Assembly (NCBI GenBank): GCA_965655095.1
Contig: OZ296652.1
Span: 2,728,001 to 2,792,000 of the forward strand
DNA from: Haplodiscus bocki
Lineage: Eukaryota
Direction of reading: 5' to 3'
DNA length: 64,000 bases
Below the pieces are notes generated by a model. That model was not told the origin of the DNA, did not search any database, and saw nothing but the letters and a program-made list of their open reading frames with translations. Positions 1 to 64,000 of the stretch are shown one piece after another. The position numbers were made by a program, and so were the translations under genes. The first letter of the stretch is position 1. The number at the start of each line of letters is the position of its first letter.

Positions 1-2055
1 TAGAAAATCAAGGAGCTCGAAAAAGCGAAGTTATTCAAAATCTTTTTGAACCGGAGGAGAGACAAAGTCGTTGTTCCAATATTAAAAGTTTTATAGAAAA
101 AAGTCGCTTTTTATTGCAACAAAATATTCATTCGCTCAAGCTTGGATACACTTTACTTGACTCAACCAAAAAATGCTTGCAGATGTCTACCAGTGTGGAA
201 CTTTGTCCATCTACAGAAAGTGATAAATTTTGCCATCGAAAGTTAACGATGATCTGGTTGGAGGGCGATTAATAGTGTTTACTTGTATAATTGTTGTTGA
301 CGAAACTCGCAATCGCGAGTCCACGAAAGGATGGATTGTTGAAATTGATGCTGACCAAATTCACCCTTACTCAATGTGTCGACCTATGCTTACAGGACTT
401 CACACAAAAAACAATTTCGGTGCAGAAGTGCAATGATTCAAGCCTCGTCAGAACAAGTCTGAGAGCTTCAAAGAAAGTTATGTCGTACTTTCGATGAAGG
501 ACAACCGATTGTAAAACTGAGAATTTCTGCATAACAGGAAGTCAAAGAAGATCGATTGTTTCAATGCAAAGGAGCTTTGTGGACTTCTCAATTTAGTGCT
601 TGAGGCAAGGAGTTGTTTTTAACCGAACTGTTTTTTAAAGGAGCACAACCAGCTCTAATTTAAGATGAAATCCAACAGAAAACGAAAGGGAGAGAAAAGG
701 ATGAAATGAACAATATACCACAGAGAACGGTTTCACTGTTGTCGAGATGTGAGAAAGTCCATGTTGGAAATTCTACACGACGGATCTAGTGGTAGAGAAC
801 ACTTGAAAATTTATGTCCCATACAAGCCCCCATTTCGTTAGGATCCGTTTTTGGAGCAGATAAAATCAGACTTATTGTTTAGTTATGTACAGTGTAATAT
901 GAAGGTCTCGGAACATCTTAGAGAACATTTCGCCACTTTTTCGCCAATTTTCGAAAAATAAACATGTGTCGACAAAGTAAAGGTCCATTATAGGAGGGTA
1001 AGCTCAGAATAAAAGGTTATTGTCCCAACCGTGACAAATGTTAATTTCTAGATTCGAGCTAACCAATGGAACCATTACTCCCTTGCTACTATTTTAATTC
1101 GAGTTGAGACTCTTGAGCACAAAAAATATCGCTCTGTTGATTAGACACCTGTGAAATGTGTTAACGACTTTGTGCAATCTTCTATTAATGCTGGTCGTCA
1201 GTGAGCCGATATTCCCATTTGTATTGTTGTTGCAGAAACTGTTAAATTGCTTACCAACAGCTCGTTTGGTTATCAAGTTTGGACCGCAGTCGCCAGTCAA
1301 TTACAAAATACATGAATGATGAAAAAACACATGCATCGATCAACATTAAAATGTTCAGGAGATTGGGTATTATCAACGACCAACTTTACGGAGTGAAGTT
1401 TGCCAAATCTGAAATTGAACACGGGAATCAATCAGTTTAGTCTTCTTTATCTTAGGTACACTAAATTGAGAATGCTGGAGCTGTAGTACAACTTTTTTCC
1501 ACAAAATTTTGCGATAAGAAGTATGAGTAGTTGTAAAGAGACAGCAATTCACTGTGTTTAGTATTAGCAGTAAATGAAATGGCTGTTTGTATACGAACTG
1601 AGAAGGCATGAACCGGAACTGTTACGTAGCATAAACTGTAATAAATGGTTCACCGCAGACGCTTGCAGCAGTTTTTTCCCCATGAATTGTTGTGCTAAAC
1701 AAAATGAAGACATGATGAGAGAGAGAACCTGGATTGCTCAAGGAAGAATTCTGATGTGCCAAAGAGTTGACATTGTGTAATAAGACATACTGCCTCAGTG
1801 AATCTCTGAGCAACAAGTGTAAATTCAGCAGCAAAGGATTGAACATACGGACATTTGAAGACATTGGTGATGCACCCATGGCAGAAATAAAAAATTTCGG
1901 ACGAAGTAACAAACGAAACATTCACTAAACGTGAGTTTCGCAAAAAGAATCTTTGTTTTGCAACCTACGAGCAAATAAAGAAGTAACTCTTTTCCTATCT
2001 ACCAAAACAAAAAGTAGACGCAGATGCAGTCAGTACTCATCCATCGCGAGTTTAA
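1..2055 (+). pseudogene. Decayed protein-primed family B DNA polymerase (Polinton/Maverick/adintovirus-type pPolB), C-terminal half; positions ~120-2055 are repeated in every array unit
   Basis: PolB motifs appear in order across frameshifts and stops. Pre-motif A and motif A: DLVGGRLIVF..VVDET...IVEIDADQIHPYSMCRPMLTGL (~250-400, cf. GIDASQLYPYSM..MPTG). An insert KKIDCF.....C...LEA..CF follows (~545-620). Motif B reads VKLLTNSSFGYQ (~1241-1276), decayed motif C reads RDSNSLCL (~1538-1560, cf. MDTDSLY), and the KxY motif reads LCNKTYC...KFSSKGLN (~1773-1845). The C-terminus SYLPKQKVDADAVSTHPSRV* ends at 2055. Homology continues into the unique left flank 1-119 (DKVVVPILK...AFY). Confidence 0.85.
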
Positions 2056-5000
2056 ATTTCAAAAAATTTAGGTTTTACTCACATATAAAAGCTAATTCAC
2101 TGTTTAAAAATTTTCAAATGGATCATTTCACATAGCAGCAAGCAAAAACCGCAAGAAAATAGCCGCAGACGTAAAAAATTATGCAAAGTCGCAATGAAAA
2201 ATCTGCCGGGCCTTTTAAAAAATGTGGCACCGTCTGCGGTGGTTCGACATCCCGTAGGACGCCTCTTCTCTTCCACCACCTTCTGCTCACGCATTACTAC
2301 TACACTAATGGACAAAACAAAGCAGATTTCAAGGATGAACCAAATGACATTAGAACCCTAAAACTTTGTGAACTTTGATGAACCTGACTAGTGCCGATGC
2401 ATCGCACTGCAAAAAAAAAGCCCATGCGTTGCCCATTTTAACGTATTGGATATCTTTTGACTCAAGGCGGTGTCAGGGCCAAAATATTCATTCGCTCAAG
2501 CTTGGATACACTTTACTTGACTCAACCAAAAAATGCTTGCAGATTTCTACCAGTGTGGAACTTTGTCCACCTACAGAAAGTGATAAATTTTGCCATCGAA
2601 AGTTAACGATGATCTGGTTGGAGGGCGATTAATAGTGTTTACTTGTATAATTGTTGTTGACGAAACTCGCAATCGCGAGTCCACGAAAGGATGGATTGTT
2701 GAAATTGATGCTGACCAAATTCACCCTTACTCAATGTGTCGACCTATGCTTACAGGACTTCACACAAAAAACAATTTCGGTGCAGAAGTGCAATGATTCA
2801 AGCCTCGTCAGAACAAGTCTGAGAGCTTCAAAGAAAGTTATGTCGTACTTTCGATGAAGGACAACCGATTGTAAAACTGAGAATTTCTGCATAACAGGAA
2901 GTCAAAGAAGATCGATTGTTTCAATGCAAAGGAGCTTTGTGGACTTCTCAATTTAGTGCTTGAGGCAAGGAGTTGTTTTTAACCGAACTGTTTTTTAAAG
3001 GAGCACAACCAGCTCTAATTTAAGATGAAATCCAACAGAAAACGAAAGGGAGAGAAAAGGATGAAATGAACAATATACCACAGAGAACGGTTTCACTGTT
3101 GTCGAGATGTGAGAAAGTCCATGTTGGAAATTCTACACGACGGATCTAGTGGTAGAGAACACTTGAAAATTTATGTCCCATACAAGCCCCCATTTCGTTA
3201 GGATCCGTTTTTGGAGCAGATAAAATCAGACTTATTGTTTAGTTATGTACAGTGTAATATGAAGGTCTCGGAACATCTTAGAGAACATTTCGCCACTTTT
3301 TCGCCAATTTTCGAAAAATAAACATGTGTCGACAAAGTAAAGGTCCATTATAGGAGGGTAAGCTCAGAATAAAAGGTTATTGTCCCAACCGTGACAAATG
3401 TTAATTTCTAGATTCGAGCTAACCAATGGAACCATTACTCCCTTGCTACTATTTTAATTCGAGTTGAGACTCTTGAGCACAAAAAATATCGCTCTGTTGA
3501 TTAGACACCTGTGAAATGTGTTAACGACTTTGTGCAATCTTCTATTAATGCTGGTCGTCAGTGAGCCGATATTCCCATTTGTATTGTTGTTGCAGAAACT
3601 GTTAAATTGCTTACCAACAGCTCGTTTGGTTATCAAGTTTGGACCGCAGTCGCCAGTCAATTACAAAATACATGAATGATGAAAAAACACATGCATCGAT
3701 CAACATTAAAATGTTCAGGAGATTGGGTATTATCAACGACCAACTTTACGGAGTGAAGTTTGCCAAATCTGAAATTGAACACGGGAATCAATCAGTTTAG
3801 TCTTCTTTATCTTAGGTACACTAAATTGAGAATGCTGGAGCTGTAGTACAACTTTTTTCCACAAAATTTTGCGATAAGAAGTATGAGTAGTTGTAAAGAG
3901 ACAGCAATTCACTGTGTTTAGTATTAGCAGTAAATGAAATGGCTGTTTGTATACGAACTGAGAAGGCATGAACCGGAACTGTTACGTAGCATAAACTGTA
4001 ATAAATGGTTCACCGCAGACGCTTGCAGCAGTTTTTTCCCCATGAATTGTTGTGCTAAACAAAATGAAGACATGATGAGAGAGAGAACCTGGATTGCTCA
4101 AGGAAGAATTCTGATGTGCCAAAGAGTTGACATTGTGTAATAAGACATACTGCCTCAGTGAATCTCTGAGCAACAAGTGTAAATTCAGCAGCAAAGGATT
4201 GAACATACGGACATTTGAAGACATTGGTGATGCACCCATGGCAAAAATAAAAAATTTCGGACGAAGTAACAAACGAAACATTCACTAAACGTGAGTTTCG
4301 CAAAAAGAATCTTTGTTTTGCAACCTACGAGCAAATAAAGAAGTAACTCTTTTCCTATCTACCAAAACAAAAAGTAGACGCAGATGCAGTCAGTACTCAT
4401 CCATCGCGAGTTTAAATTTCAAAAATTTTAGGTTTTACTCACATATAAAAGCTAATTCACTGTTTAAAAATTTTCAAATGGATCATTTCACATAGCAGCA
4501 AGCAAAAACCGCAAGAAAATAGCCGCAGACGTAAAAAATTATGCAAAGTCGCAATGAAAAATCTGCCGGGCCTTTTAAAAAATGTGGCACCGTCTGCGGT
4601 GGTTCGACATCCCGTAGGACGCCTCTTCTCTTCCACCACCTTCTGCTCACGCATTACTACTACACTAATGGACAAAACAAAGCAGATTTCAAGGATGAAC
4701 CAAATGACATTAGAACCCTAAAACTTTGTGAACTTTGATGAACCTGACTAGTGCCGATGCATCGCACTGCAAAAAAAAGCCCATGCGTTGCCCATTTTAA
4801 CGTATTGGATATCTTTTGACTCAAGGCGGTGTCAGGGCCAAAATATTCATTCGCTCAAGCTTGGATACACTTTACTTGACTCAACCAAAAAATGCTTGCA
4901 GATTTCTACCAGTGTGGAACTTTGTCCATCTACAGAAAGTGATAAATTTTGCCATCGAAAGTTAACGATGATCTGGTTGGAGGGCGATTAATAGTGTTTA

Positions 5001-8000
5001 CTTGTATAATTGTTGTTGACGAAACTCGCAATCGCAAGTCCACGAAAGGATGGATTGTTGAAATTGATGCTGACCAAATTCACCCTTACTCAATGTGTCG
5101 ACCTATGCTTACAGGACTTCACACAAAAAACAATTTCGGTGCAGAAGTGCAATGATTCAAGCCTCGTCAGAACAAGTCTGAGAGCTTCAAAGAAAGTTAT
5201 GTCGTACTTTCGATGAAGGACAACCGATTGTAAAACTGAGAATTTCTGCATAACAGGAAGTCAAAGAAGATCGATTGTTTCAATGCAAAGGAGCTTTGTG
5301 GACTTCTCAATTTAGTGCTTGAGGCAAGGAGTTGTTTTTAACCGAACTGTTTTTTAAAGGAGCACAACCAGCTCTAATTTAAGATGAAATCCAACAGAAA
5401 ACGAAAGGGAGAGAAAAGGATGAAATGAACAATATACCACAGAGAACGGTTTCACTGTTGTCGAGATGTGAGAAAGTCCATGTTGGAAATTCTACACGAC
5501 GGATCTAGTGGTAGAGAACACTTGAAAATTTATGTCCCATACAAGCCCCCATTTCGTTAGGATCCGTTTTTGGAGCAGATAAAATCAGACTTATTGTTTA
5601 GTTATGTACAGTGTAATATGAAGGTCTCGGAACATCTTAGAGAACATTTCGCCACTTTTTCGCCAATTTTCGAAAAATAAACATGTGTCGACAAAGTAAA
5701 GGTCCATTATAGGAGGGTAAGCTCAGAATAAAAGGTTATTGTCCCAACCGTGACAAATGTTAATTTCTAGATTCGAGCTAACCAATGGAACCATTACTCC
5801 CTTGCTACTATTTTAATTCGAGTTGAGACTCTTGAGCACAAAAAATATCGCTCTGTTGATTAGACACCTGTGAAATGTGTTAACGACTTTGTGCAATCTT
5901 CTATTAATGCTGGTCGTCAGTGAGCCGATATTCCCATTTGTATTGTTGTTGCAGAAACTGTTAAATTGCTTACCAACAGCTCGTTTGGTTATCAAGTTTG
6001 GACCGCAGTCGCCAGTCAATTACAAAATACATGAATGATGAAAAAACACATGCATCGATCAACATTAAAATGTTCAGGAGATTGGGTATTATCAACGACC
6101 AACTTTACGGAGTGAAGTTTGCCAAATCTGAAATTGAACACGGGAATCAATCAGTTTAGTCTTCTTTATCTTAGGTACACTAAATTGAGAATGCTGGAGC
6201 TGTAGTACAACTTTTTTCCACAAAATTTTGCGATAAGAAGTATGAGTAGTTGTAAAGAGACAGCAATTCACTGTGTTTAGTATTAGCAGTAAATGAAATG
6301 GCTGTTTGTATACGAACTGAGAAGGCATGAACCGGAACTGTTACGTAGCATAAACTGTAATAAATGGTTCACCGCAGACGCTTGCAGCAGTTTTTTCCCC
6401 ATGAATTGTTGTGCTAAACAAAATGAAGACATGATGAGAGAGAGAACCTGGATTGCTCAAGGAAGAATTCTGATGTGCCAAAGAGTTGACATTGTGTAAT
6501 AAGACATACTGCCTCAGTGAATCTCTGAGCAACAAGTGTAAATTCAGCAGCAAAGGATTGAACATACGGACATTTGAAGACATTGGTGATGCACCCATGG
6601 CAAAAATAAAAAATTTCGGACGAAGTAACAAACGAAACATTCACTAAACGTGAGTTTCGCAAAAAGAATCTTTGTTTTGCAACCTACGAGCAAATAAAGA
6701 AGTAACTCTTTTCCTATCTACCAAAACAAAAAGTAGACGCAGATGCAGTCAGTACTCATCCATCGCGAGTTTAAATTTCAAAAATTTTAGGTTTTACTCA
6801 CATATAAAAGCTAATTCACTGTTTAAAAATTTTCAAATGGATCATTTCACATAGCAGCAAGCAAAAACCGCAAGAAAATAGCCGCAGACGTAAAAAATTA
6901 TGCAAAGTCGCAATGAAAAATCTGCCGGGCCTTTTAAAAAATGTGGCACCGTCTGCGGTGGTTCGACATCCCGTAGGACGCCTCTTCTCTTCCACCACCT
7001 TCTGCTCACGCATTACTACTACACTAATGGACAAAACAAAGCAGATTTCAAGGATGAACCAAATGACATTAGAACCCTAAAACTTTGTGAACTTTGATGA
7101 ACCTGACTAGTGCCGATGCATCGCACTGCAAAAAAAAGCCCATGCGTTGCCCATTTTAACGTATTGGATATCTTTTGACTCAAGGCGGTGTCAGGGCCAA
7201 AATATTCATTCGCTCAAGCTTGGATACACTTTACTTGACTCAACCAAAAAATGCTTGCAGATTTCTACCAGTGTGGAACTTTGTCCATCTACAGAAAGTG
7301 ATAAATTTTGCCATCGAAAGTTAACGATGATCTGGTTGGAGGGCGATTAATAGTGTTTACTTGTATAATTGTTGTTGACGAAACTCGCAATCGCAAGTCC
7401 ACGAAAGGATGGATTGTTGAAATTGATGCTGACCAAATTCACCCTTACTCAATGTGTCGACCTATGCTTACAGGACTTCACACAAAAAACAATTTCGGTG
7501 CAGAAGTGCAATGATTCAAGCCTCGTCAGAACAAGTCTGAGAGCTTCAAAGAAAGTTATGTCGTACTTTCGATGAAGGACAACCGATTGTAAAACTGAGA
7601 ATTTCTGCATAACAGGAAGTCAAAGAAGATCGATTGTTTCAATGCAAAGGAGCTTTGTGGACTTCTCAATTTAGTGCTTGAGGCAAGGAGTTGTTTTTAA
7701 CCGAACTGTTTTTTAAAGGAGCACAACCAGCTCTAATTTAAGATGAAATCCAACAGAAAACGAAAGGGAGAGAAAAGGATGAAATGAACAATATACCACA
7801 GAGAACGGTTTCACTGTTGCGAGATGTGAGAAAGTCCATGTTGGAAATTCTACACGACGGATCTAGTGGTAGAGAACACTTGAAAATTTATGTCCCATAC
7901 AAGCCCCCATTTCGTTAGGATCCGTTTTTGGAGCAGATAAAATCAGACTTATTGTTTAGTTATGTACAGTGTAATATGAAGGTCTCGGAACATCTTAGAG

Positions 8001-11000
8001 AACATTTCGCCACTTTTTCGCCAATTTTCGAAAAATAAACATGTGTCGACAAAGTAAAGGTCCATTATAGGAGGGTAAGCTCAGAATAAAAGGTTATTGT
8101 CCCAACCGTGACAAATGTTAATTTCTAGATTCGAGCTAACCAATGGAACCATTACTCCCTTGCTACTATTTTAATTCGAGTTGAGACTCTTGAGCACAAA
8201 AAATATCGCTCTGTTGATTAGACACCTGTGAAATGTGTTAACGACTTTGTGCAATCTTCTATTAATGCTGGTCGTCAGTGAGCCGATATTCCCATTTGTA
8301 TTGTTGTTGCAGAAACTGTTAAATTGCTTACCAACAGCTCGTTTGGTTATCAAGTTTGGACCGCAGTCGCCAGTCAATTACAAAATACATGAATGATGAA
8401 AAAACACATGCATCGATCAACATTAAAATGTTCAGGAGATTGGGTATTATCAACGACCAACTTTACGGAGTGAAGTTTGCCAAATCTGAAATTGAACACG
8501 GGAATCAATCAGTTTACTCTTCTTTATCTTAGGTACACTAAATTGAGAATGCTGGAGCTGTAGTACAACTTTTTTCCACAAAATTTTGCGATAAGAAGTA
8601 TGAGTAGTTGTAAAGAGACAGCAATTCACTGTGTTTAGTATTAGCAGTAAATGAAATGGCTGTTTGTATACGAACTGAGAAGGCATGAACCGGAACTGTT
8701 ACATAGCATAAACTGTAATAAATGGTTCACCGCAGACGCTTGCAGCAGTTTTTTCCCCATGAATTGTTGTGCTAAACAAAATGAAGACATGATGAGAGAG
8801 AGAACCTGGATTGCTCAAGGAAGAATTCTGATGTGCCAAAGAGTTGACATTGTGTAATAAGACATACTGCCTCAGTGAATCTCTGAGCAACAAGTGTAAA
8901 TTCAGCAGCAAAGGATTGAACATACGGACATTTGAAGACATTGGTGATGCACCCATGGCAAAAATAAAAAATTTCGGACGAAGTAACAAACGAAACATTC
9001 ACTAAACGTGAGTTTCGCAAAAGGAATCTTTGTTTTGCAACCTACGAGCAAATAAAGAAGTAACTCTTTTCCTATCTACTAAAACAAAAAGTAGACGCAG
9101 ATGCAGTCAGTACTCATCCATCGCGAGTTTAAATTTCAAAAATTTTAGGTTTTACTCACATATAAAAGCTAATTCACTGTTTAAAAATTTTCAAATGGAT
9201 CATTTCACATAGCAGCAAGCAAAAACCGCAAGAAAATAGCCGCAGACGTAAAAAATTATGCAAAGTCGCAATGAAAAATCTGCCGGGCCTTTTAAAAAAT
9301 GTGGCACCGTCTGCGGTGGTTCGACATCCCGTAGGACGCCTCTTCTCTTCCACCACCTTCTGCTCACGCATTACTACTACACTAATGGACAAAACAAAGC
9401 AGATTTCAAGGATGAACCAAATGACATTAGAACCCTAAAACTTTGTGAACTTTGATGAACCTGACTAGTGCCGATGCATCGCACTGCAAAAAAAAGCCCA
9501 TGCGTTGCCCATTTTAACGTATTGGATATCTTTTGACTCAAGGCGGTGTCAGGGCCAAAATATTCATTCGCTCAAGCTTGGATACACTTTACTTGACTCA
9601 ACCAAAAAATGCTTGCAGATTTCTACCAGTGTGGAACTTTGTCCATCTACAGAAAGTGATAAATTTTGCCATCGAAAGTTAACGATGATCTGGTTGGAGG
9701 GCGATTAATAGTGTTTACTTGTATAATTGTTGTTGACGAAACTCGCAATCGCAAGTCCACGAAAGGATGGATTGTTGAAATTGATGCTGACCAAATTCAC
9801 CCTTACTCAATGTGTCGACCTATGCTTACAGGACTTCACACAAAAAACAATTTCGGTGCAGAAGTGCAATGATTCAAGCCTCGTCAGAACAAGTCTGAGA
9901 GCTTCAAAGAAAGTTATGTCGTACTTTCGATGAAGGACAACCGATTGTAAAACTGAGAATTTCTGCATAACAGGAAGTCAAAGAAGATCGATTGTTTCAA
10001 TGCAAAGGAGCTTTGTGGACTTCTCAATTTAGTGCTTGAGGCAAGGAGTTGTTTTTAACCGAACTGTTTTTTAAAGGAGCACAACCAGCTCTAATTTAAG
10101 ATGAAATCCAACAGAAAACGAAAGGGAGAGAAAAGGATGAAATGAACAATATACCACAGAGAACGGTTTCACTGTTGTCGAGATGTGAGAAAGTCCATGT
10201 TGGAAATTCTACACGACGAATCTAGTGGTAGAGAACACTTGAAAATTTATGTCCCATACAAGCCCCCATTTCGTTAGGATCCGTTTTTGGAGCAGATAAA
10301 ATCAGACTTATTGTTTAGTTATGTACAGTGTAATATGAAGGTCTCGGAACATCTTAGAGAACATTTCGCCACTTTTTCGCCAATTTTCGAAAAATAAACA
10401 TGTGTCGACAAAGTAAAGGTCCATTATAGGAGGGTAAGCTCAGAATAAAAGGTTATTGTCCCAACCGTGACAAATGTTAATTTCTAGATTCGAGCTAACC
10501 AATGGAACCATTACTCCCTTGCTACTATTTTAATTCGAGTTGAGACTCTTGAGCACAAAAAATATCGCTCTGTTGATTAGACACCTGTGAAATGTGTTAA
10601 CGACTTTGTGCAATCTTCTATTAATGCTGGTCGTCAGTGAGCCGATATTCCCATTTGTATTGTTGTTGCAGAAACTGTTAAATTGCTTACCAACAGCTCG
10701 TTTGGTTATCAAGTTTGGACCGCAGTCGCCAGTCAATTACAAAATACATGAATGATGAAAAAACACATGCATCGATCAACATTAAAATGTTCAGGAGATT
10801 GGGTATTATCAACGACCAACTTTACGGAGTGAAGTTTGCCAAATCTGAAATTGAACACGGGAATCAATCAGTTTAGTCTTCTTTATCTTAGGTACACTAA
10901 ATTGAGAATGCTGGAGCTGTAGTACAACTTTTTTCCACAAAATTTTGCGATAAGAAGTATGAGTAGTTGTAAAGAGACAGCAATTCACTGTGTTTAGTAT

Positions 11001-14000
11001 TAGCAGTAAATGAAATGGCTGTTTGTATACGAACTGAGAAGGCATGAACCGGAACTGTTACGTAGCATAAACTGTAATAAATGGTTCACCGCAGACGCTT
11101 GCAGCAGTTTTTTCCCCATGAATTGTTGTGCTAAACAAAATGAAGACATGATGAGAGAGAGAACCTGGATTGCTCAAGGAAGAATTCTGATGTGCCAAAG
11201 AGTTGACATTGTGTAATAAGACATACTGCCTCAGTGAATCTCTGAGCAACAAGTGTAAATTCAGCAGCAAAGGATTGAACATACGGACATTTGAAGACAT
11301 TGGTGATGCACCCATGGCAAAAATAAAAAATTTCGGACGAAGTAACAAACGAAACATTCACTAAACGTGAGTTTCGCAAAAGGAATCTTTGTTTTGCAAC
11401 CTACGAGCAAATAAAGAAGTAACTCTTTTCCTATCTACTAAAACAAAAAGTAGACGCAGATGCAGTCAGTACTCATCCATCGCGAGTTTAAATTTCAAAA
11501 ATTTTAGGTTTTACTCACATATAAAAGCTAATTCACTGTTTAAAAATTTTCAAATGGATCATTTCACATAGCAGCAAGCAAAAACCGCAAGAAAATAGCC
11601 GCAGACGTAAAAAATTATGCAAAGTCGCAATGAAAAATCTGCCGGGCCTTTTAAAAAATGTGGCACCGTCTGCGGTGGTTCGACATCCCGTAGGACGCCT
11701 CTTCTCTTCCACCACCTTCTGCTCACGCATTACTACTACACTAATGGACAAAACAAAGCAGATTTCAAGGATGAACCAAATGACATTAGAACCCTAAAAC
11801 TTTGTGAACTTTGATGAACCTGACTAGTGCCGATGCATCGCACTGCAAAAAAAAGCCCATGCGTTGCCCATTTCAACGTATTGGATATCTTTTGACTCAA
11901 GGCGGTGTCAGGGCCAAAATATTCATTCGCTCAAGCTTGGATACACTTTACTTGACTCAACCAAAAAATGCTTGCAGATTTCTACCAGTGTGGAACTTTG
12001 TCCATCTACAGAAAGTGATAAATTTTGCCATCGAAAGTTAACGATGATCTGGTTGGAGGGCGATTAATAGTGTTTACTTGTATAATTGTTGTTGACGAAA
12101 CTCGCAATCGCAAGTCCACGAAAGGATGGATTGTTGAAATTGATGCTGACCAAATTCACCCTTACTCAATGTGTCGACCTATGCTTACAGGACTTCACAC
12201 AAAAAACAATTTCGGTGCAGAAGTGCAATGATTCAAGCCTCGTCAGAACAAGTCTGAGAGCTTCAAAGAAAGTTATGTCGTACTTTCGATGAAGGACAAC
12301 CGATTGTAAAACTGAGAATTTCTGCATAACAGGAAGTCAAAGAAGATCGATTGTTTCAATGCAAAGGAGCTTTGTGGACTTCTCAATTTAGTGCTTGAGG
12401 CAAGGAGTTGTTTTTAACCGAACTGTTTTTTAAAGGAGCACAACCAGCTCTAATTTAAGATGAAATCCAACAGAAAACGAAAGGGAGAGAAAAGGATGAA
12501 ATGAACAATATACCACAGAGAACGGTTTCACTGTTGTCGAGATGTGAGAAAGTCCATGTTGGAAATTCTACACGACGGATCTAGTGGTAGAGAACACTTG
12601 AAAATTTATGTCCCATACAAGCCCCCATTTCGTTAGGATCCGTTTTTGGAGCAGATAAAATCAGACTTATTGTTTAGTTATGTACAGTGTAATATGAAGG
12701 TCTCGGAACATCTTAGAGAACATTTCGCCACTTTTTCGCCAATTTTCGAAAAATAAACATGTGTCGACAAAGTAAAGGTCCATTATAGGAGGGTAAGCTC
12801 AGAATAAAAGGTTATTGTCCCAACCGTGACAAATGTTAATTTCTAGATTCGAGCTAACCAATGGAACCATTACTCCCTTGCTACTATTTTAATTCGAGTT
12901 GAGACTCTTGAGCACAAAAAATATCGCTCTGTTGATTAGACACCTGTGAAATGTGTTAACGACTTTGTGCAATCTTCTATTAATGCTGGTCGTCAGTGAG
13001 CCGATATTCCCATTTGTATTGTTGTTGCAGAAACTGTTAAATTGCTTACCAACAGCTCGTTTGGTTATCAAGTTTGGACCGCAGTCGCCAGTCAATTACA
13101 AAATACATGAATGATGAAAAAACACATGCATCGATCAACATTAAAATGTTCAGGAGATTGGGTATTATCAACGACCAACTTTACGGAGTGAAGTTTGCCA
13201 AATCTGAAATTGAACACGGGAATCAATCAGTTTAGTCTTCTTTATCTTAGGTACACTAAATTGAGAATGCTGGAGCTGTAGTACAACTTTTTTCCACAAA
13301 ATTTTGCGATAAGAAGTATGAGTAGTTGTAAAGAGACAGCAATTCACTGTGTTTAGTATTAGCAGTAAATGAAATGGCTGTTTGTATACGAACTGAGAAG
13401 GCATGAACCGGAACTGTTACGTAGCATAAACTGTAATAAATGGTTCACCGCAGACGCTTGCAGCAGTTTTTTCCCCATGAATTGTTGTGCTAAACAAAAT
13501 GAAGACATGATGAGAGAGAGAACCTGGATTGCTCAAGGAAGAATTCTGATGTGCCAAAGAGTTGACATTGTGTAATAAGACATACTGCCTCAGTGAATCT
13601 CTGAGCAACAAGTGTAAATTCAGCAGCAAAGGATTGAACATACGGACATTTGAAGACATTGGTGATGCACCCATGGCAAAAATAAAAAATTTCGGACGAA
13701 GTAACAAACGAAACATTCACTAAACGTGAGTTTCGCAAAAAGAATCTTTGTTTTGCAACCTACGAGCAAATAAAGAAGTAACTCTTTTCCTATCTACTAA
13801 AACAAAAAGTAGACGCAGATGCAGTCAGTACTCATCCATCGCGAGTTTAAATTTCAAAAATTTTAGGTTTTACTCACATATAAAAGCTAATTCACTGTTT
13901 AAAAATTTTCAAATGGATCATTTCACATAGCAGCAAGCAAAAACCGCAAGAAAATAGCCGCAGACGTAAAAAATTATGCAAAGTCGCAATGAAAAATCTG

Positions 14001-17000
14001 CCGGGCCTTTTAAAAAATGTGGCACCGTCTGCGGTGGTTCGACATCCCGTAGGACGCCTCTTCTCTTCCACCACCTTCTGCTCACGCATTACTACTACAC
14101 TAATGGACAAAACAAAGCAGATTTCAAGGATGAACCAAATGACATTAGAACCCTAAAACTTTGTGAACTTTGATGAACCTGACTAGTGCCGATGCATCGC
14201 ACTGCAAAAAAAAGCCCATGCGTTGCCCATTTTAACGTATTGGATATCTTTTGACTCAAGGCGGTGTCAGGGCCAAAATATTCATTCGCTCAAGCTTGGA
14301 TACACTTTACTTGACTCAACCAAAAAATGCTTGCAGATTTCTACCAGTGTGGAACTTTGTCCATCTACAGAAAGTGATAAATTTTGCCATCGAAAGTTAA
14401 CGATGATCTGGTTGGAGGGCGATTAATAGTGTTTACTTGTATAATTGTTGTTGACGAAACTCGCAATCGCAAGTCCACGAAAGGATGGATTGTTGAAATT
14501 GATGCTGACCAAATTCACCCTTACTCAATGTGTCGACCTATGCTTACAGGACTTCACACAAAAAACAATTTCGGTGCAGAAGTGCAATGATTCAAGCCTC
14601 GTCAGAACAAGTCTGAGAGCTTCAAAGAAAGTTATGTCGTACTTTCGATGAAGGACAACCGATTGTAAAACTGAGAATTTCTGCATAACAGGAAGTCAAA
14701 GAAGATCGATTGTTTCAATGCAAAGGAGCTTTGTGGACTTCTCAATTTAGTGCTTGAGGCAAGGAGTTGTTTTTAACCGAACTGTTTTTTAAAGGAGCAC
14801 AACCAGCTCTAATTTAAGATGAAATCCAACAGAAAACGAAAGGGAGAGAAAAGGATGAAATGAACAATATACCACAGAGAACGGTTTCACTGTTGTCGAG
14901 ATGTGAGAAAGTCCATGTTGGAAATTCTACACGACGGATCTAGTGGTAGAGAACACTTGAAAATTTATGTCCCATACAAGCCCCCATTTCGTTAGGATCC
15001 GTTTTTGGAGCAGATAAAATCAGACTTATTGTTTAGTTATGTACAGTGTAATATGAAGGTCTCGGAACATCTTAGAGAACATTTCGCCACTTTTTCGCCA
15101 ATTTTCGAAAAATAAACATGTGTCGACAAAGTAAAGGTCCATTATAGGAGGGTAAGCTCAGAATAAAAGGTTATTGTCCCAACCGTGACAAATGTTAATT
15201 TCTAGATTCGAGCTAACCAATGGAACCATTACTCCCTTGCTACTATTTTAATTCGAGTTGAGACTCTTGAGCACAAAAAATATCGCTCTGTTGATTAGAC
15301 ACCTGTGAAATGTGTTAACGACTTTGTGCAATCTTCTATTAATGCTGGTCGTCAGTGAGCCCGATATTCCCATTTGTATTGTTGTTGCAGAAACTGTTAA
15401 ATTGCTTACCAACAGCTCGTTTGGTTATCAAGTTTGGACCGCAGTCGCCAGTCAATTACAAAATACATGAATGATGAAAAAACACATGCATCGATCAACA
15501 TTAAAATGTTCAGGAGATTGGGTATTATCAACGACCAACTTTACGGAGTGAAGTTTGCCAAATCTGAAATTGAACACGGGAATCAATCAGTTTAGTCTTC
15601 TTTATCTTAGGTACACTAAATTGAGAATGCTGGAGCTGTAGTACAACTTTTTTCCACAAAATTTTGCGATAAGAAGTATGAGTAGTTGTAAAGAGACAGC
15701 AATTCACTGTGTTTAGTATTAGCAGTAAATGAAATGGCTGTTTGTATACGAACTGAGAAGGCATGAACCGGAACTGTTACGTAGCATAAACTGTAATAAA
15801 TGGTTCACCGCAGACGCTTGCAGCAGTTTTTTCCCCATGAATTGTTGTGCTAAACAAAATGAAGACATGATGAGAGAGAGAACCTGGATTGCTCAAGGAA
15901 GAATTCTGATGTGCCAAAGAGTTGACATTGTGTAATAAGACATACTGCCTCAGTGAATCTCTGAGCAACAAGTGTAAATTCAGCAGCAAAGGATTGAACA
16001 TACGGACATTTGAAGACATTGGTGATGCACCCATGGCAAAAATAAAAAATTTCGGACGAAGTAACAAACGAAACATTCACTAAACGTGAGTTTCGCAAAA
16101 AGAATCTTTGTTTTGCAACCTACGAGCAAATAAAGAAGTAACTCTTTTCCTATCTACCAAAACAAAAAGTAGACGCAGATGCAGTCAGTACTCATCCATC
16201 GCGAGTTTAAATTTCAAAAATTTTAGGTTTTACTCACATATAAAAGCTAATTCACTGTTTAAAAATTTTCAAATGGATCATTTCACATAGCAGCAAGCAA
16301 AAACCGCAAGAAAATAGCCGCAGACGTAAAAAATTATGCAAAGTCGCAATGAAAAATCTGCCGGGCCTTTTAAAAAATGTGGCACCGTCTGCGGTGGTTC
16401 GACATCCCGTAGGACGCCTCTTCTCTTCCACCACCTTCTGCTCACGCATTACTACTACACTAATGGACAAAACAAAGCAGATTTCAAGGATGAACCAAAT
16501 GACATTAGAACCCTAAAACTTTGTGAACTTTGATGAACCTGACTAGTGCCGATGCATCGCACTGCAAAAAAAAGCCCATGCGTTGCCCATTTTAACGTAT
16601 TGGATATCTTTTGACTCAAGGCGGTGTCAGGGCCAAAATATTCATTCGCTCAAGCTTGGATACACTTTACTTGACTCAACCAAAAAATGCTTGCAGATTT
16701 CTACCAGTGTGGAACTTTGTCCATCTACAGAAAGTGATAAATTTTGCCATCGAAAGTTAACGATGATCTGGTTGGAGGGCGATTAATAGTGTTTACTTGT
16801 ATAATTGTTGTTGACGAAACTCGCAATCGCAAGTCCACGAAAGGATGGATTGTTGAAATTGATGCTGACCAAATTCACCCTTACTCAATGTGTCGACCTA
16901 TGCTTACAGGACTTCACACAAAAAACAATTTCGGTGCAGAAGTGCAATGATTCAAGCCTCGTCAGAACAAGTCTGAGAGCTTCAAAGAAAGTTATGTCGT

Positions 17001-20000
17001 ACTTTCGATGAAGGACAACCGATTGTAAAACTGAGAATTTCTGCATAACAGGAAGTCAAAGAAGATCGATTGTTTCAATGCAAAGGAGCTTTGTGGACTT
17101 CTCAATTTAGTGCTTGAGGCAAGGAGTTGTTTTTAACCGAACTGTTTTTTAAAGGAGCACAACCAGCTCTAATTTAAGATGAAATCCAACAGAAAACGAA
17201 AGGGAGAGAAAAGGATGAAATGAACAATATACCACAGAGAACGGTTTCACTGTTGTCGAGATGTGAGAAAGTCCATGTTGGAAATTCTACACGACGGATC
17301 TAGTGGTAGAGAACACTTGAAAATTTATGTCCCATACAAGCCCCCATTTCGTTAGGATCCGTTTTTGGAGCAGATAAAATCAGACTTATTGTTTAGTTAT
17401 GTACAGTGTAATATGAAGGTCTCGGAACATCTTAGAGAACATTTCGCCACTTTTTCGCCAATTTTCGAAAAATAAACATGTGTCGACAAAGTAAAGGTCC
17501 ATTATAGGAGGGTAAGCTCAGAATAAAAGGTTATTGTCCCAACCGTGACAAATGTTAATTTCTAGATTCGAGCTAACCAATGGAACCATTACTCCCTTGC
17601 TACTATTTTAATTCGAGTTGAGACTCTTGAGCACAAAAAATATCGCTCTGTTGATTAGACACCTGTGAAATGTGTTAACGACTTTGTGCAATCTTCTATT
17701 AATGCTGGTCGTCAGTGAGCCGATATTCCCATTTGTATTGTTGTTGCAGAAACTGTTAAATTGCTTACCAACAGCTCGTTTGGTTATCAAGTTTGGACCG
17801 CAGTCGCCAGTCAATTACAAAATACATGAATGATGAAAAAACACATGCATCGATGTGCCAAAGAGTTGACATTGTGTAATAAGACATACTGCCTCAGTGA
17901 ATCTCTGAGCAACAAGTGTAAATTCAGCAGCAAAGGATTGAACATACGGACATTTGAAGACATTGGTGATGCACCCATGGCAAAAATAAAAAATTTCGGA
18001 CGAAGTAACAAACGAAACATTCACTAAACGTTAGTTTCGCAAAAAGAATCTTTGTTTTGCAACCTACGAGCAAATAAAGAAGTAACTCTTTTCCTATCTA
18101 CCAAAACAAAAAGTAGACGCAGATGCAGTCAGTACTCATCCATCGCGAGTTTAAATTTCAAAAATTTTAGGTTTTACTCACATATAAAAGCTAATTCACT
18201 GTTTAAAAATTTTCAAATGGATCATTTCACATAGCAGCAAGCAAAAACCGCAAGAAAATAGCCGCAGACGTAAAAAATTATGCAAAGTCGCAATGAAAAA
18301 TCTGCCGGGCCTTTTAAAAAATGTGGCACCGTCTGCGGTGGTTCGACATCCCGTAGGACGCCTCTTCTCTTCCACCACCTTCTGCTCACGCATTACTACT
18401 ACACTAATGGACAAAACAAAGCAGATTTCAAGGATGAACCAAATGACATTAGAACCCTAAAACTTTGTGAACTTTGATGAACCTGACTAGTGCCGATGCA
18501 TCGCACTGCAAAAAAAGCCCATGCGTTGCCCATTTTAACGTATTGGATATCTTTTGACTCAAGGCGGTGTCAGGGCCAAAATATTCATTCGCTCAAGCTT
18601 GGATACACTTTACTTGACTCAACCAAAAAATGCTTGCAGATTTCTACCAGTGTGGAACTTTGTCCATCTACAGAAAGTGATAAATTTTGCCATCGAAAGT
18701 TAACGATGATCTGGTTGGAGGGCGATTAATAGTGTTTACTTGTATAATTGTTGTTGACGAAACTCGCAATCGCAAGTCCACGAAAGGATGGATTGTTGAA
18801 ATTGATGCTGACCAAATTCACCCTTACTCAATGTGTCGACCTATGCTTACAGGACTTCACACAAAAAACAATTTCGGTGCAGAAGTGCAATGATTCAAGC
18901 CTCGTCAGAACAAGTCTGAGAGCTTCAAAGAAAGTTATGTCGTACTTTCGATGAAGGACAACCGATTGTAAAACTGAGAATTTCTGCATAACAGGAAGTC
19001 AAAGAAGATCGATTGTTTCAATGCAAAGGAGCTTTGTGGACTTCTCAATTTAGTGCTTGAGGCAAGGAGTTGATTTTAACCGAACTGTTTTTTAAAGGAG
19101 CACAACCAGCTCTAATTTAAGATGAAATCCAACAGAAAACGAAAGGGAGAGAAAAGGATGAAATGAACAATATACCACAGAGAACGGTTTCACTGTTGTC
19201 GAGATGTGAGAAAGTCCATGTTGGAAATTCTACACGACGGATCTAGTGGTAGAGAACACTTGAAAATTTATGTCCCATACAAGCCCCCATTTCGTTAGGA
19301 TCCGTTTTTGGAGCAGATAAAATCAGACTTATTGTTTAGTTATGTACAGTGTAATATGAAGGTCTCGGAACATCTTAGAGAACATTTCGCCACTTTTTCG
19401 CCAATTTTCGAAAAATAAACATGTGTCGACAAAGTAAAGGTCCATTATAGGAGGGTAAGCTCAGAATAAAAGGTTATTGTCCCAACCGTGACAAATGTTA
19501 ATTTCTAGATTCGAGCTAACCAATGGAACCATTACTCCCTTGCTACTATTTTAATTCGAGTTGAGACTCTTGAGCACAAAAAATATCGCTCTGTTGATTA
19601 GACACCTGTGAAATGTGTTAACGACTTTGTGCAATCTTCTATTAATGCTGGTCGTCAGTGAGCCGATATTCCCATTTGTATTGTTGTTGCAGAAACTGTT
19701 AAATTGCTTACCAACAGCTCGTTTGGTTATCAAGTTTGGACCGCAGTCGCCAGTCAATTACAAAATACATGAATGATGAAAAAACACATGCATCGATCAA
19801 CATTAAAATGTTCAGGAGATTGGGTATTATCAACAACCAACTTTACGGAGTGAAGTTTGCCAAATCTGAAATTGAACACGGGAATCAATCAGTTTAGTCT
19901 TCTTTATCTTAGGTACACTAAATTGAGAATGCTGGAGCTGTAGTACAACTTTTTTCCACAAAATTTTGCGATAAGAAGTATGAGTAGTTGTAAAGAGACA

Positions 20001-23000
20001 GCAATTCACTGTGTTTAGTATTAGCAGTAAATGAAATGGCTGTTTGTATACGAACTGAGAAGGCATGAACCGGAACTGTTACGTAGCATAAACTGTAATA
20101 AATGGTTCACCGCAGACGCTTGCAGCAGTTTTTTCCCCATGAATTGTTGTGCTAAACAAAATGAAGACATGATGAGAGAGAGAACCTGGATTGCTCAAGG
20201 AAGAATTCTGATGTGCCAAAGAGTTGACATTGTGTAATAAGACATACTGCCTCAGTGAATCTCTGAGCAACAAGTGTAAATTCAGCAGCAAAGGATTGAA
20301 CATACGGACATTTGAAGACATTGGTGATGCACCCATGGCAAAAATAAAAAATTTCGGACGAAGTAACAAACGAAACATTCACTAAACGTGAGTTTCGCAA
20401 AAAGAATCTTTGTTTTGCAACCTACGAGCAAATAAAGAAGTAACTCTTTTCCTATCTACCAAAACAAAAAGTAGACGCAGATGCAGTCAGTACTCATCCA
20501 TCGCGAGTTTAAATTTCAAAAATTTTAGGTTTTACTCACATATAAAAGCTAATTCACTGTTTAAAAATTTTCAAATGGATCATTTCACATAGCAGCAAGC
20601 AAAAACCGCAAGAAAATAGCCGCAGACGTAAAAAATTATGCAAAGTCGCAATGAAAAATCTGCCGGGCCTTTTAAAAAATGTGGCACCGTCTGCGGTGGT
20701 TCGACATCCCGTAGGACGCCTCTTCTCTTCCACCACCTTCTGCTCACGCATTACTACTACACTAATGGACAAAACAAAGCAGATTTCAAGGATGAACCAA
20801 ATGACATTAGAACCCTAAAACTTTGTGAACTTTGATGAACCTGACTAGTGCCGATGCATCGCACTGCAAAAAAAAGCCCATGCGTTGCCCATTTTAACGT
20901 ATTGGATATCTTTTGACTCAAGGCGGTGTCAGGGCCAAAATATTCATTCGCTCAAGCTTGGATACACTTTACTTGACTCAACCAAAAAATGCTTGCAGAT
21001 TTCTACCAGTGTGGAACTTTGTCCATCTACAGAAAGTGATAAATTTTGCCATCGAAAGTTAACGATGATCTGGTTGGAGGGCGATTAATAGTGTTTACTT
21101 GTATAATTGTTGTTGACGAAACTCGCAATCGCAAGTCCACGAAAGGATGGATTGTTGAAATTGATGCTGACCAAATTCACCCTTACTCAATGTGTCGACC
21201 TATGCTTACAGGACTTCACACAAAAAACAATTTCGGTGCAGAAGTGCAATGATTCAAGCCTCGTCAGAACAAGTCTGAGAGCTTCAAAGAAAGTTATGTC
21301 GTACTTTCGATGAAGGACAACCGATTGTAAAACTGAGAATTTCTGCATAACAGGAAGTCAAAGAAGATCGATTGTTTCAATGCAAAGGAGCTTTGTGGAC
21401 TTCTCAATTTAGTGCTTGAGGCAAGGAGTTGTTTTTAACCGAACTGTTTTTTAAAGGAGCACAACCAGCTCTAATTTAAGATGAAATCCAACAGAAAACG
21501 AAAGGGAGAGAAAAGGATGAAATGAACAATATACCACAGAGAACGGTTTCACTGTTGTCGAGATGTGAGAAAGTCCATGTTGGAAATTCTACACGACGGA
21601 TCTAGTGGTAGAGAACACTTGAAAATTTATGTCCCATACAAGCCCCCATTTCGTTAGGATCCGTTTTTGGAGCAGATAAAATCAGACTTATTGTTTAGTT
21701 ATGTACAGTGTAATATGAAGGTCTCGGAACATCTTAGAGAACATTTCGCCACTTTTTCGCCAATTTTCGAAAAATAAACATGTGTCGACAAAGTAAAGGT
21801 CCATTATAGGAGGGTAAGCTCAGAATAAAAGGTTATTGTCCCAACCGTGACAAATGTTAATTTCTAGATTCGAGCTAACCAATGGAACCATTACTCCCTT
21901 GCTACTATTTTAATTCGAGTTGAGACTCTTGAGCACAAAAAATATCGCTCTGTTGATTAGACACCTGTGAAATGTGTTAACGACTTTGTGCAATCTTCTA
22001 TTAATGCTGGTCGTCAGTGAGCCGATATTCCCATTTGTATTGTTGTTGCAGAAACTGTTAAATTGCTTACCAACAGCTCGTTTGGTTATCAAGTTTGGAC
22101 CGCAGTCGCCAGTCAATTACAAAATACATGAATGATGAAAAAACACATGCATCGATCAACATTAAAATGTTCAGGAGATTGGGTATTATCAACAACCAAC
22201 TTTACGGAGTGAAGTTTGCCAAATCTGAAATTGAACACGGGAATCAATCAGTTTAGTCTTCTTTATCTTAGGTACACTAAATTGAGAATGCTGGAGCTGT
22301 AGTACAACTTTTTTCCACAAAATTTTGCGATAAGAAGTATGAGTAGTTGTAAAGAGACAGCAATTCACTGTGTTTAGTATTAGCAGTAAATGAAATGGCT
22401 GTTTGTATACGAACTGAGAAGGCATGAACCGGAACTGTTACGTAGCATAAACTGTAATAAATGGTTCACCGCAGACGCTTGCAGCAGTTTTTTCCCCATG
22501 AATTGTTGTGCTAAACAAAATGAAGACATGATGAGAGAGAGAACCTGGATTGCTCAAGGAAGAATTCTGATGTGCCAAAGAGTTGACATTGTGTAATAAG
22601 ACATACTGCCTCAGTGAATCTCTGAGCAACAAGTGTAAATTCAGCAGCAAAGGATTGAACATACGGACATTTGAAGACATTGGTGATGCACCCATGGCAA
22701 AAATAAAAAATTTCGGACGAAGTAACAAACGAAACATTCACTAAACGTGAGTTTCGCAAAAAGAATCTTTGTTTTGCAACCTACGAGCAAATAAAGAAGT
22801 AACTCTTTTCCTATCTACCAAAACAAAAAGTAGACGCAGATGCAGTCAGTACTCATCCATCGCGAGTTTAAATTTCAAAAATTTTAGGTTTTACTCACAT
22901 ATAAAAGCTAATTCACTGTTTAAAAATTTTCAAATGGATCATTTCACATAGCAGCAAGCAAAAACCGCAAGAAAATAGCCGCAGACGTAAAAAATTATGC

Positions 23001-26000
23001 AAAGTCGCAATGAAAAATCTGCCGGGCCTTTTAAAAAATGTGGCACCGTCTGCGGTGGTTCGACATCCCGTAGGACGCCTCTTCTCTTCCACCACCTTCT
23101 GCTCACGCATTACTACTACACTAATGGACAAAACAAAGCAGATTTCAAGGATGAACCAAATGACATTAGAACCCTAAAACTTTGTGAACTTTGATGAACC
23201 TGACTAGTGCCGATGCATCGCACTGCAAAAAAAAGCCCATGCGTTGCCCATTTTAACGTATTGGATATCTTTTGACTCAAGGCGGTGTCAGGGCCAAAAT
23301 ATTCATTCGCTCAAGCTTGGATACACTTTACTTGACTCAACCAAAAAATGCTTGCAGATTTCTACCAGTGTGGAACTTTGTCCATCTACAGAAAGTGATA
23401 AATTTTGCCATCGAAAGTTAACGATGATCTGGTTGGAGGGCGATTAATAGTGTTTACTTGTATAATTGTTGTTGACGAAACTCGCAATCGCAAGTCCACG
23501 AAAGGATGGATTGTTGAAATTGATGCTGACCAAATTCACCCTTACTCAATGTGTCGACCTATGCTTACAGGACTTCACACAAAAAACAATTTCGGTGCAG
23601 AAGTGCAATGATTCAAGCCTCGTCAGAACAAGTCTGAGAGCTTCAAAGAAAGTTATGTCGTACTTTCGATGAAGGACAACCGATTGTAAAACTGAGAATT
23701 TCTGCATAACAGGAAGTCAAAGAAGATCGATTGTTTCAATGCAAAGGAGCTTTGTGGACTTCTCAATTTAGTGCTTGAGGCAAGGAGTTGTTTTTAACCG
23801 AACTGTTTTTTAAAGGAGGACAACCAGCTCTAATTTAAGATGAAATCCAACAGAAAACGAAAGGGAGAGAAAAGGATGAAATGAACAATATACCACAGAG
23901 AACGGTTTCACTGTTGTCGAGATGTGAGAAAGTCCATGTTGGAAATTCTACACGACGGATCTAGTGGTAGAGAACACTTGAAAATTTATGTCCCATACAA
24001 GCCCCCATTTCGTTAGGATCCGTTTTTGGAGCAGATAAAATCAGACTTATTGTTTAGTTATGTACAGTGTAATATGAAGGTCTCGGAACATCTTAGAGAA
24101 CATTTCGCCACTTTTTCGCCAATTTTCGAAAAATAAACATGTGTCGACAAAGTAAAGGTCCATTATAGGAGGGTAAGCTCAGAATAAAAGGTTATTGTCC
24201 CAACCGTGACAAATGTTAATTTCTAGATTCGAGCTAACCAATGGAACCATTACTCCCTTGCTACTATTTTAATTCGAGTTGAGACTCTTGAGCACAAAAA
24301 ATATCGCTCTGTTGATTAGACACCTGTGAAATGTGTTAACGACTTTGTGCAATCTTCTATTAATGCTGGTCGTCAGTGAGCCGATATTCCCATTTGTATT
24401 GTTGTTGCAGAAACTGTTAAATTGCTTACCAACAGCTCGTTTGGTTATCAAGTTTGGACCGCAGTCGCCAGTCAATTACAAAATACATGAATGATGAAAA
24501 AACACATGCATCGATCAACATTAAAACGTTCAGGAGATTGGGTATTATCAACAACCAACTTTACGGAGTGAAGTTTGCCAAATCTGAAATTGAACACGGG
24601 AATCAATCAGTTTAGTCTTCTTTATCTTAGGTACACTAAATTGAGAATGCTGGAGCTGTAGTACAACTTTTTTCCACAAAATTTTGCGATAAGAAGTATG
24701 AGTAGTTGTAAAGAGACAGCAATTCACTGTGTTTAGTATTAGCAGTAAATGAAATGGCTGTTTGTATACGAACTGAGAAGGCATGAACCGGAACTGTTAC
24801 GTAGCATAAACTGTAATAAATGGTTCACCGCAGACGCTTGCAGCAGTTTTTTCCCCATGAATTGTTGTGCTAAACAAAATGAAGACATGATGAGAGAGAG
24901 AACCTGGATTGCTCAAGGAAGAATTCTGATGTGCCAAAGAGTTGACATTGTGTAATAAGACATACTGCCTCAGTGAATCTCTGAGCAACAAGTGTAAATT
25001 CAGCAGCAAAGGATTGAACATACGGACATTTGAAGACATTGGTGATGCACCCATGGCAAAAATAAAAAATTTCGGACGAAGTAACAAACGAAACATTCAC
25101 TAAACGTGAGTTTCGCAAAAAGAATCTTTGTTTTGCAACCTACGAGCAAATAAAGAAGTAACTCTTTTCCTATCTACCAAAACAAAAAGTAGACGCAGAT
25201 GCAGTCAGTACTCATCCATCGCGAGTTTAAATTTCAAAAATTTTAGGTTTTACTCACATATAAAAGCTAATTCACTGTTTAAAAATTTTCAAATGGATCA
25301 TTTCACATAGCAGCAAGCAAAAACCGCAAGAAAATAGCCGCAGACGTAAAAAATTATGCAAAGTCGCAATGAAAAATCTGCCGGGCCTTTTAAAAAATGT
25401 GGCACCGTCTGCGGTGGTTCGACATCCCGTAGGACGCCTCTTCTCTTCCACCACCTTCTGCTCACGCATTACTACTACACTAATGGACAAAACAAAGCAG
25501 ATTTCAAGGATGAACCAAATGACATTAGAACCCTAAAACTTTGTGAACTTTGATGAACCTGACTAGTGCCGATGCATCGCACTGCAAAAAAAAGCCCATG
25601 CGTTGCCCATTTTAACGTATTGGATATCTTTTGACTCAAGGCGGTGTCAGGGCCAAAATATTCATTCGCTCAAGCTTGGATACACTTTACTTGACTCAAC
25701 CAAAAAATGCTTGCAGATTTCTACCAGTGTGGAACTTTGTCCATCTACAGAAAGTGATAAATTTTGCCATCGAAAGTTAACGATGATCTGGTTGGAGGGC
25801 GATTAATAGTGTTTACTTGTATAATTGTTGTTGACGAAACTCGCAATCGCAAGTCCACGAAAGGATGGATTGTTGAAATTGATGCTGACCAAATTCACCC
25901 TTACTCAATGTGTCGACCTATGCTTACAGGACTTCACACAAAAAACAATTTCGGTGCAGAAGTGCAATGATTCAAGCCTCGTCAGAACAAGTCTGAGAGC

Positions 26001-29000
26001 TTCAAAGAAAGTTATGTCGTACTTTCGATGAAGGACAACCGATTGTAAAACTGAGAATTTCTGCATAACAGGAAGTCAAAGAAGATCGATTGTTTCAATG
26101 CAAAGGAGCTTTGTGGACTTCTCAATTTAGTGCTTGAGGCAAGGAGTTGTTTTTAACCGAACTGTTTTTTAAAGGAGCACAACCAGCTCTAATTTAAGAT
26201 GAAATCCAACAGAAAACGAAAGGGAGAGAAAAGGATGAAATGAACAATATACCACAGAGAACGGTTTCACTGTTGTCGAGATGTGAGAAAGTCCATGTTG
26301 GAAATTCTACACGACGGATCTAGTGGTAGAGAACACTTGAAAATTTATGTCCCATACAAGCCCCCATTTCGTTAGGATCCGTTTTTGGAGCAGATAAAAT
26401 CAGACTTATTGTTTAGTTATGTACAGTGTAATATGAAGGTCTCGGAACATCTTAGAGAACATTTCGCCACTTTTTCGCCAATTTTCGAAAAATAAACATG
26501 TGTCGACAAAGTAAAGGTCCATTATAGGAGGGTAAGCTCAGAATAAAAGGTTATTGTCCCAACCGTGACAAATGTTAATTTCTAGATTCGAGCTAACCAA
26601 TGGAACCATTACTCCCTTGCTACTATTTTAATTCGAGTTGAGACTCTTGAGCACAAAAAATATCGCTCTGTTGATTAGACACCTGTGAAATGTGTTAACG
26701 ACTTTGTGCAATCTTCTATTAATGCTGGTCGTCAGTGAGCCGATATTCCCATTTGTATTGTTGTTGCAGAAACTGTTAAATTGCTTACCAACAGCTCGTT
26801 TGGTTATCAAGTTTGGACCGCAGTCGCCAGTCAATTACAAAATACATGAATGATGAAAAAACACATGCATCGATCAACATTAAAATGTTCAGGAGATTGG
26901 GTATTATCAACGACCAACTTTACGGAGTGAAGTTTGCCAAATCTGAAATTGAACACGGGAATCAATCAGTTTAGTCTTCTTTATCTTAGGTACACTAAAT
27001 TGAGAATGCTGGAGCTGTAGTACAACTTTTTTCCACAAAATTTTGCGATAAGAAGTATGAGTAGTTGTAAAGAGACAGCAATTCACTGTGTTTAGTATTA
27101 GCAGTAAATGAAATGGCTGTTTGTATACGAACTGAGAAGGCATGAACCGGAACTGTTACGTAGCATAAACTGTAATAAATGGTTCACCGCAGACGCTTGC
27201 AGCAGTTTTTTCCCCATGAATTGTTGTGCTAAACAAAATGAAGACATGATGAGAGAGAGAACCTGGATTGCTCAAGGAAGAATTCTGATGTGCCAAAGAG
27301 TTGACATTGTGTAATAAGACATACTGCCTCAGTGAATCTCTGAGCAACAAGTGTAAATTCAGCAGCAAAGGATTGAACATACGGACATTTGAAGACATTG
27401 GTGATGCACCCATGGCAAAAATAAAAAATTTCGGACGAAGTAACAAACGAAACATTCACTAAACGTGAGTTTCGCAAAAAGAATCTTTGTTTTGCAACCT
27501 ACGAGCAAATAAAGAAGTAACTCTTTTCCTATCTACCAAAACAAAAAGTAGACGCAGATGCAGTCAGTACTCATCCATCGCGAGTTTAAATTTCAAAAAT
27601 TTTAGGTTTTACTCACATATAAAAGCTAATTCACTGTTTAAAAATTTTCAAATGGATCATTTCACATAGCAGCAAGCAAAAACCGCAAGAAAATAGCCGC
27701 AGACGTAAAAAATTATGCAAAGTCGCAATGAAAAATCTGCCGGGCCTTTTAAAAAATGTGGCACCGTCTGCGGTGGTTCGACATCCCGTAGGACGCCTCT
27801 TCTCTTCCACCACCTTCTGCTCACGCATTACTACTACACTAATGGACAAAACAAAGCAGATTTCAAGGATGAACCAAATGACATTAGAACCCTAAAACTT
27901 TGTGAACTTTGATGAACCTGACTAGTGCCGATGCATCGCACTGCAAAAAAAAGCCCATGCGTTGCCCATTTTAACGTATTGGATATCTTTTGACTCAAGG
28001 CGGTGTCAGGGCCAAAATATTCATTCGCTCAAGCTTGGATACACTTTACTTGACTCAACCAAAAAATGCTTGCAGATTTCTACCAGTGTGGAACTTTGTC
28101 CATCTACAGAAAGTGATAAATTTTGCCATCGAAAGTTAACGATGATCTGGTTGGAGGGCGATTAATAGTGTTTACTTGTATAATTGTTGTTGACGAAACT
28201 CGCAATCGCAAGTCCACGAAAGGATGGATTGTTGAAATTGATGCTGACCAAATTCACCCTTACTCAATGTGTCGACCTATGCTTACAGGACTTCACACAA
28301 AAAACAATTTCGGTGCAGAAGTGCAATGATTCAAGCCTCGTCAGAACAAGTCTGAGAGCTTCAAAGAAAGTTATGTCGTACTTTCGATGAAGGACAACCG
28401 ATTGTAAAACTGAGAATTTCTGCATAACAGGAAGTCAAAGAAGATCGATTGTTTCAATGCAAAGGAGCTTTGTGGACTTCTCAATTTAGTGCTTGAGGCA
28501 AGGAGTTGTTTTTAACCGAACTGTTTTTTAAAGGAGCACAACCAGCTCTAATTTAAGATGAAATCCAACAGAAAACGAAAGGGAGAGAAAAGGATGAAAT
28601 GAACAATATACCACAGAGAACGGTTTCACTGTTGTCGAGATGTGAGAAAGTCCATGTTGGAAATTCTACACGACGGATCTAGTGGTAGAGAACACTTGAA
28701 AATTTATGTCCCATACAAGCCCCCATTTCGTTAGGATCCGTTTTTGGAGCAGATAAAATCAGACTTATTGTTTAGTTATGTACAGTGTAATATGAAGGTC
28801 TCGGAACATCTTAGAGAACATTTCGCCACTTTTTCGCCAATTTTCGAAAAATAAACATGTGTCGACAAAGTAAAGGTCCATTATAGGAGGGTAAGCTCAG
28901 AATAAAAGGTTATTGTCCCAACCGTGACAAATGTTAATTTCTAGATTCGAGCTAACCAATGGAACCATTACTCCCTTGCTACTATTTTAATTCGAGTTGA

Positions 29001-32000
29001 GACTCTTGAGCACAAAAAATATCGCTCTGTTGATTAGACACCTGTGAAATGTGTTAACGACTTTGTGCAATCTTCTATTAATGCTGGTCGTCAGTGAGCC
29101 GATATTCCCATTTGTATTGTTGTTGCAGAAACTGTTAAATTGCTTACCAACAGCTCGTTTGGTTATCAAGTTTGGACCGCAGTCGCCAGTCAATTACAAA
29201 ATACATGAATGATGAAAAAACACATGCATCGATCAACATTAAAATGTTCAGGAGATTGGGTATTATCAACGACCAACTTTACGGAGTGAAGTTTGCCAAA
29301 TCTGAAATTGAACACGGGAATCAATCAGTTTAGTCTTCTTTATCTTAGGTACACTAAATTAAGAATGCTGGAGCTGTAGTACAACTTTTTTCCACAAAAT
29401 TTTGCGATAAGAAGTATGAGTAGTTGTAAAGAGACAGCAATTCACTGTGTTTAGTATTAGCAGTAAATGAAATGGCTGTTTGTATACGAACTGAGAAGGC
29501 ATGAACCGGAACTGTTACGTAGCATAAACTGTAATAAATGGTTCACCGCAGACGCTTGCAGCAGTTTTTTCCCCATGAATTGTTGTGCTAAACAAAATGA
29601 AGACATGATGAGAGAGAGAACCTGGATTGCTCAAGGAAGAATTCTGATGTGCCAAAGAGTTGACATTGTGTAATAAGACATACTGCCTCAGTGAATCTCT
29701 GAGCAACAAGTGTAAATTCAGCAGCAAAGGATTGAACATACGGACATTTGAAGACATTGGTGATGCACCCATGGCAAAAATAAAAAATTTCGGACGAAGT
29801 AACAAACGAAACATTCACTAAACGTGAGTTTCGCAAAAAGAATCTTTGTTTTGCAACCTACGAGCAAATAAAGAAGTAACTCTTTTCCTATCTACCAAAA
29901 CAAAAAGTAGACACAGATGCTGTCAGTACTCATCCATCGCGAGTTTAAATTTCAAAAATTTTAGGTTTTACTCACATATAAAAGCTAATTCACTGTTTAA
30001 AAATTTTCAAATGGATCATTTCACATAGCAGCAAGCAAAAACCGCAAGAAAATAGCCGCAGACGTAAAAAATTATGCAAAGTCGCAATGAAAAATCTGCC
30101 GGGCCTTTTAAAAAATGTGGCACCGTCTGCGGTGGTTCGACATCCCGTAGGACGCCTCTTCTCTTCCACCACCTTCTGCTCACGCATTACTACTACACTA
30201 ATGGACAAAACAAAGCGGATTTCAAGGATGAACCAAATGACATTAGAACCCTAAAACTTTGTGAACTTTGATGAACCTGACTAGTGCCGATGCATCGCAC
30301 TGCAAAAAAAGCCCATGCGTTGCCCATTTTAACGTATTGGATATCTTTTGACTCAAGGCGGTGTCAGGGCCAAAATATTCATTCGCTCAAGCTTGGATAC
30401 ACTTTACTTGACTCAACCAAAAAATGCTTGCAGATTTCTACCAGTGTGGAACTTTGTCCATCTACAGAAAGTGATAAATTTTGCCATCGAAAGTTAACGA
30501 TGATCTGGTTGGAGGGCGATTAATAGTGTTTACTTGTATAATTGTTGTTGACGAAACTCGCAATCGCAAGTCCACGAAAGGATGGATTGTTGAAATTGAT
30601 GCTGACCAAATTCACCCTTACTCAATGTGTCGACCTATGCTTACAGGACTTCACACAAAAAACAATTTCGGTGCAGAAGTGCAATGATTCAAGCCTCGTC
30701 AGAACAAGTCTGAGAGCTTCAAAGAAAGTTATGTCGTACTTTCGATGAAGGACAACCGATTGTAAAACTGAGAATTTCTGCATAACAGGAAGTCAAAGAA
30801 GATCGATTGTTTCAATGCAAAGGAGCTTTGTGGACTTCTCAATTTAGTGCTTGAGGCAAGGAGTTGTTTTTAACCGAACTGTTTTTTAAAGGAGCACAAC
30901 CAGCTCTAATTTAAGATGAAATCCAACAGAAAACGAAAGGGAGAGAAAAGGATGAAATGAACAATATACCACAGAGAACGGTTTCACTGTTGTCGAGATG
31001 TGAGAAAGTCCATGTTGGAAATTCTACACGACGGATCTAGTGGTAGAGAACACTTGAAAATTTATGTCCCATACAAGCCCCCATTTCGTTAGGATCCGTT
31101 TTTGGAGCAGATAAAATCAGACTTATTGTTTAGTTATGTACAGTGTAATATGAAGGTCTCGGAACATCTTAGAGAACATTTCGCCACTTTTTCGCCAATT
31201 TTCGAAAAATAAACATGTGTCGACAAAGTAAAGGTCCATTATAGGAGGGTAAGCTCAGAATAAAAGGTTATTGTCCCAACCGTGACAAATGTTAATTTCT
31301 AGATTCGAGCTAACCAATGGAACCATTACTCCCTTGCTACTATTTTAATTCGAGTTGAGACTCTTGAGCACAAAAAATATCGCTCTGTTGATTAGACACC
31401 TGTGAAATGTGTTAACGACTTTGTGCAATCTTCTATTAATGCTGGTCGTCAGTGAGCCGATATTCCCATTTGTATTGTTGTTGCAGAAACTGTTAAATTG
31501 CTTACCAACAGCTCGTTTGGTTATCAAGTTTGGACCGCAGTCGCCAGTCAATTACAAAATACATGAATGATGAAAAAACACATGCATCGATCAACATTAA
31601 AATGTTCAGGAGATTGGGTATTATCAACGACCAACTTTACGGAGTGAAGTTTGCCAAATCTGAAATTGAACACGGGAATCAATCAGTTTAGTCTTCTTTA
31701 TCTTAGGTACACTAAATTGAGAATGCTGGAGCTGTAGTACAACTTTTTTCCACAAAATTTTGCGATAAGAAGTATGAGTAGTTGTAAAGAGACAGCAATT
31801 CACTGTGTTTAGTATTAGCAGTAAATGAAATGGCTGTTTGTATACGAACTGAGAAGGCATGAACCGGAACTGTTACGTAGCATAAACTGTAATAAATGGT
31901 TCACCGCAGACGCTTGCAGCAGTTTTTTCCCCATGAATTGTTGTGCTAAACAAAATGAAGACATGATGAGAGAGAGAACCTGGATTGCTCAAGGAAGAAT

Positions 32001-32741
32001 TCTGATGTGCCAAAGAGTTGACATTGTGTAATAAGACATACTGCCTCAGTGAATCTCTGAGCAACAAGTGTAAATTCAGCAGCAAAGGATTGAACATACG
32101 GACATTTGAAGACATTGGTGATGCACCCATGGCAAAAATAAAAAATTTCGGACGAAGTAACAAACGAAACATTCACTAAACGTGAGTTTCGCAAAAAGAA
32201 TCTTTGTTTTGCAACCTACGAGCAAATAAAGAAGTAACTCTTTTCCTATCTACCAAAACAAAAAGTAGACGCAGATGCAGTCAGTACTCATCCATCGCGA
32301 GTTTAAATTTCAAAAATTTTAGGTTTTACTCACATATAAAAGCTAATTCACTGTTTAAAAATTTTCAAATGGATCATTTCACATAGCAGCAAGCAAAAAC
32401 CGCAAGAAAATAGCCGCAGACGTAAAAAATTATGCAAAGTCGCAATGAAAAATCTGCCGGGCCTTTTAAAAAATGTGGCACCGTCTGCGGTGGTTCGACA
32501 TCCCGTAGGACGCCTCTTCTCTTCCACCACCTTCTGCTCACGCATTACTACTACACTAATGGACAAAACAAAGCAGATTTCAAGGATGAACCAAATGACA
32601 TTAGAACCCTAAAACTTTGTGAACATTGATGAACCTGACTAGTGCCGATGCATCGCACTGCAAAAAAAAGCCCATGCGTTGCCCATTTTAACGTATTGGA
32701 TATCTTTTGACTCAAGGCGGTGTCAGGGCCAAAATATTCAT
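120..32741 (+). repeat. Tandem macrosatellite-like array, 14 units of ~2359 bp (unit 8 is 1943 bp)
   Basis: The same ORF set recurs at 230, 2590, 4949, 7308, 9666, 12025, 14384, 16744, 18687, 21046, 23405, 25764, 28123 and 30481. Spacings are 2358-2360 except one of 1943. Unit starts are approximately 120, 2480, 4839, 7198, 9556, 11915, 14274, 16634, 18577, 20936, 23295, 25654, 28013 and 30371. Only scattered SNPs and 1-bp indels separate the units. Unique sequence resumes after ...gggccaaaatattcat at 32741. Confidence 0.98.
16634..18576 (+). repeat. Array unit 8 with a 415-bp internal deletion
   Basis: The sequence reads catgcatcGATgtgccaaag at ~17845-17863. This joins unit-1 equivalent positions 1340 and 1756 through a 3-bp GAT microhomology. 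Confidence 0.95.
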
Positions 32742-34989
32742 GCGTCAGGGTAACCCAACTTTCACCGAATATATTACCTATCTTGATACATTGTATATCT
32801 ATTGAAAACAATGTAGAGAAAACGAGAAGGGGCATCCAGCCCAAAACACCGATTCAGGCTACGTTCAGCGCTCGGACCGCTGTAGCCTATCCTTATATAT
32901 GAGAGGACTCCACCGCCCGTCTGATCAACGCACTCTCTCACCATTCCTACTTTAATGCTTAAAAGCAAACAAAAACAGGGTCGTGTTGACAAAAGTAAGT
33001 AAGTGTTTTTTGGCAAGTTTGCTCTTTTTCTTGCAAAACTTAGTTGTTCTTTGACGTAAATGAATGAACTCGTTTTGTTTTTCTTAAAGTTTTGGGAAAT
33101 TCTCTCGGTTTTCTGGAAAAGCAGACAGGAAAATTACAAATGTTTTAAAAATTTTTGAGTATAAAAAAAGTGTTCTCTGCAGCCATGGGCATCAGCTATC
33201 GCTGCCGACTTAGTTTCTCCGGCGTCGAAAAAGGACACATTTTGTGCGAGAATGCTTCTGCTGGAACATGCCTTTCTGTAATCTCCACCTTGATAGTATG
33301 CAAAAAATGCCAATCAGTTTTGGTTTCTTTGAAACTGAAGCCCAATTTCATTCAAAATACATAAATTAATGCTTTCTCTTAAGTCCTTACAGCAGACTTC
33401 TTTTTTGAGGACCAGTTTTTGGTTGAAAAATCATTGGTTTTTTCACTTGATCGGGGAAAACCACAAATCCGAGAAAGTTACTTTGGTCATGTAAACCCTC
33501 GCTTATGAACCTACTAATCTCTCCATAACTAATGGACTGATTTCATACATCAACTTCTCAACGGACGCCTAATCTTAAACTTGTGAAGGATTATGCAACG
33601 TCATCAATTAGATTACTGGCGTCGTAGTGTTGATTGTCCAAAGTTCCGAAAAGTTCTGATCAACATGTTTTATCTCGCTGCTCAAACTCGTTCTTCTCCC
33701 TTACTACCAGCTTCTTTCCTTCACGCAAGGTCTCAACCAGTGGTCTCTGGTTTTTGATGAACGTTACAGTTCGAAATTATCAATTTCGATCCTTACAATG
33801 GAATCTTTGCAGTGTAAAATTGTTTAAAAGGATATATTTTTGGACTTATCTTGCTATCCAGACTTGTCTCTCTAAAACCACTGACTTGATTTCTTCCTTC
33901 AAAAATGCAATACAAAGCTTTGCTCTTGTGTTGGATTATCCAACTGAAAAGTCACAAAAATTTTCTCTCCGTGTAGTGGAATCCTGATGTACAAGAAAAT
34001 CCAGAATATGCTATCAGTCTTGATCTGACCTACCTCGATATTTAGGTATATTTTTCTTCAATTTGTTCAATTTTTCTTCCAAGGTGTCCGCCGTTTACTT
34101 TTTCGTTGAGGAATACTACGTCTGCTTAAAAATCATAAAATTTGTTTCTTTTAATGGAATTGGAGTCCTGATTGATCAAAGGGTGGTAAAGTGCTATAGC
34201 ATAGACATATCTCAATATTCGATTTCATCCTCCTCGAAAACCACTGCTTTGAATTCTGAATTCTTCCATCAAGGTTTGAATTGACTTTGACTGTTTTATA
34301 CTATCAATCGACCCTTAGGTTGAACAATCTCTGATTTTGTTCCTTAGATTGGAATCCTGATGCCCGAAATTGCCAAAGAGTCCTATTAATCTTGTTTTTC
34401 TGCCGATTTTCAAACTCACAATTATCTAAAGCTACAGATCTGAATTCTTCCGTGAATGTCGCCGTCGAGAACTTTTGGCTGCCAGAAATGGGTTTTTTTT
34501 AAATTTAATTGTTGTTTGTTCGATCAATCATTTCTCCGCCCCTTCGACGGAAAATATCGCAGTGCGACTGCGCCTCTCGTTTGATTTTTTCCGGGTCATC
34601 GCTCCCGCTTGGCTTGTGAGTTTATTTTCGATATTTTATGCAATTTCAGCAGTCAAAACCCAAAAAGTGCGGGTACAAGCTAAATTCAGTGCTTTATCAA
34701 GTTTAGCCTCTAAATTGTCAAAGTTATTCAAATAAATATTCCTTCAGATTTATAAAATTCGATATATTCAGAACAATTTGAAATTTGGTTTTCAGCATTC
34801 AGAAAATCTAAAATTTGGAATCAAATTTGTTTTTAGGCTTTCTTTTCCATGTTAAGAGCTAAATTTCATGGATTTCATTTCCAAATCTCTAAAACAAAGC
34901 CTGAAAGCATCCTTGGACAATCTCCGGATAATATTTCAAACAACTATTCACCTTGCTGGGTGTTCTTTAAATTTGTGCTTTTGTTTCAG

Positions 34990-35217
34990 CTCCCTTAATC
35001 GAGTATGTGAACAACAACTTTGATGGAAAAGCGAAGGTAGTGAGGACCTCTTCTAGACATGGTTTGATCAGGGCTAAAAACTTTGGTAGTAAACACGCCA
35101 CCGGGGAAGCTTTAATTTTCCTGGATTCCCACTGCGAGTGCACTACAGGCTGGCTTCCACCTCTCCTGCAAGCTTTAAAGCAAAATCCCAAAACTGTCGT
35201 CCAACCAGTCATTCCAG
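34990..35217 (+). CDS. GALNT: GALNT exon (GT-A catalytic domain, DxH motif)
   Basis: Acceptor ttgtttcag|. Translation [75 protein letters not shown]. Donor G|gtatcc, phase 1. Confidence 0.93.
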
Positions 35218-38200
35218 GTATCCAGGGTTGTTAAGTTTGTTTTTAATCAGTTTTGAACATAATAATTAACAAGCCGAGAATGGCCAGAGTCAGCGCTACC
35301 CGTGTGGCTCAAAATACTGATACGACGGAGTTGACTTTATTGTTTGAAAAATGTTTTTTGGTATATTCTTGGTATAAAATATTACTATGCTGGGATTCAA
35401 ACTTTCTAGCTATCCTTTTATTAGAGTTTATGAGGGGTTACCACGAAAAAAGCTTGGATCGAACGTCCAAAATTTTTTTCGGAAATAGGTAGATTTCCGG
35501 TGTAAAATGTAAAAATAAATAACCTATTCCGGGGTTCAAACCCGCGACTTGTGGTTCCGGAGCCCATTTCTCCTACCCACTGCGCCGTATAAAATGCAAA
35601 AAAAGTCGAGTATATGCAAACGGGCGGTTTTTGGTGGAAATTTGATTTTTGGACAACCTGGAAGCAGTTTGAAGTGTTTGTGCTGGGGAATTGGAGATGG
35701 TAGTGGAAAGTTTCAAAAGCCACTCCATCCCAAGCTAGAAAATTTACTCAAAACTTAAGGCAAGTCTCCTACTCCAATTTTGTGACTGCTGCCTTCCTAC
35801 ATTTCAACAAATTCGCCTCAGGCCTGAGTTCGAAAGGAAGGTCTTTTTCTATCTGGTGAATCAAGTGAAGAAATCTGATATTGATAAAGAGCTAAATTAG
35901 GATTAGTAATAATATCATTTTTTGGCCTACAGTTATTAATAAAATCAGAAAATCAAAATATCAGAGAAAGTGAAAGTATAGAAAATTCAAAACAGACACA
36001 ATCAATTAAGGTATAAATGAAAACGGTAAAATATAAAAACGGAAAAGGGTTGTAGGTTTTACAAGAACAAGGACATCTAAGTAAGTCATAAGTTAATCTT
36101 ACGGCTCAAAATTCATTTTGTCAACTAAGGACAGCAAGTTGTCAGACCTTAGTTGACAGCAAGTTGTCAGACCTTAGTTGACAGCAAGTTGTCAACTAAG
36201 GACATTAAATTGGCAACTACAGACAGTTTTTTAAAAACGGCAAATTGCCAAAATTGTTTTAGGCCCGCAATATTGCAAAGGCTGTGTGCATTAAGCAAAG
36301 AATGTAGTAGAAAAGGTAGAACTATTCAGATCCGCAAATTGCCAAGACGAGTTCTATCTCTTTATCAATTATCAGACCCGCAAAAATGCTAAGGTTGTCG
36401 AGTCCGCTTTTGGCTAGGACTTTTCTCAAATTGAGAAATAGATTCAGTTCCCTCAATCAAGAGGAACGGCAAAATGCCAAAATACAAGTTTTAGGTTTAA
36501 AAAAGTTACAGAAAAGTGTTAGTTGAACTTAGCTACTTTACTGTTTTTCTGAAATAAGGAATAAACTTAGTTACTGAAACTTTTAGTCTACATCAGAAGA
36601 AAAGTTAAAGTTAACTTAGAAAAGAAAAATTATTCAAAAGAAAAGTTAGAGATGAAAACAAAAATGATAAAAATGTTCGACTTACAATTACTGCTCAATA
36701 TTTCTGCACCGGGTTCGATCCGTCTTTGCTGGAAAATGGCTGGCGTGAACTCACGTATCTTCTGACTTCTGATTTGAGCTGGATGAGATCGCGCCAAAAC
36801 GGGGAATTTCGTCCGCTATATATACTAAATTTTATTCACTCGGGAGCCAATCAAAATGCGAACAGCACTGGATTGGCTCTGAGTATGACGTCAACTCATG
36901 TGACCAGTCACGTGACTTTGGAGTGTCAATATTCATATTGTTAAAACACACATGACGTCAAATGACGTCAGATGACGTTATTATTTCGGGAGTTGATTCT
37001 ATTGTTTGGTGAACGACGTTGTTGTTCATATAAGGTAAATCAGGGAGTAACGGCGGCTGTAGTTTTGAAGTGGTTGTATACAAATGTGACACGTGATCAA
37101 ACTTGTGCATCGGCAGTCAAAATAGCGGATATAAAATATTATTGTTTAAATTTTTAGTTTTTCAAAGTTTTCCTTTTCTTTTTTTTCTTTGCTGTAGGTC
37201 AAACTACATCTCATCCGGGGTTCAGGATTGTTGGAGATGAAACCGGGGTTCACGGTAAGTCAGGAATCTTTACCTAGATATGGACAATATCTCTCATTTT
37301 TAGATTCTTACTTGTCTTGAACATTTCTTCATGCTGAAGTAGAATAAAAAACCACAACTTGAGTTTTGTTGCAAGGGCATTGGTCGTGAGAAGCAGGGTG
37401 TAGTTTTGTCGTCTGTCTTTAAGACATTCATCCAGATTAAACCAGAATTGACTTGTCTGAAAATACTGATTTGAATTGATCCTTTAAAGGACCAAGAGGG
37501 GATATCGTCAAGGGCTTCGGCGATCAAAGATATAATAATGGACATTGATCTGCCATGTGCTGAGCCACATCCATAAAGGAAGGCGCTAATAAACAAACTA
37601 AAGCCTTATAATTTGCTGAGGAAAGCTGTGGTACAAAAATTGCGTGCCAAGTTGGGATAGGTAATAATTGTGTTTTTTGCTTCTTCAAATTGTTTGGCGT
37701 TGATGAAGATGACCAAAAAGTTTTCGAGTTTCCAAATATTTTTGAAGAGTTTCCAATCGCGGGGTTGCTCTCCTGTTTCCAACTTTTGTAGTCGAGATTC
37801 AAAATTGTCTATCTTTTTAGAAAGTTTCTTATTCTAGTAATCTATGTTTAGGCTGAATGGCCCATTGTATTTAGGTTTGGGTTTTTCTAATTTGAGTTGG
37901 GCTAAAGTCTTTTCAACATCTTCAAGTTTTACAGCAAGGGCAGTGCTGAGAATTTGTTCAATTTCAAATTTTTTTCAATGAGGTTCGGGAAATGTTTAGT
38001 AAAATGCTGAAATTGGTCTTCTAAGTAGGACGGATTTTCGTTGAAATTTGAGCGATGGGTTTTCGAGGGTAAATTTCTGTCGTTTAGGATCCCAAAACAC
38101 ACTCCTCAACTAATTATTGTTTTTTTTGCAATTTTGTAGGTTAGATTAAATTGAAGCTGAGGATTTTTAGTAATGATATAATTTGGCGTAGCTTCCTCGC

Positions 38201-41200
38201 TTTTCCTCTGTTTCTGAAAGAGTTGTCATGAGGAGATAGTTGACTTTGGCTTTTTGGCTCTATCGCTCAGGGCATTTGGAAGTTTATCGGAGGGGGTGGT
38301 AATTAGTTTCGCTGGTTCGTGAATTAGAGTGGTTTTGCTAGGAGAGTTTTTTGGGTCTTCAAAGATTAGTTCTGGAAGCTGTAGAAGGTCGACTTCTGTG
38401 ATATTGTTTTTGGAGTAGAGAATCTAGATCTGAAAAAGGATAACTATCCTGGGTCATATTGCTGAAATCAAAAGCGTATCAGTTACTTTGAACAGGTGAA
38501 ACGGCGTTGGGAGCAATATTGGGTAGTGTTTGATTAGAGGAATAAATGTGGTTGGTAGATTCTTGCGTTTCCACAACCATCGGTGTTGAAGACTCAATGG
38601 TTTTGGCTGGTGAATAGAATGAGTTTATTTTTGAACCCATAAAAAGCTGATAGTAAAACTTTTCCGAAGCTGACGAATTTTCCCGTTATCAGATGTATTT
38701 CTAAGGTATTCATCATAGTGACGATTAAATCAAAGATCAGTTCTATAAAAAGGAAAATAGCGAACCAGATTCCGCATTTTTCAAGCCAGTAAACAACTGA
38801 TCCAAAAGTCCGGACAAATTTGTTCTCGAAATTTCGGAGAAAACATGTTATCTACGAAGAAGTCTGTTCGAGGTGAATAGTATGTATATCCACCTGGTCC
38901 CTTCTTTGCGTTTGGGGGAACAATCAAGTTTCGTGTGAGTTTTTGCAAGGCGTTCCGTGATGCTGAACTCATTAGTATAGCGTCCCAAAATTCGCTGAGA
39001 TGTCTTTTCGTATACATTGCAGCTTTAACTCATTGGGGTAACTTTTGCGTTGTGAAGAGAGAAACGTCTTTAGGGGCGAATACTGCAGGTCTGTCTTTGT
39101 GAGCAATTTCTGGTGTTAGGGATTACCATGAGTCCTTCTGAACCATAGCCACTCTCCGGGAAGAAACTTGGGTTTGAACTTTTTTCTGGCATAGCATCGG
39201 GTAGAGTTTGTCTAGTAATGGATCTACGAATTGTATTCTTCTTTTATAAACGATGGCATTTTGTCATTACATTGCTTGAGAGTGTGTAGGGCTGATCTCA
39301 TTTGTGGGCGGGAATGTGTAGGGCTGATCTCATTTGTGGGCGGGAAGAGAGCCATGCTAAGCTTCCATTTTTCTCTAAGAACATTGATCTGTTTCCACTA
39401 AGCATGTATCCCGCAAGGCCGGGGTTTTTCGAGCGAAAGCATCAAGATAGTGAAGATTTGGATTCTTTTGTTCACATTGGTTCTTGAATAGATTCAGTTC
39501 TGATTCCTGTAGTGCTCTAGTACTCTCCAAGATAAGGCAGTCGAGATCTGTTTCTTGTAATTCCTAGTCCATATTCAACCATATATTGATGTATGGGTCA
39601 GCAGATTTGGGTTGAGGACTGTAGACGTAGAGGTTTCCAGGTTTCGGGAAGAATGCATTATTCTGATACTGTAAAAGGTGAGGACCTAGTTCGTTAATTT
39701 TCCGTCCTGTTTTCATATCAAATCACCCATAGTGGATTGCAACAAACAGTGAGGCGTATGTAGTTGGATAAACTTCTGTTGGTTTGTTACAAAGATGTTG
39801 AGGGTTATTTTTTACCTCAAATAAATATGTGCTCTCCAGTGAGTTTTGGCTAACTTTGTAAAAGTGGTTGTCGTTTTTTTAGCATGTGCTCATAGTCTTC
39901 TTTTGAAACTGATATTATGCAATTTTCAGGAGCTTTCCACGTAAAAACATAAAGGTCTAATGATGTACTTTCCCATCAAAGTGTGTGCAGGTCGCAAGGT
40001 AGTAGCTGATCATTTCGGTTGAATACTTTGCCATATTTATTTCTCATCTTCAGAGTGATTATTAGTATAGACTTTCCAAACTAGCTTTGGTTATCCATTT
40101 GTAAACTTTGCATTCTTTAACGTAGTCTCCATTTACATCTCCTTTCTATTTCTGATGAGTTTGTTTACTGACTTTTTCAAAAGTAAGTTTGTGGTCAAAA
40201 AGTGTGAGTGATCTCCCATCGGAGGTTTGCTTGCATTGTTCAAGATTTAGGTCTACATCACTTGTTATCTGTGGCGGTTCAATATCCATACTTCTATGGT
40301 CATGCGTCCCGCAAAAAAATTTGTTTGTTTGAGGCTTTATTCTACAAATTGTGGCGTTAATTTCAGTACGGAAGTATTTCGTGTACATAGTCAATTTTAC
40401 GTCGTTCATTTCAAAAACTAGGGGTGCCATATCACAAGGTTTAACTTGGTTTAGTGAATAAAGATTGTTTTGAGTCATTTCGCAGCAGTCAAATTGGGAG
40501 ATTTGTACTGAAGGTGCAGAATTGTCATCTTTGGGTCCGTATTTGTGGCACAGAGAAATGTTCAGCACAAAAGAAATAAAACACATTTTATGAAAGCCAT
40601 CTTTTCACTATTCATTATCACATTTGAAAACGGCACTTCGATCAGACCTAAAACAGAAAGATGTTTTCAATGAAGGAAGGTAGCAATTTGCTAACCAAAT
40701 GATGAAGAAGTTTTGTGCCGTAGCTCTTGGCTATACAGAGTTTCAGGCATATAGCAACTGAAAAGATTTGACAACGTTAGTCCAGGTGAAAACAATGCTC
40801 AAATTTGGCAACATTGGTCAGGGAAAAAAACTTTGGCAATTCAAGCCAGAAAAGGAAACTTTGACACCTTAGGCCGGCGAAAAAACCTTCGGCAACTTAG
40901 GCCGGGAAAGAAACATTGGCACCTGTAGGCCAGAAAAAGGAACTTTGGAAACTGTAGGCCAGAAAAAGGCACTTCGGCACCTGTAGGCCAGAAATTAAAC
41001 ATTGGCTTCTGTAGGCCTGAAAGGAAACATTGGCATCTGTGGGCCAGAAAAAAAAACATCGGCACTTTTGGGCCGGAATACATTAGTACTTTCAGACTGG
41101 AACAACTTGTTAAAAAAAGGTTAGAGCTGAAAAGTAAGATTGGTTGTAATTGCAAAAGGAAATTCGTTACAGTTGAAAAAGAAAACGTTAGTCAGAAGTT

Positions 41201-44200
41201 TGAAAAAACAGTCAAGTAACTGTTTTTGTACCTGAAAAGAAAAGCTTAGCAAACATCACTGGCACCACCAGTGGCAAAAAGACAAAAAACTAGCACCAAT
41301 AGTTATAAAAGAACAAATGCTGGCACCACCAGCTATAGAAATAGAATTCTGGCACCACCAGAGAAGGCGACTTTCAGCTGGATTGGTTCTGTACAATCTT
41401 TTTGGTTTCTTGTATATAGTAGCCTGTAGGGGTTCCCATATGAAATTCTGCAGTGTCCATTAGTTCTCGTAGAGCATGAATATCCTGTTGAGTAAGTTGC
41501 GGATCTGGATACTTTTTATAGACAGTCAAAGTGATAAAAAGTTTCCAGAGGCAAGTGTTTCTCTTTTAATATTGAAGATATTTGGATGAGCGGGATTGTC
41601 AATAGGGTAGATACTGGCTGTTATTGAAAATGGGTGCTGAAACGACCATCCAGGTTCTAATATCATAAAATCATGACTTGCTCTCCACGGTACAGTTATA
41701 GTCGACGGGCAATTGAGCTCTATTTCCTAAATTTTTTTCCCTCGTAAATATCTTCGTCTGGATCAAACATCAACGTTGTCAAACATATCTGTTGATTTCG
41801 GCTAAGTGTAAATTGGATGGAAAAACATGTGGTAGTGTAAAAACTGTTTCAAGAAATGGGTTTTATAGGCTTCCTTCTACGATGGTAAATGTCTTATTTT
41901 CTTTCGTCTGAGGATTTTGTGGGTAGGGAAATGCATTGTAATTCTTTTTTCTCAAATTGGATTTATTCCACGCTCTGATTGTTGATTTTGAAGTACACTA
42001 AGACAGTTGTTTTCTTTTAGTTGACTTCGTTATCCAAAAATGTTGTCTCCTATGAACGAAGTTGTTGCTCCATGGGCAGTTATTACCCGCTGGTGAGATT
42101 TCTTGTGTTTTCTTTTCTGTTAGGCATGCAACTGGAAGGAGTATGAAGGTTGAAGTAACATCAAAATGCATGTCATTCCAAAACTTGTTTTTGGATTCTG
42201 TGATGTTCTTGATCGAACACGACCATATCTTAAACATAATCGAACACGACCATATCTTCGTTTTCGCTCACGCCAATTCTTTGTAAAGGTTAATTCTAGA
42301 ATATGGATTGACGCTGGATCAAGGGGAGTTAGCAAGTTAGCACAGTAGACGTCTAAAACCAAAGTTTGTTTTTAAAAAGCGGTAGGACAGTTGAGGTACA
42401 TAACAATACGTGGCTAGAACAATAGAAGAATATAACAATAGGTGATTTGAACAATAGAAGGGTAGAACATGAGAACGATAGAACAAAAGAAGGATAGAAC
42501 AATAAAAGGACAGAAACTAGAAGGGTAGAACAATAGAAGAATAGATCGATAGAAGGATAGATCAATGGAAGGATAGAACGATAGAAGGGTAGAACAATAG
42601 GTGGGTAGAACAGAAGTTTGTTTATCAGAGGAGGATAGAAAGGGTTTTGGTGAAACAGTAGACTTGTTGAATAAAGGAATGTTGGAAAAAACATTGGAGA
42701 ACAAAGAACGTATAAAACGACGGCTTATTGTTTTGTCGTCGGTTGTTGTATTGTGTAGCAAATGGTATTTTTTCTTCAAGGTCTTTTTTCCTCTGAGCTA
42801 GTCAGTCTGATCGAAATTTTCTCTGCTGTAAGTTTGTCGCCTCCGTAGTGTTGCCTACGAACTTGCTTCTGCTACTGAGTGGACCCACTTCCGTTGAAGA
42901 AAAAGTTTTGGAAAAGATATTGTGGGCTCGGGAATTAAATAGGATAGAAAAAGAAGAAAAATGTCGGAGAAACTTTTGAACGAGCATGGGGGTGCCTGAA
43001 AATGAAATCTTAGATTTTCTTATGTTTCAGTTCTTTCCTCAAATTTCAATTGATCTTTACGTCTTCGATGGCTGAAGGAACACCAGTGGGAAAAGTTTCG
43101 GGTCATTTCTTGGGTGCCCGGGATATAGCGAGGCTGCTTTTTTGGTGAAAGAACTAAGAATGTCTCTGATTACAAGGAATGATATGGTCCAAATCAGTTT
43201 CTCACAATCATTTGTGACCATTCTGCAGGTCGGTGCCGGGGACAATGTAAGACTTATTGCTCCTTCTTGAGTTTCCTTTACTAATTGATGTTTCTTGATT
43301 TGCAGTAATATTGCTCTGTTTCAGTGGTTATCCGCTTTAGTCTCCTCTTGTGGGGACTTCCTCTGGCATAAGTTGGAAGCGATCCAGGCTGGTTATGAAT
43401 CGCTAGGTTTCATTGGGAAACGGCACATCATCCAGCGCTTGGAGGAGACTTTTGAGTATCGGGAGACTTTCCGGCGGAAACTGGATGACATTTAGAAATT
43501 AAATATGAGTAATATCTATATTTTAATTAGCTTTAATAACTTGTTTAATCCCTTGTTTCCTTTTCTCTCTAGTTTTCTAAGTGAGCTATTAGGATCAATT
43601 TTTTCATACCTTTTTTGACATTCGTCGCAAAACGGGCTCTTTTGCCTATATCAGTACCACTGTTTAACTTTGATGGGGTATTTGGATTACTGGGCTACGA
43701 ATCACACATTGGATCCCGTAGCTCAGGTGATTCTCTAGGCTTAGGTGTCATGGGCAAAGTTTGTGAATTCAATTTGGGTGAGAGAAACAATGTTCATTTT
43801 TCATAAGGGCTTGAGTTTTGACTTCTAGGCGAATGATGTATCGAACTTGCAGGGGATTGTATTCCGGAATCTGCTTTAGGTGAAGATTCATTATCATCCT
43901 TTTGTTGTCTATCTGGGTTGTCTTGGATGGGCGTTATAACAAAAAGCCTTACGTCAAGGAAATGTTTTTTTTCTACCAGAGTTGTACTGTTCATTTTGTG
44001 AGTTGACGAAATGGCTATGGAAATCGGAGTCTCTAAATATGAGACCATAGTTAGTAATAAACGGAGGGAGTTGTACTTCTTTCGCAAAACATTCGATTAG
44101 GGGATTTCTTTGCATAGTTTTGACATCGTCGGGATTGGCATCTTCTAGCATTCCGTATGTTGTAATCGCGATTTGTCGTGTTTCTGTGAACGATCCGACT

Positions 44201-47200
44201 CGTAGTTGTTGCAATTTTCGAGATTTCGAGAGAACCTCTGCGTGGTTTTGTAGGAAGATTTTTTGTCCTATGCTGATAGGCCGTCCGAGTTTGTATCGGC
44301 TTCGGTTTTCGTGTGCTTTTGACGCTATCTGACGACACCTTTGATAGGTTAACGAATAAATTTGTTTGAATTCGTTTTCTCATTTTAGTAACTCGTCGGA
44401 GAGTTGTGGACGAAGTAAAGTGAAATGTTCGGTAGGTTGTTTTCACTATGTGTATGAGATTGGAGTCCATGGCAAAATTCGGATTTGCACTGTTTATTCT
44501 TATCTCGTGATAGTCCGAGTTTAAGTGTCATTGGGTTCTGCGGTTTTGCTCCGAAGACAATGTCGTAAAGTGTCTGACCAGTTGTGTAATCTACACTTGT
44601 GTTATGTGCAAATGCAAATTTGAATGTGAGTTTTGACGAATTGTATCCAGATTCATTAATGAAATTTCGCGAGTTTTTGGCAAGGTGCTTATTTTGCACT
44701 TCAACTTTGTCATTTCTCCATGGTGAGTAGGTAGTACTAGGAGCAAGGGTTATTCCAAACATTTTGGTCCCGTTGCTGAGGTCACTATTCATGAAGGCTG
44801 AATCATTATCATAAACCATTTTTTGAGGTTTACCACACGATGTGATCCATTTTTCTAATGCGTTGAAGGTGGTCTGAGCTCTTGTGTCGCTGACTGGATA
44901 AGCTCCAAGGAATCGGAAAAAGGCGTCCAGTACGACAAGACAATGGGTATGTGAATCACTGCTAGAAGTGGTCTTTTGTGGTCAATATGTATCGTCTTGA
45001 ACGATGCGGTTTCCTATTCTTTCCATTGCTCTAACGGTGCCTCATGTCAGTGATGTCTTTTCCTTTTTTTACTTTGGAATTGAGTGCAATCTTATATTAG
45101 GTATACTATCCATTTGTATCGTCCAGGCCAAAACAAAAATTGTCTGATGTTTTCGAAAGCTATGAATGTTCCTCGATCTCCGCTATGGCAATTAGTATGA
45201 GCTGAAGAATAGAGTGGTGGGAAAAGTGATAAGGGAACACAAATCTTCTATTCGGTTTTGCAGGTATCCTGAATTTTTTCTCTGTAGCTCAGGAGGTTGG
45301 TGTCATGATTGATTAAAAATTGTTCAAACTTGTTGTAGCATGATAACAAGGCTTTTGGTTGGTTAACTTCGGGCTTCTTCTGAAGTCTCGTATCGGAGGT
45401 TCCGATCCATTTGCGAACAACTTGTAGTACAGGATCATTGATTTGTTCTTCCAATGGTGTTTGTATGTCTAAGTCAGCTTCGCGAGCAAAATCACTAAGT
45501 TTCTGAATCATGTCGGTTGTGTCTACATGAGGAATTAACTCGAAAGGTATGGGTTTCTTGAGAATCGGTTTATCCTTTGTTTTCGTACGGAATGATTCAT
45601 GGTCTACAAAGTGGGACGAAAATCAGGGTCCTGATTTTCGATGTTGAGTTCTGCTACTTCAGTTGCGTCTTCTGTGAGTCTTTCGTTGTACTGTTCGATA
45701 TTACTGTAGTCTCGTTCGTAGAGACTAGAGGTGCTTGATGACGGGTTAATATTGGAGCAAAGCTGTTTGTATTGGTTTAAGTTTAAAGCAATCGGTGATG
45801 TCTGGCATGTTAGTTTGGGTTTCTTTCTCTTCGAAGTAGTCTTCAATATGATGCTCATTTCCATCGTTTTTAAGTCTACTAGTCTTTCGTGTATTACCTT
45901 GTTGGCAGCTGATGGGGTAGAAATCGTTATATTATGCATTTTGTTCATCTTCATTTTTGATGGTGTAATGTATTTTGTGACCGTCCTGATCATAGAATGA
46001 TATATCGTGCGGAATCTGTTTAAGTTGAAGTTGGAGTCGATTTGCCTCTGAAAGTGTCGAGGTTGGGCTGAGAAAATTAGGAAATGCGAGATTGGATCCA
46101 GGTGTTCAAATGATTTTGAATTTGTGAAATTTGGTGATCATGACTCAATATTTGAAAAATCGGTGAAATATTTGTCCTTGCCGTGCCGAAACGGAAAGAA
46201 TGGGTTTGTGAACACAATAGAGATATATGGGAAAACCTGAGCAAGAATTATAGTGTTTATACGTTCGTAGTGTAGATAGAATCCCACATAAATCACGTTG
46301 GAGGGTCGACACCTTTTGCTCCGCCTTATCAAGAACTCTAGAATTGATTGAGATTTCTGTTTCTCCTTCGAGAACTTGTTGTACTAGTATGCAAGCGTTC
46401 ACGATGTTAGGGGAGTCAACGTGTATATGGAAGACGTACTCAGTTGAAGGTACTGCCATTATAGTGTCTTCGGAAATTCTGGTGTTGATTTCCTTAGGAT
46501 GTTCTTCAAATTGATCGGTCCATTTTTAAGGAACAGTAACTTATATAGTGTTCGTATGTTTGCAGGGCAGATACTATCCCCCATAATTCACGGTGAAGGG
46601 TTGACATTTTCTGTTTGGCGTTATCAAAAACTCTAGAATTGAATGAAACTATTCTTTTTCCCTCGGGGAACTGTTGGACTAGTATGCAACCGGTTCCGAC
46701 ATTAGATGAGTCGACGTGTATGTGGAAAGGGTACTCGGTTGAAGGCACTGCCAGTATAGTGTCTTCGGAAATTCTAGTTTTGATTTCTTTGAAAAGTTCT
46801 TCATGCTGATCGGTCCATTTGAAAGGGGTAATATCTTTAATCAGTTCGTGGAAGGGTTGACTATCGACGTGGAGGTTCTTGATATAGCAGCTGTAGAAGC
46901 CTTGGCATCCGAGGACTTTCATTACATTTCTTTCGCTCTCAGGAGAATTCAGACTCTGCAGGTCTTTCACTCTTTTTGCAAGGGGTTGAATCCATTTTTC
47001 GGTAACAAGTTGGCCGAGGAGTTTACTTTCCTCAAGAAAGTTTCAGTTTTGTCTGGTGCTGCTTTCAGGCCTCTTTTGTGAGGGAGTTGATGATACTCGT
47101 GAAAAATTGTGAACAATGCTGCTTTTGTTTGGGATTGGAGTAGACTGTCATCAAGTTAAGATATAGCTTTCTTCTTCCTGATGAGTGGTTCGGAGTTATT

Positions 47201-50200
47201 AGCCATCATCCGGCTGAACCACTGAGGTAGACCACAGGGTCCCTAAAATCCAATTTGGTAGGTGTTTTGCTTTCCTCCTCTCACAAAAATTGTCAAATTT
47301 TGTGTTTCAGGAGATAGGGGAACTTGATGATAAGCGCATGAAAGGTCGCTTGCAGTAAAGTTTTTTCCATTATTTCGGGTCCTTACCATTTGGACTGGCT
47401 CTAGGGGGCACGCGTAGTTAGTCAAGTTGGTGATTGAGTTTAGGTAACTAGCATCGATGACCAGTTTAACATAATTTGCTCTTGGGAGTAGTATGATTGG
47501 GTTAACGAAAAGTGATCCCAGCTCATCATCATCTCTCATTTCTCGGACATTATCAGAGTCTTCCAGTTGGCCAAGGAGTTTCTGTAGTTTGTCTTTAAGA
47601 TGAGGAGGGCATTTACTGGGTCGTTGTTTCCTGAGTTCTGAATTGGGTTTTAATATGATATGAAGTTTCTGCTTTGTCTGGCCGATGTCAAAGTTGTGCT
47701 GAGTGTAGGCGTCTCTAGACTCTATGACCATGTCGATGAGGGTAACTAGTTCTTCATCTTCTAAGTCAGTATATCAGAAAACGATTTTTTAATGAGATTC
47801 TTGATATTTTGCTGTGGATATTGGAGATAGTGAAATATCAGATCTGCATTTAGTTGTTCTGATCTCAAAGTAGGAAATTGTTCGGTGCAAGGTGGTTGAC
47901 AGGATTTTGAATTCCTTTCAAAAACGGTCTCTGGTTCATCTTTTCATTCAATCTATTCGTTTGTTTATTTTTCTACTTCATGTTCTGCATAGTGTTTGTC
48001 GTTTGGTGGAGGGTATATTTTTAAACAGTTTGTTTCTTTTGTGATTATCTGAATCTAGATTCCAGAGTATGTGAAAGTATCTTGTATGAGTTTAAGAACA
48101 GCAGTCCGTCGAAGTTTCTTTAGACCGCAGCAATTTTTGGGTATTATAATTTTGGTGACATTGTTTAGTAAAGCATGTTTTCTCATATTTTCAAGTGAGC
48201 TTCGGAGATTATCTAATGTTGATTTTTCATGAAATTTTGATTTAGCTACAAGATTGTAGATAAAGTTGTTGGATTGCGGGTCCCAGTAGGGGAGAGCTGA
48301 ACCTACGATTGTTTTGGCTTTTCGACAGTCTTCTTGAAGTCCGTTCACGACCAATTGTTTCTGCAAATCTTTTGCTCATCTTCGCTTCGGCGGTTAATAC
48401 AATGGGCGATAGCGGAGTGAGCTTGAAAGATTGTTTGGTCGTTCCCATTCGAAATCTGTATTTTGTCTTGCATGTCAGCTTCGCATGGGTCAATGAAATG
48501 GTTCAGAAAGCATTCGTTATACTGGTATCTCCGTAGGAATTGAATTAACCATTTTGACACAGTCTTTTATCTGGTAATTGGGTCTGTCATAGTCCGAGAT
48601 ATAGTGATGAATAACCAATAACGCCTTTGTTCAGAGTGATCTGGTGGTTTCTGTTGTTTTCCATCAAGATGGGTAAGTAAGTTTCAGACTGATTAAATAG
48701 TAAGTTAACAAAATCTAGTCCTGATTTGACTGACTGTCGATGAGGAACGAAGGTAGTTACTGCTGAGAAGTTTTGCGATTTATCTTCTGACGAAAAATTC
48801 TAAACTCTCGAAGTTTCGGTGTCGATATGAATTTGACGAGGTATTCTAATAGTGTGGATCTTTTAGACAAAAGGATAGGGTTTTGTTGAACACAAATTTC
48901 AGTAACAAATAGCGTTCGCCGTGTTTTTGAATTCTATTGATGGTATTTCGAAATGTAATTTTGAAACGTATTGTCCGCAAAATTCAACCCCGAGAAGATT
49001 CGGGGTCTGTTTTTCTGAAAACCATATTCGTGGTCGAAACTGATGTTCTCCATCTGAATCAAAACTGACGGATAGAGTAGTCTGCCCAGTCATCGGTACA
49101 ATTTCGCCGGTGTAGGTTTTTGTCCTATGTTTACTTCTAGCAACAGTGATCGGTTGTCTAAACTGAGCAATTTCAAGGAAGGTTCTGTAGTTTAAGATGG
49201 AGCAAGCTGCCCCGGTGTCGAGCATGAACTTCATGTCGAGTCCACTATCTTTTTCGCTATCTCCGGTGGAAAAGTAGAGGGCGTTCATATGGAAGCGTGA
49301 ATTGAAGTTACTTTCTTCATCTGATCTCGGAGACTTCAGAAGTTTAGAGGAAAGAAACCTGATAAAGTGTTCACTACATCTTGACCCTGATATTCAATAA
49401 ATTGATCTGAGTTGGTTGTAGGTAGATTTTTGCTCTATGGGAAGTTTCTGTTTTACTGAGCATCGGAAGCTTCAGGATAAGCGTTGAAGTCATAATGAGT
49501 TTGTTGACAGTTATTTGGTCCATTAGTCCAAGAGCTGCTTGGTCTGTCTTGACGATACTGTCTATCTGGGTTCCGGTTTCTATCTGGATTGAGGCCATTT
49601 TAATTAGGGTGTTTCTGATTTTCTGATTCCCGTATCTGGGTTGCTGATTGAAAGTTCTGAGACTCAAAACTCGGTCCCCTTCTCATATTACAATCATGAG
49701 CGAAAACTGTGCAACAATCCTGTTTGTTCCGTGTCTGCTCTCTTTCGATCTCATCATCATGAGCTATTGTTCTGCAGTACATGAGAGTGTGTACATTTCT
49801 TCGGCAAAATGAGCCAATCTTGTCATATTCTGTCTTGACTTGTTATTACTTTTGTAGGTCAGGAAATAGACTGATTGACTTGGTGTACTTGTTGTTCTTT
49901 GAATAATGCAGTGCGGTCTTTAGTCTGTTGCTCCAGAGAGTGGAGTTTGGTATTCTGATCGGCAGTGGCATTAGGTACTAGTTCTGAGCTGATTGTATAG
50001 ATCACATCTTAGGAAGTGATATGAGTTTGGAAGACATCCCACGTTGCATTTGGGTGCTTTGTCAAATATTTATGAGTTTTTCTGTTTAGTCCAAATGGTT
50101 TGAGTCCTCTGATTGTGATTTTGGTGTATTTGGCATTTCTTTGGTTTTGTTGATTATCTGTTTCGGCCTGGGTTCCGTTTGGGTCTAAAAGTCATTCTTT

Positions 50201-53200
50201 GTCAACGGCACTTTTGACTCTGTGATAAAAGTTTTTGATTAGTTCCTCATTGCTTCGCGCACAATTTTCTGCTGTGAGTTGGTGTCTGTGTTTATCTCGG
50301 TCAAATGAAAATCTGTCAATGAAAGCGGTTCTGATTTGATCCCAAGTTGCTGCATCGTTTATTGAGTCGGCATACCATTCTGCTGTTGGTCCTCGAAAAA
50401 GTGAATAAAATAGGGCTTTTTTGTCTTTTTTATGGATAAATAACGTGCTCTTTCAGCAAAATCGGGTGGTCGTGATCAAAGCGAGAAATTGATTTTGTTT
50501 TCAAGTGTGAGTGGAAAAAATTTTGCGTCCTGATCAGAATCTTTACCGGAAAATTTGTCTAAGGCCAAGTCTGGGAATGATACTGTGTTTCCTGCCATTG
50601 TCAGTAGTCTCTTGTTTCGTGGGTGTCTGTCTTTCGGCGGGTTCTTTACTCAGTTTAAAGTTAAATATGAAGTTAAAACATCCACTTACTAATCTAGGTT
50701 TGTCTTATTATGAACCTTCAAGTCTCAACCAGTTTGTGGAGTATGTTAGTACCACCTCGTGAAGTGCTGTCTAGAGACTGAGGTAGTTCTGGTTTGTTGT
50801 AGATGCCTCACTAGTTGGTTCTTGGCCCAGTTTGTGAAGTAGTGTCACTGGTTTGTCACATCTGCTTTGAGCGTGCCTCACTGTTTTGTTGATCGCATCA
50901 GTTGGCTTAATTGTCTCGCTGACCAGTCTGTATTTTGTGTAGAAGCATCGCTGACGAGTTTGTAGATTGCTAAATTTGTTTCTCGCTGACCAGTTTGTAG
51001 ACTGCTAGTTTTGAGCTTCTCTGGTCGCGCCAGTTTGTGAAGTGCTTGTGCTGGGGGGTTGAATATAATAGTGGAAAGTTTCAAAAGCCACTCTATCCCA
51101 AGCTAGAAAACTTACTTAAAACATAAGACAAGTCTCCTACTCCAGTTTTGTGACTGCTGCCTTCCTACATTTCAACAAATTGGCCTCAGGCCTGAGTTCG
51201 AAAGTAAGGTCTTTTTCTATCTGGTGAATCAAGTGAAGAAATCTGATATTGATAAAAAGCTAAATTAGGATTAGTAATAATATCAACTTTTGGCCTACAG
51301 TTATTAATAAAATCAGAAAATCAAAATATCAGAAAAACTGAAAGTATAGAAATTTCTAAACAGACACAATCAGTTAAGGTATAAATAAAAACGGTAAAAT
51401 ATAAAAACGGAAAAGGGTTGTAGGTTTTACAAAAACAAGGACATCTAAGTAAGTCATAAGTTAATCTTAAGGCTCAAAAATCATATTGTCAACTAAGGAC
51501 AGCAAGTTGTGAACTAAGGACATTAAATTGGCAACTACAGACAGTTTTTTAAAAACGGCAAATTGCCAAATATGTTTTAGGCCCGCAATATTGCAAAGGC
51601 TGTGTGCATTAAGCAAAGAATGTAGTAGAAAAGGTAGAACTATTCAGATCCGCAAATTGCCAAGACGAGTTCTATCTCTTTATCAATTATCAGACCCGCA
51701 AGACTGCTAAGCTTCTCGAGTCCGCTTTTGGCTAGGACTTTTCTCAAATTGAGAAATAGTTTCAGTTCCCTCAATCAAGAGGAACGGCAAAATGCCAAAA
51801 TACAAGTTTTAGGTTAAAAAAAGTTAGAGAAAAGTGTTAGTTGAACTTAGCTACTTTACTGTTTCTCTGAATTAAGGAATAAACTTAGTTACTGAAACTT
51901 TTAGTTTACATCAGAAGAAAAGTTAAAGTTAAATTATAAAAAAATTATTCAAGAGAAAATTTAGAGTTGAAAACAAAAATGATAAAAATGTTCGACTTAC
52001 AATTACTGCTCAACAGTACTGCACCGGGTTCGATCCGTCTTTGCTAAAAAATGGCTGGAGTGAACTCACGTATCTTCTGACTTCTGATTTGAGCTGGATG
52101 AGATCGCGCCAAAACGGGGAATTTCGTCCGCTATATATACTAAATTTTATTCACTCGGGAGCCAATCAAAATGCGAATAGCACTGGATTGGCTCTGAGTA
52201 TGACGTCGTGTCACGTGACCAGTCACGTGACTTTGGAGTGTCAATATTCATTTTGTTGAAACATACATGACGTCAAATGACGTCAGATGAGGTTATTATC
52301 TCGGGAGTTGTTTCTATTGTTGTCCATATAAGGTAAATGAGGGAGTAACGGCGGCTGTAGTTTTCAAGTGGTTGTAAACAAATGTGGGACGTGATCGAAC
52401 TTGTGCATCGGCAGTCAAATTGGTGAATATAAATTATAGTTTAAAGTTTTCCTTTTTCAAAGTTTTTTTCTTTTTTTCTCTTTGCTGTATGTCAAACCCG
52501 ACAGCAGTGGTACAAATCGTATCATCAAGATCGTCAATTTGATCAACTCCGTTGAAATTGGATCGGTTCGAAGTTAGTGTGCTGTCTGTCGAAGAGAACA
52601 AGTAACTGTGATACTAGGAACTTTTTCTGAAGCGCTGACTGAAAACAAGTTTTACACCCCAATGCAGACCTCAATCGTTGAAGATTTAGTGCAATGAAAG
52701 GGCTACGAATTATTTTTGAACTTCGACTTTTACGGAATCTTTAAATCTGAATTTTAGGAAAAATTGATATCATCGGAAACTTGAAAGTGAAATTGCTCAA
52801 CATTTTTTCAAACCAAACATCTTTTCTTGATTTTCTTTGATAAACAGTATTATCAAACACTTGCTCATGTTCGCGAAAATCGCTGATAACGTTTAAAAAT
52901 CAATGATTAACAATAATCGTTCTCAATTCTTTGAACTTTGTTGTTTTCTTCAATCGGAAACCTCTTACACTTGATTTTCTGATTAAATATTTGATCAGTC
53001 TTCATAGTTTCCTTATTTATACCTTCATCTTCAACCCGAAAATTTTTCAAAAGGTTAGCATTGAATTAACTAATTGTCTCTTTGCTCGCATTTTTCTTTC
53101 AAAAAATAACCTTTGCATTCAAATCATAAACCTTTTTATCATGGAAACAGAAGATGAAAAATAATTGTTATAGATACGACGCTGACTTGTTTTCACGCAA

Positions 53201-56200
53201 TCAACTATGTCGTGGACATTTCGGCCTCACTTCTTCAAATGACGTTATGTGATTACGTGACTCCTTCACATAAATACTTTTAAGTTTTACACACTATGCT
53301 TAATTGTGTTCAGTGCTCATTTCTATACTGTCAGTTCCACGATTCGCCGAAAATCCGATTAAAACACACTCTTTACGAAAAAAATTTTCGGACAAAATAG
53401 ATGTCCGGTTTTTTGCTTCTCCTGAAAGTTAGTATTTTTCTGGTATATTTTCAGGAAATTCTCAAATTTAGAAAGCCTTCCCTTGCCTCAATACGTTGTC
53501 AACTATGAAACTTTTATATCTTGGCACCTAAGTCACCATTTGACCCAGATTTTGAATACCCATTACTAAGATTCTCCAATTGATCACCCACTGTTTTGGG
53601 TGTTGTCAACTTTAAGGCTTATGTCCTGCCATTTGGGTGTTTAAGTCGCCTAAACTTATTTAAACGTAACAAAGAGACCCCGACCAACTGACTAATAAAA
53701 TTTAGTATACTGTGCTAGTTTCGGCTATTTTGAAGATTCTTTGCCAACTTTAAGTTCTATATCTTTGCACTTAGGTTGCTGAGTCGCCCAAATTTTGCAT
53801 AGGTACAGCAAAGAGACTCCAATCCATCTTCCACTAATCTGGCTTTGATATTCGAGCCCAGCCAGTAGCCTTTATAAAAGACACTATTTCTTTTTTTCTT
53901 TTCCAGGAATCGATCAACAAACTTTAGCTTTCCGCCAGAGCGAAAAAACTTTGAACGCACAGGGAACTTTCGAATGGAGTTTGCTCTTCTTCTGGAGATC
54001 GATTCCCCCTCACGACCAGAAGCTGAGGAAAAGTCCCATCGACCCTATTCGGAGTCCAACTTTAGCTGGAGGACTTTTTGGACTCATGAGAGACTGGTGG
54101 GAACACCTGGGGAGGTCAGAGATTTAAAAATTGCAAGGAAGCTTTAATAAAGCAGTGTTTCAAAATTACTTCTAATTTATTTACTCTTTTTAATTCAGAT
54201 ACGATAACCATCTACCATTGTAGAAGTAGTCTACAGAACTCAATAAAAAAATCAAAAAAGTTTCGAAAGGTAAAGCTTCCTTCAAAACAACTCATGAGAT
54301 TGGATAGTTTAACAGAAATACAACATTTGGAGCCCAATTTTTTCATCCTACCCATTTTTCAACCTGCTGAAACGTTGCAATGACACGGTAGAACAAATTG
54401 ACAATTTTTCTAATAGGGAAGACTCAAGTGAAGCAAAACAGTGAAATGCTCCAAAGTTAAAGATTTCAGAACTCATTGTATGACTCGTTTTCAAAAACTT
54501 TTCTTTCATATTAATTTATGGATGATTTTTTCTGAGACAGGTATGATGATGGAATGGAATTATGGGGAGGAGAGAATTTGGAGTTGTCGTTCAAGACGTG
54601 GCTCTGTGGAGGACAGGTGCAGTATATTCCATGCAGTCATGTCGGTCATATTTACCGAGGAAAACATCCCTACCACTGGTATAAGCCCGGACCCGATAGG
54701 GCTTTTACAACTAATGCGAGGTTAGAGTAAAGGTGGTCATTTTTGCAGCTTGTAAAAACAAATAGTATTTTTTGGTGTTCAAGTTTTTCAAAATTTCCCT
54801 CTTCTTTAGTCTCTAAAACGTTCACGTACAATCAAAAACAATGAAATATTACTTGGTATTCAGTAGGCTACCAGTGAAGTATTTCGATGCTTGAATGCTC
54901 AAAACTCAAATTGGAATTTTAGTAAACTGAAGTTGCGAGTCAACTATTCAGTGGAAATAAGTTCTAAAGCATGAAGTTATTTAAAAGGTCAATCAATAAT
55001 TGGACTTTAGCAATCAGAAGTTACGTTCGTAAAACAAACATTTCTTCAATTTAACTGGTGTAAGGTACGGATGGTTAAATGGTTCGTCTACATGCGTAAC
55101 ACTGAATACGTCATCAAATGACTTATGAAAAATGTCTTCCGAAACAAATTTTGAGACACCTAGCAAACAAGCAAAAACTCATAAACACCAGCCCTTGCCT
55201 CAAATAAACGTACTCTCTCCCAGACTTCAATGAATTCAGGGGTTGTCGGGCGAGGTTCTCGTGGTTGGAGGATTTGGACGACAACTCGTCGTTTGGGAAG
55301 ATTTAGCCGAAGTGTCGGTAATTATTTGTTGGAGTAACATAGTCATTCAAATTTTCTTCAACGGACATTTTCGGAAAATGGGTTGCTCGTACATTCTACC
55401 GCTTCTAAGTATCCTAGCGCTGGAGGAGAAACTCAAGCAAGTGGTGAAGACTTGAATTTATTTATTGGTTGTTTATTTCTACAAAGCGATGTATCCCGGG
55501 TCGAAATAATGGCCAAAATTTTTCCGGTATAAGGGCGTTAACGGCGGTCAAAATTAGCCATAGAAGCCGTAATTAACCGGAAAAATAGCGGCGTTAACGG
55601 CGTTTTGCTTGTAAGTTAACGGCGTTAGCGGCGTTTACGCCACTATACCGGAAAAATAACGGAGTTTTCCCAAAAAAGTTGGACCCGGGATGTTATATCG
55701 TGAGAATGAGCAAGATCAATGTTATTTTAGGTCGTTTCTACAAAGGCAGAGAGGCTAATGTCAGTGACTGTCTGAATCTCGTTGCTGACGAATTGCACAG
55801 TTACGTGACCGATGGCAAAAAGCAGTTCTTGCCATCGGTGTGACGCTTTTGACTCGTTGCCCATGGCATGAAATAACTATTTAACGTGTGAAACGCAAAG
55901 CCGCCGCCGCCGGAGCGTCTAACGCTTGAAGAAGCAACTTTGTGTTCAAATCTATGAGAAAAATAAATATGGCGAAAGGAATCCTTACTTCACTGTAAAA
56001 AACATCAAAACATGAATTTTGGGTTGAATTAAAGGGTAATTTCAGTGCAATATAACTTGTAGCACAGGATACTATTTACGTTGAAAAATGTCTTTGTGCT
56101 ACTTCGGGAAAAATACCATAAGTTGCTCAGACAAAGGAAAATGTCCAATAATTGATGTATCAGCTACGTATGGATGGCGACTACTGGTCTAACTGTTAAG

Positions 56201-59200
56201 GTCGTTAGTTTCAGTCTGGAGCATTAGAAAAAAACTTAGCTGTGTTTCTTTGTTCTTGTGTTCAAGCTACTACATCTGGAAATGTCTGTTGAGCACCTTC
56301 AAGTTGACTTTGAAGTTAGGATATGGTCAGACATCGCAAAACGCCTGTTTTAGCACTATTGCCTAAAAAATGCTGATAAGACATAGAAAAATGTCTGTTA
56401 GCACTAGTTGGTTGGAGTCATTGGGTCAGCTATCGAGATTTGTCTGTCTAGCACAATTAATTCAGTGACATGACTCATACATCAGAAAAGATCTGTTCTA
56501 AGAAAGCGACCCGCTAGTGGACCAAAATTGGTCCCTTAGGTCGAACTTTCATCGCCGATAGTAACTGTTTATCCATCGTTGTCTTAAAGCCAGCCAAAAC
56601 ATGACATATGGAAACGATGTCTGAAGTATGAACTTTTCCAATTGCTTTTGCTTGCGTTTTAACACATCTACATGTATTTTTTTCTTTTCTATTGAGAGTT
56701 TACTTACAGCAATTTGGATTGTTGCGTGGATAACACGGAAACGGATTTTTTCCAACTTAGCGTAGTTTCAGGTCATTGGTTGGATTTGGAGTCTTGTAAA
56801 GAGCGTTATTGTAGTACAGAGAGCATTTTTTTGTTTTGGTTCCTGGCCCAAACCTGCCGATGTCTCTATGAGTGTTCTAAACTTCCTTTTGCACCTTTGA
56901 GCTTCAATCACAATCTGAAAATAGCACGTACCCTTTTTCTTGTGCTTGAACTGTTTGGTTGGTGTAAGTGGAACTACCAATTGATATTATGCTCAAAACA
57001 TGTTTGTAAATAGTACATAAAGTCTTATGTATACTAGAATTGTGATCGCACGAGGTGGAGAGGAAGTAAAACGAAATGCTTGCATTTCTACCTTTATGCG
57101 ATTTATTGCTACAGAACTTGCGTTAAGATCTTAAACCAAAAATTGCTTCATACAAAAATAACAGACACGTAGCTTCAAGAATCTGAAGAGGACTCATATT
57201 TACTTCATGTGGGCATGACGTGGTTGCTTCATTCTGATAGCATCAACACACTTAAGAAAAAAAAACGTTGCTGCCGTTTGATGGTCAACGAGTTTTTCAA
57301 TAACTGCGTCATAGTTCGGTCTGAGTCCCCAAGGCAGCGTACCGCACTTTCAGCAACCCCCTCACGGAAGGATTTGCTCATGGAAAAATGTTCCACATTC
57401 ATAGACCTGCAGTGCTGACAACACTCCATACTCAGAGCACTTCAAACACCAGGAATACTATACCCTCGGTCAAACACTAGTTCGTAAAACGAGCCCAGTG
57501 ATAATGACAATTTTGTGGGACGAAGAATGCAAAGTGTAATCGGATATCATGCACCTGCAGCTATGCATTACCCAAGCTGCTGTTATACTGAATGAAAACA
57601 AAGAACGTTTCATACCTTCTGCTCAGATGAATGTAAAAATGTCAGTTCACTGACCAGCCACTGGTATTTTTCAGGAGTATGGACTTAATGCAAAACACCT
57701 TCACTAAATAAAGTTGAGGAAAACCTCAGAACTACTGGAAGATTTGATTTTTCAATTCCAAACATTTGACAATGTCTGTGTTATCTGAGGAGAATGCAAC
57801 AAGTATAAAACGGCTTACGAGACTTTTGGTGTCGTACTAGCATCTTTGAAGGGAATAGACCTTTCCGATGGAAAAAGCAAAAACAGTATATTTTTAACAA
57901 AGTAAAAAATGAATAAGATGGGTCTTTTGATCTTTTGGGAACAAAAAAATTGACCACCATTCGATTGGCACCCCATTGAAATAACTTTTGCTAAAATTCT
58001 TGTCCCTCTACAAACCTGTAACAAGTAATGTATTCATAATAGAAGGCCGCGACTCCAATTTTTGACTTTGAAGCAATCTTTGTCCAAACTCCAGCTCTGT
58101 GAGTTCATGCGTGCGCGTCCTTTCTCAGTTGTTGAATCGCGTCCTCTTTTCGACTTTTTCTGAAGATAAATCTTTTGTCTTCAAGTTTTAGATATTTTGT
58201 GCAACTTTTCTTTAACTATTGCAACTGTGACGTATTACTTTTTTGGCGGGGAATTCAATATTTGGATCCTATTTTGATGCGTTAGAGAATGTGTGTCTTT
58301 ATTCTTTGTCTGGTGCTTTCGGTCTTGCACCAAAAATTTTTATGTGTAAAATGCGTTTTTTTGGTTCTTCGTTAGTTTCGTTTATTGTCGTAAATTTCAA
58401 TGCATCCTGTAAGGTGATTTTTTTCTGGTAAGGCGTGTTTTGGTGTTTATGTTCCTCCATTTTTGATATACCAATGTGTTTTTTTCATGGGTTTTTTCCG
58501 CATTTTTCATCGATTTCTACTGTGAGGATGTTGAAGCTGAGTAGTTCGGCTCTAGAGTTTCATTTTTCCCTTTCTTCAATTAGTTGACCCAGCGACTTTT
58601 GCGTATCTATTTGTTCTTACCAGAAGAAATCTCTTTGGCTGTTGTGTTTGTTTCGCTTTTGTTGGTAATATCGGTTGAGAATTCTTTTTAGTCTGTCTAT
58701 TTCTATTTTTGTTTGGTCGGATTTTTTACTCTGGTTATGTGTTCTATGGTTCATGGTTCCAGGTCTAATTCTTTATGGAAAATGGTGGCAGACGTAATCT
58801 TTTTGGTACCGTTCTATTCTCGAGAAACTTCTCTATCTTTCTCCTGACATATGTTCCCTGCATTATTTTCGTGTTTTGTCGGAATCTTTATAGTCATTTT
58901 CCTGTATAGTACAATTTCCCTCGGCTGCGATTTTTCTGTCGAAACACGTGGTAGGTGCTTTCACTTGGATCAATCTCTGTCAATAAGAGTTTTTTCGGTT
59001 AAATTAGAAAACATGAAACTACGCCATTGTCGCAGTTTGTCTGCAAAGTGTGCGCATAAGTCGTATTTTCGTAAAGGCAAACCCCTAGTCAGGAAACGAA
59101 AATTTGAAACGACCCCCGTAACGAACTTTCTTCTACTTTATGTGAAGATGCGTAAGTTTACATATCATTTGCCCAATAAAATGACCAAAACAAAAACAGA

Positions 59201-62200
59201 ACGGATGCGGAAAAAAAACATGTTTATTCACCTTCCAATTCTAAAGCAAAGGTGTTCCCTGCACAAAACGTTATGTTTTTTTTCGAAAAGCGTTCACCAT
59301 TCACTAACTTTGGTGTGTACTAAAGTGATTGTGTTGATAGTTCACTGTTTTGAAAATTTCATTTGATTTTGCTAAAAAGTGACCATACGTTGGCAACGTA
59401 GAGATGAAGAGTGACTATTTGTTCCGTTGCTAATAGTCTGCTGCTTCATCCATTCATTCTTTCACTCTAAGTGTTCCGGAGGAAAATGCGATAATTGTCC
59501 GTTCTGGTGAATTATTGCTAATTCTGTGCGCTACCAGAGTGCTACCAGTACATTGGGGATGTTTCCAGAAGTAATTGCCCCCAATGGCTTCAAAACTTAG
59601 TTTCCGTCATTTATCTCAAATTTCACAAAATACTTGTAAATTTCGTCTTTCTTTAAGGTGAAAAAAATTTATCTAGTGCAAGTTCGAGTTAAGGCTCTGT
59701 TTGGGCGGGAAAATCACTTCGATATAAAATTCCCACAGATTTTATCAGTCCACCTTTCGTCGAAGGAATGAACAGAAGCAGCTTATTATGAGGGAAAAAC
59801 GGACGGACAGGTGACTTTTTCCAGCCTGATTGGCAAAAAAAGGTTTGATTTTTTCTCCTGATTTCCTCTAATTTTGACTGAGTCGTGGCCTTTGAGCCAG
59901 CATGTTCCCGGATTAAATGTAGGAGACATCAAAATAGTGAAACTCAAAACTATACATAATTTCGCTACTGCTAACATGTTCCGCGTTTGATAAGTTATTG
60001 TGCTTATTTGCATTTCCAAAAAAATACCATCCATCCTTCAAAACTTCGAAAATGTTCTTTTACGGGTGAGGAAACTAAGGATGAGAAAACTGGCAGCAGT
60101 GAAACAAGAAAGTCAAGACGAACACTCGCGTGCTGGGAGATCCGAGAAGCCGTCACTTGAACAAACGAGGACCACAAAACACATGGTTCGGAGAAACCTA
60201 CGGGGAAACAAATAAGAAGGTACCTCGAGAGCGCCGCCGAACTGAAAATAGAATCTTAAGACAACTTTCTAAAACAGACGAGTTTCGTCTGAAATCGAAA
60301 TGTCAGTGCAATCTAAAAAAGTTACGGGAATTGTTTGCAGTTTGGTTAGTATGAAACAGAAACCCAAGTAGGATCGTTCCCAGATGTATCCTCAACCTGA
60401 CGTATCAACCTTCTTGGTAACGGCATGAGGCCAAATAGAAACTTCGTCACAAAAACTTCCTATACTTGAAAGCATATGTAAGTGGTAAAACAACTTTTTT
60501 AACAAGGAACTGGGAAAACTTCAAATTTACGGAGAACTCTTAGTGATTTTGGATTTTTGCCTTTCTACGCATTGTTGTACGACATTTAGCGACCTCGTCC
60601 AAAAAAGGATTTTCGTGCGACATTTGAAAAACTAAAGAATTCAAAATGATAGAGTTGAGCGGCGGTACAGGTAAAGGGGGTTGATACGGACCATCTTAGT
60701 AACCGTGACATTGTGCAAATAAGGAATTGATAATTTTTTCCCGCTCGCTAAATGAATTTACTTCAACATAGATTAGAATTTGGACTCTTGATTTTTTCCC
60801 AATTAGTGGCAAAAGAGCATAAGGGTAAAAGAAGATTCACTTGCACCAGCATAGATTTGGTCAAACAGCAACAAATTATTAGGTCAAAGGTGAAATAGAG
60901 CAAGAGTCTAGCTTTTCCCAGTCTGTATGAACGAAGGGAATTAGGAGAGTTTTGAATATTATGAGTCTTTTCCAACATTTGTACAGAGGTAACGTAAGAT
61001 ATGCTGAGTAGTGGAAGTGAGCATTGAAGTTAAAGTCTGCAATAGCCTATTTTTTATCCAAGAGTCGTCATTTCGCCATAGCGGAAATGAAGGGAAGGAC
61101 AAAAAATATGAACGCCAATACTTTATTCTAGCTTGGCTACAGTGTTGAGTTAGATTGCAGAAAGTATTGAGAAGGGCAGTGCAAACTGAAGTGGTTAAGT
61201 GTTTTCAATTTTGATTCCGGATTGCGTTCCGGTAACCTTTTGGCTTTCCCCAGGTAATGGGAACTAAGGAAATAGAAGAAGTGAACAATACGGTCTTTTC
61301 CAGCCTGGGATCAGTGACAAGTGAGGGTATGCTAAGAAGTGGGGAAAAGTATATCTTTCATTTCCAATGCCAAGTAGCACAGAGACCAGGACGTGGCCAT
61401 TCTGAGGTTTTGGGAAAGACTGGAAAACGTGATCAACAATTTTTATTTTGTGTTTTGCAGATAGAGAAAAACTGTTAGGGGAAAAACCAGCTTTGTTCAA
61501 TTGGTGAAAAAAGTTCTTATATGTGTAACGGGTTAATGTCCGGGCAAAAGCATGGCCATTCAGAGCCAGTTCGAACGCGATTGACAATTTTGGAAATCAA
61601 TAGATTTTTTCCACTTTCGTTACAGGGTTTAGGCAGGGTAGGGAAAGTAGTGGAAAGAGCCGGGTAGCTTGATATGACTAAAAATTTTCAATTTTAATTC
61701 GTGTTAGTATGCTGGTGGAAACGTGGTTTTCCTAAGTTTGGGAATGGAGGGAATGAAGAAAATTTTGGAAAACAGAGATTGTTCCATTCTCGATACATGG
61801 GACCGGGCGAGTATAGTAAGGAGTTTGAATAGGCGGTGAATATAATATGGGAAATAAATGTCCATTCCATTGCGGGTTAATTTTGGGAGACTCTTGGGGG
61901 GTCATTCCGAGCCTCTGACACTCCCAGAGAGTCTCAAAAATTTTGTTTCCTACAGTGATTCCTACGTGAGAGTTGGTTCGAGAATTTGGGCAGTGTATTG
62001 TTTTTGGCGGGTTAACTTAGTTAGAAAAAAACGCCATGGTTAATGACAATAAATTGGCCCGGAATTGAGAGAAAACAATGCAAGCTAATCTTTTGACCAG
62101 AGAAAAATGCTGCTCTTCCGTTTGTTTTCATTGCGGTATCTTTAAAGTGAGTTTCAGCCATCAGTCATTAAGCTATAGTGCAGTGTAGGCAATGAATCAA

Positions 62201-63547
62201 TAAAGAGGGAGGCAAAATTTTCGAAACTCATTTCTGATTTAGTTCTGCCCCAAGCAATCGTTAACTTTTTGTTCGAGGAACTTCTCCTTGGCAATGAACT
62301 TCTTCTAGGGAAACGAATGGTTGTCCCTATAAGCACCCCCGTACGCAGAAGTCCTTCAAATGGTTATCGCAAAGTTTTTCCGAAGTCCTAGCCGCCTTGG
62401 GCAGCTATGCTCTGTTTGTTTTTTCTCAGCTTCGTTACGTAACTCTCGTTAGAAAACGCCATGTCTTGATGATTGATGGTGATCAGCATGGCGCGTCATG
62501 AACAATTGATGAAACATGAAAGTTGACTAAAGGTAGGAAAAATCGACGCATTTTTTTCGTTTGAACTTCTGTAATTTTTTTCAGACGTTTAGCAGAAGTT
62601 TGGTTAGACGAATACAAGAAATTTTTCTACGAAATAGCTCCTGATGCCAAGCAGTTAGACATGGGCAGCATCGAAGAACAACTAGCCAATAAAAAACGAC
62701 TAAACTGCAAGCCCTTCAAATACTTCATAACGGACGTGGTCAAAGATATGTATCCCCCGACGTTGCTTTCTTATACTAAAGGGGGGCTATCTCCAACAAC
62801 ACAGTCAGAGATATGCCTGGACACTTACGCCCATAAATCCGGAGATATCAAGCTTTATGGGTGCCACCATATGGGCGGAAATCAGGCGATTTCTTTGACC
62901 GAAAAGGGTGAACTCAGAATCAACATTTTGACTTGTCTCGAATCAGTGTCTAAAGATACAGGTGTTTATATGTCTGATTGCAACGGCAATGGAAATCAAA
63001 TATGGTCTCACAAGGCTCCAAATTCTAGGTAGGTTGTGCACTTCAAGCAAAAACTGTCGATTCAGTTGCAAATCAACTCGCTCATACGATTGAGACTTGA
63101 AATTAAAGCCAGTTCAATTGATGGTGTCTTCACATTGTTATTCTTTATATGAGTTATTTTCTAGCGATTTTGAAAAGGTCTCATCAACTTTTTAAACTGA
63201 GCTCCGTGCGTTTGATCGTTTTTTGCAGAGAAGCTATCTCTCAATTTGTTTGGTTTTGACCTATGCATTTTTTCAAGTTTTGACAAGCAAAATTTTTGAT
63301 ACATTACAAGTTTAATTGAAACTTCCGGTTAAAATCAATTGGATCAATTTACTTTAATCAAAACATATTGATCGTCATTGTATCAGTGTAGTAAACTGCT
63401 CTGCTCAACTGTGTTTGCAGGATATACCACGAAGCAACAGGTCAATGCATGACTTACGAAAAAGGCAAAGTAAGAATCGCGGATTGTGACGAAAGCAACG
63501 AGAGTCAAAAATGGAAGTTTGATACATACTTCGGAACACCAGAATAA
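34990..63547 (+). CDS. GALNT: Polypeptide N-acetylgalactosaminyltransferase (GT27, GALNT family), 3' five exons; 5' exons not found in window
   Basis: Exons 34990-35217, 53907-54114, 54541-54720, 62585-63028 and 63421-63547 join in frame at GT-AG junctions. The product has RHGLIRAK, the DxH metal-binding motif (FLDSHCE), [35 protein letters not shown] and a ricin-B lectin domain. The paralogue number cannot be assigned. Confidence 0.95.
35525..35592 (-). mobile_element. Degenerate tRNA-derived sequence (SINE head or tRNA pseudogene)
   Basis: On the - strand there is an A-box-like CGGCGCAGTGG, an anticodon-arm-like TGGG-CTCCGGA-ACCA and a B-box-like GGGTTTGAACCCC at tRNA spacing. The acceptor stem is not formed. 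Confidence 0.45.
35668..37208 (-). repeat. 3' LTR (1541 bp)
   Basis: Direct repeat of 51036-52503. On the + strand it begins TTTGAAGTG (TGTGAAGTG in the other copy) and ends ...gtcaaactACA. It carries an extra 2x25-bp insertion at ~36130-36185. Confidence 0.93.
37250..38150 (-). pseudogene. Coiled-coil + TRAF-C/MATH domain ORF (RING-less TRAF-like), just inside the 3' LTR
   Basis: One frame from 37830 to 37300 reads [20 protein letters not shown]...IWKLENF...[61 protein letters not shown]...TPCFSRP...SSCGFLFY. After a frameshift it continues [13 protein letters not shown]. This matches the TRAF MATH pattern IWKI..F...FSPAFY...YGYK.C...Y.NG.G...G.HLS......G..D..L.WPF...V...L.DQ...SFQRP....SG...F. 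The 5' boundary is approximate. Confidence 0.8.
38400..40600 (-). pseudogene. env: Envelope glycoprotein, chuvirus/Jingchuvirales-like (class III fusion type), decayed
   Basis: A signal-peptide-like start is followed by QFDC...[11 protein letters not shown]...ATICRIK...FFCGTHDH.S, then LPC...FTWKAPENC and [12 protein letters not shown]...FVDP.TR. A C-terminal transmembrane segment [19 protein letters not shown] lies at ~38750-38805. Confidence 0.72.
39283..39346. repeat. 31-32-bp direct duplication inside env
   Basis: tgtgtagggctgatctcatttgtgggcgggaa occurs twice in tandem. Confidence 0.85.
40816..41078. repeat. Minisatellite, ~9 copies of a 28-29-bp unit (GGCCAGAAAAAGGAAC.TTGGCACCTGTA), upstream of env
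   Basis: GGCC anchors at 40872, 40900, 40928, 40957, 40986, 41014, 41042 and 41071. A second ~30-bp CTGGCACCACCA repeat lies at ~41259-41362. Confidence 0.9.
41400..43491 (-). pseudogene. Accessory ORF region of unknown function between integrase and env
   Basis: An ATG at 43491 is in frame with ORF fragment 43057-43245. Further coding-like fragments run to ~41400 with a low-complexity repeat inside. No family was recognised. Confidence 0.4.
42411..42612. repeat. Degenerate 15-16-bp purine-rich tandem repeat (GGGTAGAACAATAGAA)
   Basis: Repeated tagaacaatagaagg units are directly visible. Confidence 0.85.
44040..45300 (-). pseudogene. pol: Integrase (zinc-binding remnant, DDE core, GPY/F module)
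   Basis: The core reads VYDNDSAF...[16 protein letters not shown]...[26 protein letters not shown]...TTY is GPY/F-like, and an H..H..C..C remnant lies at ~45070-45210. Confidence 0.88.
46100..46800 (-). pseudogene. pol: RNase H (pol) with a diverged ~295-bp internal tandem duplication
   Basis: Copy A reads [18 protein letters not shown]...[10 protein letters not shown] and copy B reads [18 protein letters not shown]...[10 protein letters not shown]...YCVHKP. The anchor tgatcggtccattt occurs at 46807 and 46512. Confidence 0.88.
46800..47731 (-). pseudogene. pol: Reverse transcriptase (pol), Ty3/Gypsy type
   Basis: [10 protein letters not shown] and [11 protein letters not shown] are present, followed by GF*GPCGLP. 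The YxDD motif reads AIS*LDDSL, with the Tyr codon mutated to stop. The connection region reads [11 protein letters not shown]. Confidence 0.92.
48040..48465 (-). pseudogene. TARG1/OARD1 (Poa1p/DarG-like) macrodomain inside pol, between protease and RT
   Basis: Joining three frames gives [22 protein letters not shown] / [14 protein letters not shown] / VNGLQE...[64 protein letters not shown]. This parallels the TARG1 pattern SLAHCIS.D.RM..GIA...YIYYLITK.....KPTYENL..SL..MK.H...N.V..L.MPRIGCGLD.L.W..V...I..VF. Confidence 0.85.
48899..49288 (-). pseudogene. pol: Retropepsin aspartic protease (pol)
   Basis: [12 protein letters not shown] catalytic motif and downstream NLLGVEF (ILGxDF-like). Confidence 0.9.
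49320..50600 (-). pseudogene. gag: gag (retrotransposon capsid), decayed
   Basis: Manual translation gives ...[52 protein letters not shown]...[12 protein letters not shown], the L.G.A..W...TW..I...F..RF gag pattern. Boundaries are approximate. Confidence 0.75.
51018..51032 (-). promoter_or_regulatory. Primer-binding site (PBS)
   Basis: On the - strand TGGCGCGACCAGAGA begins 3 nt after the 5' LTR end (…CTTCACA aac TGG…). TGG is complementary to the tRNA CCA end. The priming tRNA was not identified. Confidence 0.75.
51036..52503 (-). repeat. 5' LTR (1468 bp)
   Basis: On the + strand it reads TGTGAAGTG...gtcaaacccgACA and is followed by the GCAG target-site duplication. Confidence 0.93.
52130..52290 (-). 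promoter_or_regulatory. LTR U3 promoter: CRE (TGACGTCA) repeats, E-box palindromes, CCAAT boxes and TATA (mirrored at ~36815-36980 in the 3' LTR)
   Basis: TGACGTCA occurs at 52268 and 52278 (36886, 36953 and 36963 in the 3' LTR). GTCACGTGAC, AGCCAATCA/ATTGGCT and then TATATATAG follow in promoter order on the - strand. Confidence 0.6.
53907..54114 (+). CDS. GALNT: GALNT exon
   Basis: Polypyrimidine tract then ttccag|. Translation (G)[68 protein letters not shown]. Donor AG|gtcaga. Not in the ORF track. Confidence 0.93.
54541..54720 (+). CDS. GALNT: GALNT exon (Gal/GalNAc-T motif)
   Basis: Acceptor gacag|. Translation (R)[59 protein letters not shown]. Donor AG|gttaga. Confidence 0.95.
55493..55691. 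mobile_element. MITE-like element (~200 bp) in a GALNT intron
   Basis: Terminal inverted repeats ATCCCGGGTC.AA / TT.GACCCGGGAT, sub-terminal inverted ttttccggtata / tataccggaaaa, and internal gttaacggcg repeats. Confidence 0.65.
56270..56500. repeat. Degenerate interspaced repeat (~25-bp AGACAT....ATGTCTGTT.AGCAC motif, ~5 copies, variable 24-34-bp spacers)
   Basis: Motif copies lie near 56272, 56331, 56381, 56430 and 56479. Confidence 0.5.
62585..63028 (+). CDS. GALNT: GALNT exon (end of catalytic domain, linker, start of ricin lectin domain)
   Basis: Acceptor tttttcag|. Translation (R)[15 protein letters not shown]...LNCKPFKYF...CLDT...[11 protein letters not shown]...CLE...NQIW. Donor AG|gtaggt. 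Confidence 0.95.
63421..63547 (+). CDS. GALNT: GALNT terminal coding exon (lectin gamma repeat)
   Basis: Acceptor tttgcag|. Translation (R)[41 protein letters not shown], containing the QxW motif. Confidence 0.92.
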
Positions 63548-63548
63548 A
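63543..63548 (+). terminator. Candidate polyadenylation signal AATAAA overlapping the GALNT stop codon
   Basis: GAA TAA A at 63542-63548 forms AATAAA. Usage is not demonstrated. Confidence 0.3.
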
Positions 63549-64000
63549 TTATTGCTCAAAAATTAATTTTCAATAACTATTATGAGCTGTTGCTCCAACC
63601 AAAACATATTTTATCCCTTCATTGATAACTTCATTCTGATAATAGTATAGGTTTATTGTGTTGAGTTATAAAAAAGTATTCCAGAATTATGATAAATGCA
63701 GTCCACAAATTCAAGTGCAATTATTTGTAATATCTCTAATATTTGATTACATCTAGTGGTTTTGGATGCAAAGCTGCAATTTCTCACAATTTGGCAAGAA
63801 CTATAAATATCCGTATGCATCTCCTGTCATTGTTAGTGTGTCGCCAGGCTATGAAATCAGCAAGGGTTCTACAGTTCTGCTGAAAAAATTAATACCGACT
63901 TGATAGAATAATCTTTCATCGCCAAATGATCACGACACCGTTGCCTCGTTGATTTACCCGAAGAAATTAGCATTCACCATTCAAGTATGAGTGAGCAGTC

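Follow-up and report, generated by a model that had tools for sequence, protein, structure and literature searches.

Fourteen head-to-tail copies of a ~2,359-bp unit form a 32.6-kb tandem array within the window, a 64,000-nt stretch of Haplodiscus bocki contig OZ296652.1 (Table 1). Each unit carries the remains of a DNA polymerase of the protein-primed family B type (pPolB). We think it quite probable that an old Polinton-type element decayed, and that its 3' segment was then amplified in place, neutrally. Of the two options raised in an earlier note on this DNA, it is the neutral birth of a satellite that is supported as the best reading.

Array layout and the dead polymerase

The near-identity of the units that the earlier note described holds at ~99.8%, with a mean pairwise difference of 3.6 SNPs per unit (0.15%) and a maximum of 8. 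Over the whole array there are 21 SNP sites, 13 of them transitions, and 5 indel variants, two of which fall in a single A run; 3 of the 91 unit pairs show no SNP difference. At its end the array repeats the opening 12 bp of the unit a 15th time, no insertion interrupts it over its full length, and unit 8 is shortened by a deletion in its polymerase part, as had been noticed from the letters alone.

Macrosatellites are homogeneous head-to-tail arrays of a kilobase unit, tens of kb long, copy-number polymorphic and present at one or few loci. The array has the corresponding unit size, arrangement, homogeneity and length, with a copy number at the low end. The human macrosatellites D4Z4, DXZ4, and RS447 likewise have multi-kilobase units, head-to-tail, highly homogeneous, and in tens of copies, but they are GC-rich and old, have known roles in chromatin, and some contain an intact ORF; the present array has a GC content of 38%, is very young and non-coding, and has no known role.

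Table 1. Features of the window, by position in the window.
Feature	Position	Strand	Remarks
Unit array	120..32741	+	14 units plus 12 bp of terminal redundancy
Starts of units 1-7	120, 2480, 4839, 7198, 9556, 11915, 14274
Starts of units 8-14	16634, 18577, 20936, 23295, 25654, 28013, 30371
Unit 8	16634..18576	+	1,943 bp; lacks 415 bp within the polymerase part, with 3-bp microhomology at the deletion junction (near 17852)
Left flank	34..119	+	Single-copy; upstream continuation of the dead pPolB (exonuclease III motif region), also broken
12-bp direct repeat, left boundary	120..131	+	Present at every unit junction
12-bp direct repeat, right boundary	32730..32741	+	Followed by unrelated sequence
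pPolB part of unit 1	120..2043	+	Aligns with residues 794-1443 of the 1,446-aa relative P0245; 17 frameshifts, 16 stops
Tail of unit 1	2044..2479	+	~436 bp downstream of the polymerase
Host polypeptide GalNAc-transferase, last five coding exons	34990..63547	+	Canonical AG/GT; 394 codons open
GalNAc-transferase exons	34990-35217, 53907-54114, 54541-54720, 62585-63028, 63421-63547	+

Uniformity of this kind could also arise in assembly, through read looping or the joining of haplotypes, in which case the array or its copy number would be an artefact. The identity of the units, the SNP-free pairs, and the indels in the A run would all fit, and for a Pacific oyster array of similar type, CgiSat52, two assemblies disagree, with 17 and 6 monomers respectively (PMC8268682). 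However, the variants are mostly substitutions, all four shared SNPs occur only in units next to each other (permutation p 2e-4), and a clean microhomology deletion is seen in one unit, a pattern that read error would not yield; among the alternatives weighed here we rate this one the least likely. The count of 14 is the number as assembled, for one haplotype.

The polymerase homology covers unit positions 1-1924, or 81.6% of a full unit, against the ~80% estimated earlier, and corresponds to the C-terminal half of the protein, with ~55% identity over ~640 residues to the closest intact relative. The frameshift-aware score of the unit is 1321; 15 shuffles reach no more than 47, and the reverse strand scores 38. 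In unit 1 the alignment takes in Pol A, a VSR-like insert, Pol B, Pol C, and the C-terminus. Each full unit has ~33 lesions (stops plus frameshifts), common across units: the set in unit 1 recurs unchanged in 9 of the 13 others, units 4, 7, and 9 differ by one lesion, and unit 8 misses those located within its deletion. This recurrence had been reported in the earlier note, which also dismissed protein dosage as the reason for amplification; with ~33 lesions per unit, dosage is indeed ruled out.

The profile search that the note proposed as a check came out negative when run directly: a Pfam scan of the unit returned 0 families in all six frames. Of 12 relatives scanned, 4 match DNA_pol_B_2, among them P0001 (E 2.4e-12). 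A word-indexed protein search of one unit frame likewise gave no matches (0 of 3,432 candidates). Because phmmer found 553 relatives at E<=0.001 with that same frame, these negatives are failures of sensitivity. The tail of the unit, which is possibly the element's intergenic region or its next gene, contains no Pfam family in any of its three plus-strand frames and is matched by none of the proteins compared with it in tblastn; a bacterial promoter scan, a model not apt for an animal, found promoters there at chance level.

Family of the polymerase

A sequence search of P0001 against the PDB gave 0 matches, so a fold search was required; by this the P0001 model resembles phi29 polymerase (E 7e-10). 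In a fold search of a relative, Adintovirus PolB ranked second (E 4e-32, 15% identity), which indicates kinship at the level of the enzyme only. The family profile also matches the structures of E. coli Vsr (E 8e-6), and the VSR-like stretch (residues 955-1018 of P0245) lies between Pol A and Pol B, within the part aligned to the unit. The family may resemble acoel polymerase families.

VSR-containing polymerases of the pPolB2 type, with an endonuclease similarly inserted between Pol A and Pol B, are known in Polintons of marine nematodes and molluscs; those described in the passages cited are intact genes in elements with terminal inverted repeats (TIRs), whereas here the likeness lies in the insert (bioRxiv 10.1101/2023.08.22.554363). 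Polintons/Mavericks are defined by a protein-primed type B DNA polymerase, a retrovirus-like integrase, and TIRs with a target-site duplication, and adintoviruses by a PolB, of the Alpha or Beta class with N-terminal OTU domain, together with adenain protease, hexon, penton, and FtsK-type ATPase (PMC8502044, in the passages cited). The polymerase is present, by homology to intact relatives. Pfam detected no retrovirus-like integrase in the unit or in 32742-35660 (an integrase at 44385-44981 is part of an LTR element), and no adenain, hexon, penton, or FtsK-type ATPase in the unit or right flank, general Pfam models being used. No terminal-type inverted repeat occurs within 1-2479 or 32700-35664, the element's other end lying outside the window. 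The polymerase profile, run against 3,468 fragments, gave 82 matches, all in the array or left flank and none to the right. On the sequence in view the element appears to be Polinton-type. The earlier label of Polinton/adintovirus keeps its first half; with only the polymerase in view, adintovirus membership is not assignable.

Boundaries and relative age

Polymerase homology crosses the left boundary of the array without a gap into single-copy DNA, where it scores 53 vs. no more than 32 in 200 shuffles. Only 119 bp lie to the left of the array within the window, and the remainder of the element is left of it. The 12-mer that begins the unit recurs exactly, 15 times in the window and nowhere but at junctions or ends (chance of 3e-7 per site). 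Because the dead gene continues into the left flank and the 12-bp repeat bounds the array, we conclude that amplification took place in place. The continuation of the gene outside the array, the boundary repeat, and the probable intronic position described below were not part of the earlier note.

Two other origins were rejected: insertion of the array from elsewhere, since the gene continues into the flank, and tandem insertion of whole elements, since the unit has no termini. Instead of pre-existing microhomology, the right-hand 12-mer could represent what is left of a deleted 15th unit, or a templated insertion. A hint of this is that 7 bp of the unit end recur immediately to the right of the array, a post hoc observation with matches at 3% of flank positions.

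In-frame stops indicate 0.17-0.25 substitutions per site since the death of the gene, an estimate based on 16 stops under an assumed mutation spectrum, without DNA of an intact relative. The depth of the array is 0.0008, and the decay is ~200-300 times deeper, in agreement with the earlier claim that amplification came long after pseudogenisation. That claim had leaned on the shared lesions, which alone are insufficient proof: by established theory, concerted evolution would spread them too. An old array, kept young in appearance by homogenising gene conversion and unequal exchange, would show the same lesions throughout, and the local sharing of variants does show exchange between units. Such an array should nevertheless look older at its margins, and the outer ends of the edge units are no more diverged than the interior: the first 200 bp of unit 1 have 2 differences, and the last 72 bp of the array have none vs. 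12 of the 13 junctions. No diverged or partial units were seen flanking it, the single-copy flank is also broken, and the array is free of insertions although both neighboring introns contain inserted elements; one of these, an LTR insertion, is ~33 times older than the array. An old array is therefore very unlikely, and the absence of edge divergence and insertions mostly closes the gap in the argument for late amplification. Distances to the commonest unit type are consistent with one Poisson burst (dispersion p 0.20).

In the account that we favor, an old endogenous Polinton-type element with a VSR-type polymerase decayed as a single copy, as the homology, the lesions, and the continuation in the flank show. 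Much later, an internal 2.36-kb segment, made up of the dead gene's 3' half and ~0.44 kb downstream, was duplicated in place, the 12-bp boundary suggesting a microhomology-mediated repair or replication event. The duplicate then probably grew fast into 14 units through unequal exchange, perhaps including a rolling-circle step; the variant pattern shows that a few re-duplications, all local, and a single deletion came afterwards. Unequal exchange and rolling circle are expansion routes that the variant pattern does not distinguish.

Host gene, possible roles, and comparable arrays

The polypeptide GalNAc-transferase gene to the right of the array has its stop codon, and approximately its first 185 residues are outside the window; for this reason the array is probably in the preceding intron of an intact host gene, in sense orientation. 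N-terminal exons were absent among the 3,468 fragments, in a search whose controls were recovered in 37 of 45 cases at 15 aa, 39 of 40 at 20 aa, and 30 of 30 at 30 aa; the gene could also be 5'-truncated, or start in a short undetected exon. In a quick tree it has a long branch and joins no supported group. The array codes for nothing and is probably a neutral expansion tolerated in a large glycosyltransferase intron. Neutrality is most likely, as the default and not as a result, and it is incidental to the array that its unit comes from a virus.

The other option of the earlier note was selection, with the array serving as a small-RNA template or chromatin element. In the form weighed here, the small RNAs would be directed against related Polintons, or the array would tune the host gene through chromatin or intron length. 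Targets may exist, in that related intact polymerase ORFs occur in large clusters; an intronic array would be co-transcribed with the host pre-mRNA; and tandem endogenous geminivirus arrays in yam are described as yielding siRNAs (PMC5014472). Host transcription, however, would produce polymerase RNA in the sense and not the antisense direction, no inverted repeat in the unit exceeds 20 nt, and Rfam has 0 matches in the window. At 17-25% divergence, moreover, only ~4-20% of 24-nt windows would match the source with two or fewer mismatches, indels uncounted, and a younger copy would be the better template. As to chromatin, 3 of 6 C>T/G>A changes are at CpG vs. 16% expected, a weak hint of methylation (p 0.06, six changes only), but the observed/expected CpG ratio of the unit (0.85) equals that of the flanks (0.87-0.90). 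The option draws no support from the sequence, and we hold it very unlikely; its most specific form, a fossil DNA-virus polymerase amplified under selection as a co-transcribed intronic macrosatellite, either for small RNAs directed at a large resident Polinton family or as a copy-number dial for the glycosyltransferase, is about as unlikely.

There are precedents. Satellites are reported to be seeded by any portion of a transposon, including its ORFs (PMC9659126), and transposon- and virus-derived arrays are already known, including, in the passages cited, the Polinton-annotated oyster satellite of similar size mentioned above (PMC8268682). CgiSat52 shares with the array a kilobase monomer (1,656 bp), similarity to Repbase DNA/Polinton, and a marine invertebrate host, and lies on one chromosome. 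The paper calls the similarity of non-Helitron satellites fragmentary, and its passages on CgiSat52 do not state which part of a Polinton is matched, whereas here polymerase ORF makes up 82% of the unit, with both source flank and junction resolved. Geminivirus-related DNA (GRD) in Nicotiana and EGV1 of yam (2.6-kb unit, arrays of perhaps >23 kb) also consist of direct repeats in tandem, built from a viral replication gene that is degenerate or partial, but they derive from plant ssDNA viruses, keep an origin-like hairpin, and in some cases show purifying selection and siRNAs (PMC5014472, passages cited); the present unit lacks both terminus and origin, and it had died long before it was amplified. 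A non-terminal part of an element has likewise become the monomer in the ORF-derived satellites HinfI/CR1, PROsat/L1, and E900/gag (PMC9659126) and in internal-to-internal tandem transposable elements (bioRxiv 10.1101/158386), for which the routes put forward are duplication through microhomology and unequal exchange; these differ in coming from retrotransposons or cut-and-paste transposons. The main texts of these two papers and of PMC12628747 do not mention Polinton or Maverick.

If neutral, the array is a well-resolved satellite birth, in which the flank of origin, the junction, the history of expansion, and the relative age can all be read. It shows that a coding fragment long dead and without terminal repeats is able to give rise to a 33-kb array, in this case probably within a working gene, and it warns that such arrays raise Polinton counts in annotation, here by 14, without transposition. 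The general picture is unchanged unless a function is found; if the array was selected after all, it would be a virus-derived satellite caught at the moment of gaining function. Growth and loss of the array, and its effect on the host intron, become testable in the population.

The tandem array and its unit

Self-comparison of the window gives a head-to-tail array at 120–32741, with a period of 2,359 bp and, as assembled, 14 units (numbered from the left). Unit 8 is 1,943 bp long, with a 415-bp deletion showing 3 bp of microhomology. There are 21 SNP sites (13 of them transitions) and five indel variants among the units; two units differ on average by 3.6 SNPs, or 0.15%, and three of the 91 pairs have no SNP difference. 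The earlier note, made from the sequence alone, had described a 32.6-kb near-identical array with part of unit 8 missing, and this is real and accurate. All four SNPs common to at least two units are restricted to adjacent ones (units 1–2, 4–5, 4–6, and 9–11; permutation p 2e-4), as expected from local duplication and not from read error. An assembly artefact is very unlikely.

A Pfam scan of the unit found no family in any of the six frames, and a word-indexed protein search with a unit frame gave no match. A phmmer search with one unit frame against 1.84 billion proteins yielded 553 relatives at E ≤ 0.001 (best 1e-33), with Pfam DNA_pol_B_2 matched by four of the 12 scanned; the profile check proposed earlier for PolB thus fails directly but succeeds by way of relatives. 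The best match, database protein P0001, has a predicted fold (pLDDT 89) for which phi29 polymerase leads the PDB matches (E 7e-10), and adintovirus, bidnavirus-like and adenovirus PolBs are the leading viral ones. Closer relatives came from a second protein search, the closest (P0245, 1,446 aa) sharing 352/639 identities with window positions 34–2043 in a frameshift-aware alignment.

The match to family B DNA polymerase of the protein-primed kind (pPolB) occupies positions 1–1924 of the unit, or 81.6% (score 1321, at most 47 in 15 shuffles), with 17 frameshifts and 16 in-frame stops in unit 1, bearing out the first estimate of about 80% heavily decayed pPolB. In the established PolB nomenclature, it reaches from Pol A through Pol B and Pol C to the C-terminus; upstream, beyond the window, are exonuclease motifs I and II. 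The profile built for the relatives' family has a match to Vsr endonuclease (E 8e-6) in a stretch falling inside the unit; marine pPolB2 Polintons are described with a similar VSR-like stretch (bioRxiv 10.1101/2023.08.22.554363). By definition, Polintons have PolB and integrase, and adintoviruses additionally virion genes (PMC8502044). Homology shows the unit to be a Polinton-type pPolB remnant; since the source element within the window is represented by polymerase only, the “adintovirus” half of the original “Polinton/adintovirus” label stays putative.

One frame of unit 3 is matched at 98% identity by a 53-aa database protein (P0003), so public collections already contain this unit, or something very near to it, in the guise of a spurious short ORF. 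Dozens of pPolB relatives (P0227–P0298) are intact or truncated, and some of them stand in clusters of more than 100 members on contigs of several hundred kb, which suggests that polymerases of this family have colonised some genomes heavily.

Decay, age and amplification

The lesion set of unit 1 is identical in nine of the 13 other units, with one lesion different in units 4, 7, and 9, and with unit 8 lacking the lesions that fell in its deletion. The stop count gives 0.17–0.25 substitutions per site since gene death (under three assumed transition biases), against an average of 0.0008 per site separating the units from their commonest type, and these distances fit one Poisson burst (p 0.20). 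Decay is therefore ~200–300 times deeper than the array: as the earlier note had it, pPolB gene decay preceded amplification. In the neighbouring retroelement the two LTRs are 5.4% apart, which per lineage is ~33 times as deep as the array. Concerted evolution in an old array kept homogenised could likewise give common lesions, but the edge units, at their outer ends, are like those of the interior, and no insertion interrupts 120–32741; these features argue for a truly young array and make an old one very unlikely.

The array was amplified in place. Homology to pPolB crosses its left boundary into single-copy DNA, with 13 of 3,064 tblastn segments extending into 1–119, and the left flank alone scores 53 against the polymerase, where none of 200 shuffles exceeds 32. 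The unit's opening 12 bp are repeated at the right array end, and all 15 window copies are at junctions or ends. In the simplest reading, an internal segment of the element would have been tandemly duplicated, seeded by microhomology, and then expanded. The same right-end 12-mer would be left by a templated insertion or by what remained of a lost 15th unit, and 7 bp from the unit end do recur just to its right (window 32710–32761), which could mark either event; 3% of flank positions show such an echo. As the unit contains no element terminus, whole elements inserted in tandem are excluded as its origin.

Host gene setting

Features to the right of the array
Feature	Position	Strand	Evidence
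Polypeptide GalNAc-transferase, five exons	34990–63547	plus	canonical splice sites; 394 open codons
LTR retroelement, decayed	35665–52497	minus	Pfam protease, RNase H, integrase; Ty3/gypsy domain order
Possible Macro domain in LTR element, between its protease and its reverse transcriptase	48055–48372	minus	Pfam Macro, E 0.2
Tandem duplication, ~290 bp, over RNase H region of LTR element	46249–46826		78% identity
Short degenerate tandem repeats within LTR element	42400–42620; 40800–41100		
Downstream ORF of LTR element, broken	~40146–40604	minus	Pfam Monjiviricetes_fusion, E 3e-8, above curated cutoff

The GalNAc-transferase exons begin near residue 185 of the 580-position family profile. A search of 3,468 window fragments turned up no earlier exon, while control fragments from the N-terminal region were recovered (37/45 at 15 aa, 39/40 at 20 aa, 30/30 at 30 aa); the array is therefore probably intronic, in sense orientation, the alternative being a 5′-truncated gene. 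The next intron holds the 17-kb LTR element, so the gene tolerates large insertions. This element is antisense, with LTRs of ~1.5 kb; a target-site duplication was not found for it. Its broken ORF is an envelope gene akin to the glycoproteins of negative-strand RNA viruses, carried here by an element of gypsy type.

Function and precedent

Two readings had been offered at first: neutral birth of a satellite, or selection for a small-RNA or chromatin role. At the estimated divergence, ~4–20% of 24-nt windows would still match a source with at most two mismatches, so small-RNA targeting would be weakened rather than abolished. The unit has no inverted repeat longer than 20 nt and the CpG content of its flanks, the window has no Rfam match, and host transcription would yield sense RNA of the polymerase. 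CpG transitions are in borderline excess (3/6, p 0.06). No sequence feature points to a small-RNA or chromatin role, and a selected function is decidedly unlikely; neutral in-place amplification of dead viral DNA is the probable explanation.

Satellites arising from transposon ORFs have been reviewed (PMC9659126), and there are accounts of internal tandem junctions of transposons (bioRxiv 10.1101/158386), arrays derived from retrotransposons (PMC7004042), and degenerate viral replication genes in tandem arrays in Nicotiana and yam (PMC5014472). Oyster CgiSat52, annotated DNA/Polinton, has a 1,656-bp monomer in 17 or 6 copies on one chromosome (PMC8268682); like the H. bocki array, it has a kilobase monomer with similarity to Polintons. 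The open-access literature searched showed no account of a satellite with a pPolB ORF as monomer. The array is best explained as dead viral DNA that expanded recently and in place, an unusually legible case of a known phenomenon.

Follow-up and report, generated by a model that had tools for sequence, protein, structure and literature searches.

Enveloped Ty3/gypsy elements of Haplodiscus bocki with a TARG1-type macrodomain in pol and a TRAF-like coiled-coil-MATH gene

Does an LTR retroelement of an invertebrate carry genes directed at its host? The question is raised by a 64-kb window (the whole stretch of Haplodiscus bocki DNA analyzed), in which a minus-strand LTR element flanked by a 4-bp target duplication occupies positions 35668 to 52503. 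A sequence-only reading had described one LTR element with a matching target-site duplication (TSD), holding gag-pol with a macrodomain, a chuvirus-type env, and a coiled-coil-plus-MATH (CC-MATH) ORF on its sense strand, and this description was confirmed. What the additional modules may do is the subject of the following sections; all features inside the element lie on the minus strand.

Element structure and gag-pol

The 5' LTR (51036 to 52503), which begins with the TGTCG end typical of the family, pairs with the 3' LTR (35668 to 37208) at 89.8% identity in a gapped alignment (K2P distance, 0.061 over 1,465 sites), and the duplicated target sequence GCAG is found at 35664 to 35667 and at 52504 to 52507. 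A candidate primer-binding-site-like 12-mer that starts with TGG lies 3 nt past the 5' LTR (51021 to 51032). Along the sense strand, the order is gag, protease (PR), macrodomain, reverse transcriptase (RT), RNase H (RH), integrase (IN), small ORFs, env, ORF-X, CC-MATH, and 3' LTR. Each reading frame of the window copy is broken; a Pfam search of 33 stop-to-X minus-strand frames recovered RT, RNase H (twice), integrase, Monjiviricetes_fusion (E value, 4e-8), and TRAF-mep_MATH (E value, 3e-7).

The gag region (49900 to 50700) is broken and matches Retrotrans_gag below the cutoff (E value, 0.0087), and the aspartic protease (48935 to 49303) was recognized by its LDTGA motif and a weak Pfam match (E value, 0.009). 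Pfam matches and alignment to a sibling copy delimit the RT core (47003 to 47524) and the integrase (44098 to 45235), the latter with an H2C2 domain, an rve core, and a p58/SH3-like C terminus that in the sibling matches both Integrase_p58_C and SH3_Tf2-1 in Pfam and is thus of the GPY/F type. Part of RNase H (46127 to 46817; Pfam) is repeated in a 295-bp tandem duplication found in the window copy alone, which explains its double match. Compared with solved structures, the sibling RT-RH region is closest to Ty3 (E value, 1.7e-36), with the foamy enzyme at 1.7e-23.

The pol order PR-RT-RH-IN, the TG...CA ends of the LTRs, and a TSD within the 4 to 6 bp expected of the group identify the element as a member of Ty3/gypsy (Metaviridae), and both sibling copies with both ends recovered (2 of 2) have the same ends and a 4-bp duplication. 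The window element is a dead member of a Ty3/gypsy clade whose elements are complex and bear env. Troyka was considered and rejected, as the features given for it in the available part of PMC12440569 (CG...CG ends, 3-bp TSD, LTRs of 100 to 400 bp, no env) all mismatch this element.

A TARG1-type macrodomain inside pol

A broken macrodomain (48040 to 48430) separates protease from RT; its aligned part (48040 to 48348) is 77% identical to the sibling domain over 103 residues. The window copy's own domain has no Pfam match and has lost the catalytic Asp position. The sibling macrodomain matches human TARG1/C6orf130 (OARD1) with an E value of 8e-27, and the alignment covers the motifs that surround the two catalytic positions of TARG1, a Lys and an Asp. 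Among 24 proteins examined, 19 matched the motif, with the Asp in 19 of 19 and the Lys in 18 of 19. By sequence and by these catalytic positions, the macrodomain of the siblings, as distinct from that of the window copy, is of the TARG1 class. Unlike the human protein, the element domain, whose activity is predicted, is embedded in a Pol polyprotein. According to the available part of PMC11088682, TARG1 strips ADP-ribose from proteins, double-stranded DNA ends, and single-stranded RNA ends.

TARG1-like domains were also found between PR and RT of an unrelated Gypsy element and at the head of an insect RNA-virus polyprotein. In the macrodomain tree, the element domains of the H. bocki genome form one group (support, 91/88) apart from that of the other Gypsy element, and a link to the RNA-virus domain was unsupported (82/40). 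In close cellular homologues of the element domain, the fusion partner is DNA ligase 3 or NADAR. Such fusions would fit a role in the element's own replication, in which the macrodomain clears damage-type ADP-ribosylation at cDNA ends or integration nicks and CC-MATH acts as a scaffold on which env is trafficked, particles are assembled, or ubiquitin enzymes are recruited. So would the position of the domain, which occupies the slot that holds dUTPase in the Pol of other elements (PMC6431247, in the part available), and the constant location of CC-MATH immediately 3' of env and ORF-X. We nevertheless regard this explanation of both modules as doubtful. To our knowledge, most Gypsy elements replicate with neither a macrodomain nor a CC-MATH gene, and the MATH surfaces diverge strongly between lineages in a manner resembling host-conflict genes, although drift would explain that divergence too.

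Envelope and ORFs of unassigned family

The broken env (38491 to 40620) was delimited by Pfam and by alignment to a sibling, in which it encodes about 706 amino acids with a signal-like and a C-terminal hydrophobic segment, 17 cysteines, and 5 N-glycan sequons. Env proteins of two lineages match Pfam PF24664 (E values, 6e-44 and 1e-31), which by sequence places them in the chuvirus/Monjiviricetes fusion-protein family; the label "class III" derives from this Pfam family and one paper's statement. The env profile had no relative among solved structures, and an AlphaFold prediction reached a pLDDT of 28.

A stretch of about 2.8 kb containing small ORFs separates pol from env, which is followed by two further ORFs. 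Sibling alignments identified the remnant of a 149-amino-acid ORF behind pol (42819 to 43251), under weak constraint (dN/dS, 0.28 to 0.64), and remnants of two small ORFs ahead of env (41377 to 42013), of which the one of 136 amino acids is constrained (dN/dS, 0.06 to 0.42); a second lineage carries a homologue of it (E value, 3e-7). ORF-X (38002 to 38478; sibling alignment; dN/dS, 0.23) encodes 159 to 227 amino acids in the siblings, with an acidic, proline-rich N terminus, a basic patch, and a conserved W-x-I-x-F-W-D motif. Neither ORF-X nor the small ORFs had a match in Pfam, PHROG, or Atlas. At least two further ORFs of no known family are under selection besides the cargo domains.

CC-MATH and the host TRAF family

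The intronless, broken CC-MATH ORF (37253 to 37990; Pfam and sibling alignment) corresponds to a sibling protein of about 248 amino acids that lacks RING and zinc finger. A heptad-patterned helix precedes MATH, as in the layout of TRAF-N coiled coil and TRAF-C, and among solved structures the domain is closest to TRAF5/4/2/1. The RING and zinc fingers of canonical TRAF2/3/5/6 are absent from five of five element proteins and three of three host-type proteins, in which Pfam finds MATH only. The coiled-coil-plus-MATH genes closest to it in the host likewise lack a RING; two of them share the position of an intron within MATH, relatives 70 to 74% identical occur in other assemblies, and the fold predicted for the host donor is a long helix followed by a TRAF domain. 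Judged from these sequence comparisons, CC-MATH was copied, without introns, from a RING-less host TRAF family. MATH identity to the host is about 27 to 31%. The N-terminal motif FPLxxxKxxQYLH is common to the host genes and lineages B and D and is absent in lineages A and C; the lineage A protein is shorter than the host donor at its N terminus. A MATH tree (24 rows, of which two without anchor were dropped) left its deep nodes open and did not separate one capture from two, with lineage A grouping with other long branches.

The interpretation first placed on the locus was that of an infectious retrovirus-like agent with a dominant-negative TRAF decoy, blocking signaling from TLR, TNFR, and RLR to NF-kB, and an eraser of antiviral ADP-ribosylation. 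Consistent with it are the TRAF-like MATH and preceding helix, an env maintained under selection, and, in the host genome, TIR-domain frames (27 matches), a single zf-TRAF, and a marginal TNFR repeat. The host family is itself RING-less, however, so the absence of a RING is no sign of decoy design: the donors needed no RING removal. An NF-kB target also found little footing, with that one zf-TRAF and marginal TNFR repeat and no Rel-homology domain match in the genome, a weak negative (one candidate scored, no positive control, NFAT missed as well). The COX1 of the host is best translated with the invertebrate mitochondrial code 5, an argument against rhabditophoran flatworms, echinoderms, tunicates, and cnidarians, and there may be a resemblance to acoels. 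In acoels, the Toll pathway and NF-kB are reported lost in the available part of PMC12849515, which bears on this host if it is an acoel. Moreover, the one viral TRAF compared, ORF111L of ISKNV, likewise a virus-borne TRAF homologue but from a large DNA virus, is described in the accessible part of PMC3352826 as binding TRADD and inducing apoptosis, as opposed to blockade. We thus consider the decoy interpretation unlikely; of its components, family-wide, selected modules stood, and the RING-less decoy, the NF-kB target, and the novelty as claimed did not.

Family-wide retention and selection

Four related lineages were found in the 1.5-Gb genome, with env, ORF-X, CC-MATH, and LTR common to all. 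The genome holds 2,967 MATH and 6,348 macrodomain candidates, and the MATH segment of the window alone has 324. At 29 sibling loci examined, MATH lies in the 3' region of the element, mostly adjoining env and the start of the LTR. Among the best 40 macrodomain matches, a listed CC-MATH lies 8 to 13 kb downstream on the same strand in at least 23 and upstream in none. The cargo modules are thus no one-off insertions, and the clade, present in great abundance in this genome, has been active recently. Outside it, relatives were nearly absent from the collections searched: 325 env pattern matches in metagenome contigs yielded one confirmed case, a fragment of 1.3 kb nearly identical to lineage A, and viral contigs yielded 0 of 173.

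Among pairs of 15 open copies, the dN/dS of CC-MATH is about 0.13 (MATH part, 0.10), compared with 1.1 for the LTR and 1.8 to 2.0 for shifted frames of the same copies; these pairs are not independent, and the 15 were picked from 28 loci for their open frame. The window copy compared with the open copies gives 0.30. In four copies, dN/dS is 0.05 to 0.40 for the macrodomain and 0.10 to 0.28 for RT, against 0.6 to 1.0 for a spacer. Neutral evolution of the modules, set beforehand as evidence against the sequence-only reading, was therefore not seen: CC-MATH and the macrodomain are under purifying selection. Given also the family-wide retention, two of the three observations that were to count against that reading (siblings lacking the modules, neutral dN/dS, and an architecture already cataloged) did not do so. 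Neutral cargo hitchhiking on successful elements could appeal to the open frames that young copies hold for any sequence and to the complete decay of the window copy, but it is very improbable and largely refuted by dN/dS values of 0.10 to 0.19 between copies 80 to 97% identical, against 1.1 for the LTR, and by an ORF order retained across lineages whose env proteins are just 57% identical. Purifying selection shows that the modules are used, whatever that use may be.

Comparison with known elements

Each part of the element has precedent, so novelty could not be claimed in the terms first proposed: the available text of three reports describes MATH plus env in Burro (PMC6431247), chuvirus-like env beside Gypsy pol (PMC13524379), and macrodomains in fish endogenous retroviruses (PMC4977317). 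No description of the whole combination, of TARG1 inside Gypsy pol, or of the layout was found in the literature searched; it may be cataloged in Repbase, Dfam, GyDB, or subscription journals, which lay outside the search.

Chary and Hayashi reported 114 Gypsy elements with HSV/gB-type, chuvirus-like env (PMC13524379). These "errantiviruses" in the wide sense are likewise multicopy, with a PR-RT-RH-IN pol followed by a glycoprotein, but the filters of that survey (pol-env gap of at most 1,000 nt; region of at most 10 kb in non-insect genomes) would likely miss the present layout because of its long pol-env gap and extra ORFs. Its main text contains none of "Macro," "TRAF," and "accessory," and seven supplements contain these strings only within species names or unrelated words. 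The BEL/Pao element Anakin belongs to the same comparison class of chuvirus-like env beside pol (PMC7642597, available part).

Burro/GYPSM1 of planarians, as far as the accessible part of PMC6431247 describes it, citing Jurka 2007 and Grohme 2018, is similar in being a Gypsy element with env, MATH_TRAF_C, an additional enzyme inserted between PR and RT, and thousands of copies. It encodes MATH, BIR, and BCL2-like domains, its MATH_TRAF_C forms an accessory ORF of its own in Dugesia tigrina, and it has been suggested to interfere with the apoptosis and ubiquitin systems of its host. It differs in its length of 25 to 30 kb, in a giant single ORF with a dUTPase insert, BIR, BCL2, and ankyrin domains, and in an env of the gypsy/baculovirus/paramyxovirus F type placed in frame between gag and pol, so that the present element falls outside Burro. 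Because MATH here follows a gB-type env and derives from the TRAF family of its own host, the TRAF-C capture was probably independent. The epsilon-like retroelements of fish carry macrodomains as additional ORFs but belong to Retroviridae, with no macrodomain class stated in the part of PMC4977317 available, which cites Basta 2009 for them. Oikopleura Tor elements (PMC4402516) are also invertebrate and Gypsy-like with env, and Tor4b has a pol-env spacer; their env motifs differ, and the text mentions no macrodomain. Tor env is expressed via an internal promoter or splicing, and somatic expression occurs near the germ line.

Proposed function and implications

Family-wide retention of an eraser domain and a host-derived adaptor under selection suggests virus-like manipulation of the host, and we assign a probability of roughly 0.55 to the reading that CC-MATH and the macrodomain are accessory modules serving this end. 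The macrodomain would be made as part of Pol and packaged alongside RT and integrase, where it may remove ADP-ribose from element proteins or from the ends of the element's RNA and cDNA, such that host ADP-ribosylation would no longer block reverse transcription or integration. CC-MATH, presumably expressed from the 3' cassette, would amount to a surplus or diverged version of a host adaptor, binding the receptor tails or trimer partners of that adaptor and retuning a stress, death, or defense signal in element-producing cells; the pathway need not be NF-kB. Env would carry particles from cell to cell, probably from soma to germ line.

The fixation of a TARG1-type domain in the Pol of two apparently separate Gypsy lineages offers a testable case for ADP-ribosylation restricting retrotransposition, and a second, probably independent TRAF-C capture by an env-bearing Gypsy element after Burro suggests convergence on TRAF signaling. 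Surveys that filter by length would overlook this class of long, multi-ORF enveloped elements, and the size of gene families in this genome would be overestimated because elements carry MATH and macrodomain ORFs by the thousands. Since host genes are kept by selfish elements only when helpful, the cargo points to processes of the host by which the element is held in check. Tentatively, the clade may represent invertebrate retroviruses of the complex type that lack only the name. They would possess four or more selected accessory modules and inhabit a host perhaps without NF-kB, with a lineage-specific RING-less TRAF copied to thousands of loci and a TARG1 eraser fused to Pol, as separately in an unrelated Gypsy element and an insect RNA virus. 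If so, the captured TRAF would point to the central adaptor of a noncanonical invertebrate immune or death pathway, and ADP-ribosylation would be an unrecognized animal defense against retroelements, with TARG1 in Pol as its counter.

Anatomy of the element in the window

The window holds a decayed minus-strand Ty3/gypsy element, bounded by two long terminal repeats (LTRs; 35668 to 37208 and 51036 to 52503) that diverge by 6.1% (K2P), with GCAG flanking it on either side. A 4-bp duplication and TG...CA termini were found in both siblings (other genomic copies) with recovered ends. Every reading frame of the window copy is interrupted. With stops read as X, the frames matched reverse transcriptase (RT), RNase H, integrase, Monjiviricetes_fusion (E value, 4e-8), and TRAF MATH (E value, 3e-7), and gag and protease gave weak matches. 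Pfam detected no macrodomain in the window copy; its macrodomain is 77% identical to the sibling domain, which matches TARG1/C6orf130 (E value, 8e-27). The LTR pair, flanks, pol, env, and MATH domains, and sibling-supported macrodomain thus bear out the anatomy proposed in the sequence-only reading.

The element is antisense, between exons of a plus-strand host polypeptide GalNAc-transferase-like gene (35082 to 35228 and 62565 to 63029; Glycos_transf_2 E value, 5e-11; ricin-type lectin domain E value, 1e-12). Elsewhere in the window, a 2359-bp unit is repeated in tandem 14 times (positions 120 to 32744); the copies are 99.4 to 100% identical, and one is shortened by ~416 bp. The unit has no Pfam match in six frames, and its fragments may resemble decayed Polinton DNA polymerase.

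Family and lineages

A search of the 1.5-Gb host genome with the MATH segment gave 324 candidates, 40 of which were scored (identity, 76 to 79%); searches with Pfam MATH and with the macrodomain gave 2967 and 6348. The MATH segment was found in the element 3' region at all 29 fetched sibling loci, at most of them between env and the LTR start. Sibling pol is a long frame in which the macrodomain separates protease from RT, and three or four small ORFs accompany it; env has 706 aa, ORF-X, which follows it, 159 aa, and the coiled-coil plus MATH ORF (CC-MATH) 248 aa. Of the 40 top-ranked macrodomain matches, at least 23 have a CC-MATH match 8 to 13 kb downstream on the same strand, a floor because only top-scoring lists were compared, and none has one upstream.

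Largest-group sampling yielded three lineages (B, C, and D) besides that of the window copy (A), with the 3' order env, ORF-X, CC-MATH at five of five loci. The env of lineages A and B is 57% identical, and in lineage C, 13 macrodomain-MATH pairs with a spacing of ~11.5 kb were chosen by eye from match lists. The modules recur in siblings, and the env, ORF-X, CC-MATH order in lineages B, C, and D; the cargo is family-wide.

At ~65.79 to 65.81 Mb of assembly sequence C10 (loci L021, L026, and L030), a block of env tail, ORF-X, and CC-MATH is repeated in tandem at 2791-bp spacing, in at least five copies, behind one pol. In a lineage C element (G000:C6:49739590-49745568), one open frame of 3672 aa contains the macrodomain three times, spaced 2739 bp apart. 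Young lineage A LTRs (L052 and L047) contain ~232-bp internal repeats in variable number, which are missing from the window LTRs.

Selection

Pairwise dN/dS (Nei-Gojobori type, transition weight 2, Jukes-Cantor) was calculated for 15 open-frame copies from 28 loci, after removal of 2 tandem duplicates from 30. Values were 0.13 for CC-MATH (0.10 for its MATH part), 0.23 for ORF-X, and 0.25 for the env tail, against 1.1 for the LTR and 1.8 to 2.0 for shifted frames; pairs are non-independent and open copies a selected subset, but the controls nonetheless agree. The window copy against these 15 gave 0.30. Among four copies, the macrodomain gave 0.05 to 0.40, RT 0.10 to 0.28, and a 136-aa ORF 0.06 to 0.42, with 0.6 to 1.0 for the spacer. 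Residues aligned with the TARG1 catalytic Lys and Asp, positions picked by what we take to be the TARG1 numbering, are kept in 18 and 19, respectively, of the 19 motif-matching proteins among 24 examined. That the cargo is neutral is very improbable.

Host origin of CC-MATH

The two best genomic MATH matches are host genes on one chromosome rather than elements; no env was found near them, and their frames break at an identical position in the MATH C terminus, at a GT splice donor. Relatives in other assemblies are 70 to 74% identical, and one complete host-type relative (448 aa) has a coiled coil and MATH without RING or zinc finger. The predicted structure of the host protein comprises long helices and a TRAF domain. 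Element CC-MATH ORFs run unbroken across the host intron position, and lineages B and D share a host N-terminal motif. We infer that a spliced mRNA of the host was captured. The MATH tree does not separate one capture from two.

Host genes at L035 and L040 (sequence C5) belong to a conserved, lineage-specific family of RING-less coiled-coil plus MATH genes with the motif FPLxNxKxxQYLH, with no named member in the sequence collection. Cluster P0297 (104 members) comprises intronless CC-MATH sequences that belong to this host-derived family and occur in multiple copies in another assembly, with no more than 42% identity to the host genome; it probably represents cargo of the same type in a related species.

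Possible roles of the cargo

Beyond the layout, retention, selection, and host origin observed here, our favored reading is that the cargo manipulates the host, broadly understood (probability, roughly 55%). Acting as an additional or diverged version of a host adaptor, CC-MATH may retune a stress, death, or defense signal. The narrower proposal of an NF-kB decoy is improbable: its missing-RING argument falls because the host donor is RING-less too, though CC-MATH may compete for receptor tails. No Rel-homology domain was found in the genome, a weak negative without a positive control; signaling domains found were one zf-TRAF, one marginal TNFR repeat, and 27 TIR frames. The latter (TIR_2) are dispersed single frames, many of 450 to 680 aa, and could be element cargo in their own right or members of an expanded NADase family.

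The macrodomain would travel with Pol and may strip ADP-ribose from element proteins or nucleic acid ends; TARG1 acts on both substrate types, according to PMC11088682. A replication or assembly role for the cargo is conceivable, if doubtful, and host manipulation remains our preferred reading. COX1 fits mitochondrial code 5; PMC12849515 is relevant should the host be an acoel, and not otherwise.

Comparison with known systems

In the macrodomain tree, domains from elements of the host genome cluster together, and the domain of an unrelated Gypsy falls outside this cluster. The pol of the latter has a TARG1-like domain in the same protease-macrodomain-RT order, and the polyprotein of an insect picorna-like virus, Diabrotica undecimpunctata virus 1, begins with one (P0131 and P0179).

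The literature describes a chuvirus-like env beside Gypsy pol (PMC13524379), macrodomain-bearing fish endogenous retroviruses (cited in PMC4977317), and planarian Burro/GYPSM1, with MATH_TRAF_C, env, and a dUTPase between protease and RT, for which interference with apoptosis and ubiquitin systems of the host has been proposed (PMC6431247). In Oikopleura Tor elements, env expression takes place near the germ line and uses splicing or an internal promoter (PMC4402516); a viral TRAF promotes apoptosis (PMC3352826). Troyka (PMC12440569) does not fit the element and was rejected, and bioRxiv 10.1101/2021.11.30.470311 contributed nothing further.

The literature searched, which lay outside Repbase, Dfam, and GyDB, yielded no paper that describes the element's layout or a TARG1 domain within Gypsy pol. 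The element is less new in kind than proposed, since precedents exist for every type of module and for an enveloped Gypsy that meddles with its host. ORF-X, a second small ORF, four lineages, and an identified host donor go beyond the sequence-only reading, and the element is real, family-wide, and selected.

What the first reader, a model, noticed from the sequence alone, without database searches (positions are those of the whole stretch)
48040..48465. TARG1/DarG-like macrodomain embedded in Pol between protease and reverse transcriptase
Seen: the AHCI...M...FA, IYNLVAK (catalytic Lys position of TARG1 retained) and PKNCCGL (PRIGCGL-like) motifs lie in line with pol. Established: TARG1 and bacterial DarG remove ADP-ribose from acidic residues and from thymidine-ADP-ribosylated DNA. 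Macrodomains are known in some retroelements, but a PR-Macro-RT placement is unusual to my knowledge. Inference: it would be packaged with RT and might strip host ADP-ribose marks from nascent cDNA or particle proteins.
Basis: partly seen in the sequence, partly recalled or inferred. Interest (0 to 1): 0.75.

Follow-up and report, generated by a model that had tools for sequence, protein, structure and literature searches.

The report
ADP-ribose eraser inside retrotransposon polymerase
A decayed jumping gene here belongs to a family that carries an enzyme domain resembling the human ADP-ribose remover TARG1 next to its reverse transcriptase, which hints that these elements undo a host chemical defence.

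Summary
Window 48037-48470 (minus strand) encodes a TARG1-type macrodomain (human TARG1 E=6e-10; intact relatives E~1e-23 to 1e-25; DarG only E=0.04-0.09) inside pol of a decayed ~17 kb Ty3/Gypsy element with an env-like remnant. This copy is dead: two frameshifts and a stop break the domain, and the Asp125 position is lost. Relatives carry protease, an unnamed ~135-aa domain, macrodomain and RT in one ORF. Among RT-selected relatives, the 22 macro-bearing rows form one clade (97/95) nested among 18 macro-less rows: one capture, then kept. The catalytic Lys is kept in 13 of 13 multi-member clusters. The wider active site is intact in 8 and eroded in 5 (three lineages). TARG1-like domains also sit in unrelated LTR Pols at other positions, including one more protease-proximal case, so the placement is not unique. 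Best reading: a Pol-borne ADP-ribose hydrolase that erases host marks on element RNA, cDNA or proteins. Activity, substrate and host writer are untested. Macro domains in fish retroviruses are already reported. New variant of a known kind.

The parts
48037..48470 (-). TARG1-type macrodomain in pol; broken in this copy by frameshifts near 48395 and 48348 and a stop at 48055-48057
48241..48261 (-). IYNLVAK, loop 2, with the position of TARG1 catalytic Lys84 kept
   Evidence: numbering by alignment to TARG1 and PMC6397177
48118..48141 (-). PKNCCGLK, loop 3 (Px[IL]GxGxD in TARG1); eroded in this copy, Asp125 position lost
48899..49393 (-). aspartic protease (DTG)
   Evidence: Pfam E~0.01; 59% to P0213 residues 1-209
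48520..48900 (-). unnamed ~135-aa domain between protease and macrodomain, also present in macro-less relatives; approximate limits
   Evidence: no Pfam family; Atlas best score 0.87 to unnamed clusters
47785..48036 (-). acidic linker between macrodomain and RT
46973..47779 (-). reverse transcriptase, with stops
   Evidence: 73% to P0040 residues 410-678
46145..47042 (-). RT connection/RNase H, with a 295-nt tandem duplication (46249-46837)
43600..45620 (-). integrase region, frameshifted
   Evidence: (rve E=1.4e-8 on 44388-44981)
49732..50598 (-). gag remnants
   Evidence: Retrotrans_gag E=0.001; matches to P0235 residues 1-270
40146..40604 (-). N-terminal remnant of an env-like fusion glycoprotein gene
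   Evidence: Monjiviricetes_fusion E=3e-7
51031..52500 (-). 5' LTR, followed by a TGG-starting primer-binding-site-like sequence near 51030
35665..37210 (-). 3' LTR (89.8% identical to the 5' LTR over 1543 columns: 79 mismatches, 79 gap columns)

Best explanation
An ancestor of one Ty3/Gypsy lineage captured a TARG1-type macrodomain into pol, between a protease-adjacent domain and RT, and its descendants kept it (shown by tree and architecture). As part of Pol it is made and packaged with RT (inferred from general Ty3/Gypsy biology). In most sublineages it retains the TARG1 two-step machinery, with Lys attacking the ADP-ribose C1'' and Asp resolving the adduct (residues shown; activity inferred). 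Its most likely job is counter-defence: removing ADP-ribose that host ADP-ribosyltransferases put on the element's genomic RNA bases, nascent single-stranded cDNA or acidic residues of Gag/Pol, so that reverse transcription can proceed (inferred). The benefit is conditional, since three sublineages let the active site erode while keeping the domain. The window copy itself is a pseudogene.
For: TARG1 is the best PDB match of intact relatives (E=1.7e-23 for P0047; 2.6e-25 for P0043). Single ORFs span DTG-macro-YIDD in 3 of 64 proteins; 12 span DTG and macro; 15 span macro and the YxDD column. Of 120 RT-selected proteins, 35 have the domain, always upstream of RT. On an RT-RNase H tree of 46 rows, the 22 macro-bearing rows are one clade (97/95) inside 18 macro-less rows. 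Lys84 is kept in 13 of 13 multi-member clusters; Thr83, Ser35, Gly123 and Asp125 are also kept together in 8 of 13. Across 8 lineages at 35% mean domain identity, five polar active-site columns average 0.64 identity versus 0.29 for 63 polar columns (p=0.002), and Lys84 is one of 6 invariant columns. The position of TARG1 Arg86, part of its RNA-binding surface, is Lys/Arg in 11 of 13. TARG1 reverses thymidine-ADPr on ssDNA (PMC8501950, passages) and base-linked uracil-N3/guanine-N1 ADPr on RNA (bioRxiv 10.64898/2026.03.31.715305, abstract and section 7). Unrelated LTR Pols and a picorna-like polyprotein carry the same domain type.
Against: No activity was measured, and no host writer enzyme or modified element nucleic acid was identified. 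Five of 13 multi-member clusters have eroded sites: P0225 and P0227 carry Glu at the Gly123 position, the change that abolishes ADP-ribose binding in TARG1 (PMC5928194, passages); P0213 has Glu at Gly121; P0243 has lost Asp125; P0319 has lost Thr83. Only 18 of 32 RT-selected full domains match the strict published pattern. Close macro-less sisters (66-72% RT-RNase H identity, several with many members) do without it. The domain's position varies between elements, so RT adjacency need not be meaningful. Selection was judged from proteins only, without dN/dS. The conservation test partly reflects structural constraint.
Confidence: 0.5

Rival explanations
1. The domain works as a binder, not an eraser. 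It binds RNA or poly(ADP-ribose) through its basic surface, helping packaging or priming, or tethering the integration complex to PARylated chromatin, and catalysis is secondary.
For: The domain is kept at full length in all 22 tree rows, even where the GxGxD loop is eroded. TARG1 binds RNA independently of its ADP-ribose pocket, and G123E still binds RNA (PMC5928194, passages). Other elements place it after integrase, once right after a chromodomain (P0065; P0198, P0210).
Against: The nucleophile Lys is invariant, and Asp125 is kept in 10 of 13 clusters. Net charge of the segments is only -1 to +5.
Confidence: 0.25
2. It is a tolerated passenger: a captured domain kept mainly as a folded spacer in Pol and now decaying lineage by lineage, with no present benefit.
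For: Three independent erosions of the active site in multi-member clusters. Macro identity between subfamilies (39-47%) is no higher than that of the flanking linker (41-52%). Macro-less sisters are abundant.
Against: No deletion of the domain was seen within the clade, or in 44 proteins that span both flanks (these were selected by the macrodomain). Polar active-site residues are preferentially conserved (p=0.002). The same domain type recurs in several unrelated LTR Pols.
Confidence: 0.13
3. It is an active hydrolase aimed at host targets, for example dampening PARP signalling at integration sites or ADP-ribosylation-dependent silencing, and is released from Pol by the protease.
For: ADP-ribosylation contributes to retrotransposon silencing in mammals (SIRT6-KAP1, review PMC4695847, passages). 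Free placement within Pol fits a cleaved, diffusible module.
Against: Pol products are normally made in small amounts and confined to the particle (general knowledge). No cleavage sites or nuclear targeting were tested.
Confidence: 0.12

Closest known systems
TARG1/OARD1/C6orf130 (ALC1-type clade, TARG1-like subclass)
   Same: Best PDB match over the whole domain. HC-S, TK and PxIGCGLD motifs with the Lys84 and Asp125 positions are kept in most relatives.
   Different: TARG1 is a stand-alone cellular protein; here the domain is embedded in an LTR-retrotransposon Pol. Several sublineages and the window copy have eroded sites. Activity untested.
DarG antitoxin macrodomain
   Same: Same fold class and equivalent catalytic Lys (K80/K84, PMC8501950).
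   Different: Sequence match only E=0.04-0.09 (5m3i, 5m31). No DarT-like partner was recognised among the element ORFs scanned.
Macro domain genes in teleost epsilon-like endogenous retroviruses
   Same: A retroelement carrying a captured macrodomain (one sentence in review PMC4977317 citing Basta et al. 2009; passages).
   Different: Described there as additional ORFs in vertebrate retroviruses. Subtype and position could not be checked because the primary paper is not held. Here it is an in-frame Pol domain of a Ty3/Gypsy clade.
RNA-virus macrodomains (coronavirus, alphavirus)
   Same: Polyprotein-embedded domains that counteract host ADP-ribosylation (review PMC7729036, abstract listing and passages).
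   Different: Those are MacroD-type (recalled); this is TARG1-type with a Lys/Asp mechanism, in a reverse-transcribing element.
Other extra enzyme domains captured by Ty3/Gypsy Pol (for example the m6A demethylase domain in orchid elements, PMC9289625)
   Same: A host modification-eraser fixed in a Ty3/Gypsy lineage (search listing only).
   Different: Different enzyme and modification.

Membership tests
TARG1-like macrodomain | Sequence similarity to TARG1 over the domain, above other macrodomain classes | tested here: met
   E=1.7e-23 and 2.6e-25 to TARG1 versus 0.04-0.09 to DarG; Atlas top cluster OARD1-like at 0.95
TARG1-like macrodomain | Pattern TKx(30,35)Px[IL]GxGxD (PMC6397177) in relatives | tested here: met
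   18 of 32 RT-selected full domains and 42 of 64 macro-selected proteins, some truncated; met by P0040, P0219, P0234, P0260, P0309
TARG1-like macrodomain | Same pattern in the window copy | tested here: not met
   Lys kept, but Thr83, Gly121 and Asp125 positions differ; domain frameshifted
TARG1-like macrodomain | Catalytic Lys84 and Asp125 kept across all subfamilies | tested here: inconclusive
   Lys 13 of 13, Asp 10 of 13, Gly123 11 of 13 multi-member clusters
TARG1-like macrodomain | Macrodomain fold by structure | tested here: inconclusive
   AlphaFold model mean pLDDT 42 from a 14-row alignment; not searched further
TARG1-like macrodomain | ADP-ribose hydrolase activity through a lysyl intermediate | not testable with these tools
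   needs biochemistry
DarG (DarTG antitoxin) | Closest similarity to DarG and a linked DarT toxin | tested here: not met
   no ADP-ribosyltransferase family among the 24 window ORF pieces scanned
Ty3/Gypsy LTR retrotransposon | LTRs, gag, and pol order PR-RT-RNase H-IN | tested here: met
   best solved RT match is Ty3 (E=7e-19)
Ty3/Gypsy LTR retrotransposon | Assignment to a named clade | not tested
   no named references in the tree; hits carry no informative names
env-carrying retroelement | Fusion glycoprotein ORF between pol and the 3' LTR | tested here: inconclusive
   one 152-aa remnant matches Monjiviricetes_fusion at E=3e-7; 5 further pieces downstream gave no meaningful Pfam match; DNA context of relatives not available

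The most novel reading that the evidence does not exclude
Ty3/Gypsy elements have repeatedly captured TARG1-type erasers because animals restrict retroelements by ADP-ribosylating bases of their genomic RNA or nascent cDNA. This would be a eukaryotic counterpart of DarTG-type nucleic-acid defence, with the Pol-borne domain as the packaged counter-defence and the lineage-specific erosions marking lapses or shifts in that arms race.
Probability: 0.2. Interest if true: 0.85.

Novelty: new variant of a known kind. Interest (0 to 1): 0.52.

Why it matters
TARG1 is the hydrolase reported to remove base-linked ADP-ribose from DNA thymidine and RNA uracil/guanine, and the natural source and purpose of such marks in animals are open. 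A retrotransposon clade that fixed this domain in Pol and kept its nucleophile, plus independent occurrences in other LTR Pols, points to ADP-ribosylation as a possible anti-transposon defence. It also supplies natural intact and eroded variants for direct assay. Pfam scores the domain mostly below its cut-off here, so routine annotation will tend to miss it.

Tried and rejected
Fold prediction from a 14-row alignment gave pLDDT 42, so no fold search was run. Pfam missed the window pieces (0 families for both) and scored relatives mostly below cut-off. A dUTPase-like identity for the domain between protease and macrodomain (my recollection, by eye) got no support from Pfam or the Atlas, so it is left unnamed. 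A DarG origin was rejected. 'Placement unique' was rejected (P0180). One versus several origins of all LTR-element macrodomains is unresolved: the 11 other-LTR rows need 7 changes on a 48-row tree, but the AU test does not reject one clade (p=0.09). Four of those 11 labels (P0161, P0193, P0205, P0176) were assigned by eye; Pfam did not confirm them, and BLAST of the flanks of three of them found nothing. Names and source organisms of the relatives could not be looked up, and viral and metagenome contigs were closed, so the host species, copy numbers, DNA context and dN/dS stayed unchecked. 'Members' are sequences in a 90% cluster, not genomic copy numbers. Ten literature searches listed no paper describing a TARG1-like domain in Ty3/Gypsy Pol. 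The library omits most subscription papers and does not cover Repbase or CDD; Sharifi 2013 and Basta 2009 were not held; no supplements were read, and they could bear on novelty. Rfam and tRNA scans of the window were empty.

Full report
Setting. The finding lies in a decayed LTR element of about 17 kb on the minus strand. Two ~1.5 kb LTRs (35665-37204 and 51031-52497) align at 89.8% including gaps. Between them are gag remnants, protease (48899-49393), RT, a partly duplicated RNase H, integrase, and a 152-aa remnant matching a Monjiviricetes-type fusion glycoprotein (E=3e-7). The domain order and the Ty3 RT match (E=7e-19) make it Ty3/Gypsy. The host is a eukaryote, probably an animal: an exon-like piece at 62565-63029 has a ricin-B lectin domain and looks like a GalNAc-transferase (recalled). 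The species was not identified.

Observation. The unbroken 106-aa piece matches only human TARG1 in the PDB (5 sequences, E~6e-10) and far exceeds 200 shuffles (63.9 versus at most 24.3 bits). By alignment to TARG1 and the residue roles in PMC6397177 (passages), this copy keeps the Lys84 position but not Thr83, Gly121 or Asp125. It is a pseudogene and fails the published pattern.

In-frame fusion. Two searches with the macrodomain returned 38 of 110 and 32 of 247 candidates. Of the 64 family proteins, 12 span the protease DTG column and the macrodomain, 15 span the macrodomain and the YxDD column, and 3 span all three in one ORF (P0047, P0054, P0056). Intact relatives match TARG1 at E=1.7e-23 and 2.6e-25 and DarG at only 0.04-0.09. 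The order is protease, unnamed ~135-aa domain, macrodomain, acidic linker, RT. In this macro-selected set Lys84 is kept in 58 of 61 and Asp125 in 60 of 61, but the set is biased by how it was found.

Unbiased test. A search with the RT-RNase H region of P0040 gave 168 hits among 4806 candidates, 120 listed. Thirty-five of the 120 carry the macrodomain (32 whole, 3 starting inside it), always upstream of RT, including near-full Pols P0213 and P0215 (168 and 617 cluster members). I built an RT-RNase H tree from 45 of the 120 plus P0198, leaving out 10 further macro-bearing rows, fragments starting too late to score, and most near-identical distant Pols. The 22 macro-bearing rows form one clade (bootstrap 97, SH-aLRT 95; one clade in 95% of 200 bootstrap trees) nested among 18 macro-less rows. 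The nearest macro-less rows have the protease-adjacent domain joined to RT by a short linker. For five distant macro-less rows no protease was detected, and absence rests on 270-370 residues upstream of RT. The simplest reading is one capture, then retention. The window's RT piece is closest to P0018, P0063 and P0040 (78-80%).

Active site across subfamilies. Among the 13 macro-bearing clusters with at least 20 members, Lys84 is kept in 13, Gly123 and Ser35 in 11, and Thr83 and Asp125 in 10; all five together in 8. Across 8 lineages at 35% mean identity, five polar active-site columns average 0.64 identity against 0.29 for 63 polar columns (p=0.002), and Lys84 is one of 6 invariant columns. 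Against this, five clusters in three lineages are eroded. P0225 and P0227 have Glu at Gly123, the binding-dead change in TARG1 (PMC5928194, passages). P0213 has Glu at Gly121, P0243 lacks Asp125 and P0319 lacks Thr83. Only 18 of 32 match the strict pattern, although some misses are single changes away from the catalytic residues. Whole-domain identity between subfamilies (39-47%) is like that of the linker (41-52%) and below RT (60-75%).

Wider distribution. A profile search of 1.84 billion representatives found 2669 proteins at E<=0.001 and listed 150. I scanned the 40 listed hits longer than 250 aa. Six carry LTR-Pol domains: macrodomain after integrase (P0198, P0210, P0137), after RNase H (P0104, P0197), or between protease and RT (P0180). 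P0065 has integrase, chromodomain, macrodomain and a rhabdovirus-like glycoprotein piece. P0180 and P0198 are close relatives (RT start 62% identical, macrodomains sisters at 99) with different placements, so the domain can move within Pol. Others are a picorna-like polyprotein (P0132), NADAR fusions and cellular-looking fusions such as DNA ligase III-BRCT. The macrodomain tree scatters the LTR-borne domains but does not reject one origin (AU p=0.09).

Mechanism. Shown: capture, in-frame position, retention and preferential conservation of catalytic residues. From established biology: Pol domains travel in the particle with RNA and RT. From papers: TARG1 uses Lys84 and Asp125, and reverses thymidine-ADPr on ssDNA (PMC8501950, passages) and uracil-N3/guanine-N1 ADPr on RNA (bioRxiv 10.64898/2026.03.31.715305, abstract and section 7). 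The position of Arg86 in its RNA-binding surface is basic in 11 of 13 clusters. Inferred: the domain erases host ADP-ribose marks from element RNA, cDNA or proteins (0.5). Rivals are a non-catalytic RNA or PAR binder (0.25), a decaying passenger (0.13) and a hydrolase aimed at host targets (0.12). Variable placement argues that being in Pol matters more than adjacency to RT.

Known versus new. Macro domains in fish endogenous retroviruses are reported (one sentence in PMC4977317 citing Basta 2009; primary paper not held). TARG1 homologues occur sporadically in invertebrates and in viral genomes (PMC4245714, passages). Ten searches listed no paper on TARG1-like domains in Ty3/Gypsy Pol. An in-text search for 'macro' in the 2026 eLife survey of env-carrying Ty3/gypsy elements found 0 occurrences in its main text. 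Coverage is limited and database annotations may already note such domains.

Verdict. Real and reproducible at family level, dead in this copy, function plausible but untested. New variant of a known kind; interest 0.52.

Noticed in passing
window 1-32744: Tandem array of about 14 copies of a 2359-bp unit at 99.6-100% identity, with one 1943-bp unit. No Rfam or tRNA hit; three unit ORFs gave no Pfam family. One piece (2372-2629) looks Cys-rich and EGF-like by eye.
   Followed up: partly
window 46249-46837: 295-nt tandem duplication within the RNase H region, copies 77% identical, giving two RNase H Pfam hits.
   Followed up: partly
window 37300-40604, minus strand: Remnant env-like gene; its N-terminal piece matches Monjiviricetes_fusion, and later pieces suggest a membrane-spanning stretch by eye.
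   Followed up: partly
window 48520-48900, minus strand: Unnamed ~135-aa domain after the protease, shared by macro-bearing and macro-less relatives; no Pfam family, Atlas neighbours unnamed eukaryotic clusters.
   Followed up: partly
window 62565-63029, plus strand: Host exon-like ORF with a ricin-B lectin domain (E=1e-12), resembling a polypeptide GalNAc-transferase C-terminus (recalled).
   Followed up: partly
window 40814-41078 and 42380-42628: Two degenerate short-period repeat tracts (about 28-29 nt and 16 nt) between pol and env inside the element.
   Followed up: no
proteins P0132, P0149, P0185: TARG1-like macrodomain at the N-terminus of a 3401-aa picorna-like polyprotein, and in NADAR fusions, one with a helicase.
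   Followed up: no
proteins P0106, P0144, P0157, P0093, P0102, P0140: TARG1-like macrodomain fused ahead of a DNA ligase III-type BRCT domain, in P0106 after the ligase catalytic domain.
   Followed up: no
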